Source of the DNA: an uncultured Gemmatimonadaceae bacterium
Lineage (GTDB): Bacteria; Gemmatimonadota; Gemmatimonadetes; Gemmatimonadales; Gemmatimonadaceae
Assembly: GCA_963829055.1 (NCBI GenBank)
Contig: CAWHHI010000016.1
Location: 256,001 to 320,000 of the forward strand
DNA length: 64,000 nt
Reading direction: 5' to 3'
Part shown: in pieces, positions 1-64,000 of the stretch
How positions within the stretch are numbered: the first letter of the stretch is position 1
Layout of the letters: each line of letters begins with the position of its first letter
The notes under the pieces: model-generated
What the model was told of the DNA's origin: nothing
The model's input: the letters and a program-made list of their open reading frames with translations, nothing else
Database searches by the model: none
Program-made: the position numbers and the translations under genes

Positions 1-2
1 TG

Positions 3-386
3 GGATGGTACGAGGCGAAGCGCGACGCGCGCCGGGCGGCGTTGGCCGCGCAGGGACTCGTCGTGGAGGAGCCGGTGTCGACAGAGCCGGACATTCTCGA
101 GACGATCCGCGCTCGCGAGGCAGCCGACAAGCTGGGCGACGACGATGGCGAGATCGACGATGCGGATCGCGACAAGTTGTTCCGCGAAGCGGCGGAGGTC
201 GTGATCCAGCATCAGCAAGGCTCGACGTCGCTGCTGCAGCGTCGGCTTGGCGTTGGCTACGGACGCGCGGCGCGGATCATCGATCAGCTGCACGCGGCGG
301 GTATTCTCGGACCGCCTAACGGGTCCAAGCCACGCGAGATTCTGAGCGGGCTCGAGGATCTCGACAGGATTTGCGGGCCACGCTGA
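3..386 (+). CDS. ftsK: DNA translocase FtsK, C-terminal gamma domain (5'-truncated by window)
   Basis: Open frame from position 3; DKLFREAAEVVI...GSTSLLQRRLGVGYGRAARIIDQL..AGILGPPNGSKPREIL is the FtsK gamma winged-helix signature. Confidence 0.95.
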   Translation, partial: GWYEAKRDARRAALAAQGLVVEEPVSTEPDILETIRAREAADKLGDDDGEIDDADRDKLFREAAEVVIQHQQGSTSLLQRRLGVGYGRAARIIDQLHAAGILGPPNGSKPREILSGLEDLDRICGPR

Positions 387-396
387 CCGGCCGAGA

Positions 397-1827
397 TCAG
401 TCGGGTATCGACGCGGCGCCGGACTCTACCGGTCGATCACAGCGGATCGAGAGAGCGACGGCGCGGTCCAGAAGACGCGCGAGCGCCTCTGCCTGGCGGG
501 GCTGACTGTAGCGCGCGATCTCACTCCTGTCGCCCGTGTAGGCGAGTGGCAGGCCGCGTTCCCACGTCCGCAACCATGCTTCGAGCACCGCCGCGATGCC
601 TTCTACCGAGTCTGCGGTGACGCCGGCGCGCGTGCGCTCGAGCAGCGCATCACCCCAACCACCGGGGTCGCTGGGCAACGCAAGAATCGGCCTGCCGGCG
701 TTCAGGTACTCGAACGTCTTCGCGGGAAAGCTGAGGGTGCCCTCGGCCGCGGTTGGTGCGGTGCAGTTGAACAGCACGAGCCCGTCCGCGCCACGTTGCA
801 GGCGCAGGGCATCCGCGGGCGGCAGACGGTCGATGAACACGCATGCGCGGGCCGCGTCAGGGAACCGGCTAAGGCTCGCCTCGAGGGTGCGATCGCATCC
901 GGTACCTGCGAACGTGACCTCGATCGGCGGCGGATTAGTGCCGCGCGCGGCGACCACCCGATCGAGCGCTTCGAAGAACAACTCCGGTCGCTGGTCACCC
1001 GGGTATACGGAGCCCGTGTACGCGAGACGCAAGCGGTCGTGACGTTCCGGCTCGACTAGCGGCTGCTCGGCCGGATCGAAGCCGACCATCACGACTTCTC
1101 CGTCCACCGCATAGGTTCGCTGCACGTAGCCGAGCATCGCCGGTGTGATGGCTCCCGCGGCTGCCGCCTGGCTCATCCACCGTCGATGCTGGCGATCCGC
1201 ATACGGTCGCCACGCTGCGCGACGCTGTCGCTCGAGGTGGAAGCTGTACAGATCGTCGAACTGCGCGACCCAAGGCACACCGGTGACACGGGCGATTTCG
1301 GACCCGACGACGTGCGCGCTCGCCGGCGGGCACAGGCTGCAGATTGCGTCGATCGACTCGTCCCGAATGACGCCGACGCCCGCGTCGACAGCCGCATCCA
1401 CCCAGCCGCGAAACGGATCCGGAAAATCACCGAACGCGGGCGAGAAGAGCGACAGCGCGCGACGCGCGACGCTCCGCGGGGAGAACGAAGTCTCGGTCGC
1501 GTCGTGACGCGTGCTGCCGTCGTTGCTGCGCATCGACGCGTCGTACACGCCGCCCAGCCGCTGATGGAGGCGCCTCAGTGCGTTGTCGCGTGTGCGGTAT
1601 GGAGTGCGAATGACGTTCACACCGGGGATCTCGTCGAGCGCCTGCGGATACGACGCGAGCGTGTAGGCACGGCGATCCTCCGGCGCGATATCGGTCATCC
1701 AGTTCTTGGTGAGAACGACAGGCTGCCATCCGGCCGCCGGCAGATACTTGCACAGCTTCAGCGCACGACGCGCACTGACGTCGTACTGCGGCGGGAACGT
1801 ATAGGTGACGAGGAGAACCTTTCGCAC
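397..1827 (-). CDS. GT4-like glycosyltransferase
   Basis: GTG start at 1827 (VRKVLLVTYTFPP); later YTGSVY and FPAKTFEYLNAGRPIL motifs of GT-B fold enzymes. Confidence 0.85.
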   Translation of the reverse strand: MRKVLLVTYTFPPQYDVSARRALKLCKYLPAAGWQPVVLTKNWMTDIAPEDRRAYTLASYPQALDEIPGVNVIRTPYRTRDNALRRLHQRLGGVYDASMRSNDGSTRHDATETSFSPRSVARRALSLFSPAFGDFPDPFRGWVDAAVDAGVGVIRDESIDAICSLCPPASAHVVGSEIARVTGVPWVAQFDDLYSFHLERQRRAAWRPYADRQHRRWMSQAAAAGAITPAMLGYVQRTYAVDGEVVMVGFDPAEQPLVEPERHDRLRLAYTGSVYPGDQRPELFFEALDRVVAARGTNPPPIEVTFAGTGCDRTLEASLSRFPDAARACVFIDRLPPADALRLQRGADGLVLFNCTAPTAAEGTLSFPAKTFEYLNAGRPILALPSDPGGWGDALLERTRAGVTADSVEGIAAVLEAWLRTWERGLPLAYTGDRSEIARYSQPRQAEALARLLDRAVALSIRCDRPVESGAASIPD

Positions 1828-1862
1828 GCGGCGCGCGCTCCGGCGCTGATCTGGCGACCGCG

Positions 1863-3149
1863 TTAGGCGGGAGTGGGCGCGAGCAGCTGTTCGTCGATGC
1901 CGAGAAACTCGGCGAACCGCCGGCGGAATACGTGCATGCCCAACTCTTCGCGGAGCACCCGTGGGATCGCGTCCGCGGCTCGCGCGTGGAACTCCGCGTC
2001 GGTGGCCGTCGTGCGCAACGCCTCGACAATGACGGCCGCGTCGAGCGAGTGACACGCGACCCCCACGGGCCAGCGTGCGAGAAACCGCGCCGGCGTCGAT
2101 TGCCGCGGTCCGTGAAACAGGATCGGTCGCCCTGCGGCAAGGTAGAGCGACACCTTGTTCGGAAACGATAGCTCGACGCCCGGCCGACACGCTTCGTCGA
2201 ACCAGTAGGGTACGTAGCACACGTCGCAGTCCGACAGAATCGCCACGGCGTCCGTCGTGGAGTGCCAGCCGAGGAATTCGACGCGCGCGGGTCCGGTCGC
2301 GCGCACCTCGAGACTCGCGGCGAGCATGCGCACAATCACGTCGCGGCCGTCGATGCGCCAGCCGATCGTCCCAAGCGCGGACATCAACGCTTCCCACTCA
2401 CGACGCGCGTACAAGCTCCCCGCATACCCAATGACGAACGGTTCGTCCGGGCGCCGCATGCCGGTGGGGCGAACCCATTGCGATTCGGGGAGCCCGTGAA
2501 TCATTGGCGTGCACGGCGTTCCGTACGACTGCTCATACGCCGCCTTCATCTCCGGAGACGCCACCGCAGTGCGGACCGAGCTCCGAACGGCTTCAGCGAA
2601 GCGGCCCATCGTGCGCTCGAGCGCGGCGCCGTCGATGCCCCAGTAGTGCGGCAGGAAGTAGTCGGGCGCGTCCCACACGGTCGTCACCAATGGCACGCCC
2701 ACGCGCTTCGCGAGTCGGGCGGCGACGTTGATCAGCGTCGGATTCGCGAGCGGGATCCAGAGCAACTCCGCCCTCACCTCGCGCGCGAACGTCGCGATCT
2801 GCTCGATGAGCCGCGGGAGGTGGCGACGATCGACGTACGCGTCGAACACGCCGCGCGTGGAGTGCTGCACGCGACGGCCCCATCGATTGAAGCCACGCTC
2901 CGGGACGGCGTCGAGCGTTAGGCGTGGCGTGTGCGCCAGTGTCGCTGGCCACGCACCGGTACCGCCGCCGGGAAGGATCGCGAAGGCAAGTTTGTCCGCG
3001 GGGTAGAGCAGGCAAAGGTCCCGCAGAAACACGCCCCCGACGCCTTCGGGCACCGGCGCCACGGGCGACACGATCAGAATGCGTGGTGCCTGGGAGACGC
3101 TCGCTACGCGCGATGAGTCGCGACCCGACACGACCGACGCCACTGTCAC
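1863..3149 (-). CDS. GT-B fold glycosyltransferase
   Basis: RILIVSPVAP N-terminus, IGYAGSLY, LSFPNKVSLYLAAGRPIL; lies within the glycan cluster. Confidence 0.8.
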   Translation of the reverse strand: MTVASVVSGRDSSRVASVSQAPRILIVSPVAPVPEGVGGVFLRDLCLLYPADKLAFAILPGGGTGAWPATLAHTPRLTLDAVPERGFNRWGRRVQHSTRGVFDAYVDRRHLPRLIEQIATFAREVRAELLWIPLANPTLINVAARLAKRVGVPLVTTVWDAPDYFLPHYWGIDGAALERTMGRFAEAVRSSVRTAVASPEMKAAYEQSYGTPCTPMIHGLPESQWVRPTGMRRPDEPFVIGYAGSLYARREWEALMSALGTIGWRIDGRDVIVRMLAASLEVRATGPARVEFLGWHSTTDAVAILSDCDVCYVPYWFDEACRPGVELSFPNKVSLYLAAGRPILFHGPRQSTPARFLARWPVGVACHSLDAAVIVEALRTTATDAEFHARAADAIPRVLREELGMHVFRRRFAEFLGIDEQLLAPTPA

Positions 3150-4231
3150 GCGAGACGCTCGCCGAGCAGTACGTTCGCCACCGTGTCACTCACGGCAGGC
3201 GCGAGGTACTCCGGTGGCACGACCCAGTTTCTCTCGCGCGTCATCGCCGCCCGGACCGCGCGCGTGATGCGGTCCGGGTCAACGCCAGCGATGATGTTGC
3301 TCCCGCACTCGACCGTTTCGGGTCGCTCCGTGACATCGCGCGTGGTCACGTTCGCGACGCGCAGGATGCAACACTCCTCCTGAACAGTGCCGCTGTCGGT
3401 CAGCACGCAGGCGGCGTCGCGCTCGAGTGCGACGAAGTCGAACAGTCCCAACGGGGGAAGCACACGCAGGCCCGCCACCAGCCCGGTCATGCCGAATGCC
3501 TCGAGACGACTCTTCGTACGGGGATGCATGCTCACGACGATCGGCAACGCATGCTCCTCGCCCACTCGCCGCAGCGCGTCTGCCAGCTGACGTAGCCGCT
3601 CGGGCACATCGACATTCTCGGCTCTGTGTGCCGTGACGAGAAAGTAGCCGCCGCGCTCGACGCCGATACGCGCGTGAACGTCGGACGCGTCGATGCATGG
3701 CTCGTAGTGCCGCAGCACCTCGAGGATCGGATTGCCGGTCACGATCACGCGCTGTGACGCGATCCCTTCGCGCAGCAGGTTCGCGCGGCTTCGCTCCGTA
3801 TAGGGGAGGAGCACGTCACTCGAGTGATCGATGATCCGGCGGTTCACCTCTTCGGGCACGCGATCGTCGAAGCAGCGGTTGCCGGCCTCCATGTGATACA
3901 CCGGTACGCCCATCCGCTTGGCGACAACGGCTGCCAGGCCGCTGTTCGTGTCGCCAAGAATCAGCAACCGGTCTGGCCGGTGCTCCCGAATCGCGCGCTC
4001 GGTGCCCGTCAGTATCTGACCCGCCTGCTCCCCGAACGAGTCCGCGCGCACGCCTAACGAAACGTCAGGCGCGCGGACGTCGAGGTCGCGGAAGAACACG
4101 TCGCTGAGCGACGGGTCGAAGTTCTGGCCCGTGTGCACGAGCACGTGGTCGCACGACGCATCCAGCTTCGGGATGAGCCGTGAGAGGCGGATGATCTCGG
4201 GACGCGTCCCGAGCACGGTCATGACCTTCAT
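3146..4231 (-). CDS. UDP-N-acetylhexosamine 2-epimerase (non-hydrolysing; FnlC/WbjD/Cap5G-like)
   Basis: MKVMTVLGTRPEIIRL, HTGQNFD, HMEAGNRCFD, TDSGTVQEE, TERPE motifs. Confidence 0.92.
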   Translation of the reverse strand: MKVMTVLGTRPEIIRLSRLIPKLDASCDHVLVHTGQNFDPSLSDVFFRDLDVRAPDVSLGVRADSFGEQAGQILTGTERAIREHRPDRLLILGDTNSGLAAVVAKRMGVPVYHMEAGNRCFDDRVPEEVNRRIIDHSSDVLLPYTERSRANLLREGIASQRVIVTGNPILEVLRHYEPCIDASDVHARIGVERGGYFLVTAHRAENVDVPERLRQLADALRRVGEEHALPIVVSMHPRTKSRLEAFGMTGLVAGLRVLPPLGLFDFVALERDAACVLTDSGTVQEECCILRVANVTTRDVTERPETVECGSNIIAGVDPDRITRAVRAAMTRERNWVVPPEYLAPAVSDTVANVLLGERLA

Positions 4232-5313
4232 CGCAACAGCTCGACGCCCTCGTCGGCCGAGTTGCCGGCGAACATCAACTGCTGTCGCGTGAGAAGTCCG
4301 ACGACGTCGTCGTAGCTCATCACCTCGTTACCTGAGCTGTACTCACCGGGCAGCGCCGCCAGTGGCTCGTCGTCACCCTCGTGAAGCTCTGGCAGCACGG
4401 GACGAATGGCGTAGAAGCGACCGCGGTCCACGCTGCGATGGCATTCCTCTTCGGAAATGAGGATCTCATGGACCTTTTCGCCGGGCCGTATGCCCGTCAC
4501 CACTGTCTCGATGTCTCGCGGCCCGACGAGCGCGCGAGCGACGTCGACGACCTTTGCCGACGGGACGCGTGGAATGTACGTCTCTCCGCGACGACCGCCG
4601 CGCATCACGGCGAACACGGTGTCCACCGCCTCCTCGAGCGAGAGCAGGAAGCGTGTCATGTCCGTCGTCGTGATGGTTACTGGACCGCCGCTCCGGATCT
4701 GCTCGTGAAAGAGCGGGATCACCGACCCACGCGACGCGAGCACGTTGCCGTACCTGACGCACACGAAGCGCGTGTCGGGGCACGTGAGATTCGCCGACGT
4801 GAACACGCGCTCCTGGATCGCCTTGGTCATGCCCATGACGTTGACGGGCTTGCAGGCCTTGTCGGTGCTCACGCCGACGACCGTGTCGATCTGCAGTCCA
4901 TTCTCGCGAATGGCCCGAATGATGTTCTCCGGCCCCGTGATGTTCGTCTGGACGGCCTCGTACGGGAAATACTCGCACGTCGGCACCTGCTTGAGCGCGG
5001 CAGCATTCACGACCACGTCCGCGGTGCGCAGCACGGACGCGACGGAGTGGTAGTCGCGCACGTCGCCGATCACGAACGTCAGCAGCTCGTTGAAGTTGCG
5101 GTACACGATCTCGTCGGTCGCGACGACGCGATTCTTGTAGTGCAGCCGCATGTCGTGCTGCTTCGCTTCGTCGCGCGAGAACACGGTGATGCGCTTCGGC
5201 CGGCCCATCTCGCCGCCTAACAGGCGACGACACAGGACCTTGCCGAGGGAGCCGGTGCCCCCGGTGACTACGATATGCTTGCCGTCGAGCGGTCGCGTGC
5301 GTTCGAGATCCAC
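4228..5313 (-). CDS. UDP-GlcNAc 4,6-dehydratase/epimerase (FnlA/WbjB/Cap5E-like)
   Basis: GTG start at 5313; TGGTGSLG, FSRDEAKQ, AAALKQVPTCEYFP, STDKAC.PVNVMGMTKA, VRYGNVLASRGSVIPLF, GIRPGEKVHE. Confidence 0.92.
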   Translation of the reverse strand: MDLERTRPLDGKHIVVTGGTGSLGKVLCRRLLGGEMGRPKRITVFSRDEAKQHDMRLHYKNRVVATDEIVYRNFNELLTFVIGDVRDYHSVASVLRTADVVVNAAALKQVPTCEYFPYEAVQTNITGPENIIRAIRENGLQIDTVVGVSTDKACKPVNVMGMTKAIQERVFTSANLTCPDTRFVCVRYGNVLASRGSVIPLFHEQIRSGGPVTITTTDMTRFLLSLEEAVDTVFAVMRGGRRGETYIPRVPSAKVVDVARALVGPRDIETVVTGIRPGEKVHEILISEEECHRSVDRGRFYAIRPVLPELHEGDDEPLAALPGEYSSGNEVMSYDDVVGLLTRQQLMFAGNSADEGVELLR

Positions 5314-6191
5314 TGATGGTTCCAGGTGTCGTAAGGCGTGGGGTCTGCCGCCAGCTCGGCGACCATGGTCGCCCACGATGGCGGGCGATACCCCGTCGCG
5401 TTCATGAAGCGAGTTGCGTCGAGGGTGCGATCGCAGACGAACGACTCGTCGGCTTCGAGCGTGGTGCCGAGGCCTAACGCATCGTTCACGAGCGTCAGCA
5501 GGTCGTACTTCGCTATCGGTTCGCCAGCAACGTGCCAGACGCCGCGGAGGTCGCGATGGTGCTCGGCGATGTCCGCGAGCACGCGCGAAAGCTCGAGCGT
5601 CGTGAGGCCACTGAACCGCGCGCGCGTGAAGCCGGGAACGGTCTGCCCGCGACGCGACAGGAACCACTCTACCAGCCCGCGCGACGACCCGATCTCGCGG
5701 CCTACCATCGACGTCCGCACCGTCAGGCAGGCGTCGTGATCGACTTCGCCGAGCAGCTTGCTGCGACCGTACAGGTCCTTCGCGTCAGGCACGTCGGCCT
5801 CGGCATAGTTGCCGCGAGCGCCGGAAAACACGCAGTCGGTGCTGAGGTGAATCAGGCGCGCACCGGCTCTGGCGCACCGCGCGGCGAGTCGGTGTGGCAG
5901 CAGCGCGTTCACCGCGATGGTGCCTACGGCATCCTCGGCCTCTCGGCGCTGCTTGACGATTCCCACGGCATTCAGCACGACGTCGGGACGTGCAACGGAA
6001 AACGCGCGCTCGATATCGGCGTCTTGCGACGCGTCCACGCGATCGATGACGCGGCGCTCGTCGAACCACTCGAGACTCGCGTAGTCCGCGTATGGTCGCC
6101 GGACGGCAACGAAGGCTTCCATGCGACCGTCGAGCTCCCGCCACAGGCGGTGACCGAGCATGCCCGCGCCGCCGAGGACGAGCGCCCTCAC
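5268..6191 (-). CDS. RmlD-like NDP-4-keto-6-deoxyhexose reductase (SDR)
   Basis: LGGAGMLG, NAVG, HLSTDCVFSG, YGRSKLLGE (YxxxK), RTS. Confidence 0.9.
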   Translation of the reverse strand: MRALVLGGAGMLGHRLWRELDGRMEAFVAVRRPYADYASLEWFDERRVIDRVDASQDADIERAFSVARPDVVLNAVGIVKQRREAEDAVGTIAVNALLPHRLAARCARAGARLIHLSTDCVFSGARGNYAEADVPDAKDLYGRSKLLGEVDHDACLTVRTSMVGREIGSSRGLVEWFLSRRGQTVPGFTRARFSGLTTLELSRVLADIAEHHRDLRGVWHVAGEPIAKYDLLTLVNDALGLGTTLEADESFVCDRTLDATRFMNATGYRPPSWATMVAELAADPTPYDTWNHQWISNARDRSTASIS

Positions 6192-7501
6192 GTAGCACTC
6201 CGGGAGGCCAGTGTCTCGTACAGTTTGACGACCCGCGGGCGGATCGTGGCGCGATCCGCGAGGTCGTGCACGAGCGCCAGGTTGCGTTCCGCCGCACTGT
6301 CGACGAGCGCGTCGTCCGTCATCGCCCTAACGAGCGCCTGCCCGATCTCGTCAGGGTAGAGATTCCGAGCGAACAGCACGTTCGACTCATCGCGCACGAG
6401 CGGGCGGATCGTGTCGAGCGGCGAGAGCACGGGGAAGGCACCGGTGGCCATTGCCTCGAACATCGAGTTCGGCGTCCCGTCCACCAGCGATGGCGCGAGC
6501 ATCACGCGCGCTCGGCCCATCAACTGCAGGATCTCGTGACGGGGAATCCGCTCATCGATCCGGCACGACGCTTTGATCTCGGGTGGCAGCGCGTGGAACC
6601 ACATGCGCGTCTCGCGCTCCATCGCCAGCATGTGAATCTCGCACGGCGGCAGGCGATCCCAGTTGCGCACCAGCGCCTCGAACACAGGCAGTGCCTTCGA
6701 CCACGGACACTCGTACGCCTTGGGCCAGAGAATCACCGAGCGACTCGACGGCAGACCGCTGGAATATGTGCGGAGCGCGTCGATGTCCACACCGCCGGTA
6801 CCGGGTACCGTGCCGATCGGACACAGTTGCTCGGCGTGGACGCCCATCGCACGCGCGATGTCGAAGTTGATCTGATTGTCACTCACCAAACAGTCCGCGG
6901 CGCGCATGACGGTCGCCACGCGAGACGCACGATCGGTGTCGAAGCGCGCGAGCGCGAGGTCGGATCCGCCGCGCGTCTGCGCGAGCCAGCGGCCGACTGA
7001 TGCCAAGCCGTGATCCTGCCGGGTGTCGTAGTAGAACTCACCAGCGGGATCGATGCCGAGCGTGTGCACGACATCCGGCTTCCAGTCGCGGATCACCTGG
7101 GCGAGCCAGCGCTGCTCGATTGCTCGAGCACTCGAGACAAGCCGAGCATACACGCGCTTCGGCGCGCGCGCGATGCGAGCTGCCGCGTAGAGGCGACGCC
7201 GCGTCTGCGCGTCGAGTCGTCGGGACGTCGTCGCGGTCACGTACGTACGAACCGGCCACTCGTCAGGTGGCACACCTCCGGGCAGCGCGAACAGCCTGAC
7301 GTTGAGCTCCGAGCCGGCGAGGAGATCGATCCACGCGTGCGTGTGCGTACTGTCCGCGGGTCCGACGAATAGCACGCGAGGGCGACCAGGATAGGGGTCG
7401 TCATCGAAGCGTCGGGGCGCAGGCCAGGCGGCGCTCGTGCCCGCTGGGGTGCGAGTCGAGCTCGCGTTATGTCCGGGCACTGTCGCGGACACGGATGTCA
7501 T
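6188..7501 (-). CDS. GT4 glycosyltransferase
   Basis: RVLFVGPADSTHT..W; APSLVDGTPNSMFEAMATG donor-binding motif. Confidence 0.85.
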   Translation of the reverse strand: MTSVSATVPGHNASSTRTPAGTSAAWPAPRRFDDDPYPGRPRVLFVGPADSTHTHAWIDLLAGSELNVRLFALPGGVPPDEWPVRTYVTATTSRRLDAQTRRRLYAAARIARAPKRVYARLVSSARAIEQRWLAQVIRDWKPDVVHTLGIDPAGEFYYDTRQDHGLASVGRWLAQTRGGSDLALARFDTDRASRVATVMRAADCLVSDNQINFDIARAMGVHAEQLCPIGTVPGTGGVDIDALRTYSSGLPSSRSVILWPKAYECPWSKALPVFEALVRNWDRLPPCEIHMLAMERETRMWFHALPPEIKASCRIDERIPRHEILQLMGRARVMLAPSLVDGTPNSMFEAMATGAFPVLSPLDTIRPLVRDESNVLFARNLYPDEIGQALVRAMTDDALVDSAAERNLALVHDLADRATIRPRVVKLYETLASRSAT

Positions 7502-9531
7502 CGCGCACCGTCGGCGATCGCGGCCGTCGCGACGTCGCGGAGCGGCTCGACGGGTGTAGCGTTAGGTGGTAAGCACGCGTCGCCCGCGGTGCCCACCGGC
7601 GCGTCCAGCACCTCGCGGCACCACAGCTCCAGCATCATGAGGAGCCACGGTTCTGACCATCCCGTGTCGCCTCGCCGGAAACGATTCGCGATCGTGGAGA
7701 CGACGTCTGCATCGAGCAGCCCACGGGACGACACCGCACGTGGGTCGAGCGCGTCATCCATGACATCGCGCAACGGACCGCGCAGCCAGGCGTCGAACGG
7801 CATGGCGAAGCCGCGCTTGGGTTGGACGTCGAAGTTCGGCGGCAGCCAGCGTCGACCGACGTCGATCAGTACGCGCTTCGCTCCGGAATCACGGTAGGTG
7901 CGGCCGTAGGGGTCGGCACCGTGGACATCACCGAGCTTGGCCGAGTCGGGCAGCGAGAGCGCCGTGTCTACGACGACTGGATCGAGATACGGAACGCGCA
8001 CCTCGAGCGAGTGAGCCATCGACACGGCGTCGATGTCGCGTAGCAGCTGGTTCGTCAGGTAGCCGCGCGTCGCGAGTGCAGTGACGCGCTCGATCGCTGA
8101 CCCGCGGGCGAGCTCGTCGAGCGGCGCCAGGTCGCGATGGGGCGGGGCACCTGCACCCGCGGCTGCAGCGACACCCGGCGTCAACAACCGTGCAGCGCCC
8201 ACGGGACCGAAGATCTGATACGTCTCACCATACGCGCCGATGAAGCTGCCGCGCCGCCAGCGATGGATCCTGCCACCGCCGCGCCGCCGCAGCAGTCCGT
8301 CGAATGCCTGATGGCGCACCGCGGCCGCGACCATCGACCGCGCGAGGCCGCGCCACGGCTCACGCGCCAGGCGCTCCGTCTCCTGTGCCATCGTGATGAA
8401 CCACGGATAGCCTGCGAACAGCTCGTCGCCGCCGGTACCCGAGACGGCTACCGTCACGTCTCGTCTTGCCGCCAGCGACACGAAGTAGCTGTTCACACCG
8501 TCCACGCTCGGTTGATCGAGCGCGCGCGCGATCGCGGTGATTCGGTCGCGAACATCGTCGCCACGCACGACGGACGTCGTATGTTGCGTCCCGAGGTGGC
8601 GCGCCATCCGCTCGGCGTCACCGCTCTCGTCGATGTCGTCGGCCGCGCCGGCGAAACCGACAGAGAACGTGCGTACCGGCGTGCCTAACGCCTTAGTCAT
8701 GATCGCGACGAGGATCGAGGAGTCGACCCCCCCGCTCAGGAACGCGCCGAGCGGCACGTCGCTCACGAGCTGCAGTCGCGCGGATTCCTCGAGCGCCTCG
8801 GCCACCGCCTCGACATGTTCCGCATACGGCCGGGCACGAAGCCCCGGACGCCGGTCCGTGTCGAGCGCCCAGTAGCGCTCCACGCGCATGGCACCGCGCT
8901 CGACTACCAGTCGGTGACCGGGTAGCAGCGCCTTCACGCCGCCGATCATGGTGCGCGGCTGTAGCACGGAGCCGTACGTGAGCAGCGTGCGCAATGCGGT
9001 GGCGTCGATACGTGCCGCGACGAGCCCGCTCGCGAGCAACGCCTTGAGCTCCGACGCGAACACCAGCCGCCCGCCGGCCTCGGCGTACAGCACCGGTTTG
9101 ATGCCCATGTGATCGCGCGCGAGCACGAAGCGCTCGTGGCCCGGTCCGCGACGCGCATCCCAGAGCGCCAGCGCGAACATGCCGCGCAACCTGGTAACGA
9201 AGTCGTCACCGAATCGCTCGTACAGGCGCAACACGACTTCGGTGTCGGACGTGGAGCGAAACCGCACGCCGCTCGCCTCGAGCACTCGACGCTGCTCGGC
9301 GAAGTTGTACACCTCGCCATTGTACACGATGCGAATGGCTGCGTCGTCGGTGGCCATTGGTTGATGGCCGGCTGCGCTGAGATCGAGAACGGCCAGCCGC
9401 GCCATCCCGAGTGACGCGCTCTCGCCGGCCCAGGTGCCGCTATCGTCCGGGCCGCGATGGCGCATCGCCCCGACCATCGCGTGCAGTGCACGATCGGCGC
9501 GCGTCCCGACGAAGCCGCAGATTCCGCACAT
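7498..9531 (-). CDS. asnB: AsnB-family glutamine amidotransferase (glycan-cluster type)
   Basis: ATG at 9531 gives MCGICG (N-terminal Cys); HRGPDD, GHQPM, YNGEVYN, ARDHMGIKP, FLSGGVDSS, SGTGGDELFAGY, SLEVRVPYLD, KRGF. Confidence 0.93.
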   Translation of the reverse strand: MCGICGFVGTRADRALHAMVGAMRHRGPDDSGTWAGESASLGMARLAVLDLSAAGHQPMATDDAAIRIVYNGEVYNFAEQRRVLEASGVRFRSTSDTEVVLRLYERFGDDFVTRLRGMFALALWDARRGPGHERFVLARDHMGIKPVLYAEAGGRLVFASELKALLASGLVAARIDATALRTLLTYGSVLQPRTMIGGVKALLPGHRLVVERGAMRVERYWALDTDRRPGLRARPYAEHVEAVAEALEESARLQLVSDVPLGAFLSGGVDSSILVAIMTKALGTPVRTFSVGFAGAADDIDESGDAERMARHLGTQHTTSVVRGDDVRDRITAIARALDQPSVDGVNSYFVSLAARRDVTVAVSGTGGDELFAGYPWFITMAQETERLAREPWRGLARSMVAAAVRHQAFDGLLRRRGGGRIHRWRRGSFIGAYGETYQIFGPVGAARLLTPGVAAAAGAGAPPHRDLAPLDELARGSAIERVTALATRGYLTNQLLRDIDAVSMAHSLEVRVPYLDPVVVDTALSLPDSAKLGDVHGADPYGRTYRDSGAKRVLIDVGRRWLPPNFDVQPKRGFAMPFDAWLRGPLRDVMDDALDPRAVSSRGLLDADVVSTIANRFRRGDTGWSEPWLLMMLELWCREVLDAPVGTAGDACLPPNATPVEPLRDVATAAIADGAR

Positions 9532-9533
9532 GA

Positions 9534-10529
9534 TCAGCCGGCTCCGCGAGCACGAGCCTCGACGCCGTTCCCGCCGACTTCTACCTCGACGTTCGCGAGA
9601 CCGAGCGACGTGAGCGTGTGGCGGATCTCCTCCGGACCGCGCAGGTGCTTGTACCGATCGGTGAGTGTGTCGTGCGTGTCGAGCAGCGCCCACTCCGAGA
9701 GCAGCTCGGCGCCGAGCTCGGGGTACGCCTCGTAGTAGTCCACGACGGGCGATACGCGGCCCAGATAGCGACGAAGGCGACCGAATCCGCGACGCCGGCG
9801 CCACAGCACGCGATGGACCGGCAGCAGCGCCCGTGTCGTACCTAACGCCAGGCGCCGCGCCTGCTCGGGCGGAAGCCGAAGCAACAGGTCGCGCAGCACC
9901 TTGCGCGGCGCCGTCACCGGGTAGTCGCGCGAGTAGTGGTCGAGCACGAGTAACCCACCCGGCTTCACATACCGCGCGAGCGCGGCCATCGTGTTCTCCG
10001 GCTCCGGCGTATGCTGGACTACGCCCAGACAGATGACGATATCGAACGCGTGACTCCTGACCGGCAGGCTCCGAATGTCGGCCTGACAGACGAAGTAGCC
10101 GGAAGAGGTGCCGCAGTTCGCGTAGTTGGCTTCGACGGCGGCGGAGAGGTCCGCGGCGATGACGCGCGCACCCGCGTCGAGTAGAATCTCGGTGAACCGG
10201 CCGGCACCACACCCAGCCTCCAATACCGTCCTGTCGCGAACCACGTCGAGCGAGCCGCCGAGGCACCGCGTCAGGCGGTCGCGCGAGATGGTGGTGCCGG
10301 TGTGGGAGTCGAGCTGTGAGCGGCGGAAATGCGTCCACTGCCAGCCGAATGCCGCCGCATAATTGTCCGATGATACGAAGCGCGGAATGCCTCGCACCAC
10401 CGGCACGCGGCAGCCCGAGGTGCAGATCAAGGCTGTCGCCCGCTCGACGTCGTCTCCGTCAGAGAAGCCGCCGCCAAGGGCGAACGGCTCGCTGTGCGGC
10501 AGGCAACGCAGCTCGGGCGGGATGCGCAT
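9534..10529 (-). CDS. Class I SAM-dependent methyltransferase with Trm112-like N-terminus
   Basis: VLEAGCGAGRF SAM motif; ELRC...LICTSGC.VPVVRGIPRF N-terminal module; FDIVICLGVVQHT. Confidence 0.88.
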   Translation of the reverse strand: MRIPPELRCLPHSEPFALGGGFSDGDDVERATALICTSGCRVPVVRGIPRFVSSDNYAAAFGWQWTHFRRSQLDSHTGTTISRDRLTRCLGGSLDVVRDRTVLEAGCGAGRFTEILLDAGARVIAADLSAAVEANYANCGTSSGYFVCQADIRSLPVRSHAFDIVICLGVVQHTPEPENTMAALARYVKPGGLLVLDHYSRDYPVTAPRKVLRDLLLRLPPEQARRLALGTTRALLPVHRVLWRRRRGFGRLRRYLGRVSPVVDYYEAYPELGAELLSEWALLDTHDTLTDRYKHLRGPEEIRHTLTSLGLANVEVEVGGNGVEARARGAG

Positions 10530-10544
10530 GTGGTGTCTCGATGC

Positions 10545-11906
10545 CTAACGGGACGCGCCGGCCGCCGCCCGCCCGAGCGGCGTATCGCCGCCGGTGGCCG
10601 GCGGCGCATTGGCGGCCGTGGCCGAGATGACGACGCTATGCTGGAACGCGCACAGGTACGATCCCGGGAATTGCTCCGAGTGTTGCATCTGCTGCGGATC
10701 GGGTTCCACCTCGAGCGTCGCGGCGTACAGGATGCCGTCGATGTCCTCGATGTTGCCACGGCCCATCCAGAGACCGACGAGGTAGGTCCCGGGCTTGAGA
10801 CGCACGTCGTCCAGCGCGAAATCCACGCGCGCTTCATCGCCTGCGTGCATCGACACGAATCGGCCTTGCATCGCGGTGTTCGCGTCCACGAGGCGATAGC
10901 CGCTCGCGTCGTAGATCGTGATGCCAACATTGGCACTCTCGACCGCCGCCGTCGCCACGATTCGTGTCTCGATGCGGAGCCGACTTCCGGGGCACATCAT
11001 CTCGCGCGTCGTTCCGTCACGACGCTCGGGCACGAAGCGCAGCGATACGAACCTCGCTTTGCCCGACCCGAAATGCTCCGCGCTCGACAGGTCGCTCGTC
11101 TCCGTCGGCGCGGCCGCGAGCGTCGCCTGATAGCGCGCCGCGACGCTCATGGGATCGGAGTCGAGCAGGAGACGGCCGGCATCGAGCAGTAGCGCCCGAG
11201 AGCATAACGAGACGACGGCGCCCATGTTGTGGCTCACGAAAAGCACGGTGCGGCCATGTCGCGCGACCGTTCCCATCTTGCCGAGGCACTTCTTCTGGAA
11301 GGCGGCGTCGCCCACGGCGAGGACTTCGTCGACGACGAGAATATCGGGCTCGAGGTGCGCTGCGACGGAGAACGCCAGCCGCATGTACATGCCGCTCGAG
11401 TAATGCTTCACCTGCGTATCGATGAACCGCTCCACCTCGGCGAAGTCCACGATCTCGTCGAACTTCGACGCGATTTCCGTGCGTCGCATGCCGAGAATGG
11501 CACCGCTCAGGAAGACGTTCTCACGGCCGGTGAGGTCGGGATGGAAGCCCGTTCCTACCTCGAGGAGCGAGCCGACTCGCCCCTCGAGGTCGATGGTGCC
11601 AGTGGTGGGCTCGACGATGCGCGACAGGATCTTGAGCAGCGTGCTCTTGCCGGACCCGTTGCGACCGATGATGCCTACGACCTCGCCGTGGGCGACGTCG
11701 AACGAGACATCGGTGAGCGCCCAGAAGCGCTCGTTGGGCGTCCGCGGGCCCCGGCGTCCGAAACTCTGCGCAGCGCCGCGCATCCCATCGACCAGCGCCT
11801 CGCGGATCGTGCGATACCTCGCTCGGGAGCCGAGTTGATACTGCTTGCCCAACCCAGAGACACGGATCGCGGGACCTTCCGCATCGTTGTGGGGGGGCAA
11901 AGTCAT
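10545..11906 (-). CDS. wzt: Polysaccharide ABC exporter ATP-binding subunit with C-terminal Wzt_C-like domain
   Basis: FWALTDVSF, GRNGSGKST (Walker A), YSSGMYMRLAF, DEVLAVGD, VSH; about 180-aa extra C-terminal domain. Alternative start 11933. Confidence 0.92.
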   Translation of the reverse strand: MTLPPHNDAEGPAIRVSGLGKQYQLGSRARYRTIREALVDGMRGAAQSFGRRGPRTPNERFWALTDVSFDVAHGEVVGIIGRNGSGKSTLLKILSRIVEPTTGTIDLEGRVGSLLEVGTGFHPDLTGRENVFLSGAILGMRRTEIASKFDEIVDFAEVERFIDTQVKHYSSGMYMRLAFSVAAHLEPDILVVDEVLAVGDAAFQKKCLGKMGTVARHGRTVLFVSHNMGAVVSLCSRALLLDAGRLLLDSDPMSVAARYQATLAAAPTETSDLSSAEHFGSGKARFVSLRFVPERRDGTTREMMCPGSRLRIETRIVATAAVESANVGITIYDASGYRLVDANTAMQGRFVSMHAGDEARVDFALDDVRLKPGTYLVGLWMGRGNIEDIDGILYAATLEVEPDPQQMQHSEQFPGSYLCAFQHSVVISATAANAPPATGGDTPLGRAAAGASR

Positions 11907-11922
11907 TCGCGTGTCTGTCGGA

Positions 11923-12772
11923 TCAGACGACATCGGCGAACGTGCGCTCCATGCGGCGGAAGAAGAACGCGCCTCCAATGAGCAGCGCGACGGCGGCGAG
12001 CGCCGACACCAGCACCATCGGTCCTGGTCGCGTGGCGGTGCCCAGGAGCGCCCAGCGGAACCCTTCCACGACGCCCACCATCGGGTTGAGCGCGTAAACT
12101 ACGCGCCATTTTTCGGGTAGGAGGCTGCTCGGGTATGCGATGGGAGTCGCGAACATCCAGAGCTGGGTCAGGAACGGAACGACGTGGCGGACGTCGCGGA
12201 ACTCGACGTTCAGGGCCGAGAGCCAGAGCCCAACGCCTAGCGCCGTAATGAACGCGAGCGCGGCGAAGAACGGGAGCCACACGACCTGAACCGTGGGCGT
12301 GACGCCGTACCACCACATGAGCCCGAACAGCACGGGAAACGCGAGTGCGAAGTCGACCAGGCCCGCGAGGACCGTCGCGAGCGGAATCGTGAGGCGCGGG
12401 AAGTAGACCTTCGTGATCAGGTTCGCGCTGCCCACGAGGCTATTCGAGGCCATAGTCAGGCCGGTCGCGAAGAACGTCCACGGCACGAGCGCGGTGTAGG
12501 CGAACAGCGAGTACGGCACGCCATCCGAGGGCACCTTGGCGAGGCGCCCAAAAAACAGCGCGAATACGAGCATCGTCAGCAGCGGCTGGAGCACCGCCCA
12601 GGCGACCCCGAGTACGGTCTGCTTGTAGCGAACCTTGAGGTCTCGCCAGACGAGGAAGAACAGCAGCTCGCGGTAGGCGAAGACCTCACTCAGGCGCAGG
12701 GCTACCCAACCACGGGTAGGCTCGAATGCGCAGCGTGTGCGGCGTGTGCGGCCGAATCGATGTGTGGGTCAC
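11923..12772 (-). CDS. wzm: Polysaccharide ABC exporter permease (one frameshift near 12725)
   Basis: YRELLFFLVWRDLKVRYKQTVLGVAWAVLQP continues upstream of the tracked ORF; NLITKVYFPR, LNVEFRDV, NPMVGVVEGFR; GTG at 12772 is reached after a 1-nt shift. Confidence 0.9.
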
Positions 12773-12786
12773 CGTCGGCGCGGGAT

Positions 12787-12802
12787 CGCAAGCGTCGTAC
12801 CG
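12787..12802 (-). promoter_or_regulatory. Putative sigma54 (-24/-12) promoter of glycan cluster A
   Basis: Minus strand reads CGGTACGACGCTTGCG: GG-N10-GC with TTGC, 15 nt upstream of the wzm start. Confidence 0.55.
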
Positions 12803-12816
12803 GATGAGCCAGAAGC

Positions 12817-12872
12817 GGGAATAGGGAATCGGCAATAGGGAATCGAATAGCGGGAACAGGGAACGGGGAACC
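12817..12872. repeat. Imperfect heptamer tandem repeat (GGGAAYN x8)
   Basis: GGGAATA GGGAATC GGCAATA GGGAATC GAATAGC GGGAACA GGGAACG GGGAACC. Confidence 0.85.
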
Positions 12873-12953
12873 GAGGACTTCCCTGCGTTCGGGTGATGCG
12901 ACTCAGGTTCGATCGATGGCGTTCGTTGCTGCCGGGCTCCCTAGGTTCGCCCC

Positions 12954-13328
12954 ATGTCCGCGGCGCGGCAGGAATTCGGCGAGGTTGGGGAGCGGGTGGC
13001 GGAGCGGTGGCTTCGACAGCGCGGGTGGCGCGTGCTGCAACGCCGGTTTCGGAACGGCCATCGCGACATCGATCTGGTAGCGGAGAAGGACGGGACGGTG
13101 GCCTTCGTCGAGGTGAAGGCGCGTCGCGGATATCAGTTCGGCGATCCAGTCGAGGCGGTGCACTGGCGGAAGCAGCGGGAGTTGGCCCGGTCGGCGGCGG
13201 TCTGGATCGACCGGCACGGGCGCCCGAACGACAGCTATCGCTTCGACGTGATCGGGGTGCTGATGGAGGGGAACTCGGTTCGCGTCAAGCACGTAGAAAA
13301 CGCCTTCATGGTGCGCTCGCGCGCTTGA
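12954..13328 (+). CDS. yraN: YraN (UPF0102) family nuclease-fold protein
   Basis: GEVGERVAERWL..RGWRVL.R.FR....DIDLVA......FVEVKAR, YRFDVIGV. Confidence 0.92.
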   Translation: MSAARQEFGEVGERVAERWLRQRGWRVLQRRFRNGHRDIDLVAEKDGTVAFVEVKARRGYQFGDPVEAVHWRKQRELARSAAVWIDRHGRPNDSYRFDVIGVLMEGNSVRVKHVENAFMVRSRA

Positions 13329-13436
13329 GTTTTCGTGGTTCTCTTCGTATTTTCTTCGGGTATCGGATGGCTCCCCTCGCGGCGTAGATTCTGGGCCGTG
13401 GCCAGAGCGTCAAACGTCAACACAATGGGTGGATGA

Positions 13437-14483
13437 ATGGCTACTGCTGCGCAGCAAGACGATCGGAAGAAGGCGTTGAATCTGGCCATCGCGCAGATCG
13501 AGAAGAGTTGCGGCAAGGGATCCATCATGAAGATGGGCGCCGAATCGGCGCGCGTTCGCATTGATGCGATCCCGACGGGCGCGATCAATCTCGATGCGGC
13601 GATCGGTATTGGTGGAATTCCTCGCGGTCGTGTCACTGAGATATACGGCCCCGAGTCCAGCGGTAAGACGACGTTGTGCTTACACGTCGTTGCGAATGCA
13701 CAGAAGGCGGGCGGTGTTGCCGCGTTCATCGATGCCGAGCATGCGCTCGATATCGATTATGCGAAGAAGCTCGGCGTGGATGTCGAGAGTCTCCTCGTCT
13801 CGCAGCCCGATACGGGCGAGCAGGCGCTGGAGATCTGTGAGATCCTCGTGCGCTCGGGCGCTATCGACGTCGTCGTGATCGACTCGGTTGCCGCGCTGGT
13901 GCCGAAGGCGGAAATCGAAGGCGAGATGGGTGAGTCGCATATGGGCTTGCAGGCGCGGCTCATGAGCCAGGCGCTGCGCAAGCTCACTGGCTCGATCGCT
14001 CGGTCCAAGACGTCCGTCATCTTCATCAACCAGTTGCGTGAGAAGATCGGCGTGATGTTCGGCAATCCCGAGACGACCACCGGTGGTAAGGCGCTCAAGT
14101 TCTATGCGTCGGTGCGTCTCGACATTCGCCGCATCGGTCCGGTGAAGGAGAAGGAGGACGTCATCGGGTCGCACGTGCGCGTGAAGGTCGTGAAGAACAA
14201 GGTGGCGCCGCCGTTCAAGCAGGCCGAGTTCGATATCATGTACGCCGAGGGAATCAGCCACGCGAGCCTGGTGCTCGACATTGCTGCCGAGGCGGGGATC
14301 ATCGACAAGGCTGGTGCGTGGTATAGCTACGGCACGCAGCGTATTGGGCAGGGCCGAGAGAACGCGAAGATGTATCTGAAGGACAACCCGGTGCTGATGG
14401 CTGAAGTCGAGGAGAAGGTGAAGGGCATTCTCGGCATGAAGGCGGATACGCAGGTCGATCCGGACGTCGTGGTCGACGACTGA
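13437..14483 (+). CDS. recA: Recombinase A
   Basis: [64 protein letters not shown]. Confidence 0.99.
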
Positions 14484-14593
14484 GCGAAGTAGCACTCGCT
14501 CCGGAGTTCGAGCCGGAGGGTCGTTCTTTGGATGAGTCGGTGCCCGGATCACCGTCGCGTTCAGAGGGCAATCCTCCGGCTCTTTCCTTTGGT

Positions 14594-14712
14594 GTCATCC
14601 CGAGCAGACCGCGAGGGATCTTCTCGAACGTTCTTGTGGCCTGGCTGGCCACGATGAAATCACATGAGATCCCTCATCTGCCCGCTGCGCGGGCTCCCGC
14701 GCTCGGGATGAC
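14594..14712. repeat. REP/MITE-like palindromic element, copy 1
   Basis: Perfect 12-bp terminal inverted repeat GTCATCCCGAGC...GCTCGGGATGAC plus inner GAGGGATCT/AGATCCCTC. Confidence 0.85.
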
Positions 14713-14726
14713 CAGCAGACGTAGCC

Positions 14727-18397
<3,671 letters not shown>

Positions 18398-18421
18398 GGA
18401 CGGGGACGTGAGCGTGCGCTC

Positions 18422-18751
18422 GTGACGGAGCACCAGCCAGTGTCCGCCTGGCTGCGCGCGCGCACGCCCGTGCCGCCGCCGCAGCTCATTGCGCGCATCG
18501 AGGCGATGACGGCCGGGGTCGCCGGCCGCGATGCCTCCGCCGACGTGTTCCTCGCAGCCGCCGAAGCGGCGATGGGCGGGTTGCTGCGCGACGGGTGCCT
18601 AACGCGCGAGAGCGCGCTCGACCTGCTCGCCATTGACGCCCTCGTCACGTACGCGTTCGAGGCTGCGGCGGATGACCCGGAACGCCTCGAAGACCGCGCG
18701 GCACGCGCGCTGTCACGCGTGTCGGCCCTCGCTGCGCCGTATCCGGCGTGA
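18422..18751 (+). CDS. Hypothetical helical protein
   Basis: Fills the gap between alaS and the GGGPS gene, with a GTGA stop/start overlap at 18748-18751; high-GC codon pattern. Confidence 0.7.
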   Translation: MTEHQPVSAWLRARTPVPPPQLIARIEAMTAGVAGRDASADVFLAAAEAAMGGLLRDGCLTRESALDLLAIDALVTYAFEAAADDPERLEDRAARALSRVSALAAPYPA

Positions 18752-19488
18752 GCGTGCGGACGCCGGCTCGGCTCCCATTCGACCGGCGCGGCGGGCTCAT
18801 CGTGCTCGTCGATCCCGGCCGGTCGACGCCGGATGACGCGTTAGGCCTCGCGACCCGAGCGGCGACGTCGGACGCGTGCGGGTTTCTCATCGGCGACAGC
18901 CTCGGGGGCGGCGCGAATCTGGCCGCGCATGTCGCGGCGATGCGCGCGGGTGCACCCGGCTTGCCGATTGTGCAGTTCCCGGCTTCCGCCGCGGAGCTCA
19001 GCGCTGATGTGGACGCCGTGCTGTTTCTCGCGCTGCTGTCAGGAAGAAATCCACGGTACCTCATCGACGAGCAGGTGCGTGCGGTGCCGTTCTTCGTTCG
19101 GCACCCCGAGGTGGCCGCGATCAGTACCGCGTATCTGCTCGTGGAAGGTGGCCGAACGAGCTCGGTGGAGCAGGCGACTCGCACGCAGCCGCTCGCGGCG
19201 GATGCGCCCGACGTAGTTGCTGCACACGTCAGGGCCGCGCAGCTCATGGGCATGTACGCGACGTATCTCGAGGCAGGCAGCGGCGCCGCGAGGCCCGTCT
19301 CGGCACACGTGATCGCGGCCGCTCGCGAGGCGACCGACGGACCGCTGCTCGTCGGAGGCGGCATCACGAGCGCCACCGCGGCGCGGGAAGCGCGCGATGC
19401 GGGCGCCGACTACGTCGTGATCGGGACACTCTTCGAGCGCGTCCCGTCGGTCGCCGTCCAGCCACTCGCCAGCGCCGCCCGCGCGTGA
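18748..19488 (+). CDS. Geranylgeranylglyceryl/heptaprenylglyceryl phosphate synthase family protein (group II-like)
   Basis: VLVDP, LPIVQFP, DAVLFLALLSGRNPRYLI.EQV, AYLLVEGG, YLEAGSGA, LVGGGI, GADYVVIGT: the GGGPS/PcrB TIM-barrel motif series. Confidence 0.88.
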   Translation: MSVRTPARLPFDRRGGLIVLVDPGRSTPDDALGLATRAATSDACGFLIGDSLGGGANLAAHVAAMRAGAPGLPIVQFPASAAELSADVDAVLFLALLSGRNPRYLIDEQVRAVPFFVRHPEVAAISTAYLLVEGGRTSSVEQATRTQPLAADAPDVVAAHVRAAQLMGMYATYLEAGSGAARPVSAHVIAAAREATDGPLLVGGGITSATAAREARDAGADYVVIGTLFERVPSVAVQPLASAARA

Positions 19489-20240
19489 TCGACATTCACT
19501 CGCATCTGCTGCCGGGCGTCGACGACGGATCGGCGGACGTCGCGACATTTGTCGGGGTGCTGGAGCGGTTCGCGCGCCACGGACTCGAGGTGTTGGTCTG
19601 TACGCCGCATCTTGCGGCATCCGACGCGGGGCGAGCGCCGTATGAGCACCATCGCGACCTGCTGAAGACGCTCGTGGCGGCGGCGCCCCCGAAGCCGGAG
19701 TTGCGGCTCGGCTGGGAGATCATGCTCGATCGTCCCGGCTGTGACCTGAGCGCACCGGAGCTCTCGCTGGGCGGTGCGAAGGCGGTGCTCGTGGAATTTC
19801 CCCGGGCGTACCTTCCCGTGGGAACGACCGACGAGCTCGATCGCATCAGGCGCGGAGGCATCGTTCCGGTGGTTGCGCACCCGGAGCGCTACTACGGGTG
19901 CACGCTCGACACCGTGCGCGCGTGGCGCGATGCTGGAGCCGTGATCCAGACGGACGCGACGATGTTGCTGGCGCGCGGACCGATGACCGAGCTCGCGAAG
20001 TCATTGCTCGAAGCAGGGCTGATCGACTGTCTGGCGAGCGATAATCACGGCGACCGGCGTTCTCTCGCCGCGGCGCGTGTCTGGTTGGAGGAGATGGGAG
20101 CGACCGAGCATGCGCAGGTGTTGACCCATGGGAACGCCGCGCGAGTGTTGGCGGACCAACCGACGATCCCCGTTCCGCCGCTGCCACTCGCGCGCGGAAT
20201 GATCCACCGCCTGCGCGAGCTGTTGTTCGGGCGTCGATGA
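19485..20240 (+). CDS. CpsB/CapC-type PHP-family phosphatase
   Basis: MIDIHSHLLPGVDDG, CTPH, GWE, VAHPERY, ASDNH. Confidence 0.92.
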   Translation: MIDIHSHLLPGVDDGSADVATFVGVLERFARHGLEVLVCTPHLAASDAGRAPYEHHRDLLKTLVAAAPPKPELRLGWEIMLDRPGCDLSAPELSLGGAKAVLVEFPRAYLPVGTTDELDRIRRGGIVPVVAHPERYYGCTLDTVRAWRDAGAVIQTDATMLLARGPMTELAKSLLEAGLIDCLASDNHGDRRSLAAARVWLEEMGATEHAQVLTHGNAARVLADQPTIPVPPLPLARGMIHRLRELLFGRR

Positions 20241-20282
20241 CAAATACGACAGCTACGGACCGCTTCGACGAGGAGGATCACG

Positions 20283-20853
20283 ATGAGAGAGCAGATCGTG
20301 CAGCGCCTTCGCGACCTGGCGGCGACCGCGACCGATGCCGCGGAGCGGATCGGCCCCGACGCGGAGCGGGCGGGTACGATGATGCGCGACGTCGTGCGCC
20401 GCGGCGGGACGCTGTTCTTCTGCGGAAACGGTGGGAGCGCTGCCGACGCGCAGCACATGGCGACGGAGTACGTCGTGCGGTACATGAAGAACCGGCGGCC
20501 GCTGGCGGCTGTTGCGCTCACAACGGACACGTCACTGCTCACGGCGATGGGAAACGACTTCGGGTTCGATGAGATCTTCTCGCGTCAGGTGGACGCGCTC
20601 GTGACCGATCGCGATCTGCTCATCATCCACTCGACGAGTGGCAACTCGCCTAACGTGGTCAAGGCGGCCGAGGCGGCGCGCCGCAAGGGTGCGGGCGTCG
20701 TGGCATTCTCATCGCGCGACGGTGGGGCACTGCGCGCCGATCGCCGATCATTCGGTGATCGTGCCGACGGACCGCACGGACCGCGCACAGGAGATCCACC
20801 TCTGCATCGAGCACGCGATCTGCGAAGTGATCGAAGCGGGGCTCGACTCATGA
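20283..20853 (+). CDS. gmhA: D-sedoheptulose-7-phosphate isomerase (frameshift near 20740)
   Basis: CGNGGSAADAQHMATE, TAMGNDFGFDEIFSRQV, STSGNSPNV, then RAQEIHLCIEHAIC in a second frame; GAGGAGG RBS. Confidence 0.92.
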
Positions 20854-21603
20854 TCTCTCTCCGTGGAAGGCGTGCGCTCGTGACTGGCGGCTCGCGCGGC
20901 ATTGGTGCGGCGACGGCACTCTTGCTCGCGGAGTGTGGTGCGGACGTCGGTATCGGGTACCGGTCGCGTCAGCCGGAGGCCGACGGAGATCGTGCAGCGA
21001 CTCGCGAGCCGGGGTGTCAAAGCATTCGCGCACGCGGCCGATCTGTCGGGCCTAGCCGGGACCGCATCGCTCTTCGAGCGCGCAGAGCGTGAGTTCGGCG
21101 GTCTCGACATCTTCGTCGGCAACGCCGGAATCTGGCCGCCGCAGGACGTCGCGCTGGCGGAGATGACCGACGAGCACTGGCGACGCACGATGAGCGAAAA
21201 CGTCGACGCGATGTTCTACACGACGCGCGCGGCGGCCCGCATGCTGGAGCGTGGCGGTCGCATCGTGCTCGTGTCGAGCACCGCGGGTCAGCGCGGTGAA
21301 GCGTACCACGCCGACTACGCGGCGTCCAAAGGCGCGATGATCTCGCTCGTGAAGTCGGTCGCCGTGGAACTCGGCGGACGAGACATCACCGTCAACGCGG
21401 TCGCACCGGGCTGGGTGGACACGGAGATGGTGGCCGACGCGATAGGCGACCGCCGCGAGGCGATCGCGGCCGCCATTCCCATCGGGCGTGTAGCAACGCC
21501 CAAGGACATCGCCGGCCCGATCGTGTTCCTATGCTCGGAGCACGCTCGTCACATCACCGGCGAGATCTTGAACGTGAACGGCGGCAGCGTCCTGTGTGGC
21601 TGA
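20850..21603 (+). CDS. FabG-like SDR oxidoreductase (frameshift near 20985)
   Basis: VTGGSRGIG, DIFVGNAGI, YAASKG, VNAVAPGWVDT, ITGEILNVNGG. Confidence 0.9.
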
Positions 21604-21638
21604 TCGTGTCGCACGGCGCGTTAGGCGCGCCAGGCCTG

Positions 21639-22073
21639 TTATCCGGCGGTCGTATTCGCCGTGCTCACGCTACCCGACGAGCTCAGCTGCCAACGCTGGA
21701 AGCAGTTCCACCCGAACTCGTCCGCGGCGCGGATCTGATCAGGGAACCCGAAGCAGTCCACCCACCCTTCCTGCTCGGCCCGCCAGCGGCAGTCCCAGGC
21801 GAACTCGATGACGCGAGACTCGCCGTTGCCTTCGACGACAAGCGTCCCAACGAAATCCGAGCAGCCCGACCGGCCGTCAATGCGCAGGCGATCGACGACC
21901 CATTCGGGGTGCGCGTGGAGCAGCTGGTTGATGAGGCGGATCACCTTGATGCGCGGAACTGGCCGCATCAGGGTGATCGAGGGCGCTTCAGTGCGCTTGG
22001 CGAACGCGACGACATCGGCTTTGAAACGTTCGGTCGCGAACGAACGCTCGATGATCTGGGTGTCTATCGGCAC
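21639..22073 (-). CDS. Hypothetical protein (aromatic/Cys-rich C-terminus)
   Basis: 144-aa ORF with natural composition, TATATT box 6 nt before GTG, fills the gap between SDR and cca. Confidence 0.75.
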   Translation of the reverse strand: MPIDTQIIERSFATERFKADVVAFAKRTEAPSITLMRPVPRIKVIRLINQLLHAHPEWVVDRLRIDGRSGCSDFVGTLVVEGNGESRVIEFAWDCRWRAEQEGWVDCFGFPDQIRAADEFGWNCFQRWQLSSSGSVSTANTTAG

Positions 22074-22175
22074 GGGCGGAATATATCGAGATGTTCCCTG
22101 GTTTCTGGGGGTTCACGCTGCCCCGAGAAGGACGAAACTGACTGTTGGGTCGGCACACGTCCGTCGGGGCATCCC

Positions 22176-23510
22176 GTGGCTACGTTAGCCATTCCGCGCG
22201 CCGTCCGACTCATCGCCGAGCGGCTCGACAACGCAGGGTACGAGACGTGGTGCGTTGGTGGCGCCGTGAGGGACGCCATGCTCGGCCATCCGCACCTCGA
22301 TTGGGATCTCGCGACCGCGGCGACGCCGCAGCAAGTTCAGAAGGTCTTCCGCCGTACGGTCCCGGTCGGTATCGACTTCGGTACGGTTGGCGTGCTGGAC
22401 GATGCCGGGGTCATGCACGAGGTAACGACCTTCCGTCGTGACGTCGACACGGACGGGCGCCACGCGGTGGTCGAGTTCGGCGCGTCGCTCGACGACGACC
22501 TGGCGCGCCGCGACCTCACGATCAACGCGATCGCCGTGTCGCCCAAGACCGGGGAGATCCGTGATCCGTTCGGCGGACAGCTCGATCTCGAGCGTCGGAT
22601 CGTGCGGGCCGTCGGCGCTCCGGACGAGCGTATGCGCGAGGATCGGCTGCGCGCGCTGCGGGCGATCCGGTTCGCGTCGCGTCTCGATTTCTCGATCGAG
22701 CCGACGACGTGGGAGGCGATCGCGCGGAGTGCGCCGCATCTGTCTCGTCTCTCGCGCGAACGCGTCAAGCAGGAGATCGAGAAGACGATGGAGCAGGTGC
22801 GCTGCCCGAGCCGAGCGTTCGCCATGTGGCGATCGAGCGGAGCGCTCGCGTCGCTCGTACCGCCGCTCGCCAACCAGCCCGAGATCGCGTTTGCGGCGGC
22901 GGACCACGTGCCGTTGCCGGGCGCTACGCGGCGGCCGGATCGAGTCGATGCTCGCCGCATCCACCGTTTGCTTTCGCTCTTTCTCGATTTGCCCGCGGCT
23001 ACCGTTCGGTCGGCGTTGCACGACCTGCGGTTCTCGAACGCCGACGTGCGGAACATGTCGAAGCTCGCCGAGCACTGGGTCGGGCTGTTCACTCGCGTAA
23101 CGGACATGCTCGGCCAGGTCGGGCCGCCTGACGACGCCGTCATTCGGCGCTGGGCCGCCACGACCGGGAGGACGCAGCTCGCTGCGTTTCTGCGCCTCGC
23201 GGAAGCCCGGTGGGCCGCCATGCGGGCGGCGGGCGAGCGCGCACCAACGCGCGAGCGCGCGGGAAGCGTGTATCGTCGCGCGCTGCGGATCGCGTATCGC
23301 GATCCGATCGAGCTCGCGGATCTGCAGGTCGATGGGGAGGACCTGCAGCGTGAGGGAATCGCGCGCGGCCCCGCGCTCGGTAAGATTCTACGCGCGCTGC
23401 TGGACTGGGTCGTGGACGATCCAGCGCGCAACACGCGAGAGACGCTCATGGGTCGCGCCGCGCAATTCGCGCGCGACAGCGAGCGCGCACCGAGCGACGC
23501 GCAACGTTAG
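22176..23510 (+). CDS. cca: CCA tRNA nucleotidyltransferase
   Basis: VGGAVRD...DWDLAT, EVTTFRRD, DLARRDLTINA, EDRLRALRAIRF, LSRER; GTG start at 22176. Confidence 0.9.
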   Translation: MATLAIPRAVRLIAERLDNAGYETWCVGGAVRDAMLGHPHLDWDLATAATPQQVQKVFRRTVPVGIDFGTVGVLDDAGVMHEVTTFRRDVDTDGRHAVVEFGASLDDDLARRDLTINAIAVSPKTGEIRDPFGGQLDLERRIVRAVGAPDERMREDRLRALRAIRFASRLDFSIEPTTWEAIARSAPHLSRLSRERVKQEIEKTMEQVRCPSRAFAMWRSSGALASLVPPLANQPEIAFAAADHVPLPGATRRPDRVDARRIHRLLSLFLDLPAATVRSALHDLRFSNADVRNMSKLAEHWVGLFTRVTDMLGQVGPPDDAVIRRWAATTGRTQLAAFLRLAEARWAAMRAAGERAPTRERAGSVYRRALRIAYRDPIELADLQVDGEDLQREGIARGPALGKILRALLDWVVDDPARNTRETLMGRAAQFARDSERAPSDAQR

Positions 23511-23521
23511 GCCAAGCGATC

Positions 23522-24049
23522 ATGTTCTTTCGAGGACGACAACCCGAGGGCTCGGTCTGGCGGCGGTTCCGCGCTGGGACCGACGGCTTCTCGTTCATTC
23601 ACGAAGACGAGTACTACGCGGCGCACGTGGCGGCGAACGCGGAGCGCGTCGTCGATCTCTTTCACGCGCTCACGGAGCATCTGCCGCCCGCGGTCGACGT
23701 CGCGCTCGAGGACGTGCGATCGGGATTGTCGTGGAAGGGAGAGAACATCGCGCTTCCTGACGTGCGCGAGGTCATCGCGCGCATGAAGTCGCCGCTGTCG
23801 ACGTTCGGGGGCGTGGAGTTCGCCGTCTACACGAGCGAGGATCAGCTCACGCTCAACCCGCACCTCGAGCTGTTCATCTACGCGCGAACCGATCAGTGGT
23901 TCTACATCCTGCAGGGGAAAGGGCTCGAGGAACGGCGCATGGTGCGCACGCGGAGTTGGCGACTCACCCGGACTGAGTTTGCGCCGGCGCCCGATCTGGT
24001 GAATGCGGTGGCCGCAGCAGCGGAGCGCCTCGCACTCACGAGCGCGTGA
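23522..24049 (+). CDS. Hypothetical protein
   Basis: 175-aa ORF with globular composition, GTGA-coupled to the next gene. Confidence 0.8.
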   Translation: MFFRGRQPEGSVWRRFRAGTDGFSFIHEDEYYAAHVAANAERVVDLFHALTEHLPPAVDVALEDVRSGLSWKGENIALPDVREVIARMKSPLSTFGGVEFAVYTSEDQLTLNPHLELFIYARTDQWFYILQGKGLEERRMVRTRSWRLTRTEFAPAPDLVNAVAAAAERLALTSA

Positions 24050-24764
24050 ACATCGGACCAGTCCTGTTCGCACTCATCGCGGCGTCGGCGAACGTGCTCG
24101 GCGCCGTTGCCGTTACGTCGCGGGCGCGCTGGAGCATGCGAGCGCTCGACGTGATGGTGGCGCTGTCCGCGGGCTTCATGATCGCCGTGTCGCTCGGCGA
24201 ACTGCTGCCGGAATCGATCGAGCGTGGTGGACGCGCCGCGGCGCTGGCCGCGCTCGCCGGCTATCTGCTCGTCCACCTCACGCAGCACACGTTCGCGCGA
24301 CATTTCCACTTCGGCGAGGAGACGCACGAGGTCACGACCTCGGTCAGCGCGTCGGCGCTGGTCGGGTTGTTGCTTCACACGTTCTTCGACGGCGTGGCGA
24401 TCGCGAGCGGATTCGCGGTGAGCCCGTCACTCGGCTTCCTCGTATTCATGGCGATTCTGCTGCACAAGCTTCCTGAAGGACTGGCGATCTCGAGCCTGTT
24501 TCTCGCGGCAGGCGCGGGGCGCCGCGCGGCGCTCGGCGCCGCGACCGCGCTGGGCGTCGCGACCGTGGTCGGGCGTGCTGCTGACGGAATACCTAACGGG
24601 GCTCCGCGACATGGGACTCGCGATCGCCGCGGGCGTGACGCTCTACGTGGCGGCGTCGAACCTCGTTCCGGAGTTTCAGTCGAAGCTCGGGTGGCGCATG
24701 CCCGTCAGCTTCTTCGCTGGGTGCGCGCTGTACTTCGCGGCGCGACATGGTCGCGCTTCCATGA
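24046..24764 (+). CDS. ZIP-family divalent metal transporter (frameshifts near 24570 and 24745)
   Basis: ALSAGFM....ELLPE, HFHFGEETH loop, LLHTFFDGVAI, ILLHKLPEG, AAGVTLYVAASNLVPE. Confidence 0.88.
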
Positions 24765-26208
24765 CGCCGCGCCCATCGCGCGGATCTGGACCCGGCGGAG
24801 GAGAGGTCGTCGCTCTTCTCGCGCGCGGAGGCCGCGCAACCGCTCGCGGCGCGCTTGCGACCGCGCACGCTCGACGAGTACGTCGGGCAAGACGCACATC
24901 CTCGGGCCGGGCAAGTCGCTGCGGCAGGCGATCGAGAACGGCTCGGTCGGCTCGGTGATCTTCTGGGGACCGCCCGGCTCCGGAAAGACGACGCTCGGCC
25001 GGCTCATCGCCGCGGCCACGAATCGCACGTTCGCGCCGTTCAGCGCGGTGAGCGAGGGCGTGCCGCGCATTCGTCAGATTCTCGCCGAAGCGCGCCAGCG
25101 ACTCGAGGACGGCGGCAACCGCACGGTCCTGTTCATCGACGAGATTCACCGGCTCAACAAGGCGCAGCAGGACAGCCTGCTGCCCGCGTGTCGAGGACGG
25201 CACGGTCACGCTCATCGGCGCGACGACGGAGAACCCGAGCTTCGAGATCAACGGGGCGTTGCTCTCGCGAAGGCGAGTGTTCGTGCTGAAGGCGCTGAGC
25301 ACGACCGATCTTCGCGCGCTGCATGTCGCGCGCGTTGTCGGACACCGAACGCGGCATCGCGAATCGCAACGTCAGCGGTCGACGACGATGCGCTCGACGT
25401 CATCGCGGCGGAAGCCGACGGCGATGCGCGTCGCGCGCTGACGGTGCTCGAAGCATCGGCGGATTACGTCGGCGACGGCGGGCACGTCACGACAGCCGTC
25501 GCGCGTGAGGCGATGCAGCTGCGCTTCGCGCGTCACGACAAGAGCGGCGAAGAGCACTTCAACCTGCTCAGCGCGTATCACAAGTCGCTGCGTGGCAGCG
25601 ATCCGCAGGGCGCGCTGTACTGGATGGCGCGAATGATCGAGGGCGGCGAGGATCCGATGACGATCTTCCGACGCGCGATCGCGATGGCGGCCGAGGACGT
25701 CGGGCTCGCCGATCCGGAGGCGCTGAAGCTCGCGGTCGCGGCGCGTGATGCATATCACATGTTAGGCGCGCCCGAGGGATATCTGCCGCTCGCGCAGATG
25801 ACCATCTACCTCGCGACCGCGCCGAAATCGAACAGCTCGAAGGCGGCGCTCGGTGCGGCGCTGGAAGCCGCGCGGCAATCGCCCGCGGCGGGCGTGCCGC
25901 ATGCACATTCGGAACGCGCCGACCGCGCTGATGAAGGAGCTCGGGTACAATCGCGGGTACCAGTACGCGCACGATTCCGCGGAGGCGTACATTCCGCAGG
26001 AGTACCTGCCGGACGAGCTGCGTGGCGCGCAGTTCTACGAGCCCGGGCCGTTCGGGTTCGAGAAGGAGATCGCGAAACGACTGGCGTGGTGGCAATCGCT
26101 GCGGGATCGCGCGACCACGCGCGAGTCAGTCAGCGCCGGCGGCGGATCGGGCCGAACCAGCGGAGGGCGGAGCAGGGCGGGAACCCGACAAGGAGTCGGG
26201 GTAGATAA
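24761..26208 (+). CDS. rarA: Replication-associated recombination protein A (several frameshifts; end approximate)
   Basis: [78 protein letters not shown]...QEYLP. Confidence 0.93.
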
Positions 26209-26257
26209 GCGTAGTGGCTCAGCTGAGCCGTGCCCAATACCTCAGAGGAAACGAACG

Positions 26258-26765
26258 ATGCGTATTCGAAATATCAGTGTCGTCGCGCTTGCGATGATCG
26301 GCGCGGTCGGCTGCGCGACGCTCGGCAAGGCGACGTTCAAGGAGCCGGTCGTGCACTTCCAGGATGCGCGCGATCACCGGGCTCGGCCTCACCGGCGGCT
26401 CGCTCGAAGTGAAGCTGAGCCTCTACAATCCGAACAGCTTCAAGCTCGACGGGACGCGCCTAACGTACAAGCTGATGGTCGACTCGGTGACGTTCGGCAC
26501 CGGCGCTCTCGCGGACCGGTTCACGGTGCAGGAGAAGGACTCGACGATCGTCACGCTGCCGCTCCAGTTCACGTACGCCGGCGTTGGCGCAGCCGGGCGT
26601 CAGCTGATGAACACGGGGGCGGTGAACTATCGCGTCCTCGGCGACGTCACGGTCGGTACGCCGCTCGGCAACTTCACGCGGCCGTACGATCAGACGGGAA
26701 GGTTCTCGCACGCTGAGTGCGGAGAGGCAATTAGCACGCATCAGGGCATGGGAGCAGGCAATTAG
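26258..26765 (+). CDS. LEA_2/WHy-domain lipoprotein (frameshift near 26370; true end may be 26716)
   Basis: Signal peptide ending AVG-C; L.V.L.LYNPN.F.L, Y.L.VD...G.G, V.YRV.G.V.V. Confidence 0.8.
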
Positions 26766-26830
26766 CGCCATCGGGGCATGGCTGATGGCCGTTAGCTTTT
26801 ACACATTCACTGAATCTTTGGAGCGTTGCT

Positions 26831-28225
26831 ATTCCTCGCGATCTGATCACACTCACGCCGCCCATCGAACGTGCGCTGCTCATCGGTGCACCGCGAAAGC
26901 GCACGGCCGCGCGGCACCACGTTGACGAACATCTCGAAGAGCTCGAGCAGCTCGCGGATACCGCCGGTGCCGTCGTCGTCGGGTCGCTCACGCAGCAGAT
27001 CGATCGCCCGAATCCCGCGACCTATCTCGGCAAGGGAAAGATCGAGGAGCTCGGGACGCTCATCGGCGAGACCGAAGCGTCGCTCATCATCTTCGACGAC
27101 GAGCTCACACCCGCGCAGGGGAAGAACATCGAGGACGCGACCGGCAAGCGCGTGATGGATCGCGCCGAGTTGATCCTCGACATCTTCGCGACGCGGGCGC
27201 GGTCGAGCGAAGCCAAGATGCAGGTGGAGCTCGCGCAGCTGGAGTACATGCTCCCGCGCCTCACGCGGATGTGGACCCACCTCGAGAAATTCCGCGGCGG
27301 CATCGGCATGCGCGGCCCTGGTGAAACGCAGCTCGAGACGGACCGCCGGCTCATCAACCATCGCATCAAGCTGCTCAAGGAGCGACTCGGCGACGTTACG
27401 CGGGCGCGCGAGATCCAGCGTCAGGGCCGTCGGGACTCGTTCCGCGCCTCGCTCGTCGGTTACACGAACGCCGGCAAGTCCTCGATTCTTCGTGGGTTGT
27501 CGGGCGCAGGTGATGTGTTCGTCGAGGATCGATTGTTCGCGACGCTCGACCCGCTGACGCGTGAGGTCGAGCTCGGCGAGAACAACAACGTGATGCTCAC
27601 GGATACTGTCGGTTTCATTCGGAAGCTGCCTCACCATCTCGTGGCGTCGTTCCGCGCGACGCTCGAAGAAGTTCGCGATGCCGACGTGCTCCTGCACGTA
27701 ATCGACGCGAGCCACCCGCAGTGGGAGGAGCAGCGGCAAGTCGTGAACGGCGTGTTGGACGAGCTCGGAGTTCACGACAAGCCTGTGCTTCACGTCTTCA
27801 ACAAGATCGACCGGCTGTCGGCCGAGATGCTGTTGCCGCTCGAGGAGCGCATCACGAATCTTCTGCCGAACTCGGTGTTCGTGTCGACGCTCGCCGACGG
27901 CGGACTCGAGCCGCTGCGTCGTGCGCTGCTCGTAAAGACGCGTGCGCTGCGGCCGATCATGGAAATTCGGCTCGGAGTCGGCGAAGGACGCCTGCTCGCG
28001 GAGATCCACCGGCTCGGCGAAGTCGTCGATCAGACGACCGACGGCGCGGAGCTCGTGCTGCGCGCGCGGGTCGACGAAGCGCTCGCGGGCCGACTGCGAC
28101 GAGCGGGCGCCGGCGTCAGTTCGACCAATGGGAGGCCCGATGGTGGCGCGGCGAACGTCGTGGCAGGCGACCGACTGACTGATCGACTTGCCCCGACCCG
28201 CACGACGGCCCGTTCGACGAGTTGA
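26831..28225 (+). CDS. hflX: Ribosome-splitting GTPase HflX (apparent non-canonical ATT start)
   Basis: Frame open from 26786; LEELEQLADTAGA, YLGKGK, FDDELTPAQ, DRAELILDIFA, GPGETQLETDRR, GYTNAGKS, DTVGF, NKID. Confidence 0.95.
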   Translation: MPRDLITLTPPIERALLIGAPRKRTAARHHVDEHLEELEQLADTAGAVVVGSLTQQIDRPNPATYLGKGKIEELGTLIGETEASLIIFDDELTPAQGKNIEDATGKRVMDRAELILDIFATRARSSEAKMQVELAQLEYMLPRLTRMWTHLEKFRGGIGMRGPGETQLETDRRLINHRIKLLKERLGDVTRAREIQRQGRRDSFRASLVGYTNAGKSSILRGLSGAGDVFVEDRLFATLDPLTREVELGENNNVMLTDTVGFIRKLPHHLVASFRATLEEVRDADVLLHVIDASHPQWEEQRQVVNGVLDELGVHDKPVLHVFNKIDRLSAEMLLPLEERITNLLPNSVFVSTLADGGLEPLRRALLVKTRALRPIMEIRLGVGEGRLLAEIHRLGEVVDQTTDGAELVLRARVDEALAGRLRRAGAGVSSTNGRPDGGAANVVAGDRLTDRLAPTRTTARSTS

Positions 28226-28254
28226 GTTAATACCGTAACGCGAAACAGAGGAAC

Positions 28255-28271
28255 TCGGCACCAGTCTTGCT
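28255..28271 (+). promoter_or_regulatory. Putative sigma54 promoter of glycan cluster B
   Basis: TCGGCACCAGTCTTGCT is close to the TGGCAC-N5-TTGCW consensus and lies in the intergenic gap before the wecA-like gene. Confidence 0.7.
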
Positions 28272-28405
28272 TTTTCGAAGAACCAACAGCAAGCGGCTAA
28301 GGTCATCGAGGCCGGGAGTGGGGCAGAGAAGGTCTGCCCCAGCACCCGTGCCGATCAATTCTGTGCGGGCGCGAGCCATCAGGCGCGTCAGGAGCACCCG
28401 GACTC

Positions 28406-30118
28406 TTGTTGTCGCAGAAGCCTGAGATTCCGCTCTACCTGTTCGGACTCGCCGTCGCCGTCTGTTCGTCCGCGGCTCTGACGTTCGCCGTGCGCGAGTT
28501 CGCGCGCCGCGCGGGGTTGGTCGATCCGATTGGAGACCGGAAGGTCCACGTCAACCCGGTTCCTCGCATCGGCGGCGTCGCCATCGTGCTGGCGGTGGCG
28601 CTGGCCATGACCGCGGTGATGACGTTCTTCGGAGAGCACGTCCTCGCCGAGAACGGGCGAGGGCTCGTGACCGTCATCGGCGGCGCGCTTGCGGTGCATC
28701 TCGTTGGCCTCGTCGATGACGTCCGTCCGATGCGCGCGCGCTGGAAGTTCGTGGCGCAGATCGCGATCGCGTGTGGTGTCTTCATCGCCGGTGTGCGTGT
28801 CTCGACGCTCTCGCTGCCGTTCGTCGGCATCGTGAACCTCGGCGGCATCATCGGGATGCTCTTCACCGTCGTGTGGTTCGTGGGCATCACGAACGCCTTC
28901 AATCTGATCGATGGACTCGATGGGCTCGCGGCAGGTGCGGCGCTGTTCGCGTTGTCCACCATGTTCGTCGTCGCGAGCTACAACGGGCTCGTCGGGCCTG
29001 CGACGGTCACGATCATTCTCGCCGGCGCGACGGTCGGATTCCTCTGCTTCAACTTTCACCCCGCGTCGATCTTTCTCGGTGATTCGGGAAGTCTGTTCCT
29101 CGGCTTCATGCTGGCCGGCATCGGCTTGTTAGGCTCGCAGAAGTCGCCGACGGTGATCGCGGTCGCCATCCCGATCGTGTCGCTCGGGCTCCCGGTGCTC
29201 GATACGACCCTTGCCGTCGCGCGGAGGTTCCTGCGTGGCCAACCCATCTTCAGCGCCGATCGCGCGCACATTCATCACCGCCTGCTGTCGTTAGGGCATT
29301 CACCTCGTCGCGTCGCGCTGCTGCTGTACTCCGCGTGCGCGCTGCTCGGGTTAGGCGGAATGCTGCTCGTGAACGATTCCGCGTACGTGGCCGTGGTGCT
29401 GGTCGTGATCGGCCTCGGTGCCGGACTCGCCGTGCAGCGGTTGCGCTACTACGAGTTCGAGGAGCTCGCTCGTGTGTTGAAGCGTGGGGTGCACCAGCGG
29501 AAGAACATCGGCCGTAACGTTCGCATTCGTGAGGCGAGCCTGCGCGTGTCGGACATGACCGATCTCGATCGCGTGTTCGAAACCCTCGAGACGACGTTCG
29601 AGCAGGACGAATTCGAGTGTGCCGAAGTCCGGCTCCGACATTCGTTCATCGGCGAGGCCCCGGCGACGGACATGTACCGTCGTCTCGACGACGACGTGCC
29701 GGTGTGGGCGTGGCATCGGGCGGACGTCACACTCGCGGCGTGCTGGGAAATCCGGCTGCCGTTCCTCGCGCCGACAGGCGAGCGTATCGGGTCGCTGGTG
29801 CTGTGGCAGGATCGTCGCGGCGACGACGTGAGTCTGGCCGACATGCACGCGATCGCTCATGATCTCCTCACCGCCATCGAGCAGAAGCTGCTCGACTTGT
29901 GGGAGCCGTGGTCCGAGGCGTCCGAAGCCGCCGTCGCGGTCGCGGGTGATCGTTCGGTGTCGGGTGACCGCGGTGTTGGCATCCCGCGCTCCGTCGAACG
30001 GACGGCGCTCGCGATCGAGAAGGACCGAGCGGGTGGCGCGAAAGGGGAGAACGGCGGCACGCGCTCGCCCCACACGGCGTCGGGCGGGTTCAAGCTGCGG
30101 TCCGCTCCGCTCCCGTAA
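28406..30118 (+). CDS. WecA/TagO-like undecaprenyl-phosphate GlcNAc-1-P transferase with C-terminal soluble extension
   Basis: DP..RKVH..PVPRIGGVAI, GLVDD, NAFNLIDGLDGLA, FNFHPASIFLGDSGS, DRAHIHHRL. Confidence 0.92.
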   Translation: MLSQKPEIPLYLFGLAVAVCSSAALTFAVREFARRAGLVDPIGDRKVHVNPVPRIGGVAIVLAVALAMTAVMTFFGEHVLAENGRGLVTVIGGALAVHLVGLVDDVRPMRARWKFVAQIAIACGVFIAGVRVSTLSLPFVGIVNLGGIIGMLFTVVWFVGITNAFNLIDGLDGLAAGAALFALSTMFVVASYNGLVGPATVTIILAGATVGFLCFNFHPASIFLGDSGSLFLGFMLAGIGLLGSQKSPTVIAVAIPIVSLGLPVLDTTLAVARRFLRGQPIFSADRAHIHHRLLSLGHSPRRVALLLYSACALLGLGGMLLVNDSAYVAVVLVVIGLGAGLAVQRLRYYEFEELARVLKRGVHQRKNIGRNVRIREASLRVSDMTDLDRVFETLETTFEQDEFECAEVRLRHSFIGEAPATDMYRRLDDDVPVWAWHRADVTLAACWEIRLPFLAPTGERIGSLVLWQDRRGDDVSLADMHAIAHDLLTAIEQKLLDLWEPWSEASEAAVAVAGDRSVSGDRGVGIPRSVERTALAIEKDRAGGAKGENGGTRSPHTASGGFKLRSAPLP

Positions 30119-30128
30119 CGCGTCCTCT

Positions 30129-31171
30129 GTGCGCCCCCCGACGCAAGGCCCCGGCCAGGCGGGACCGCGTCGTCACGACGCCGTTACGGGACTCGTGTCC
30201 GTCGTCGTGCCGGCATTCAACGCGGAACAATGGATCGCGGACACATTGCGCAGCATTCGCTCACAGTCCTACCGTACCCTCGAGATCATCGTCGCCGACG
30301 ACGGGTCGACGGACACGACGGCGCAGATCGCAGCGGCATCCGGCGCGATCGTCGTGCCGAGGTGGTGGAACCGGGCCGGGTGGCGCGCGAAATACGGGCA
30401 TGGCCGAAGCTCGCGGCGAGTTCATCCAGTTTCTCGATGCGGACGACCTCCTGGCGCCCGCGAAGATCGCGCGCCAGGTCGCGGTGCTGATGGAATCGGG
30501 CAGTGACGTCGCCTGGGAGCCCTTCAACATGCTCATCCCCGGTGCGGCGCCTAACGCGCCGTTCATCGTCGGTCGCGCGCGTGTCGCCAGACCTCGGCGC
30601 CGACCTCGCAGCATCACTCCTCACGACGCGCGGCTTCACGCAGATCGGCGCGCTCCTGGTCCGGCGTTCCGAGCGCACCGACGCGACGTGGTTCGAGGCC
30701 GGCCGCGAGGTCGTCGAGGACGTGCGGTACATGGTGGCACTCGCGCTGGCTGGTGCGCGTTTCGTGTCGAGTGAATCCGACGAGCTGGGCTTGCTCTACC
30801 GTCAGCACACCGGCCCGCGATACTCGGCGCGTCCGACCGCGTCGTTCGCGCGAGGGTGCGCGCTGAACGCCGAATGGGCGGAGGACTACTGGATGGCACA
30901 CGGCGGACTGACGCCCGCACGCCGTGCCGCACTGTGCGAGGCGTATGCTTTCGCCGCTCGGCAACTCGCGCCAGAGGATCCGGTCGCGTTCCAACGGGCC
31001 GCAAGCCGCGGCCTCGCGTTCGGTGACGAGTTCACGAGGCAGCTGCCCGCGCGCGTGCGCTGGTTGTCGCGCCTGGTTGGCTACCCGCGCGCGGAATCGA
31101 TCGCGTCCACGTGGCGCCGAGTGCGGCACGACCGACGTAACGACGTCGCCGAGCCGAGGGATGCCCAGTGA
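30129..31171 (+). CDS. GT2 glycosyltransferase (multiple frameshifts)
   Basis: VSVVVPAFNAE.WI..TL.SI..QSY..LEIIVADDGSTD; ARGEFIQFLDADD in a second frame; VVED later. Confidence 0.85.
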
Positions 31172-32526
31172 GAATCGTCCACGTCCCGTTCGGATACTAC
31201 CCCAATGTCGTGGGGGGCACCGAGGTCTACGTCGCCGAGTTGGCGCGCGGCCTCCGGTCGCGCGGCGTCGAAAGCGTAGTCGCGGCGCCGGCCACCCGCG
31301 CAGGCAACGAACGGTACGCGCACGATGGTGTTCCCGTGCGGCGGTTCACCGTGGACCAGAGCGCGAACGTCGGGGACGTCTACGGCGAAGGTGACGCCGT
31401 TGCCGCGGAGGCCATCGGCGGCATCCTCGATGACGTCCGAGCCGACATCCTGCACCTGCACGCCTTCACACGCGCGGCGTCGCTTCGTGCCGCGCGCGTG
31501 GCGCGACGCCAGGGGGTCGCCGTGGTGTTCACGTATCACACCCCGACCGCGAGCTGCGTGCGCGGCACACTCCTGCACGACGGACACGAGCCCTGCGACG
31601 GCTCGCTCATCGCACAGCAATGCACGGCGTGCCTGCTGGAGAGCCGAGGAGTGCCTCTCGCCGTTCGCGAAGCGCTGTCGCGCGTACCGGCACCGTTAGG
31701 CGCCACCGTCGGATCTACGGGCGTGTCAGGGCGGTGGGCGACGGCGCTACGTGCTCGCGAGCTCACCACGGCGAGACACGACGCGTTCCGGCAACTGCTG
31801 CGGGAAGCGGACGCCGTCGTCGCGGTATGCGAGTGGGTGCGCAGCCTACTCATCCGCGCTGGTGCCATGCCGTCACGCTTGATAGTGTCGAGGCAGGGAA
31901 CTCCGCATCGGCCGCTGCCTGCGCGCGACCCACGTGCCGTCGGAGGGCCGCTCCGACTCGCATTCGTTGGGCGTCTTCATCCCGCGAAAGGCGTGCACGT
32001 CGTGTTAGGCGCGCTGGCGGAGCAGCGCGAGCTCGATCTCGAGCTCGACATCTATGGGGTGGCCCAGGATGTTGAAGGCGTTCGATACCGCGAGGAGCTC
32101 GTCGCACTCGCGTCCGGTGATCCGCGCGTGCGCGTCTGCGAGCCGCTCGACAGCGACCGCGTGGTGGACACGCTGGCTGGTTACGATGCCACGGTCGTTC
32201 CGTCGCAGTGGCTGGAGACCGGCCCGCTCACGGTCCTCGAGTCATTCGCGGCTGGCGTCCCCGTAGTCGGCTCCAACCTTGGTGGAATCGCGGAGCTGGT
32301 GGGGCACGATCGAAATGGGTGGCTGGTGCCACACGCGGACATCAAGGCGTGGGGAGCCGCACTGGCACAGCTCACGAGCCATCGCGGTTTCGTGGATCGC
32401 CTGCGTGCGGGTGTGCGGCCCCCGCGGTCTACGGATGACGTCGCGCGCGACATGCTCTCCGTGTACGAGGCGATCGTTCCGCGGCGGACGCATCAACGCG
32501 TGAGTATTCCGGTCGGGGTGGCGTGA
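31168..32526 (+). CDS. GT4 glycosyltransferase
   Basis: GGTEVYV, FVGRLHPAKG, VPSQWLETGPLTVLESFAAGVPVV. Confidence 0.9.
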   Translation: MRIVHVPFGYYPNVVGGTEVYVAELARGLRSRGVESVVAAPATRAGNERYAHDGVPVRRFTVDQSANVGDVYGEGDAVAAEAIGGILDDVRADILHLHAFTRAASLRAARVARRQGVAVVFTYHTPTASCVRGTLLHDGHEPCDGSLIAQQCTACLLESRGVPLAVREALSRVPAPLGATVGSTGVSGRWATALRARELTTARHDAFRQLLREADAVVAVCEWVRSLLIRAGAMPSRLIVSRQGTPHRPLPARDPRAVGGPLRLAFVGRLHPAKGVHVVLGALAEQRELDLELDIYGVAQDVEGVRYREELVALASGDPRVRVCEPLDSDRVVDTLAGYDATVVPSQWLETGPLTVLESFAAGVPVVGSNLGGIAELVGHDRNGWLVPHADIKAWGAALAQLTSHRGFVDRLRAGVRPPRSTDDVARDMLSVYEAIVPRRTHQRVSIPVGVA

Positions 32527-33722
32527 TGCGCGTGCTCTACGTGCAGTACACGAACCCCGGCGCATATCCACCGCTCGTTCGCGGGGCGCGACTGCTTGCG
32601 GAGTCGGGTGCCGAGGTCATGATGCTCGGGACGCGTGTGCGAGGGCTCGATGCGCTCGACGCGCTGCCAATTCCCGGCGTGAATTTCAGGCTCATGGCGG
32701 CGGCGTCCGAGGGGTGGCGCCTCAAGGCGCACTACGCTCGTTATGCGGCGTGGGTCGCTCGCGACGGCACGGCCTTCAGGCCGGACTGGATCTACGCGTC
32801 CGACCTGCTCTCGGCGCCCATCGCGCGCGCCATCGCGGCGCTGAGCGGCGCACGCATCGTCTACCACGAGCACGACGCGCCGGCGATCGGACACGAGAGC
32901 TGGACGATCAAGCGCTGCCTGGAGGCGCGTCAATGGCTGCTGAGACAGGCCGACATCGTCGTCACGCCTAACGCCGAGCGATCGGCGCATCTGTCGAAGG
33001 CGAGCGGCGGCCGCTCGGTCATCACGGTGTGGAATTGCCCGCTGCGCCCGACCGATGCACCGATCCGAGTGCTCAGGAACGAAGGGCTCTGCGTGCTGTT
33101 TCGTGGATCGATCAACAGCGAGCGGTTGCCGCTGACGGTGATCGAGGCGCTGGCGTGTGTCGGCGACGGGACGAGCCTCAACATTGCGGGGTACGAAACC
33201 GTCGGCTCGCGCGGGCACGTCGTCGATCTCGTCACGAGGGCGGAGCGCCTTGGGATCCGCGAGCGCGTCCGCGTGCTCGGCACGATTACCGAGGCGGCTC
33301 TCGCCACGGTTGGGGCGCAGTGTGACGTGGGGCTCGCGTTCATGCCAATGTCGTCGAGCGACGAGAACATGCGTCACATGACCGGCGCGTCGAACAAGGT
33401 GTTCGAGTACCTGTCGCACGGTATCGCGCCGCTCGTGAGCAATCTTCCGGACTGGCGCGCGACGTTCGTCGACCCGGGCTACGCGCTCGAGTGCGATCCG
33501 ACGGACAGCGAGTCGATCGCCGGCGCGCTCGCGTGGGCGGCACAGCACCGGGATGCCGTGCAGGAGATTGCCTCACGCGGGTGGGAGAGGCTCCAGGTGG
33601 ACTGGAACTACGAGTCGCAGTTCGAGCCGGTGCTGCGCGCGATGTGGACATCGCGCCGAGAAACAGTAGCCGCCGCGTCGGGCCCGGCCGATGACGAAGC
33701 AGGGGTGCCATGCGCGTCCTGA
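32526..33722 (+). CDS. GT4-like glycosyltransferase
   Basis: YPP, YHEHD, FRGSI, ASNKVFEYLSHG. Confidence 0.85.
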   Translation: MRVLYVQYTNPGAYPPLVRGARLLAESGAEVMMLGTRVRGLDALDALPIPGVNFRLMAAASEGWRLKAHYARYAAWVARDGTAFRPDWIYASDLLSAPIARAIAALSGARIVYHEHDAPAIGHESWTIKRCLEARQWLLRQADIVVTPNAERSAHLSKASGGRSVITVWNCPLRPTDAPIRVLRNEGLCVLFRGSINSERLPLTVIEALACVGDGTSLNIAGYETVGSRGHVVDLVTRAERLGIRERVRVLGTITEAALATVGAQCDVGLAFMPMSSSDENMRHMTGASNKVFEYLSHGIAPLVSNLPDWRATFVDPGYALECDPTDSESIAGALAWAAQHRDAVQEIASRGWERLQVDWNYESQFEPVLRAMWTSRRETVAAASGPADDEAGVPCAS

Positions 33723-34738
33723 TCCTCGGCGAAGACGCGCCCGGCGGCCTCATGGCATCGTACGCTCGCGGCTTCACCGAGTGCGGCGCCGACGTGCGCA
33801 CGTTCTGCCTTGCGCGCACGTACGGCGCCGTCATGCCCGCTCTCCCGTCACGCGCGTTGCGGCGCCTGGCTGAGCCCGTGCTGCTTCGCGCGTTCAACGA
33901 GAAAGTGACGCGTGAGGCAGGCGGGATCGTCGCGGATCTCGTGTTCGTGATCAAGGGCCATCGGCTGAGCGCGACAACGATAGATGCCGTACGTGAGTCC
34001 GTCGGCGCGCCTGTCGTCAACTTCTATCCCGACGATCCCTTCTCGAACGAGCGCTCGAATCGCCTGGCGTATGGTCCGGATGTGCTCGCGGCGTACGACG
34101 CGTGCTTCACGTTCGCGCGCCATCTCGTCCCGGCGTACGAGAAGGCGGGAACGCAGTCGGTGCACTACCTGCCATTCGCGCGCGATCCAAAGTTGCACGC
34201 GCCTGTTGCGGAGTCAGGCCCGCCAGCATTCGACGTCGTGTTCGTTGGGAATCTGGATGACGTCCGCGTTAGGTTCCTCGACGCGCTGGCGACGGACTAT
34301 CGTGTGGCCGTGTTCGGCGAGCGGACGACCGCGACCGTGCCGCGATCACGAGCGCTCGCACGCGCGACGTTCGGGCCGGCGGCGTATGGTGCCGACCTCG
34401 CGCGCGCCTTGGCGAGCGGCGCGATCTCGCTCAACGTCATGCGGCGCCAGAACGCGCACAGCCATAACATGCGCTCGTTCGAGTCGCCGGCATGTGGCGC
34501 GTTCACGCTGAGTCAGCGAACTCCGGAGCTGACGGAGCTGTTTGCCGAAGGCGAGGAAGTGGTGTGCTTCGGGACGGAGGACGAGCTGCGTGAGGCCGTC
34601 GCGCGCTGGCGCGCAGATGCGAAGGGGCGTGCTATCGTCGCGCGCGCTGGCTACGAGCGCGTTCGCGACGACACGTACGCTCGGCGCGCCGGCACAATCC
34701 TCGAGCGAGTCGGCCTGGTGACCGCGGTGGCGTCTTGA
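33710..34738 (+). CDS. CgeB-like glycosyltransferase
   Basis: FYPDDP, YLPFA.DP..H, DVVFVG, ISLN, NMRSFESPACGAF, TYARRA. Confidence 0.85.
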   Translation: MRVLILGEDAPGGLMASYARGFTECGADVRTFCLARTYGAVMPALPSRALRRLAEPVLLRAFNEKVTREAGGIVADLVFVIKGHRLSATTIDAVRESVGAPVVNFYPDDPFSNERSNRLAYGPDVLAAYDACFTFARHLVPAYEKAGTQSVHYLPFARDPKLHAPVAESGPPAFDVVFVGNLDDVRVRFLDALATDYRVAVFGERTTATVPRSRALARATFGPAAYGADLARALASGAISLNVMRRQNAHSHNMRSFESPACGAFTLSQRTPELTELFAEGEEVVCFGTEDELREAVARWRADAKGRAIVARAGYERVRDDTYARRAGTILERVGLVTAVAS

Positions 34739-36021
34739 TGGGCGCGACCGATGTGGAACCGACGCGAGCCGCGGTGCGCGCATCGGCCCCGAGGCGGCTC
34801 GCGATCTTCACGTCGCATCCGATTCAGTATCAGGCGCCACTGTTCCGCGCACTCGCCGCGTCCGGTCGTGTCGAGCCCACCGTGTACTTCGGATCGAGAC
34901 ACGGCGTCGATGTGTCGATGGACACCGGGTTCGGCACAGCCTTTCGCTGGGATGTTCCGCTGCTCGAAGGGTACGAGCACCTGTTCCTCCCTAACGCGGC
35001 GGCGAAGCCCAATGTCTCGCGGTTCAACGGCGTCCGCCTCAGGAGCCCGGGCGAAATTCTCGCGGCAGGCCGTCACGACGCGCTGCTCGTGCTTGGATGG
35101 CAGACGCGCGCGCATATACAGATGCTGCGCGCGGCGTGGCGCCTGAACATTCCCGTGATGATCCGCGGTGAATCGACGTTGCAGCGCTCTCCGTCCGCCG
35201 GCGTGCGAGCGTTGGCGCGACGGTTCATGTGGTTGCCGGCGCGGCAGCGCGTCTATCGCGCGGCGTTCGACCGGGTCGACGCGTTCCTCGTCATCGGAAC
35301 TCGGAATCGCGACTACTATCGCGCGTTCGGCGTGCCTGACGAGAAGTTCTTCTGGGCGCCGTACGGCGTGGACAACGACTGGTTCTCACTGTCGGAGCCG
35401 GCACGCGGGTTGGCGCGAGACCGCGTCCGACGGCAACTCGACGTGAGCGATGCGAGCGTCGTATTTGCGAGCTCGGCCAAGCTCATCGCGCGCAAGCGTC
35501 CCTTCGATCTCGTGGACGCCGTCGCGACCGTGCGACGCAGGGGCGTCGACGCCCGGGCACTGTTCATCGGCGATGGCGAAGAGCGTGCGGCGATCGAAGC
35601 GCACGCCCGTAGAGCAGGGATTGCGGAGTTCACTCGGATCGCGGGGTTTGTGAATCAGGCTGAGCTACCGGCGTGGTACGCTGCGGCCGACGCACTTGTA
35701 CTTCCGTCCGATTCGCGCGAGACGTGGGGGCTCGTGGTCAACGAAGCCATGGCGGCCGGGTTGCCGGTCGTCGTCAGTGACGCCGCGGGCTGTTCGGTCG
35801 ACCTCGTCCGCGAAGGCGAGAACGGGTTCACGTATCCGTGTGGCGACGTCTCCGCGTTGGCTGAACGCCTCTTCTCGATCGCATCGCTCACGGGCGACGC
35901 ACGGCGTGCGCTCGGCAACCGCTCGCGCGAGATCGTGTCGCAGTTTGGCATTAGCGTTGCGGCGAAGGCGACGATTGACGCGCTCGATACGGTTAGCGGT
36001 CACAGGAAACCCAAGCGATGA
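34738..36021 (+). CDS. GT4 glycosyltransferase
   Basis: SHPIQYQAPLFR, KLIARKRP, GFVNQ, LPS..ETWGLVVNEAMAAGLP. Confidence 0.9.
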   Translation: MGATDVEPTRAAVRASAPRRLAIFTSHPIQYQAPLFRALAASGRVEPTVYFGSRHGVDVSMDTGFGTAFRWDVPLLEGYEHLFLPNAAAKPNVSRFNGVRLRSPGEILAAGRHDALLVLGWQTRAHIQMLRAAWRLNIPVMIRGESTLQRSPSAGVRALARRFMWLPARQRVYRAAFDRVDAFLVIGTRNRDYYRAFGVPDEKFFWAPYGVDNDWFSLSEPARGLARDRVRRQLDVSDASVVFASSAKLIARKRPFDLVDAVATVRRRGVDARALFIGDGEERAAIEAHARRAGIAEFTRIAGFVNQAELPAWYAAADALVLPSDSRETWGLVVNEAMAAGLPVVVSDAAGCSVDLVREGENGFTYPCGDVSALAERLFSIASLTGDARRALGNRSREIVSQFGISVAAKATIDALDTVSGHRKPKR

Positions 36022-37523
36022 CCGCCATCCCGACTCAGCCGACACAGCCGCCGAACCCGTCGTCGATCATCGGCCTTCGCCTGCTGCTCATAGCGATCGC
36101 GTTGGTTCCGGTCGGCGCACTCGGGTTGCCATCGGAAGTTCCGCAGGAAGCACGCGTGATTGCGTCGCTCTGCTGGGTGCTGTGCCTGGTACCGTCGTGG
36201 CACTACCTGCGGTTGCCGGAACGTCGGCGACCGCCGGTGCCGTTTCTGCCGCTCATTGGCGCGGTCTACCTGTTCTACTACCCGCTGCACCTCGTCCTGG
36301 GCGCCAGTAGCGTCAATTATCTGTTTCGTCTCGAGCCAGCCTTCGACTACGACCGCCCTGTGCAGTACGTACTAGCTGGCTGGGTAGCGTTGCTGCTTGG
36401 CTACTATGGGGGCTCGTCGCTCCGCCTCCATAGCCCGTTCCGGGCCGTCAAACCCACTGATCTTGGAACACTCCGGTCGTGGGGAAAGCTCCTGCTGTGG
36501 GGAGGACTGTTCGTCGACGTCGTGCGTCAGGTCGTGCCGATCCCGATGGTGCTGCGCGGACTGCTCTACTTCACGTCGATGTTCTCGCTGCTCGGCATCT
36601 CGCTGCTCACCATCCTCGCGGTGCAGCACCGGCTTGGCCATCGAGAGCGGTGGGTGCTCTACGCCGGTATTCTCCTGACCGCCCTCCTCCGTGCGGGATC
36701 AGGGCTCATCTCGAACGTTGTGATCCTCGCGATCACGGTGTTCCTCGCGGTGTGGGCCGGTGGAGGCCGCCTGGGCTTCCGCTGGCTGGTCATCGCCGCG
36801 CTGAGCATGAGCGCGATGGTTGGCATGCGAAGCGTTGCCATGGAATACCGAGCACGGTCGTGGTTCGTGGAGACGCAGTTGTCGCTGCCGGGGAAGGCCA
36901 TGCTCATGGGCAAGCTGCTCGTTGACAAGGTGCAGACCGCGGGCGCCGTCGCGACCGTTCAGGACGGCTGGGGAATCGTCGCAGGCCGATCCGCCAATCT
37001 CGATCTACTCGCCGACGTCGTGCGTCAGACGGGCAGCACCGTTCCGTTCTGGGGCGGCGAGACGTATCTCTCACTCGTCGGATTCGCCATCCCCCGATTT
37101 ATCTGGCCAAGCAAACCAACGAAGACGTTGGGTCAGGACTTTGGGCATCGATACGGCTATCTCGATTCGTGGGACACGTGGACATCGATCAATCTTCCGT
37201 TCCTCGTTGAGTTCTACGCGAACTTTGGTGAGATCGGAGTGCTGATCGGCATGGTCATCGTCGGTGTGTTGTATCGCTTGCTGGACAACGACCTGAATCG
37301 CCCCGGGCAGCCATTGCAGGTCACGATCTGCAGCCTGGTGCTCCTCGTGCCACTGCTGAACATCGAGTCGGACTTCTCGCTCGTGTTCGGCGGGCTGTTC
37401 ATGAACGGTGTCGCGCTGTGGGGGCTGCTCATCGCGCTCTCGCAGTTGCCCGCGCGCCGGCGGCGTCGCTCGTGGCACGGCGGTGGAGCGCGTGCGCTCG
37501 GCACCGTTCCTGGAGGCTCGTGA
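36018..37523 (+). CDS. Polytopic membrane protein, Wzy polymerase/O-antigen-ligase-like
   Basis: About 10-11 hydrophobic segments, large late periplasmic loop with IPRFIWPSKP and EFYANFG..GV; embedded among GTs. Confidence 0.7.
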   Translation: MTAIPTQPTQPPNPSSIIGLRLLLIAIALVPVGALGLPSEVPQEARVIASLCWVLCLVPSWHYLRLPERRRPPVPFLPLIGAVYLFYYPLHLVLGASSVNYLFRLEPAFDYDRPVQYVLAGWVALLLGYYGGSSLRLHSPFRAVKPTDLGTLRSWGKLLLWGGLFVDVVRQVVPIPMVLRGLLYFTSMFSLLGISLLTILAVQHRLGHRERWVLYAGILLTALLRAGSGLISNVVILAITVFLAVWAGGGRLGFRWLVIAALSMSAMVGMRSVAMEYRARSWFVETQLSLPGKAMLMGKLLVDKVQTAGAVATVQDGWGIVAGRSANLDLLADVVRQTGSTVPFWGGETYLSLVGFAIPRFIWPSKPTKTLGQDFGHRYGYLDSWDTWTSINLPFLVEFYANFGEIGVLIGMVIVGVLYRLLDNDLNRPGQPLQVTICSLVLLVPLLNIESDFSLVFGGLFMNGVALWGLLIALSQLPARRRRRSWHGGGARALGTVPGGS

Positions 37524-38668
37524 TCAAGTCCGGCGCGCTTCCTCCGACTCTCGCCAGTGCCACCGACGCCGCAGAGGCACTCATCGCGCCCCGCGGAGCA
37601 CTCGCGACCGCGACGCTCGCCCCGGCCGGTGACGGGATCGCCTACGCCGCTCGGCTGATCCATCGGGCGATGTCTGATCTCGGCGGGCGCGAGCCGGCGC
37701 TCGTCGAGCTCGGGACCAACGCCACGGAGCACGTCGCGCTGCGCACGCGCGTGCATTTTTTCGCGAGGCTCGCTCGGCTGCAGAGTCTACGGCAGGTCAA
37801 CTGGCTGCTGTTCACGCACGTCGGCATCGCACGCGCGCAGCTGCGCGTGCCGAAACAGTTCCGTCGTCCGTACGCGGTGATGCTGCACGGCATCGAGGCC
37901 TGGAGCGCGACACTCGATGCCGACCGCCGGAGCGTGCTGCGCGAAGCGAGAGTGCGCATTGCGATCTCGCCGCACACCGCTCGTCGCGTGACGGCGGCGC
38001 ATCCTGACCTGCCGCCGATCGAGACATGTCTCCTTGCGTTGCTGCCGGATGAGGAGCAGCCGGATCGCGTGCCGGCCGACGTGCGCGTGGACTACGGACC
38101 TCACGCCGTCGTGATCGTCGGGCGCATGTCCGCCACCGAGCGTTACAAGGGGCACGATCAGCTCCTGCTCGCGTGGGCGCGAGTGGTCGCGGACGTTCCG
38201 GATGCGTCTCTCGTCATAGTGGGTCGTGGTGACGACGTCGCTCGACTACGCGCAAAGGCGGCCGCGCTCGGACTCGGGCGCAGTGTGAACTTCCCCGGCT
38301 TCCTGCCTGACGCGGCGCTGCGGGCCGTCATGCGGCATGCCGCCGTGTTCGCGATGCCGAGTCGCGGCGAAGGGTTCGGGCTCGTATACCTGCAGGCGAT
38401 GCGCGCGGGAATTCCGTGTCTGGGGTCGCGCGATGACGCCGCGAGCGATGTGATCATCGACGGCGAGACCGGCCTGCTCGTGCCGCGCCAGGATCCGGAG
38501 GCGATCACCGGTGCGCTGATTCGTTTGCTCACCGACGACGGTATGCGACACCGGATGGGAGACGCGGGGCGTCGCCGATTCGAGAACACGTTCACGTACC
38601 CGCGCTTCCGCGCACGCCTCGCGGGAATTCTCTCGCGTGCGTTCCCGACGCCGGGGAAGGACCGCTAA
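37520..38668 (+). CDS. GT4 glycosyltransferase
   Basis: LHGIEAW, VGRM...ERYKGHD, MPSRGEGFGLVYL.AM. Confidence 0.9.
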   Translation: MIKSGALPPTLASATDAAEALIAPRGALATATLAPAGDGIAYAARLIHRAMSDLGGREPALVELGTNATEHVALRTRVHFFARLARLQSLRQVNWLLFTHVGIARAQLRVPKQFRRPYAVMLHGIEAWSATLDADRRSVLREARVRIAISPHTARRVTAAHPDLPPIETCLLALLPDEEQPDRVPADVRVDYGPHAVVIVGRMSATERYKGHDQLLLAWARVVADVPDASLVIVGRGDDVARLRAKAAALGLGRSVNFPGFLPDAALRAVMRHAAVFAMPSRGEGFGLVYLQAMRAGIPCLGSRDDAASDVIIDGETGLLVPRQDPEAITGALIRLLTDDGMRHRMGDAGRRRFENTFTYPRFRARLAGILSRAFPTPGKDR

Positions 38669-38669
38669 C

Positions 38670-40565
38670 GTGTGCGGGATCGCGGCGGCACTCGGCGTGC
38701 GCGATGCGGAGCGCGTCATCGCGTCGATGTCGCGCGCGGTCGCGCACCGCGGGCCAGACGATGATGGCCACCAGAACCTGATCGGTCGCGATGGCGGAGT
38801 GCAGGGTGCCATCGCGCATCGCCGACTGTCGATTCTCGACCTGACGTCCGCGGGGCATCAGCCGATGATCTCCGCCAACGGGCGGTACACGATCGCGTTC
38901 AACGGCGAGATCTACAACTTCCGTGGGCTGCGGACGGAGCTGGAGCGAGAGGGCATCAACTTTTCGAGCAATGGCGACACAGCCGTGTTGCTCGAGGGCT
39001 GGGCCCGATTCGGTCCGGAGTTCGTGCGGCTGCTCGAAGGCATGTTCGCGTTCGTACTGTGGGACGAGCACGAGCAGGCGCTCTACGTGGCGCGCGACGC
39101 GTTCGGGATCAAACCGCTCTACTACGCACTCGCCGGAACGGGCTTGCTCGTCGCGAGCGAGGTGCGGGCGATCGTCGCGTCAGGCATCGTGCGCGGGCAG
39201 ATCGATCAGCAGGCGCTGGCGGGCTACCTGACGTTTGGCTCGGTTCCCGAGCCCGCGACGATCGTCGCGGGTGTCCGGGCGGTACCGGCAGGCGCGGTGA
39301 TGCGGTTCGACGTCGAGCACGCGTCGTTCCGCGAGGTCGACCGTCGTGGGCCCATCGCGTGGGACGAGGGGAGAGAGCCGGTGCGCGACCGGGCGACGGC
39401 GGCGAAGCTCGTCCGCGGCGCGCTCGAGCGATCGGTGACACGCCACCTCGTGAGCGATGTGCCTGTCGCCGTGTTTCTGTCCGGGGGACTCGATTCGTCC
39501 GTCGTGGCGGCGCTCGCGGCGCGTCATGCCGGCGCGGGCATCGACGGGTTCACCGTCTCGTTCGCCGAGCGACGCTTCGACGAGAGTGCGGTGGCGAAGC
39601 TTGTGGCCGACCGCCATGGGATCCGCCATCATGTGATCCCGTTAGGCGGCGCCGACCTGCTCGCCGCGCTGCCCTCTGCGTTCTCCGCGATGGACCAGCC
39701 GACGCTCGACGGGATCAACACGTATGTGGTCAGCGCGGCCGTTCGCGCTCACGGCGTCAAAGTCGTGCTCTCCGGCCTCGGCGGCGACGAGCTGTTCGGC
39801 GGCTACCCGAGCTTCCGACGCGCTCGTGCGCTGGCGCGGTATGCTCGCGTGCCCGCGCCCGCGCGGTCGCTCGCGGCACGCGTGGCGGCACGCGTGGGCG
39901 GCGTGCGAGCGGCGAAGGTTGCGATCGGCCTGCGATCGGGCGCACCGGCTCATGCGGCGTACCTGGCCTCTCGCACACTTTTCGGCGAGCGTCAGGTCTT
40001 CGCGTTGTGTGGCGCACGGCCATTGTCGGGCGAGAGCGCGCCTGGCGAGATGAGTCTCCTGCAGCAGGTGTCGTTGCACGAGCTCACGGGATACATGCGG
40101 AACACGCTGCTCCGGGATTCGGATGTGTTCAGCATGGCACATGCGCTCGAGCTTCGCGTCCCATTCATCGATGCGGAAGTCGCCGCCACGGCGTTCGGCG
40201 CGGCGGATAACCTCAAGCTGGCGAGCGGTACGTCCAAACCGTTGCTGGTCGACGCCACGCGGGACTTACTGCCTGACGAGGTCTGGAACCGGCCGAAGCA
40301 GGGTTTCGTGCTACCGTTCGCGGACTGGATGAGTGGTACGCTCGCGGCCGAGGTCGACGCCACGTTAGGTGATCGCGATCGCCTGCGAGCGCTCGGTATC
40401 GCGCCCGAAGCGGCGCGCATGGTGTGGTCCGCGTTCGTCAACCGCCAGGCCGGCGTGACCTGGTCCCGCCCCTGGTCGCTGTACTCGCTCGTACGCTGGG
40501 CGGTCGCCAACGGCATCGAAGACGTCGCGGCGGTCGACGCGCGCGCCGAGGTCGTGGCGACGTGA
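38670..40565 (+). CDS. asnB: AsnB-family glutamine amidotransferase, second paralogue
   Basis: GTG-CGIA, HRGPDD, GHQPM, FNGEIYNF, ARDAFGIKPLYY, FLSGGLDSS, SGLGGDELFGGY, KQGF. Confidence 0.93.
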   Translation: MCGIAAALGVRDAERVIASMSRAVAHRGPDDDGHQNLIGRDGGVQGAIAHRRLSILDLTSAGHQPMISANGRYTIAFNGEIYNFRGLRTELEREGINFSSNGDTAVLLEGWARFGPEFVRLLEGMFAFVLWDEHEQALYVARDAFGIKPLYYALAGTGLLVASEVRAIVASGIVRGQIDQQALAGYLTFGSVPEPATIVAGVRAVPAGAVMRFDVEHASFREVDRRGPIAWDEGREPVRDRATAAKLVRGALERSVTRHLVSDVPVAVFLSGGLDSSVVAALAARHAGAGIDGFTVSFAERRFDESAVAKLVADRHGIRHHVIPLGGADLLAALPSAFSAMDQPTLDGINTYVVSAAVRAHGVKVVLSGLGGDELFGGYPSFRRARALARYARVPAPARSLAARVAARVGGVRAAKVAIGLRSGAPAHAAYLASRTLFGERQVFALCGARPLSGESAPGEMSLLQQVSLHELTGYMRNTLLRDSDVFSMAHALELRVPFIDAEVAATAFGAADNLKLASGTSKPLLVDATRDLLPDEVWNRPKQGFVLPFADWMSGTLAAEVDATLGDRDRLRALGIAPEAARMVWSAFVNRQAGVTWSRPWSLYSLVRWAVANGIEDVAAVDARAEVVAT

Positions 40566-41734
40566 GAGCGCTGCACGTGATTCCATCCGCCGCCCCGGGC
40601 GACGGCGGGCCGAACCTCGCGGTGCGCGCAATCGCGCGTGGTCTTGTCTCCCGGGGCATTGACGTCACCGTCGCGACGACGAACGCGGACGGCGTGAGGA
40701 CGTTGCCGGTGCCGCTCGAGACTCCCGTCATCGACGAAGGTGTCGTCTATCGCTACTTCGCGCGCACCGTGCCCGGATCGTGGAAGTTCTCGTGGCCGCT
40801 CACTCGCTGGTTGTGGGCGAACGCCGGTGGATACGATGTCGTCCACGTACACGCGCTATTCTCGTACGCGACCATTCCAGGTTGTCGCGCTGCCGCGCAC
40901 GCGCCGGTGCCATACGTTCTTCGACCACTCGGAACGCTGAGCGAGTGGAGTCTCGGCCACCGCCGCTGGAAAAAGAAGCCGTACTACGCGCTGCTCGAAC
41001 GATCCCATCTCGAGATGGCAGCGGCCATTCACGTGACGTCGAATGCCGAAGCTGACGATGTCGCCCGCCTCGGCTACGGCGACCGCGCGCGTGTCATTCC
41101 GCTCGGCGTGACCGTGGACGACAAGCTGTGGATGGGTGCACGGCCCGTCGCCACCGAGCGGCCACTGCGGCTGCTGTTCCTGTCGCGTCTTCACGAGAAG
41201 AAGAACGTTCCTCTGTTGCTGCGCGCTCTCGCCAACGTCAGGAGCTCGGCGCGCGACGTGGAGTTGACGATCGCCGGAGACGGCGATCCGCGCTATCGCG
41301 CCGAGCTGTCCGCACTGACCGCTCAGCTCGGACTGGGCGAGCGCGTACGATTCATCGGCCACGTGGATGGGGAAGAGAAGAGACGGGTGCTCTCCGACGC
41401 CGACTGCTTCGTGTTGCCATCCGCGCACGAGAACTTCGGGATCGCTGTGGCGGAAGCGCTCGCCGCGGGACTGCCCGTAATCGTCACGCCGGGCGTAGCG
41501 CTCGCGCCTAACGTTAGTGACGCCGGCGCGGGACTCGTCGCGGACGCCACGGATGACGCGGTCGCCGCGGCCATCGCGTGGGCGGCGGACCACCCGGCGG
41601 CGCTCGTCGAGATGGGCCAGCGCGCGTGGCGTCTTGCACGGACGGACTTGTCCTGGGAGACCACGTGTGCCCGCCTCTCGGATCTCTACACGGAACTGGC
41701 GATGTCGCGCAAACGTCAGGGTCGTCCGGCGTGA
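40562..41734 (+). CDS. GT4 glycosyltransferase
   Basis: LHVIPS....GGP, FLSRLHEKKN, LPSAHENFGIAVAEALAAGLP. Confidence 0.9.
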   Translation: MRALHVIPSAAPGDGGPNLAVRAIARGLVSRGIDVTVATTNADGVRTLPVPLETPVIDEGVVYRYFARTVPGSWKFSWPLTRWLWANAGGYDVVHVHALFSYATIPGCRAAAHAPVPYVLRPLGTLSEWSLGHRRWKKKPYYALLERSHLEMAAAIHVTSNAEADDVARLGYGDRARVIPLGVTVDDKLWMGARPVATERPLRLLFLSRLHEKKNVPLLLRALANVRSSARDVELTIAGDGDPRYRAELSALTAQLGLGERVRFIGHVDGEEKRRVLSDADCFVLPSAHENFGIAVAEALAAGLPVIVTPGVALAPNVSDAGAGLVADATDDAVAAAIAWAADHPAALVEMGQRAWRLARTDLSWETTCARLSDLYTELAMSRKRQGRPA

Positions 41735-41820
41735 GCGCGCCCCCGGGTGCCGCGAGCGATACCGTCGCGAACGATCCCGATATTGCCTCCGAGCGCGACT
41801 GAAGCGCGGCGCGTGCGCCC

Positions 41821-42678
41821 GTGTCGGCGATCGTGCTGACCTATAACGAAGAGCGAAACCTCCCCGATTGCCTCGCGTCGCTGGCGGGTTGGGTGGAGCA
41901 GCTGTTCGTCGTCGATTCCGGGAGTACCGACAGGACCGTGGCGATCGCACGCGAGGCTGGCGCCGTCGTCATGGAGCACGCGTTCGAGCACTATGGCGCT
42001 CAGCGGAACTGGGCGATCGATCATCTGCCGATCGCATCGCCGTGGACGCTTCACGTTGACGCCGACGAGCGGATAACGCCGGAGTTGCGGGCGTCCATAA
42101 CGGCTGTGCTCGGCAAGAGCGACGGAAGTGCATCGTCGGTTGCGGGGTACCTCGTATCGCGCCGAACGATGTTCATGGGGCGCTGGATACGGCATGGGGG
42201 CCATTACCCCGCGTGGCACCTGCGGCTCACGCGAACGGGCGCCGGCCGGTGCGAGGACCGCCTCTATGACCAGCATTTCTACGTGTCCGGCGCGGTCCAA
42301 AAGCTGCATGGCGACCTCATCGACACGTTGACGCCTGACGTGGCGACGTTCACCGCGCGGCATTTGCGGTGGGCGGCGCTGGAAGCGGCGGAGCACGATG
42401 CACCCCCGGATGCGCGCGGGCGAATTCGTGGACGGCTGGGGACGGACAACGCCATCGAGCAGCGACGCTGGTTGCGAGATTGGTATGCCCGCTTGCCACT
42501 GTTCGTTCGGCCGACCATCTACTTCCTGTACCGTTATTTCGTTAGGCTCGGCTTCCTGGATGGGCGTGCCGGGCTCGTGTTCCATGTGCTGCAAGGCTTC
42601 TGGTTCCGGTTCCTCGTTGATGCCCTTATCCTCGAGCGCCGGCTTCGCCGGAAGGAGGCAGTGGCATCCAAGGAGTAG
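41821..42678 (+). CDS. GT2 glycosyltransferase
   Basis: IVLTYNEERNL, VVDSGSTDRT, QRNWA, VDADE, LGFLDG. Confidence 0.9.
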   Translation: MSAIVLTYNEERNLPDCLASLAGWVEQLFVVDSGSTDRTVAIAREAGAVVMEHAFEHYGAQRNWAIDHLPIASPWTLHVDADERITPELRASITAVLGKSDGSASSVAGYLVSRRTMFMGRWIRHGGHYPAWHLRLTRTGAGRCEDRLYDQHFYVSGAVQKLHGDLIDTLTPDVATFTARHLRWAALEAAEHDAPPDARGRIRGRLGTDNAIEQRRWLRDWYARLPLFVRPTIYFLYRYFVRLGFLDGRAGLVFHVLQGFWFRFLVDALILERRLRRKEAVASKE

Positions 42679-42680
42679 GC

Positions 42681-44462
42681 ATGGCGACGTATGTGCTGGG
42701 AATCAATGCGTACCACGGCGATGTCTCGGCCGCCCTCCTGCGCGATGGACAGCTCGTTGCGGCTGTCGAAGAGGAGCGCTTTCGCCGGATCAAGCATTGG
42801 GCTGGATTCCCTACACTCGCCATTCAGAGCGTCCTGGAAATGGCCGGGATCAGCGGCCGCGACGTCCGACACGTCGCCATCAGCCGAGATCCGAAGGCCA
42901 ACCTGCTGCGAAAGGGACTGTTCACGGTCAAGCATCGACCGGACCTCCGCCTCGTCCTCGATCGCGTTCGCAACGCGGGTAAGGTCCGCGACCTCCACGG
43001 CCCGCTGGCATCGGCGCTCGGCGTCCCGCGCGACGACCTGCCCAAGCTGCACTTCGTCGAGCATCACCCCGCCCATCTCGCGAGCGCGTTCTTCGTCTCG
43101 CCGTTCGAAACCGCGGCCTGCTGCGCCATCGACGGATTCGGCGATTTCGTGAGCACGTCGTTCGCGACGGGCATCGGCAATCATCTCGACGTGTTCGACA
43201 AAGTGTACTTCCCGCATTCACTCGGGATGATGTACACCGCGGTCACGCAATTCATCGGCTTTCACGGCTACGGCGACGAGTTCAAGGTCATGGGCCTCGC
43301 GCCTTACGGGCGACCAAAACACGTCGATGCCGTTCGCCAGCTCGTGACGCTCACGGATGACGGGAAGTTCGAGCTCGCGCTCGACTACTTTCGCCACTGG
43401 TCCGACGGCGTCGAGATGGAGTGGGACGATGGCTATCCCACGCTCGGCCGCGTGTACACCGATCGCCTCGGCGACCTGTTAGGCGCCGCTCGCGAGCCGT
43501 CCGCGCCGGTCACCGAGCGCGAAGAGGACATTGCGCACTCGCTGCAGGTGGTGTACGAGGAATGCGCGATGCACGTGCTCAACGGGCTCTGGGAGCGGAC
43601 GCGCCTCGACGCGTTATGCATGGCCGGCGGGTGCGCGATGAACAGCGTCGCGAACGGCAAGATCCGCAAACACACGCCATTCACGTCCGTCTACATCCAG
43701 CCCGCCGCCGGCGACAACGGCACGGCACTCGGCGCTGCGTACTATGTGTGGAACGAGACGCTCGGGTGTTCACGCGAATTCGTGATGGAGCACGGCTACT
43801 GGGGCACGTCTCATGAGGCGGAGCGGGTGGTGGCTTCGATCCCGTCGCGCGACGACGATTGGGTGTACGACGTCGAGGTATGCGAATCGAGTGCGGACGC
43901 CGCGCGCGTTGCCGCAGCGCTTATCGCCGGAGGGAACGTCGTGGGCTGGTATCAGGGACGCATGGAGTGGGGAGCGCGCGCACTCGGCAACCGCAGCATC
44001 CTCGCCGATCCGCGACGCAGCGACGTCCGCGAGTTGATCAACACGAAGATCAAGTTCCGCGAGCGGTTCCGTCCGTTCGCGCCATCGATCGCCGAAGAGG
44101 CGCTGCACGAGTTCTTCGAGGACGCCGCGCCCGACCCGTTCATGCAGCAGGTGTATCCGGTCCGCGCCGAGAAGCGCGCGATCATTCCCGCCGTGACGCA
44201 CGTCGATGGCAGCGGACGCCTGCAGACCGTGAGTGCGCGAACGAACCCGACGTACTACGCGCTGATCAAGGAATTCGAGAAGCTGACAGGCGTGCCCGTC
44301 GTGCTGAACACCAGCTTCAACGAGAACGAGCCGATCGTCGACACGCCGGAGCAAGCCCTCGACTGCTTCATGCGAACGCGCATGGACGCGATCGTGCTGC
44401 ACAACACGATCGTTCGCCGGCAGCCCGCGGAGCGCGACGTGCCCGTGGCCACCGCCCGCTGA
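42681..44462 (+). CDS. O-carbamoyltransferase (NodU/CmcH/TobZ family)
   Basis: LGINAYHGD.SAA, EEERF.R.KH, HHPAHLASAF, IDGFGD, KVMGLAPYG, GRMEWGARALGNRSILADP, FRPFAP, HVDGSGRLQTV, LNTSFN. Confidence 0.95.
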   Translation: MATYVLGINAYHGDVSAALLRDGQLVAAVEEERFRRIKHWAGFPTLAIQSVLEMAGISGRDVRHVAISRDPKANLLRKGLFTVKHRPDLRLVLDRVRNAGKVRDLHGPLASALGVPRDDLPKLHFVEHHPAHLASAFFVSPFETAACCAIDGFGDFVSTSFATGIGNHLDVFDKVYFPHSLGMMYTAVTQFIGFHGYGDEFKVMGLAPYGRPKHVDAVRQLVTLTDDGKFELALDYFRHWSDGVEMEWDDGYPTLGRVYTDRLGDLLGAAREPSAPVTEREEDIAHSLQVVYEECAMHVLNGLWERTRLDALCMAGGCAMNSVANGKIRKHTPFTSVYIQPAAGDNGTALGAAYYVWNETLGCSREFVMEHGYWGTSHEAERVVASIPSRDDDWVYDVEVCESSADAARVAAALIAGGNVVGWYQGRMEWGARALGNRSILADPRRSDVRELINTKIKFRERFRPFAPSIAEEALHEFFEDAAPDPFMQQVYPVRAEKRAIIPAVTHVDGSGRLQTVSARTNPTYYALIKEFEKLTGVPVVLNTSFNENEPIVDTPEQALDCFMRTRMDAIVLHNTIVRRQPAERDVPVATAR

Positions 44463-44476
44463 GGGAGGCGTCCGCG

Positions 44477-45835
44477 ATGGACCGAGCCGCAGGAGCGTCG
44501 CTCCTGTTCGTCAATCAGCACTACTTGCCGGATGTCGCCGCCACTGGGCAGTGCCTGGCGGACCTCGCGGAGCATCTCGTGGCCGAGGGTTATCGCGTGG
44601 ATGTGCTCGCGGGGCGCCCGCGCGCAGGGGCAGGGCAGGCCGCTGTACCCGTAGAGGAAGTCATGAACGGCGTCCGCGTGCGCCGCGTCTCGACGACCGC
44701 GTTCGGGCGCCGCACACACATCGGACGGATCGTCGACTACGCGTCGTTCTACGTCGCGGTGTTGGTGAAGCTGCTGTCCGGCCAACGATATGACGGCGTC
44801 GTGTTCCTGACGACGCCGCCGCTCATCTCGCTCGTGGGTCGAATCGCACGCGCAATTCGCGGCCAGCACTACGGCATCTGGTCGATGGATCTGCATCCGG
44901 AAGCGGAGTTGGCGGCCGGCATGCTGCGAGAGCACTCGCTTGCGGCACGGGCGCTCGCGTGGCTCGACGCGCGTGCCTATCGCGGCGCCGACTTCGTCGT
45001 GGACCTCGGCGCGTACATGCGCCAGCGCGTGCTGGACAAAGGAGTGCTGCCCGAGAAATCGCACACCGTCAACATCTGGGGCGGACGCGTGGACGACGTC
45101 GCGGCGCGCGGCGTGAATCCCCTAACGCGGCACCTCGGACTCGACGGCCGGTTCGTCGTGATGTATTCCGGCAACGCGGGGATCGTGCACGATTTCGGCG
45201 CGATCTTCGAGGCGATGCGCGCGCTCCGCGACGACCCACGAATCTATTTCCTGTTCGTCGGTGGAGGCCCACGGCGCGCCGAGGTGGAGACGTTCGCGCA
45301 GCGTGAGGGCATCACGAACTTCTCGTATCACGACTACTTCCCGCGCGAGATGCTGCGACACTCGCTGTCGGTCGCCGACGTCCATCTCATCTCGCTCCGC
45401 CAGCGATTCGTCGGCATCTCGGTGCCGAGCAAGTTGTATGGTGCCATGGCATCCTCGCGGCCGATCCTGTTCGTGGGACCGAAGCAGTGCGAGACGGCTG
45501 ACGCGATCCGTGCTGCCCGCTGTGGGGTCACCGTTGATCCGAGTGAGAATGGAGACCCTGCCGCTGGCGCGCGTGTGGCCGACGTCCTCCGGGCGTGGGC
45601 GGACGTGCCGCTCGTAGGTGAGGAGCTCGGGGCACGAGGGCGCGTGGCGTTCGCCGAGCGATACGACCACCACCTGAGCTGTAGGGCGTTCGAGACCATC
45701 TTGCGCGGCTCGTGGGGTGACCGTGACGATCCACAGCGGGCTGCCCCGGTGAGCCAACCAGTCCGCTCGTCCGTACTGCCTACAACCGCGACTCCCCACG
45801 CCCGAGCGAGCGACCCGCCAACTGCGGCGCGATGA
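44477..45835 (+). CDS. WbuB/WcaI-like GT4 glycosyltransferase
   Basis: FVNQHYLPDVAATG, TTPP, MDLHPE, YSGNAG..HD, VPSKLYGAMAS.RP; ATG at 44477 after GGGAGG. Confidence 0.85.
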   Translation: MDRAAGASLLFVNQHYLPDVAATGQCLADLAEHLVAEGYRVDVLAGRPRAGAGQAAVPVEEVMNGVRVRRVSTTAFGRRTHIGRIVDYASFYVAVLVKLLSGQRYDGVVFLTTPPLISLVGRIARAIRGQHYGIWSMDLHPEAELAAGMLREHSLAARALAWLDARAYRGADFVVDLGAYMRQRVLDKGVLPEKSHTVNIWGGRVDDVAARGVNPLTRHLGLDGRFVVMYSGNAGIVHDFGAIFEAMRALRDDPRIYFLFVGGGPRRAEVETFAQREGITNFSYHDYFPREMLRHSLSVADVHLISLRQRFVGISVPSKLYGAMASSRPILFVGPKQCETADAIRAARCGVTVDPSENGDPAAGARVADVLRAWADVPLVGEELGARGRVAFAERYDHHLSCRAFETILRGSWGDRDDPQRAAPVSQPVRSSVLPTTATPHARASDPPTAAR

Positions 45836-45955
45836 CGGCGCCATCGCCCTCGTCGCGAACTTGTGTGGCTATCGAGGCGAACTCACATTTACCGCGTCGC
45901 TACTCGACGGCCGTCCGCAGGACGCGATGGGATCGAGTCCCCCATTATCTCACTA

Positions 45956-47029
<1,074 letters not shown>

Positions 47030-47743
47030 GCGGCGACGTACAGCGACTCGCGGCGACGCCACTCGTCGCCCTGGTCGATGAAGCGTGCAGGATCATACCC
47101 TGTTTCCTCGACGTGCTCGAAGCCGACGGCTTCGAGCCGTCGCTGCATCAGGGCCAGGTCCCACGCGAACTGGTGGTCCCCGCCCATGCGGAACGCCTGG
47201 TTCACGATCTCGATGTCCGTGTCGAACGGCACCGCGGCGCCGCCGAGCTGCCGCATGGCATTGAAGAATGCGGAGTCGTGACGCACGTACGCGCTGATGT
47301 AACGCGCGGCGTCAGGCACGATGATGCGGAGCTCACCGCCGGCCTCGAGGACGCGGAAGCACTCCGCGAGCACCGGCATGACTTCGTCTGGAAATCGCAG
47401 GTGCTCGAAGAAGTGCTCGCAGTGGATGCGTCGCGCACTGGCGTCGTCGAGCGGCAAGCCCCAGCGCACATCCCAGCGGATGCCGCCGGGCGGGCTCACC
47501 ATGAGGTCGATGGGCGTCCAGCCGTCGCACTGGTGGAATCCGGCGCCGAGGTTGAGCGAGAGTCCGCGGGCGTGCCGAAGCTGGCGAACGGCGCGCTGAT
47601 TCGCTGGCGTTAGGCAGCGGAGCCGAGCGGCCTGCACGGCGGCTTCACTCTTGAGCGCCTCCACGAACTGGGTCGAGAACAGCCCCGTCGCGACGCGGTG
47701 TTTCCAGCCCATGGCTAGACAGCCTCCATCGTCGGAGGAGCAG

Positions 47744-47880
47744 GTCATTCCGAGCGGCGTTGTCATTCCGAGCGAACGAAGTGAGTCGAGGAATCCTCGG
47801 ACTGCCTGGTAGAGGGCTCTCTACCGGGACACCAAGGATTCCGTCGACTGCGCGCCTCCGGCGCTCCGCTCGGAATGACA
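47744..47880. repeat. REP/MITE-like palindromic element, copy 2, with duplicated left end
   Basis: TGTCATTCCGAGCG(47761)...CGCTCGGAATGACA(47880), 14-bp perfect inverted repeat; inner AGTCGA-GGAATCC/GGATTCC-G-TCGACT; extra GTCATTCCGAGCG at 47744. Confidence 0.88.
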
Positions 47881-47884
47881 CGAC

Positions 47885-48535
47885 TCACGGAGCCACCCAG
47901 ATCGCCGTGTCGGCGACGCCGTTCTCCGTCCACTGCCGCTGCCACCCCGCGACGGCGTCCTGGAACTCCACCCACGTCGGCGACAGCGGCTCGTCTGCCG
48001 CGCCGCGCGAGCTCGGCGCGCGACTCGATGACGGCAGAAACCAGTTCACGTTGTCCACGATGAGCAGCGCCCCGGGACGGAGCTTCGGAATGACCGCGAG
48101 CGCGCACGCGCTCCGATACATACCGTCCACGAGTGCGAAATCGACCGATCGGGGCCCGAACACGTCAACCGCCCGCACGTATTCGGACGCGAACATCGCC
48201 GCGATCCACTCCGGCGTCTCGACGCGCTCCGGCTCCACCGGCAGCAGGCGGTAGTCGACGTTGATGATGCCGACGTCCTCGAGCTGGTCCGAGACGATGG
48301 CGTGCCACCCTGCGTCGTGCTCGACACTCACGAGACGCCCCACTCGCTGCGCAAACCAGCGCGTGCTGCGCCCAGATCCCCACTCGATGCCAACGTGGTC
48401 AGGACGCAGCCACGCGTCCAGCACCTTGGTCGCCTCGGCAGTAAGCCAGGGCGCATTGGGGTGCATGCGTTGGTGCATGGCCAGGCGGACGCGATCGGCC
48501 ACGTAGCGTGGCCGAAGCAGCTGGGACGGGCGCAT
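47885..48535 (-). CDS. Putative class I SAM-dependent methyltransferase
   Basis: PWL...A...L, IEWGSGRST.WF, VSVEHD..W, DFALVDG..R, L.PG.L..VDN. Confidence 0.82.
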   Translation of the reverse strand: MRPSQLLRPRYVADRVRLAMHQRMHPNAPWLTAEATKVLDAWLRPDHVGIEWGSGRSTRWFAQRVGRLVSVEHDAGWHAIVSDQLEDVGIINVDYRLLPVEPERVETPEWIAAMFASEYVRAVDVFGPRSVDFALVDGMYRSACALAVIPKLRPGALLIVDNVNWFLPSSSRAPSSRGAADEPLSPTWVEFQDAVAGWQRQWTENGVADTAIWVAP

Positions 48536-48589
48536 TGCCCAAACTAACATCCAAGTTCCGTGCCCGCGGCCCCGACAGTAGGCCACCCC

Positions 48590-48623
48590 AAACGCGAACG
48601 GCCACCTCGGTTGGAGGCGGCCG
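48590..48623 (-). terminator. Probable intrinsic terminator after tRNA-Val
   Basis: Minus strand CGGCCGCCTC-CAACC-GAGGTGGCCG (10-bp stem, one G:U) followed by TTCGCGTTT. Confidence 0.55.
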
Positions 48624-48646
48624 CCGGTTTTGCAATGGATTTGGAG

Positions 48647-48720
48647 TGGTCGCGCAGGGACTCGAACCCCGGACCTCTGGTATGTGAGACCAGCGCTCTA
48701 ACCAGCTGAGCTACGCGACC
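48647..48720 (-). tRNA. tRNA-Val(CAC), CCA not encoded
   Basis: GGTCGCGTAGCTCAGCTGGTTAGAGCG CTGGT CT-CAC-AT ACCAG AGGTCCGGGGTTCGAGTCCCTGCGCGACC A. Confidence 0.96.
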
Positions 48721-49396
48721 TGAAACGCCACCGGAACGACCTGACGCAACGCTCCGAGCGAGCGCGGAAGTCTAATGGAGGGTTGAGGCTCAAGCCACCC
48801 CCGTCCGCTGGTCGACCCGGCGTCTGCTCAGCCGCGCCAGGTTCAAGAGACACACCGCGACCGTGCACGGGTGGACGGCGGCTGCGCGCCTCCGACCAGT
48901 GCGCCTGGCACCGCCGGTGCGCCGTTGACCTCGCAGCGCGGACGCTGCGACCGCTGGTCATCCGCCGAGAGGGTCGACCCTTCGCAACGACGGCGCGCCT
49001 CATATTTGCGACACGGCGACCACTCGTTAGGTAGGCGATCGTGTCTGCGGCGGTGACTCGCGTTTTTCGAACGACAACCGCGCACCGGCGAGCGTGCCGA
49101 AGGCAAGGCCGGTGAGCCTGAGCATCGGGGTCGTGACACGGGAATGGCTTCAACCTGTAGCCGCGCTCGGCTGCGCCGTCCTCCAGAAGCCGTGCGACAT
49201 CGTTGATCTCACGCGCGTCGCCGTAGCGTGCGAGGCGTCGGCGGACCCGAGCGCGTCGTAAGGAGTCCCCGCGGTCTATCGGACGAGCGGTCAGCGCTGC
49301 ATGTTTGTTGGGGTCCCTAGGTTTACCGATACGCTCGGCATGCACCGACTCTGGTGCAGCCCACGGACAGGCCGGCCAACCGCTACCGGTGGCCCT

Positions 49397-49714
49397 ATGT
49401 CCAATGCCAATGCGTCCGATCTGAACCGCGCTCCATCCCCCGATCCAGGCGATCGCCTCCACGCCGTCGCGGAAGCGGTCACGCACGACCCGCAGTTCGT
49501 GGACCTCCAAGCGCGCGCGGACGTTCGCGCTGCCGATGTCGAGGACCTCGTCGCGGAAGTCGCTGCGCGGTTGCGGGCCGTCTGTGCCCATCTCGACGAC
49601 GACCATTTCGCCGCGCTGGTGCTCGACATCGCGCGCACGAAGGTGCGGTTCGCCAGCAGGGATCTCAGCATGGGATTGCCGGTGTTCGGCCGCAACCCGT
49701 CAGGGCGCAGTTAG
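49397..49714 (+). CDS. Small hypothetical helical protein
   Basis: 105-aa ORF with typical codon pattern (LVAEVAARLRAVCAHLDDDHFAALVLDIARTKVRF). Confidence 0.6.
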   Translation: MSNANASDLNRAPSPDPGDRLHAVAEAVTHDPQFVDLQARADVRAADVEDLVAEVAARLRAVCAHLDDDHFAALVLDIARTKVRFASRDLSMGLPVFGRNPSGRS

Positions 49715-49745
49715 TCCGCGACGGGCGATGACAGTCTCAGCCGCG

Positions 49746-49761
49746 TGGCATTGGCTCTGCT
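49746..49761 (+). promoter_or_regulatory. Putative sigma54 promoter
   Basis: TGGCATTGGCTCTGCT (GG-N10-GC); the ATG at 49773 falls at about the predicted +1. Confidence 0.45.
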
Positions 49762-49772
49762 CAACGGTCTTC

Positions 49773-50126
49773 ATGCCAACCGATTCACGAACGCCTTTCG
49801 CGACCCCCGACGGCGAGCACCCCAGTGCTCTAGCACGCGAACTCGTGAGTGAGGCAGCTGCGGACTACGGGCGCGTGCGGAAGGCGACGATAGCGGGTGT
49901 CGCCCCTGTGGGCAGCGGCGCGGCGGCGGCGTCGGCCCACGACACGCTGCGCGCCGCGGTGGTCGCCTACGCGAAGGCCCTTTGCTCCACCGGCGTGCCG
50001 GCCGAGCGCGCGGTCGTCGGGGTCACGTCGGCGGTCGAGGCGGCGCTGGCGCTCGACGAGCTGGAGCGCCGCGCCTGCGTGGGGAGTGCCGTTCGGTGGG
50101 CGATCACGGCGTACAACGACGCCTGA
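49773..50126 (+). CDS. Small hypothetical helical protein
   Basis: 117-aa ORF (LRAAVVAYAKALCSTGVPAERAVVGV...VRWAITAY). Confidence 0.6.
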   Translation: MPTDSRTPFATPDGEHPSALARELVSEAAADYGRVRKATIAGVAPVGSGAAAASAHDTLRAAVVAYAKALCSTGVPAERAVVGVTSAVEAALALDELERRACVGSAVRWAITAYNDA

Positions 50127-50529
50127 CGCGAACGTGAGGGGATGCGACTGCGGGCCGTCGACGCGGGGGTGTGGTACTGGTGCGCGCCCTTGTCGGGAAT
50201 CGCCCACCACCCGCGGCGCCGGCTACCAACGCAGCGCGCCCGCGTGGGGTTCGGCGGTCGGAGTTCACGGTTCCGGGCCGCGCCACCGTACACACGGTGT
50301 ACGAGGGGAGACGCCTCGCGCGCCGTGCTAAAAAGCACGAGCCGTTCCACGCCGAATTGATAGGGATGCCAAACGTTCGGTGCGCGGATTCGACCGCAAC
50401 GCGATGTTACCGCGAACGACACGCCGCCGCCGTGCGACAGCCGTTGCGCGACAGCTACAAACTTGGGGGCAACGCATAGGCTTTCGAGGGCGCGCCGACT
50501 AAGAAGGACGGTTACAACGCGTTAGGGAA

Positions 50530-50603
50530 TGGGCCCTGCAGGGCTCGAACCTGCGACCGTTGGATTATGAGTCCACTGCTCTAACCGACTGAGCTAAGGG
50601 CCC
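50530..50603 (-). tRNA. tRNA with CAT anticodon, probably tRNA-Ile2 (lysidine type); CCA not encoded
   Basis: GGGCCCTTAGCTCAGTCGGTTAGAGCA GTGGA CT-CAT-AA TCCAA CGGTCGCAGGTTCGAGCCCTGCAGGGCCC A; paired G1:C72 and no triple G:C anticodon stem argue against fMet; overall sequence resembles ileX-type tRNAs. Confidence 0.9.
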
Positions 50604-50711
50604 GACGTCGGCAAGTTACTCCAAGCGCGAGAAGCAGCAAGCGAGCGCCGTAGCGTCAGGGTTCTCCGCACGCGTTCGCCCGCCTGACGGCCTCCTTCCG
50701 AGGGCCTCGCG

Positions 50712-51725
50712 TCACGCGCAGTGCAGCTCGTACGCCTCGACGATCTCCTCGGGCGTCACCGTCGCCGCGCCAAGCTTCCCGACCTCGACGCCCGCCGCGA
50801 AGTTCGCCACGACCGCCGCCTCGTACGCCGTCGCGCCCGCCGCGAGTGACGTCGCCAGATATGCCGTCACCGTGTCACCCGCGCCGACCACGTCATACAC
50901 ATCGCGCGCCGTCGTCGGAATCCGCCGCACGTGCCCGTCCGCCGCGATGAGCGCCATGCCGCGTTCGCCGAGCGTGAGCAACAGATGCTCGACGCCGAGT
51001 CGCTCGAACGTGGCCGGCAGGGCCTCGGGATGCTCGAGATCCACCGCCGCACCCATCGCCGCCTCGAGCTCTCGGCGGTTCGGCTTGAACACGGTCGCCC
51101 CGCGATACGAGAAGAAGTTCCGGTACTTCGGGTCGACGACGATCGGGATCTTCCGCCTGCGTGCGATAGCAATCGCCCCCTCGATCACACGGGGAACGAG
51201 CACGCCCTTGTTGTAGTCCTCGAGCACCAGCGCGTCCGCCACTTCGACCGCGGCAGCCACCGCCTCCAACATGCGGTCGGCATCGTGGGGCGCGAGGTCG
51301 GCGTCGTCCTCTTCGTCGAAGCGCACGACCTGCTGCGCTCGCGCGAGCACGCGCGTCTTTCGCGTCGTCGGTCGCGGAACCTCCACGAGCGCGCTCGCGT
51401 CGCGTTGCACGTCGCGCAGCATCCGCCGCAGTGTGCGTCCCGGCTCGTCATCCCCGACGGCGGCAACCAATGCGCACGACGCGCCTGCCGCCGCGACGTT
51501 CTGCGCGACGTTGGCCGCGCCGCCGAGTGCGTGTTTCGTCTCACGAACACGGACCACAGGGACGGGAGCTTCGGGCGAGATGCGATCGACGTCGCCGCGC
51601 AGATACACGTCGAGCATTGCGTCGCCCACAACCGCGACACGACGACCGCGCGCCGCGTCGAGCAGGGCATCGAGACGATCGCGCGCGATGAGCGGCGCGC
51701 GGGACGAAGACACGGCGTTCGGCAT
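50712..51725 (-). CDS. rfaE1: D-glycero-manno-heptose-7-phosphate kinase (RfaE domain I)
   Basis: VVGDAMLDVY..G.V.RISPEAPVPVV, GGAANVA.N, DYNKG, VDPK, KPNRRE, DVVGAGDTV, GKLGAA. Confidence 0.93.
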   Translation of the reverse strand: MPNAVSSSRAPLIARDRLDALLDAARGRRVAVVGDAMLDVYLRGDVDRISPEAPVPVVRVRETKHALGGAANVAQNVAAAGASCALVAAVGDDEPGRTLRRMLRDVQRDASALVEVPRPTTRKTRVLARAQQVVRFDEEDDADLAPHDADRMLEAVAAAVEVADALVLEDYNKGVLVPRVIEGAIAIARRRKIPIVVDPKYRNFFSYRGATVFKPNRRELEAAMGAAVDLEHPEALPATFERLGVEHLLLTLGERGMALIAADGHVRRIPTTARDVYDVVGAGDTVTAYLATSLAAGATAYEAAVVANFAAGVEVGKLGAATVTPEEIVEAYELHCA

Positions 51726-51778
51726 GCGCGGCAAGCTAGGCGACCGAACGCTGCACGGTCAACAGCCCCATCCGCAGG

Positions 51779-51794
51779 CGGCACGAGCCTTGCC
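51779..51794 (+). promoter_or_regulatory. Putative sigma54 promoter of mlaEFD
   Basis: CGGCACGAGCCTTGCC matches GGCACG-N4-TTGC in the divergent rfaE1/mlaE gap. Confidence 0.6.
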
Positions 51795-51848
51795 TTCCTG
51801 CTCGCAAACACGCGGCGCGGCCTGACGCCCGTCCACGCACTCAACTTC

Positions 51849-52664
51849 TTGCCTCCGATACTCGACCGGCTCAACGACGCTGCGAAACGGAAAGTCCTAG
51901 CGCTGCAGGATTACTTCATCCTGGCGTGGAATGCTTTGCGTTTCATTTTCGCCCGCCCGTTCTACGGCGGCGATCTGGTGCAGCAGATGGACGCGATCGG
52001 AGTGCAATCGCTCGGAATCGTCCTTCTCACCGGCTTCTTCACCGGGATGGTGCTCGCTCTGCAGTCGGCGGTGCAGCTTCAGACGTTCGGCGCTTCGATG
52101 TACATGGGACGCCTCGTCTCGGCGTCGATGATCCGCGAGCTCGGGCCCGTGCTGGCTGGCCTCATGGTGGCCGGTCGCGTCGGCTCCGGTATCGCCGCGC
52201 AACTCGGCTCCATGAAAGTCACCGAGCAGATCGACGCCCTCAACACCCTCGGCACCGATCCGATCAAGAAGCTCGTCGTTCCGCGCGTCCTGGCGGCGCT
52301 GATCATGTTGCCGGTTCTCACGATCATCAACGACTGCGTCGGTATCGTCGGCGGCAATCTCATCGCGCAGTTCTATCTCGATGTGCCGACGAGTCTCTAC
52401 TGGCGCACGGTGTGGGAGCAGGTCGCGTCAGACGGCTTCGTACTCCGCTTCATCCCTAACGACTTCGTGCAGGGGCTCACGAAGCCGTTCGTCTTTGGGG
52501 GCATCATTTCCATCACGGCCTGCTATTTCGGTCTCAACACGACGGGCGGCACTGAAGGCGTCGGCATCAGCACGACGCGCACGGTGGTCACCTCCAGCAT
52601 TCTGATTCTCGTCCTCGACTATTTCCTGACCCAGATCCTGTTGTCCGTGCTGGTGGCGCCGTGA
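51849..52664 (+). CDS. mlaE: MlaE-family ABC permease (start approximate, TTG)
   Basis: IGVQSL.IV, GMVLALQ, RELGPVL..LMVAGRVGS.IAAQLGSMKVTEQIDAL, GGTEGVG.STT.TVV. Confidence 0.92.
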   Translation: MPPILDRLNDAAKRKVLALQDYFILAWNALRFIFARPFYGGDLVQQMDAIGVQSLGIVLLTGFFTGMVLALQSAVQLQTFGASMYMGRLVSASMIRELGPVLAGLMVAGRVGSGIAAQLGSMKVTEQIDALNTLGTDPIKKLVVPRVLAALIMLPVLTIINDCVGIVGGNLIAQFYLDVPTSLYWRTVWEQVASDGFVLRFIPNDFVQGLTKPFVFGGIISITACYFGLNTTGGTEGVGISTTRTVVTSSILILVLDYFLTQILLSVLVAP

Positions 52665-53626
52665 TCGATAACGAGCCCGGCGCACCGTCAGGCCCTGCTG
52701 CGCCGCCGGAAGCTCCGGATCCGTCTCGTCCGCTGGACGCTGGCGAGATCGCGGACGCGCACGAGCGCCGCGCGGACGATGTCATTCGACGGAAGCAGGA
52801 AGAGCGTGTGCGGACCGCCATTCAGTCCGAGCTGTCGGAGGATGACGCTGACGCTGCACCACGCCCCCGCGCTGAAGACCCCGGTCCGCTCGAAGACGCG
52901 GTCATCGAGCTCGAGCGCGTGTATCTCTCGTTCGACCGGCCGATTCTCGAGGACGTGTCGTTCGCGGCGTTTCCGGGTGAGACCGTCGTCATCGTCGGTG
53001 AGTCCGGGACGGGAAAATCGACGACGCTCAAGCTCATTCTGCGCCTGTTGCAGCCTGACAGCGGCCGCGTGTACGTGAGCGGGAACGATATCGCCGGGCT
53101 CTCGTTTACCGAGGCGCTCGCGGTCCGTCAGAAGATGGGCATGGTGTTTCAGAGCGCCGCCTTGTTCGACTCCATGACGGTGTTCGAAAACGTCGCTTAC
53201 CCCCTCCGCGAGCATACCGACCTGGACGACGACGAGATCGAGGCACGCGTTCGCCAGAAACTCGAGTTCGTCGACCTCACGCCTGACGAGGTCATGGACC
53301 GCCTGCCCGCCGAGTTGTCCGGTGGCATGAAGAAGCGCGTGGGCATCGCGCGCGGCATGGCCAACAACGCCGAGATCATGCTGTACGACGAGCCGACGTC
53401 CGGGCTCGATCCACTAACGACCGCTACCATCACGCGACTGATCATGAAGCTCCAGCGGGAGCTGAACGTGACCAGTATCGTCGTGTCGCACGACATCCGG
53501 TCGGCCTTTCGCATGGGGACCCACATTGCCCTCCTGGCCGATCGCTCGATCCGATTCTTCGGTACGCCGGAAGAGATGGCTGCGTCCGACGACCGGTACA
53601 TCCGCGATTTCCTCGGAGGCTTTTGA
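52661..53626 (+). CDS. mlaF: MlaF-family ABC ATPase
   Basis: GESGTGKS, VFQSAALFDSMTV.ENV, ELSGGMKKRV, YDEPTSGLDP, VSHD. Confidence 0.92.
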   Translation: MIDNEPGAPSGPAAPPEAPDPSRPLDAGEIADAHERRADDVIRRKQEERVRTAIQSELSEDDADAAPRPRAEDPGPLEDAVIELERVYLSFDRPILEDVSFAAFPGETVVIVGESGTGKSTTLKLILRLLQPDSGRVYVSGNDIAGLSFTEALAVRQKMGMVFQSAALFDSMTVFENVAYPLREHTDLDDDEIEARVRQKLEFVDLTPDEVMDRLPAELSGGMKKRVGIARGMANNAEIMLYDEPTSGLDPLTTATITRLIMKLQRELNVTSIVVSHDIRSAFRMGTHIALLADRSIRFFGTPEEMAASDDRYIRDFLGGF

Positions 53627-53629
53627 GCC

Positions 53630-54607
53630 ATGAAGCGCGCCACGTCCATTACCTGGGAACAACTCAAGGTTGGCGCGATGATCATCGTCGCCATCGGAGT
53701 TCTCACACTCGCCATGTTCAAACTCGGCGAAGCGGCGAACCTGTTCGCCAAGCATTATCAACTCGTGGCGCTGTTGCCGAGCGTGAACGGCCTGCGCGTG
53801 GGAGGCTCCGTCACCGTTGCCGGGCAGCTTGCCGGTACCGTGTCGGCGATCGAATTCCTGCCACCTGACGCGGATACGACCCGGAACCTGCGCGTGACGG
53901 TCGAGATCGATCAGTCGCTGCAGCAGCAGGTACGCGAAGACTCGCGCGCGAGGATCCGCACGTTAGGCCTGCTCGGCGACAAGATCGTGGACATCTCGCC
54001 CGGCACGCCGCGTTATGCCGTGCTGCCGCAGAACGACACGCTGCAGGTGGAGACAGCGCTCGACTACGAGGCCGTTCTCGTGCAGGCGAGCGGCGCGGTC
54101 TCCGACATGGTGCAGCTCACGCGCGACCTGCGCGGCATCACGGGCGGCCTCGCGCGCGGCGAGGGTACGGTGGGCCAGCTGCTCACGAACCGCTCGCTGT
54201 ACGATGAGTTGAACGGGACGCTCGCTCGCACGAATACGCTCCTCACGCGCCTCCAGGCGCCTAACGGGAGCTTCGCGAAATTGCTCGACGATCCCGCGAT
54301 GTATCAGAACCTGACCGGTATGATCGGCTCGGTCGACTCACTCGTCCGCCAGATGCGATCGGAGAACGGCACGGTCGGCAAACTGCTCGCCAACGATTCG
54401 TTGTACACGCATCTCGTCGGCATCACGTCGGGGGCGGATTCGCTGCTCAAGCAATTGTCGCACGGCAATGGTCTCGCTTCGAAGATGCTCAACGATCAGC
54501 AGCTCTACGAGCAGCTCACGAAGACGATCACGGACCTGAACGCGATCCTCGCCGACGTGCGGAAGAACCCGAAGAAGTACACGAAGGGTATGATCACCGT
54601 TTTCTAG
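53630..54607 (+). CDS. mlaD: MlaD/MCE-domain protein
   Basis: N-terminal TM helix, GLRVGGSVTVAG..AG.V, TLGLLGDK.VDI.PG, repeated GTVG.LL.D..LY helical tail. Confidence 0.9.
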   Translation: MKRATSITWEQLKVGAMIIVAIGVLTLAMFKLGEAANLFAKHYQLVALLPSVNGLRVGGSVTVAGQLAGTVSAIEFLPPDADTTRNLRVTVEIDQSLQQQVREDSRARIRTLGLLGDKIVDISPGTPRYAVLPQNDTLQVETALDYEAVLVQASGAVSDMVQLTRDLRGITGGLARGEGTVGQLLTNRSLYDELNGTLARTNTLLTRLQAPNGSFAKLLDDPAMYQNLTGMIGSVDSLVRQMRSENGTVGKLLANDSLYTHLVGITSGADSLLKQLSHGNGLASKMLNDQQLYEQLTKTITDLNAILADVRKNPKKYTKGMITVF

Positions 54608-54673
54608 CGCGTGGCCAGAGCGGCTGTCTGCTGAGGAGTCGGGGCCGGCACGCAGTTCGTCAGACCGGTTAAC

Positions 54674-55723
54674 TTGGAGGCGCCGCGGACGCTCGCGGCG
54701 CCTCCTTCGTTTCCGCTGACACCACCTCGATTGCGCCAATTTGATCTCGACATCGTGGTCACGCGTGGCAGCGGCATCGAGTCGCGGCACCGCGTGCACG
54801 CGGCCGTCGTCGATGCGGATGGGAAGGCGGTCGGCGGAGCGCGCGAGCCCTCCACCGTCACCATGTGGCGCTCCTGCGCCAAGCCGTTCCAGGTCATGCC
54901 GCTCCTGTCATCCGGCGGCTTCGACGAAGTCGGGTGGGGCGATGACGAGCTGGCGCTGGCGTGCGCGTCTCATGGCGGCGAGCCGGAACACGTGGCGATC
55001 GCCGAGTCGATGCTGCGGGACCTGGGGCTCGAAGAAGGCGACCTGGTCTGCGGACCGCATGAGCCCCTCTCGCCGCGCGGCGCTCGAGTTATCCGCGACT
55101 CGGGCGAGCGCCCCACGCGGCTGCACAACAACTGCTCCGGAAAACACGCCGCGATGCTCGCGCGCGCGCACTTCGCGGGCTGGACGCTCGAAGGCTACGA
55201 ACGCGATGGCCATCCGGTGCAGGCCGCCGCACTCGAAGAGGTATCGCGCTGGACCGGCGTGCCCGAGCCCAACATCCTTCGCGCCATCGACGGCTGCGGC
55301 GTCGTCGTGTTCGGGCTCTCGCTCGACGCCATGGCGCGCGCCTACGGACGCTTCGCTGGCGCTGCCGCCCGGGGCGACGAGATCCCTGCGCGGATCGCGA
55401 GGGCGATCGCGACACGACCGTTCGTGTTCGGCGGTACGGATCGGTTCGATTCGCTCGTCGTCGAAGAGACAGCGGGCCGTGTCATTTCGAAGGTCGGTGC
55501 CGAGGGGGTGCACAGCGTCGCCGTCCTCGAACAGGGGGTCGGATTCGCACTGAAAGTCGAGGACGGCGCAACGCGGGCGCAGTATCCCGCCGTCCTGCAC
55601 ATGCTCCAGCTCCTCGGTGCGCTTCCCGAACGCTTGTCGCCACGTCTCGCCGAATATGCGCGCACACGCATCCGCAACACGCGCGGAGAAGTGGTGGGCG
55701 AACTACTCCCTGCGGGCGCCTGA
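54674..55723 (+). CDS. L-asparaginase II (rhizobial AnsA type); start may be 54731
   Basis: RG..IESRH, RSCAKPFQ, CASHGGE..H, NNCSGKH, IDGCG, SKVGAEG, KVEDG. Confidence 0.9.
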   Translation: MEAPRTLAAPPSFPLTPPRLRQFDLDIVVTRGSGIESRHRVHAAVVDADGKAVGGAREPSTVTMWRSCAKPFQVMPLLSSGGFDEVGWGDDELALACASHGGEPEHVAIAESMLRDLGLEEGDLVCGPHEPLSPRGARVIRDSGERPTRLHNNCSGKHAAMLARAHFAGWTLEGYERDGHPVQAAALEEVSRWTGVPEPNILRAIDGCGVVVFGLSLDAMARAYGRFAGAAARGDEIPARIARAIATRPFVFGGTDRFDSLVVEETAGRVISKVGAEGVHSVAVLEQGVGFALKVEDGATRAQYPAVLHMLQLLGALPERLSPRLAEYARTRIRNTRGEVVGELLPAGA

Positions 55724-55780
55724 CGCGTGCCGTGTCCGCGTTCGACCGCCGCGCAGCTCCCGCTGCGATAGTTCGCCCCC

Positions 55781-56450
55781 ATGCTCAAGGAAACGATGAC
55801 GCGCGCGCCCGCGGACGATGGTACCGTTGCTTCACCTGCCGCGCTCGACGCGGAAACACACGCGCTCGTGCGGCTGGCTGGTATCATCACCGCAGGGAGT
55901 GAGATTCAGATCCGTGCATCGCTCGTCCACGCTGCGGCCGCGTGCCGGCCGGAGTGGGTGGAGGAAGTCGTGCTGCAGTCATATCTGTTCGCCGGGTTCC
56001 CGCGCGCCCTCAACGCCGCACGCGAATGGCGGCGCATTTCCGGACGCTCGGCCCCCGATAGCGATGAGGGAGAAGACTTCGACCAGGCGTCACGCTGGCG
56101 TACCGAAGGGGAGGCCACGTGCGCGATAGTGTACGGTCCGTTCTACGAGCGCTTGCGGCACAACATCCGCGCAGTTGCATCCGGCGCTGGACGCCTGGAT
56201 GATCGTGGAAGGGTATGGCAAAGTGCTCTCGCGCCAGGCACTCGACCTTCGTCGTCGAGAGCTGTGCATCGTGAGCGCGTGCGCGATGGCACGCCAGGAT
56301 CGTCAGCTGCATTCGCACCTGCACGGGGCCAAACACGCCGGGGCGTCGCCCGAAGAAGTGCTCGGTGCGATCAACGCCGTCGCGGACCTGCTTGGTCCGG
56401 ACGACACACGCCGGTATCACCAACTGTTCGCGCGAGTGTTAGGCAGATGA
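55781..56450 (+). CDS. Carboxymuconolactone decarboxylase/AhpD-fold protein (frameshift near 56172)
   Basis: EEVVLQSYLFAGFPRALNA; second frame GYGKVLSR..LD.R.REL......QL.SHL.GA...GAS.EE. Confidence 0.82.
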
Positions 56451-56472
56451 TCGCGCATGGGGCTCGCTGATC

Positions 56473-57489
56473 GTGTTCATTGATCGTGTGGTGGTTCGCG
56501 TCGAAGCCGGAACGGGTGGGTCGGGCGCGAGCTCGTTCCGCCGCGAGAAGTTCGTTCCCATGGGCGGTCCCGACGGCGGCGACGGCGGCAAGGGCGGAGA
56601 CGTGATCGTGCGGGGGGATGACAACCTCGCGACGCTGCTCGACTACACCTACCGAGACAACTGGACGGCCGAACGCGGCGAGCACGGGATGGGCTCGAAC
56701 AAGACTGGACGCTCGGGCTCGGACGTCGTGCTCCCAGTGCCGCCTGGCACCGTCATTCGCGAAGTCGGAGGCGCGCACCTCGGCGAAATCCTCGCGCACG
56801 GCGACGAGATCATCGTCGCTCGTGGAGGGCGAGGCGGGAAGGGGAACGCATTCTTCGCGACCGCGACGCATCAGTCACCGCGCGAATGGCAGCCAGGCGA
56901 GGAAGGCGAGCAGCGCGCGCTGGAGCTCGAGCTCAAGCTCATTGCGGATGTCGGGCTGGTGGGGAAGCCTAACGCTGGGAAGTCCACACTGCTCTCCGTG
57001 ATCTCGGCCGCGCGCCCGAAGATCGCCGACTACCCCTTCACCACGCTGTCACCCAACCTCGGCGTCGTACAGCTCACCGATGGTCGAACGTTCGTCGTCG
57101 CGGACATTCCGGGCATCATCGAAGGTGCCCATGAAGGGAAGGGCCTTGGCCTCCAGTTCCTTCGCCACGTGGAGCGGACGCGCGTGCTGGCGTTCCTCAT
57201 CCCGATCGACGCCATGGACTGGCAACAGGAATACGACGAGCTGCGACACGAAGTAGCGGCCTACTCCGCCGAGTTGGCCCAGAAGCCTCACTGCGTGGTG
57301 TTCACCAAGATGGACTTGTTAGGCGAGGACTTCGTCCCTCCCATCGAGACCCCAAATGCGTTCGGCTCCTTCGCCATCAGCGCCGCGGCACGTACCGGCC
57401 TCGATACGCTACTCGCCGGTTGGTGGCGCCAACTGCTGGGGATGCGGAAGTCGACCCAACGCCGTGAGGGAAGCGCTCAGCTCCCCTGA
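56473..57489 (+). CDS. obgE: GTPase Obg
   Basis: MFID...V.AG.GG.G..SFRREKFVP.GGPDGGDGG, LELKLIADVGLVGKPNAGKST, YPFTTL.PNLG, DIPG, TKMD. Confidence 0.97.
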   Translation: MFIDRVVVRVEAGTGGSGASSFRREKFVPMGGPDGGDGGKGGDVIVRGDDNLATLLDYTYRDNWTAERGEHGMGSNKTGRSGSDVVLPVPPGTVIREVGGAHLGEILAHGDEIIVARGGRGGKGNAFFATATHQSPREWQPGEEGEQRALELELKLIADVGLVGKPNAGKSTLLSVISAARPKIADYPFTTLSPNLGVVQLTDGRTFVVADIPGIIEGAHEGKGLGLQFLRHVERTRVLAFLIPIDAMDWQQEYDELRHEVAAYSAELAQKPHCVVFTKMDLLGEDFVPPIETPNAFGSFAISAAARTGLDTLLAGWWRQLLGMRKSTQRREGSAQLP

Positions 57490-58523
57490 CTTTCGAATCG
57501 ACGCCCTGGCACTCGCGCTCGCGCCAGGTGTCGGCCCGCGAAAATACCGCGAGCGCACGCAGGGTTTCGGATCCGCCGCTCAGGCATTCGGCGCGACCAT
57601 TCCCGCGGGCCAGCAATCACGTCTTCGCGACGAAGCCGTCCGGGCGGTCGGCCGACGGCGAGCGTTGTGGCGCGCGACTCCTGATGATCGGCGACGCCGA
57701 CTATCCGGCGCCGCTGCTCGACCTCGGCGATCCACCGCCGTTCCTGTTCGTCCTCGGTGAGCTGTCCCGCGTGACGGATCCGGCCGTCGCGATTGTAGGG
57801 ACGCGGCGCGCGACGGCGTACGGAGAACGAGTGACAACGGCGCTGAGCGGCGCTCTCGCAGCCGCAGGCGCGACTGTCGTGAGCGGGATGGCTCGCGGCA
57901 TCGACGCCGCCGCGCACCGCGCCGCGCTGGCGCGCGGCGGCATCACGGTCGCCGTGTTAGGCACCGGCGTCGACGTCGCGTACCCCGTCGGGCACCGATC
58001 GCTACATCGAGCAATCGCGCAGCATGGCGCTGTGATTTCCGAGTTCCCATGCGGAGTGCACGCCCAGCCGGCGTCGTTTCCACGACGGAACCGGATCATT
58101 GCGGCGCTGGCGCAGCTGACGCTCGTCATCGAGGCCGGCATCGGGAGCGGAGCGCTGATCACCGCTGAGCATGCGGCCGATCTCGGGCGAGATGTGGCGG
58201 CCGTTCCCGGCCAGGTCGATTCGCCGCAGAGCGCAGGGTCGAACGCGCTCATTCGCGACGGCGTGCACACCGTGCTCTCGGCGGCGGATGCGCTGTCGCT
58301 GGTCAAGCTCGCGGACCCGGCAACGCGTCGCGACATCACACCGACGCTCCAGGGTGACGAGCGCGCCGTCTGGACGGCGCTCGCCGATGGCGCGACGCCG
58401 ATCGACATCCTGACAGAGCGGGCCGGCCTCACGCCTCGCCGTGCGCTCGCGGCGGTGACGGCGCTCGAGTTGGGCGATCTCATCGAAACGTTGCCCACCG
58501 GCGAGTTGCGGCGACGTCGGTAG
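57464..58523 (+). CDS. dprA: DNA-protecting protein DprA (frameshift near 57650; start approximate)
   Basis: YP..L..L.DPP..L, VAIVGTRRATAYG, VVSGMARGIDAAAH, FPRRNRIIA, EAG..SGALITA, AVPG, C-terminal winged helix. Confidence 0.93.
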
Positions 58524-58603
58524 GCCGAGGGGAGGAGCGGTGGGGCAGTCCGACGCTGGAGTAGGTGCCTAACGATTCCGGTCGGCGAACGTCATCGGTT
58601 CAG

Positions 58604-58970
58604 CGTCGATGCAACTGGACGCGGATAACGGCAACGGCCAGTTCACCGCGAAGGACGCAAGGGACTGCTTCGGAACGCATCCAGACGAAGGACGAACGGA
58701 TGCGCCATCTGACGGACTGACTCGCAGCACGCGACGGATGCTCTCGCGGCCAGTTTCGAGGCACGGCCTCGGAACCATTCAATTGGTGTCCCGGCGGTTG
58801 CCAAAAGCCGTCGCGAGGCTTCCGATCGCGATCGGATCAGGCCTTCAGATCCGGCCATCGTTTCGTCCTTCGTCTGAGATGCTGGCCGAAGCAGTTTCCG
58901 CGTCCTCCGCGCTGACCGGCGGTGAACGGCTGTTGCCGTTGCTTTGCGCTTGCAGTCGGACCGATCGACG
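58604..58970. repeat. Long imperfect inverted-repeat (foldback) element
   Basis: 58627-58720 pairs with 58837-58940 (AACGGCAAC, GTTCACCGC, AGGACGC, ACTGCTTCGG, CAGACGAAGGACGAA, ATCTGA.GG.CTGA). Confidence 0.85.
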
Positions 58971-59038
58971 GTGCTTGTCGTCTCGCGTCGAGCGGCGCCA
59001 ATCAAAATGTCGGACGCGGTCGACCACTATATTTCCGT

Positions 59039-60153
59039 GTGCCGCCTCGCCACGTCTACGTTCACGTTCCGTTCTGCGCTCGTCGCTGCTCCTACTGCGA
59101 CTTCGCCATCGCCGTGCGCCATCGGGTCCCGGCGGATGAGTATGCACGCGCGATCGCCCGTGAGCTCGAGCTCAGGGCGTTAGGCGGCTCCGACGCCACC
59201 GTCGACACGATCTACCTCGGCGGTGGGACGCCCTCGCTGCTCGGACCCGATGGCGTCAGGCGCGTGATCGACATCGTGTCCGAACGCTTCCCGCCGGCAT
59301 CCGGCGCCGAGATCACGATCGAAGCCAATCCCGACGACGTCAACGCCGCGTCGGTAGCGGGATGGCGCGCCGCTGGCGTGAATCGCGTGTCCCTCGGTGT
59401 GCAATCGTTTCATCCGAATGCGCTCGCGTGGATGCACCGCACGCACGGCGCAGATCAGATCACCGTCGCCGCGAATGCGCTGGCGGATGGCGGGATGGAG
59501 AACTGGTCGCTCGATCTCATCTTCGCGCTTCCCGAAGCGCTCGAGCGCGATTGGGCGCGTGATCTCGATGCGGCCATCGCGCTTGCGCCGCCGCACATCT
59601 CGCTCTACGGCCTGACGGTCGAATCGCACACCCCCATCGCGCGCTGGCGAGATCGTGGCGATACCGTCGAGGGCAGCGAGGACGTCTACGAGCGCGAGTA
59701 CCTCCACGCCGACGAAACGCTTCGTGGCGCCGGCTACGCGCACTACGAGGTCTCGAACTTCGGCAAACCGGCCGGACGTCTCGGCACAACAAGAGTTACT
59801 GGACCGGCGCGTCGTACGTCGGTCTTGGTCCGGCCGCTCACGGCTACAATGGCTTCGAGCGGCGCTGGAACGAGCGCGAATACGCGGCGTGGCTCCGCTG
59901 CGTGAACGAAGGCAAGGATCCTCTCGGTGGAGCTGAATCGCTCACGCCCGAGAACCGTACCTCCGAGGAGGTGTACCTTGGCTTACGGACCAGCGACGGT
60001 CTCGCCTTGCTGCCGAACGAGCGGGAAGCCGTTCGACCGTGGGTCGACGCCGGTTGGGGCACTGTCGATTCGGACCGACTTCGCCTCACCGCAACGGGTT
60101 GGCTGCGACTGGACGCACTTGCCGCGTCCTTGACGATGCTCAGAAGTCGTTAG
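59039..60153 (+). CDS. hemW: Radical-SAM heme chaperone HemW (frameshift near 59770)
   Basis: HVYVHVPFCARRCSYCDF, YLGGGTPS, EITIEANP, NRVSLGVQSF, HISLYGLT, HYEVSNF, LGLRT..G. Confidence 0.93.
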
Positions 60154-60159
60154 TACATT
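60130..60159 (+). promoter_or_regulatory. Putative sigma70 promoter of hrcA (leaderless geometry)
   Basis: TTGACG-18 nt-TACATT, then 7 nt to the ATG at 60167; no Shine-Dalgarno. Confidence 0.65.
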
Positions 60160-60166
60160 TATACTT

Positions 60167-61212
60167 ATGACATTCGCCGAGCTCTCAGAACGCGAACGCC
60201 GCGTGCTCGAAGCCGTCATCCAGAGCTACGTGGAGACGGCGGAGCCCGCTGGCTCGCGCACGATCTCGCGTCGCTTCGGCATCGGTGTGTCGCCGGCGAC
60301 GATCCGGAACACGATGAGCGACCTGGAAGAGAAGGGGTACCTCTTCCATCCGCACACGTCCGCCGGTCGGGTGCCCACGGACATCGCCTATCGCCTGTAC
60401 GTCGACTCGCTCATGCGTGTCGCACCCGATCGCGAGCTCCGACCGCGACCTGCTGGCCGAGCACCTGACGGCCAGCGGTGGGTCGACGATCGAGACGATT
60501 CTGCGCCGCGCCGCCCAGACGCTCTCCGTGCTGACCCAGGAGCTGGGAATGGCGGTCGGCCCACGGCTCGATCAGATCGTGCTTCAGCGGCTCGAGCTCG
60601 TCCGTCTGTCGAGCGAGCGGCTGGTGCTCGTGCTGTCGCTACACGGCGGCGCGGTGCGAACGATCTTCGTCGAGGTCGGTGAGCAGATCGCCGACAACGC
60701 ACTGGCCGAGGTCTCGGTGGTGCTGAACGAGCGCCTTGCCGGCCTGACACTGTCGGAGATCCGCTCGTCACTCGCGGCTCGCCTGCGTGATGCCAAGTCG
60801 ATCGTGGGTGGCCACGAGCTACTGAACATCTTCGTGCAGGAGCGCGAGTCGATCTTCGATGATCCGCTCAAGCGCGACGAGAGTCTCGTGCTCGGTCAAA
60901 CGTCCGTCCTCGCCGAGCAGCCCGAGTTCGCGTCGAGCGACAAGATGCGCCGGCTGCTCGACGCTTACGGAATCGAACGAGCATTCGACGGAGATCCTCC
61001 GCCGGCGCCACGTGAGCCCAGGCGTGTCGATCACGATCGGCAACGAGCACGGCGATCCGCGCTTCGAGAACTTCACGATCGTGACCTCGGAGTACCGTGC
61101 TGGCTCGCTCGCGGGCGTCATCGGCGTGATTGGCCCGACGCGAATGCCGTACGAGAAGGTGATCGCCGTGGTCACCCATGCGTCGAGACTCGTGTCGGAC
61201 CTGCTCGACTGA
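60167..61212 (+). CDS. hrcA: Heat-inducible transcription repressor HrcA (frameshifts near 60425 and 60965)
   Basis: LSERE..VL.AVI..YV.TAEP.GSR, SPATIRN.M.DLE..GYL..PHTSAGRVPT..AYR.YVD, QPEF, GVIGPTRM.YEKVI. Confidence 0.95.
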
Positions 61213-61308
61213 CGCCGCTGCGTTTGAGTAGCACTCAGCGTCACCCAGCCACCAGCACGACCACCCAGCAACAAGCCGCTCAAAATTTCGAATTAGCTTC
61301 ACGGCTCT

Positions 61309-62452
61309 ATGGCTGACTATTACTCCGTCCTCGGCGTCCCGAATACCGCGTCCGACGACGAAATCAAGAAGTCCTATCGCAAGCTCGCGATGCAGTTTCA
61401 CCCCGACCGCAACAATGGGTCGCAGTGAAGCCGAGGAGAAGTTCAAGGAGATCACGGAGGCGTATGACGTCCTCCGCGATCCCAACAAGCGCGCGGCGTA
61501 TGATCGCTACGGTGAAGCCGGACTGCGCGGTGCGGCTGGTGGTGGCGGGTTCCACCACGTGGATCTCTCCGAAGCGCTCGGCATCTTCATGCGCGATTTC
61601 GGCGGCTTCGGTGGACTCGGCGACCTCTTCGGCGCCAGCGGCGGCGGGCGACGTCAGGGCAACAGCCGCACGGGCACGGACGTCAAGTTCACCGTCGAGC
61701 TGACGCTCCAGGAAGTCGCGACCGGCGTTCAGAAGACGTTCAACGCGAAGCTGCTCGATCCGTGCGACCGCTGCGAAGGTTCAGGCGCGGAGCAGGGATC
61801 GAAGCCGCAGCGCTGCACGACGTGTAACGGATCCGGCGAGGTGCGGCGCGCTCAGCGCTCGTTCTTCGGCCAGTTCGTGAGCGTGGCGCCGTGCCCGACC
61901 TGTTCGGGTGAAGGCACCGTCATCGCGGCGCCGTGCAAGAAGTGTCGAGGCGAAGGACGCGTCCGCGGCGATCACTCGATTCCGGTGCAGATCCCGCCCG
62001 GCGTCGCGACCGGGCAGTACATGACGCTGCGCGGCCTCGGCAACGCGGGCCCGCGGGGCGGACCGCGTGGCGACGTGCTCGTCGTCTTCGAGGTCGCGGA
62101 CGATCCTCGCTTCGAGCGCGACGGTGAGGACCTCTACTGCGAGGTGCTGGTGTCGTATCCGCAGCTCGTGTTAGGCGCGGACGTGGAAGTACCGGCCGTG
62201 ACGACGAACGTCTCGCTGCGCGTTCCGCCCGGTACGCAGAGCGGACAGGTGTTCAACGTTCGTGGCCGCGGACTTCCGCGCGTGAACGCGTCCGGCGTCG
62301 GCGACCTGCACGTCCGCGTGCAGCTCTGGACGCCCGACTCCGTCACGCGCGAGGAGGAGGCGTTGCTGCGGAAGCTGGCCGAGACGCAGCAGACGCCACA
62401 GTCGCGCGAGAAGGGGTTCTGGACGCGCATGAAGGAAGCGCTCGGCGCCTAA
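61309..62452 (+). CDS. dnaJ: Chaperone DnaJ (frameshift near 61425)
   Basis: DYYSVLGV...[18 protein letters not shown] domain; G/F region; four CxxCxGxG repeats. Confidence 0.97.
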
Positions 62453-62484
62453 CGCGTGGGTCGCCTGACAGCAGTGAACGCTCC

Positions 62485-63310
62485 ATGAGCTGGCTCTCGG
62501 TTCGCGTCGTGCCCGCTCAGGAGCGCGACGCGGCGATGGCGGCGCTGTTCGCCGCCGGGGCGCAGGGTGTGCACGAGGACGGCAATGCGCTGGTGACGCA
62601 CTTTCCGCCCGAGACCGACATGGACGGCGTCACCATGGCCGTTCGCGACAGCCGATCCAGGGGCTGACGTGACGGTCGGCCGAGCGGCCGACACCGACTG
62701 GTCGGAGTCGTGGAAGGCATCTGCTCTCGACGCAGGTCGTGGGCGCGCTTCGCATCGCGCCGCCGTGGCTCGCCGCCGATCTCGACCCGACGAAGCACCA
62801 TTGTCGTTGATCCCGGGCATGGCGTTCGGCACCGGCGATCATCCGACGACGCGATCGGTCGCTCGACTCATGCAGCGGATTCCGATCGCGGGCGCGCGAG
62901 TCGCGGACCTTGGTGCTGGAAGCGCCGTGCTCGCGATCGCCGCGGCGAAGCTCGGCGCGCGCACGGTAACGGCGGTCGAGCTCGATCCGGACGCGATCGG
63001 CAACGCGAACGAGAACGTGGAGCGCAACGACGTCGCCGATCTCGTGCACGTGGTCGAGGGCGATGCTCTTCTTCTGTTGCCGCTACTGGCGCCACTCGAC
63101 GTCATCTTCGCGAACATTCTGTCGAGCGTCCACCTGCGTCTGCTGCCGGTGATGGCGCCAGCTTTGAGCGACGGCGGCCGCGGAATACTCAGTGGCATTC
63201 TCGTCGAGGAGCGCGCATTGCTCGTCGAGGTGCTCGACACATCCGGTTGGCAGATCATCGACGAGGACGTCGAGGACATCTGGTGGAGCGCGACGATCTC
63301 GCGTCGCTAG
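62485..63310 (+). CDS. prmA: Ribosomal protein L11 methyltransferase (frameshifted)
   Basis: DWSESWK, PGMAFGTGDHPTT, DLGAGSAVLAI, N...N.V, ANIL, ILSGIL; follows dnaJ. Confidence 0.9.
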
Positions 63311-64000
63311 CCGGCTTCTTCGCCGGCGCGGCAGCCGCTGGTCCGAGGCGGCGTCGCGCGGCTCGGCGAAGATGCGGCGCATCACATCCGCGTGCGACGG
63401 CTCAACGTCGGCGAGCGAGTGTTTCTCGCGGATGGCGCAGGCGCTCAGGCCGTCGGCTCCATCGTTCGCCTGTCCAGGAAGGACGCGGACGTGTCCGTCG
63501 ACGACGTCGCTCGGTTCGATGCACCCTCCCCGGTGCATCTCGTCGTGCCCGTCGCCGATCGCGACCGCATGCTCTGGTGCGCGGAGAAATGCGCGGAGCT
63601 CGGCGCGTCGACGTGGCGGCCGATCCTGTGGAATCGATCGCGAAGCGTCTCACCTCGCGGCGAGGGCGACGGCGTTCGCGGAGAAAGTCCGTGCACGGAT
63701 GACGTCGGCGCTGCTCCAGTCACATTCGGCGTGGCTGCCTGACGTGCTGGCCGACAGTGCGCTCGAGCAAGCGATCGCCGCCCTGCCCGCCGGGTGGTAC
63801 GCGCCTCGTGCTCGACGTCAGCGGCGAGCCGATCGCCGCCATGCGGTTCAGGAGTCCCGGTGACGATCGCGGTCGGACCGGAAGGAGGAATCGAGCCCGG
63901 GGAGCTTGCCGTCCTTCGCGATGCTGGCTTCCGCACGGCGTCGCGTTGGCGCGAACGTTCTGCGCTTCGAGACCGCCGCGGTCGCCGCCCTCGCCATCGT
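63283..64000 (+). CDS. rsmE: 16S rRNA m3U1498 methyltransferase (frameshifted, 3'-truncated)
   Basis: HHIRVRRL..GE...L.DG.G, EKCAELGA, IAVGPEGG, NVLRFETAA across frames. Confidence 0.9.

Follow-up and report, generated by a model that had tools for sequence, protein, structure and literature searches.

A dispersed octamer in the window and across the genome

The window, that is, the whole 64-kb stretch of DNA analysed here, comes from a soil bacterium of the family Gemmatimonadaceae, contains recA, dprA and a dnaJ-like gene and is dotted with 53 copies of CCTAAC (25 on the plus and 28 on the minus strand), at the coordinates proposed in an initial annotation except for several minus-strand starts that were off by one. 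Our recount also agreed with its 43 CCTAACG, 9 CCTAACA and 1 CCTAACC, most of them preceded by G. Twenty-nine of the 53 sites (17 +, 12 -) are the perfect octamer GCCTAACG, hereafter the word. The sites are as follows, genomes being designated by G numbers:

314..321, +, perfect GCCTAACG
1861..1868, -, perfect GCCTAACG; TAA/TAG in the site terminates ORFs of both strands
2916..2923, -, perfect GCCTAACG
4052..4059, +, perfect GCCTAACG
5215..5222, +, variant GCCTAACA
5472..5479, +, perfect GCCTAACG
6325..6332, +, variant CCCTAACG
7560..7567, -, variant ACCTAACG
8683..8690, +, perfect GCCTAACG
9840..9847, +, variant ACCTAACG
10543..10550, +, perfect GCCTAACG; final site ahead of a 5.6-kb word-free gap with recA
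16141..16148, +, variant CCCTAACG; G003 and G004 have ACCTAACG
17874..17881, +, perfect GCCTAACG; this genome only, congeners CGCTCGCx
18348..18355, -, perfect GCCTAACG; common to G001, G002, G005
18597..18604, +, perfect GCCTAACG; common to G001, G002, G004, G005, with G003 unaligned there
18839..18846, -, perfect GCCTAACG; this genome only
20648..20655, +, perfect GCCTAACG; common to 5/5 congeners
21619..21626, -, perfect GCCTAACG; this genome only
23505..23512, -, perfect GCCTAACG; TAG in the site is the stop of gene 21594-23510
24591..24598, +, variant ACCTAACG
25760..25767, -, variant GCCTAACA
26458..26465, +, perfect GCCTAACG; common to G001, G002, G005; G003 and G004 have GCCTGACG
29127..29134, -, variant GCCTAACA; TTA of the site is Leu CTC/CTG in congeners
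29289..29296, -, variant CCCTAACG
29349..29356, -, variant GCCTAACC
30549..30556, +, perfect GCCTAACG; common to 5/5 congeners
31694..31701, -, perfect GCCTAACG; common to G001, G002, G005
32003..32010, -, variant GCCTAACA
32966..32973, +, perfect GCCTAACG; common to G001, G002, G005
34267..34274, -, variant ACCTAACG
34989..34996, +, variant CCCTAACG
39640..39647, -, perfect GCCTAACG
40363..40370, -, variant ACCTAACG
41506..41513, +, perfect GCCTAACG
42540..42547, -, perfect GCCTAACG
43477..43484, -, variant GCCTAACA
45120..45127, +, variant CCCTAACG
46557..46564, +, perfect GCCTAACG
46953..46960, -, variant ACCTAACG
47608..47615, -, perfect GCCTAACG
49025..49032, -, variant ACCTAACG
50520..50527, -, variant CCCTAACG
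52454..52461, +, variant CCCTAACG
53961..53968, -, perfect GCCTAACG
54259..54266, +, perfect GCCTAACG
56437..56444, -, variant GCCTAACA
56967..56974, +, perfect GCCTAACG
57317..57324, -, variant GCCTAACA
57955..57962, -, variant GCCTAACA; within dprA
58567..58574, +, perfect GCCTAACG
59178..59185, -, perfect GCCTAACG
62169..62176, -, variant GCCTAACA
62447..62454, +, perfect GCCTAACG; TAA in the site ends the dnaJ-like gene 61415-62452

In 100 dinucleotide-preserving shuffles of the window, CCTAAC averaged 5.72 copies (sd 2.70, maximum 16), with 0/100 shuffles reaching at least 53. Over the 7.78 Mb of the genome, both strands included, we counted 7103 CCTAAC and 5004 GCCTAACG, against Markov expectations for the octamer of 131, 102, and 257 at orders 1, 2, and 3, respectively, that is, an excess of 20-50x over low-order expectation. 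Models of order 4 and 5 predict 2916 and 4755 copies and bring the observed/expected ratio (O/E) near 1 because they are trained on the word itself: CCTAA, the 5-mer with the strongest over-representation genome-wide (z 101), lies inside CCTAAC in 7103 of its 7392 occurrences. This is no refutation of the excess. Enrichment also survived the codon shuffling suggested in the initial annotation, since synonymous-codon shuffles of the predicted genes contained 150 +/- 11 GCCTAACG versus 3157 observed, a 21-fold difference that is conservative because the rare codons supplied by the word stay in the shuffles. The core CCTAAC occurs on 20/20 contigs of the genome, at 0.75-1.22 per kb, and six congeners, assembled independently, carry 2501-5112 copies; the word is therefore no assembly artefact.

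Constraints on codons, orientation, spacing, and conservation

The word is imposed on genes through rare codons. TTA codons lie within G-TTA-GG in 1853 of 2765 cases, NCG-TTA-GGC encodes 19-25% of the [APTS]-Leu-Gly tripeptides, and CCT-AAC is used for 1299 of the 3349 Pro-Asn dipeptides. Its orientation shows no association with gene strand in the genome (2315 sense versus 2567 antisense copies in genes) and is unlinked to GC skew (224 + versus 213 - where skew is >0.02), and the copies are free of strand or replichore skew. Sites exclude one another within ~250 bp in either orientation: their pair correlation, the same for equal and opposite orientations, rises from 0.33 (<100 bp) through 0.54 (100-200 bp) and 0.80 (200-300 bp) to ~1 at distances over 500 bp, and a hand fit to it gives an exclusion length of ~175 bp. 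The enriched variants ACCTAACG, CCCTAACG, GCCTAACA, GCCTAACC, and GCATAACG also avoid perfect sites (0.28-0.51) and therefore count as the same signal, whereas control words (one-off words without enrichment and reversed words) are not excluded from perfect sites (0.95-1.18). One-letter deviations cluster at the first and last letters of the word, the first being G in 79% and A in 12% (O/E 13-17 for ACCTAACG), and the sequence flanking dispersed copies is unconserved.

Comparison of orthologous positions, also proposed initially, revealed that 7 of 11 sites are kept within the genus; for 8-mers overall the fraction is 14.5% (binomial P 3e-4). Between genera the sites turn over, ~20% of the eligible peptide sites being occupied in either genome. 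Strong enrichment is limited to part of the Gemmatimonadaceae, where it is graded and patchy; in low-density relatives most copies checked are located in cassette arrays. Codon override, conservation among congeners, absence of skew, and restricted phylogenetic range support the earlier view of a lineage-specific signal acting at the DNA level and maintained either by selection or by a drive resembling conversion.

Identity with the integron core site

The initial annotation did not recognise the motif as a described one, but the integron attC sites native to this lineage have the word as their R-box core; they start with GCCTAAC(A/G) and end with CGTTAGGC. The integron core-site consensus is RYYYAAC/GTTRRRY, with cleavage between A and C in AAC (excerpts of PMC5027507). 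Cores with the word occur in the attC sites of the G021 and G019 arrays, and in G057 the 8-mer is present on both arms. In G000, a cassette-like array adjoins a gene similar to the integron integrase IntI (265.7 bits, cut-off 265), and in G008, where 200 kb contain 13 core sites, 6-7 of them lie within 17 kb of IntI.

These observations, the exact fit of the word to the consensus, and the fact that tolerated end variants keep R first and Y last make it conceivable, though unlikely, that the reader of the dispersed copies is the integrase itself. The chromosome would then be strewn with isolated R-box half-sites that could act as attG-like cassette landing pads, as decoys soaking up IntI, or as points of entry where IntI helps to join incoming strands. 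Letters identical to those of the attC/attI core are found here, however, in ~5000 isolated genic copies without cassette structure, L box, paired R'', or extra hairpin stability; folding energy at flanking sites is close to the background of -24.3 +/- 5.1, and attC-like pairs number 82 versus 58 in a control arrangement. Variants allowed by the consensus (R-to-R) are unenriched (GTCTAACG 24, GCTTAACG 24, GCCCAACG 254). IntI passes the cut-off in 15/24 high-density and 18/25 low-density genomes (Fisher P 0.55), its presence being unrelated to copy density, and the densest genus has a frameshifted copy in G014, one truncated at the end of a contig in G214, and none that was found in G099. Landing pads in essential genes would also be expected to harm, and cut sites should be lost rather than gained by conversion. 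The available portions of the integron literature yielded no genome-wide dispersal of a core site.

A possible tag spread by natural transformation

The reading that we prefer, with a probability of roughly 0.4, is that GCCTAACG acts as a tag that propagates itself by molecular drive via natural transformation, similar to the DNA uptake sequences of Neisseriaceae (DUS) and Pasteurellaceae (USS), with a specificity matching that of integron cassettes. The word would be read on DNA, neither as RNA nor as protein. Natural transformation may favour word-carrying fragments, at uptake or at integration; alleles gaining the word through point mutation would therefore be over-transmitted and drive would spread it in ordinary genes, much as has been suggested for uptake sequences in those two families. 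A single copy per fragment would suffice, so that a second one within ~200 bp would bring no gain and decay, leaving an orientation-blind exclusion zone. The specificity would not be arbitrary: since the word corresponds to the R-box arm in the attC sites of this lineage, its reader probably evolved for capturing gene cassettes from environmental DNA, and could be either the integron integrase, working on single strands as they enter the cell, or some factor of uptake or processing with a preference for attC cores. No USS or DUS is known to coincide, like this word, with an integron recombination core, and the nature of the word as an integron half-site points to a connection, not described so far, between gene capture and a 'self tag' present genome-wide. 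Single strands imported by transformation are a source of cassettes for chromosomal integrons (excerpts of PMC12614218).

USS and DUS are likewise short non-palindromic words at ~1 per kb, tens- to hundreds-fold over-represented, located in genes at a cost in codon choice, unbiased in orientation, and spaced more evenly than chance, with a strict core and softer ends; one sequence is bound per fragment, in any orientation, and is enough (excerpts of PMC1939737). In density and behaviour, an uptake-like sequence is the best fit among the three options raised initially (uptake sequence, modification site, or nucleoid-protein site). Unlike USS and DUS, the word is patchy within one family, and 0/24 high-density genomes have a ComP-type receptor passing the cut-off; the latter also speaks against the tag. 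Competence genes are present (ComEC, ComEA-type HHH_3, and PilM, with DprA and RecA inside the window), but low-density relatives have them to the same extent (ComEC 23/25, HHH_3 25/25, PilM 25/25), which counts against the tag. So does the failure of IntI to track density; the initial annotation suggested seeking a gene whose presence follows the enrichment, and none of nine candidate readers, IntI included, does so. Inverted word pairs show no excess at gene ends, which differs from USS and DUS and is also unfavourable, as is an exclusion length shorter than the kb-scale recombination tracts of model competent species. A further adverse point is that 200 kb sampled from each of two low-density relatives contained no alternative over-represented word, unlike the dialects in which Neisseriaceae uptake sequences occur or the alternate HIPs of cyanobacteria. 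Our searches found no published link of Gemmatimonadota to uptake sequences or natural transformation, and no paper on the word itself.

Other possible functions

Less probable than reading by the integrase is binding by an abundant nucleoid or chromosome-organising protein, with each site under ordinary selection. The orientation-blind short-range exclusion and the equivalence of variants would fit a protein that binds with graded preference and covers a footprint or domain of ~200 bp, and sites are conserved within the genus. HIP1, the closest cyanobacterial analogue of the word, has been argued to act in chromosome structure (excerpts of PMC5861425). Nevertheless, selection at each of ~7000 sites would have to beat the rare-codon costs, site positions show almost free turnover from genus to genus, the reading lacks a known candidate protein, and the identity with the attC core is left unexplained.

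HIP1 (GCGATCGC) resembles the word as an octamer of comparable density, found up to once per gene, 15-300-fold over-represented, and conserved between genomes, and its long obscure function is now tied to transformation (excerpts of PMC5861425, PMC4390886, PMC13756078; 10.1101/2024.09.10.611283); cyanobacteria also have alternate HIPs (PMC4390886). HIP1 is palindromic and tied to two orphan methylases, whereas the word is asymmetric, and its density follows no methylase. Elhai's model for HIP1, in which a methylase would mark CCTAAC and mismatch correction convert near-matches, leaving the word as a by-product of biased repair, is improbable here. The first- and last-letter deviations are shared with HIP1 (PMC4390886), and a 1060-1137-aa Eco57I/MmeI-type N6-adenine methylase with an SNF2 helicase occurs in 49/49 panel genomes; it is, however, equally present at low density, and its identity profile lacks a specificity swap. 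A D12 methylase turned up in G001, G066, and G124, with none in G014 or G068. With neither of these two methylases tracking density, and no Pfam match to Vsr, C5 methylase, or N6_N4 methylase in the genome (86% completeness), the methylation-site option of the initial annotation is unsupported. A direct PF02384 search of the frameshifted assembly gave no match, and the intact Eco57I-like methylase of G001 matches this family weakly (E 4.8e-8). Local repair, moreover, predicts independent sites, not mutual exclusion.

Finally, it is highly improbable that the word is a Chi-like signal taming an AddAB helicase-nuclease and so protecting the cell's own DNA from degradation: although AddAB-like PD-(D/E)XK nuclease domains occur as a pair and Chi sites are also short, non-palindromic, and over-represented, the known Chi sites are G-rich and the word is not, RecC is absent from G000 and 23/24 high-density genomes, and the word lacks replichore or gene-strand skew and far exceeds the known Chi sites in both enrichment and density.

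A short word in large excess in the window and throughout the genome

The hexamer CCTAAC (complement GTTAGG), reported in the initial annotation as strongly over-represented, occurs at 53 sites in the window (25 plus-strand and 28 minus-strand), matching the positions given there, against 5.7 ± 2.7 (maximum 16) in 100 dinucleotide-preserving shuffles of the same DNA, which confirms both the excess and the even strand split. The recount also returned the same distribution of following bases (43 CCTAACG, 9 CCTAACA, and 1 CCTAACC), with a G preceding the core in most cases, and the full 8-mer, GCCTAACG, accounts for 29 of the 53 sites. The flanks of these sites are otherwise unrelated, which marks it as a short word rather than a repeat element. 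It is not confined to the window: in the source genome (G000; 7.78 Mb in 20 contigs, 66.5% G+C), of which the window is C16:256001-320000, we counted 7103 CCTAAC, or 0.91 per kb, and 5004 copies of GCCTAACG, against 131, 102, and 257 expected under Markov models of order 1, 2, and 3, respectively, so that the excess first seen locally is genome-wide. The Markov comparison proposed with the annotation thus gives a clear excess at orders 1–3 and not at orders 4 and 5, where the observed/expected ratio (O/E) is ~1 because these models are trained on the word itself, which supplies 7103 of the 7392 genomic CCTAA; for the same reason, a maximal-order scan misses it. CCTAA is the most over-represented 5-mer of the genome (z 101). 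The companion control, shuffling of synonymous codons within predicted genes (6213 crude gene calls covering 72% of the genome), left 150 ± 11 8-mers versus 3157 observed, a 21-fold excess that bears out the original claim.

The position preceding the core carries mostly G (weight 0.79) or A (0.12) and the one following it G (0.90) or A (0.07), and the flanks of the genomic sites show codon periodicity only, with no further signal. One-off variants of the core that retain TAA number just 9–27 copies each versus the 5004 perfect ones. The enriched variants are ACCTAACG (827 copies), CCCTAACG (428), GCCTAACA (435), GCCTAACC (112), and GCATAACG (583, O/E 4–8), the last being a second enriched word that departs from the first at an inner position. 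The same genome is also strongly depleted in CTAG (3962 observed versus 13,660 expected, O/E 0.29).

Sites exclude one another at short distance

Gaps between sites are more even than in a Poisson process, with 1.3% of at most 50 bp (4.5% expected) and 7.8% of at most 200 bp (16.8% expected). The pair correlation is 0.33 at 0–100 bp, 0.54 at 100–200, 0.80 at 200–300, ~0.93 at 300–500, and 1 beyond, close to a hand fit of 1-exp(-d/175 bp). It is the same for equal and opposite orientations, which rules out site-specific deletion between copies, and close inverted pairs are not in excess in the source genome. All five enriched variants are likewise depleted around perfect sites (0.28–0.51 at 0–100 bp), whereas the control words, non-enriched one-off variants and reversed words, show no exclusion (0.95–1.18). 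This cross-exclusion implies that the enriched variants count as the same signal. So one signal per ~200 bp suffices, and the sites are mutually dependent. GCATAACG shares this exclusion with the end variants but departs from GTTRRRY, the integron consensus discussed below.

The word is placed without regard to reading frame or orientation

In the window, 47 of the 53 sites lie in predicted genes, 23 of these as antisense G-TTA-GG; across the genome, 4882 of the 7103 core sites are in predicted genes and 2221 outside. The core is read as CCT-AAC (1290) or C-CTA-AC (767) in sense and as G-TTA-GG (1850) or GTT-AGG (511) in antisense, and 464 copies are at stop codons. The word contains 1853 of the 2765 TTA codons of the genome: TTA makes up 1.6% of Leu codons, and NCG-TTA-GGC spells 19–25% of the [Ala/Pro/Thr/Ser]-Leu-Gly tripeptides. 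Likewise, CCT-AAC encodes 39% of Pro-Asn dipeptides, whose O/E is 1.39 versus 0.97 and 1.24 in two relatives sampled on a small scale. Sites are evenly distributed along gene length, nearly balanced relative to transcription (2315 sense versus 2567 antisense), and unrelated in orientation to gene strand. Nor does their orientation follow GC skew (Spearman -0.18; + and - counts of 224 and 213 in bins of positive skew and of 258 and 246 in bins of negative skew), in keeping with the annotation, which had set the word apart from strand-skewed motifs. Together, these observations exclude readings at the RNA or protein level and a polarity like that of Chi or KOPS. Hidden-stop and other translation effects are ruled out by the presence of the word in all frames and both orientations, and primase sites by the abundance of CTA alone (54,354 copies). 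Strand-skewed stretches suggested by match lists for the family were also discarded as an artefact, the loci themselves carrying the word on both strands.

Conservation within the genus and patchy distribution beyond it

Five congeners (G001–G005) could be aligned to window positions 16001–36000 at ~76% nucleotide identity. Perfect sites are intact in 7 of 11 cases in each of G001, G002, and G005, versus a background of 14.3–14.8% for 8-mers in general (binomial P 3e-4 for a single genome; these three are not independent), and in 3 of 11 in G004 and 2 of 8 in G003, so that the conservation at orthologous sites that a selected signal had been expected to show is indeed found. Lineage-specific sites usually have TTA in place of a CTC or CTG Leu codon. 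Across genera, the source genome was set against two further genera of high density, over 172 aligned segments that total 54,006 residues at 61% identity. In either genome, the word is actually spelled at about 20% of the peptide positions where synonymous codons would allow it, and sharing is just mildly over baseline (11/36 versus 70/344, P 0.20; 11/25 versus 61/304, P 0.01). The word is therefore maintained within the genus and turned over between genera. Near-identical DNA is present in 20 runs (15 studies) from soil, rhizosphere, and sediment; contigs from four of these runs match the stretch at 97–99% identity, and none of the 40 listed differences (821 in total) falls in the core hexamer, 0.24 being expected.

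All six congeners counted hold 2501–5112 copies. Within the family (201 genomes), density is patchy and graded, from ~5 to 7821 copies, and varies widely even within genera, from 66 to ~4100 in one and from 173 to 1991 in another. The survey of the phylum (221 genomes) revealed one mildly enriched genus outside the family (579–1061 copies), the other 170 extra-family genomes having at most 100, save two more members of the enriched genus, at or below the control count. The unpublished genomes G013, G051, G052, G150, G253, G280, and G350 were counted in these family and phylum tallies only. No alternative word emerged from 200 kb of each of two low-density relatives (G068 and G008).

The word coincides with the core site of integrons

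The R box of the integron sites attC and attI has the consensus RYYYAAC paired with GTTRRRY and is cleaved between A and C, according to PMC5027507, and GCCTAAC/GTTAGGC conforms to the consensus given there. Where the dispersed word tolerates a variant end, its first letter is still a purine and the last letter of the complement hence a pyrimidine. The identity with the attC core of the lineage is unlikely to have arisen by chance (~1e-3 by our estimate, before allowing for the many known motifs that could have been matched).

In low-density genomes of a sister family, most copies lie on one strand and recur every 500–650 bp (40 of 65 copies in G021). Each array copy, as CGTTAGGC, terminates an imperfect ~97-nt palindrome on its 3' side; the palindrome starts with GCCTAAC 90–103 nt upstream, folds at about -25 kcal/mol, and adjoins an integrase fragment. 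With its classical attC sites, the G021 array is a chromosomal integron. A giant repeat gene is ruled out there, with no tandem repeat and no ORF of at least 600 aa. We found attC structure only in the arrays of G021, G019, and G057, the last a complete four-replicon high-density genome with 4469 copies of the word and an intact integron integrase (IntI), and in ~12 units beside an IntI-like gene of the source genome:

G057:C2:837001-877000 (L156-L157), canonical cassette array of ~18 kb beside IntI, on a secondary replicon
G000:C20:197000-209000, chromosomal integron of the source genome, ~12 small genes co-oriented with the IntI-like gene
G000:C20:208008-208985, minus strand, IntI-like gene (265.7 bits versus a cut-off of 265)

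The G057 array has 97-nt attC sites with two alternating arm types and the full 8-mer on both arms; ordinary dispersed copies start on the other side of IntI, and the array directly abuts ordinary word-bearing DNA. In the source genome, each small gene of the integron ends at or just before CGTTAGGC, and a recognizable shared attC arm is found in three units only. In the low-density G008, 200 kb contain 13 core sites, 6–7 of which fall within 17 kb of IntI. The word resembles the integron site in its core; unlike it, the dispersed copies neither lie within a folded attC (R''-L''...L'-R') nor belong to an attI beside intI. Those of the source genome have unconserved flanks and background-like folding energy, and attC-like pairs among them show no clear excess (82 versus 58 in the control).

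Candidate readers of the word

To our knowledge, only a few hyper-abundant genomic words are known: the USS of Pasteurellaceae, the DUS of Neisseriaceae, and the cyanobacterial HIP1. Each of them prompted research into the distinction that bacteria make between self and foreign DNA. Like USS and DUS, the word is in large excess, at about one per kb, inside and outside genes, has no orientation bias, and is spaced more evenly than chance, and its genome encodes competence machinery. This agrees with the portrait of uptake sequences in PMC1939737 (about one per kb, orientation-blind, evenly spaced, with a strict core and soft ends, one copy being enough). HIP1, now linked to transformation (as stated in PMC5861425, PMC4390886, PMC13756078, and 10.1101/2024.09.10.611283), shares with it sites conserved beyond background and deviations at the first and last letters. 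It differs in being a palindromic octamer, whereas GCCTAACG is not its own reverse complement.

None of nine candidate gene families tracks word density on a panel of 49 genomes, 24 of them high-density and 25 low-density. ComEC (47/49), HHH_3 (ComEA-type, 49/49), and PilM (49/49) occur in the source genome, with DprA encoded in the window, and in all 24 high-density genomes; being equally present in low-density genomes, these competence genes are not discriminating. Unlike in Neisseria, no ComP-type DUS receptor (PF16732, ComP_DUS) exceeds the cut-off in any of the 24 high-density genomes, the single one of the 49 in which it does being low-density. A pilin-like gene has matches in 49/49 genomes, at orthologue level in G001 only. 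The source genome has an AddAB-like pair of nuclease domains. RecC is found in 4 of the 49 panel genomes, among them the low-density G068 (L030-L039, C1:1000001-1200000), whose most over-represented 7- and 8-mers include GCTGGTG, TGCTGGTG, and GGTGGTGG, which we take to resemble the E. coli Chi sequence.

The annotation had also proposed a methylation or modification site. The source assembly (86% complete) has no Pfam match for N6_N4_Mtase, C5 methylase, or Vsr, nor, in a direct search, for PF02384 (N6_Mtase). It carries a frameshifted D12 methylase, a type found in 3 of 5 genomes irrespective of density, and a much frameshifted module of an Eco57I/MmeI-type methylase followed by a helicase:

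G000:C8:73500-79100, and L141:3141-8596 in G001, SNF2-family helicase of ~760 aa directly after an N6-adenine methylase

This methylase is intact (1060–1137 aa) in four relatives, and its G001 copy matches PF02384 weakly (E 4.8e-8), so frameshifts probably hid the match in the source genome. The pair was found in 49/49 family genomes searched, whatever their word density, and has the look of a core epigenetic or defence module passed on by vertical inheritance; flat identity profiles across four orthologues give no sign of a swap of methylase specificity. As no methylase tracks density (Eco57I-like in 49/49, D12 in 3/5, no C5 or N6_N4 match), the modification-site proposal finds no support. 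The word accordingly differs from restriction-modification targets, being enriched rather than avoided and lacking a methylase that tracks it, and from HIP1 in that none of the candidate methylases follows its abundance as an orphan methylase for the inner core would.

A possible link between self-recognition and cassette capture

According to PMC12614218, chromosomal integrons acquire cassettes from DNA that transformation has brought in as single strands. Together with the identity between word and attC core, this leads us to favour, tentatively (probability roughly 0.4), a transformation-linked drive whose specificity would be shared with cassette capture. Transmission bias more plausibly lies behind thousands of near-worthless sites held against codon preference than does site-by-site selection. 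It is possible, if rather doubtful, that the chromosomes of the whole family have been seeded with the half-site at which its own integrons recombine, cassette capture and genome-wide self-recognition being one system. If so, IntI might act chromosome-wide, joining incoming strands or using thousands of landing pads; alternatively, the uptake machinery might be tuned to attC cores, and cells would harvest cassettes from soil DNA.

The main rival, that IntI itself reads the dispersed copies, we consider unlikely. It would account for the shared core, but these copies lack attC structure, and IntI (TIGR02249) exceeds the cut-off in 33 of the 49 panel genomes, at similar rates in the two groups (15/24 high-density versus 18/25 low-density, P 0.55), counts to be read with the frequent absence of integrons from metagenome assemblies in mind. 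In the densest genus, the gene carries a frameshift in G014, is truncated at a contig end in G214, and was not found in G099. Somewhat less probable still is that an abundant DNA-binding protein reads the word. That methylation-linked repair generates the word appears improbable: the mutual dependence of sites, seen in both exclusion and cross-exclusion, argues against purely local biased repair. A Chi-like role, finally, is very improbable, since, unlike Chi, the word is not co-oriented with replication.

Searches of the literature retrieved no relevant paper using the word as a free-standing term and none linking Gemmatimonadetes with uptake sequences, a survey-type search being likewise empty; titles combining Gemmatimonadota with natural transformation, DNA uptake, or over-representation yielded nothing relevant. 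The word occurs in an abundant, barely cultured soil phylum, with a strength graded between sister genera, and coincides with the integron core site. If this link is causal, it joins the question of what drives such words with that of the way in which integrons locate and acquire cassettes in nature, and a single organism would then allow tests of both.

Assembly errors and word-poor DNA

The genes of the window are ordinary ones: recA, alaS (split), dprA, obg, dnaJ, hrcA, asparagine synthases, and many consecutive glycosyltransferases. Its RecA is closest, among public genomes, to those of Gemmatimonadales and Gemmatimonadaceae assemblies (81–90% identity), which places the source genome among them. 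The following features bear on sequence quality and word density:

Window 10544-16142, largest word-free gap, containing recA
Window 15801-18397, split alaS
Window 24569, 24746, 25321, 25377, 26129, 26371, 26709, and 26720, single-base indel positions
G000:C6:1-50000 and G000:C11:1-40000, outside the window, near-empty contig ends (3 and 5 core sites per 50 kb versus a mean of 46)

Contigs from public runs of four studies have one base fewer in 4/4 runs at six of the eight indel positions, and in 3/4 at 26709 and 26720, where the fourth run has no cover. Several conserved genes are broken across frames in the assembly. The base missing from independent runs and the split genes reveal single-base indel errors in the assembly, and apparent pseudogenes of this genome are therefore untrustworthy.

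Word density is uniform save in the 3% most compositionally atypical 10-kb windows (3.4 versus 9.4 sites per 10 kb). The C6 and C11 ends hold a second FtsK, DAHP synthase, and chorismate synthase, 46–56% identical to the other copies of the genome, and are probably foreign or chimeric DNA in an assembly with an estimated contamination of 3.95% and completeness of 86%; they act as an internal negative control. In binning, moreover, the word can serve directly as a marker, as it can in the detection of foreign or chimeric segments within Gemmatimonadaceae genomes, and constructs may need it to transform these bacteria.
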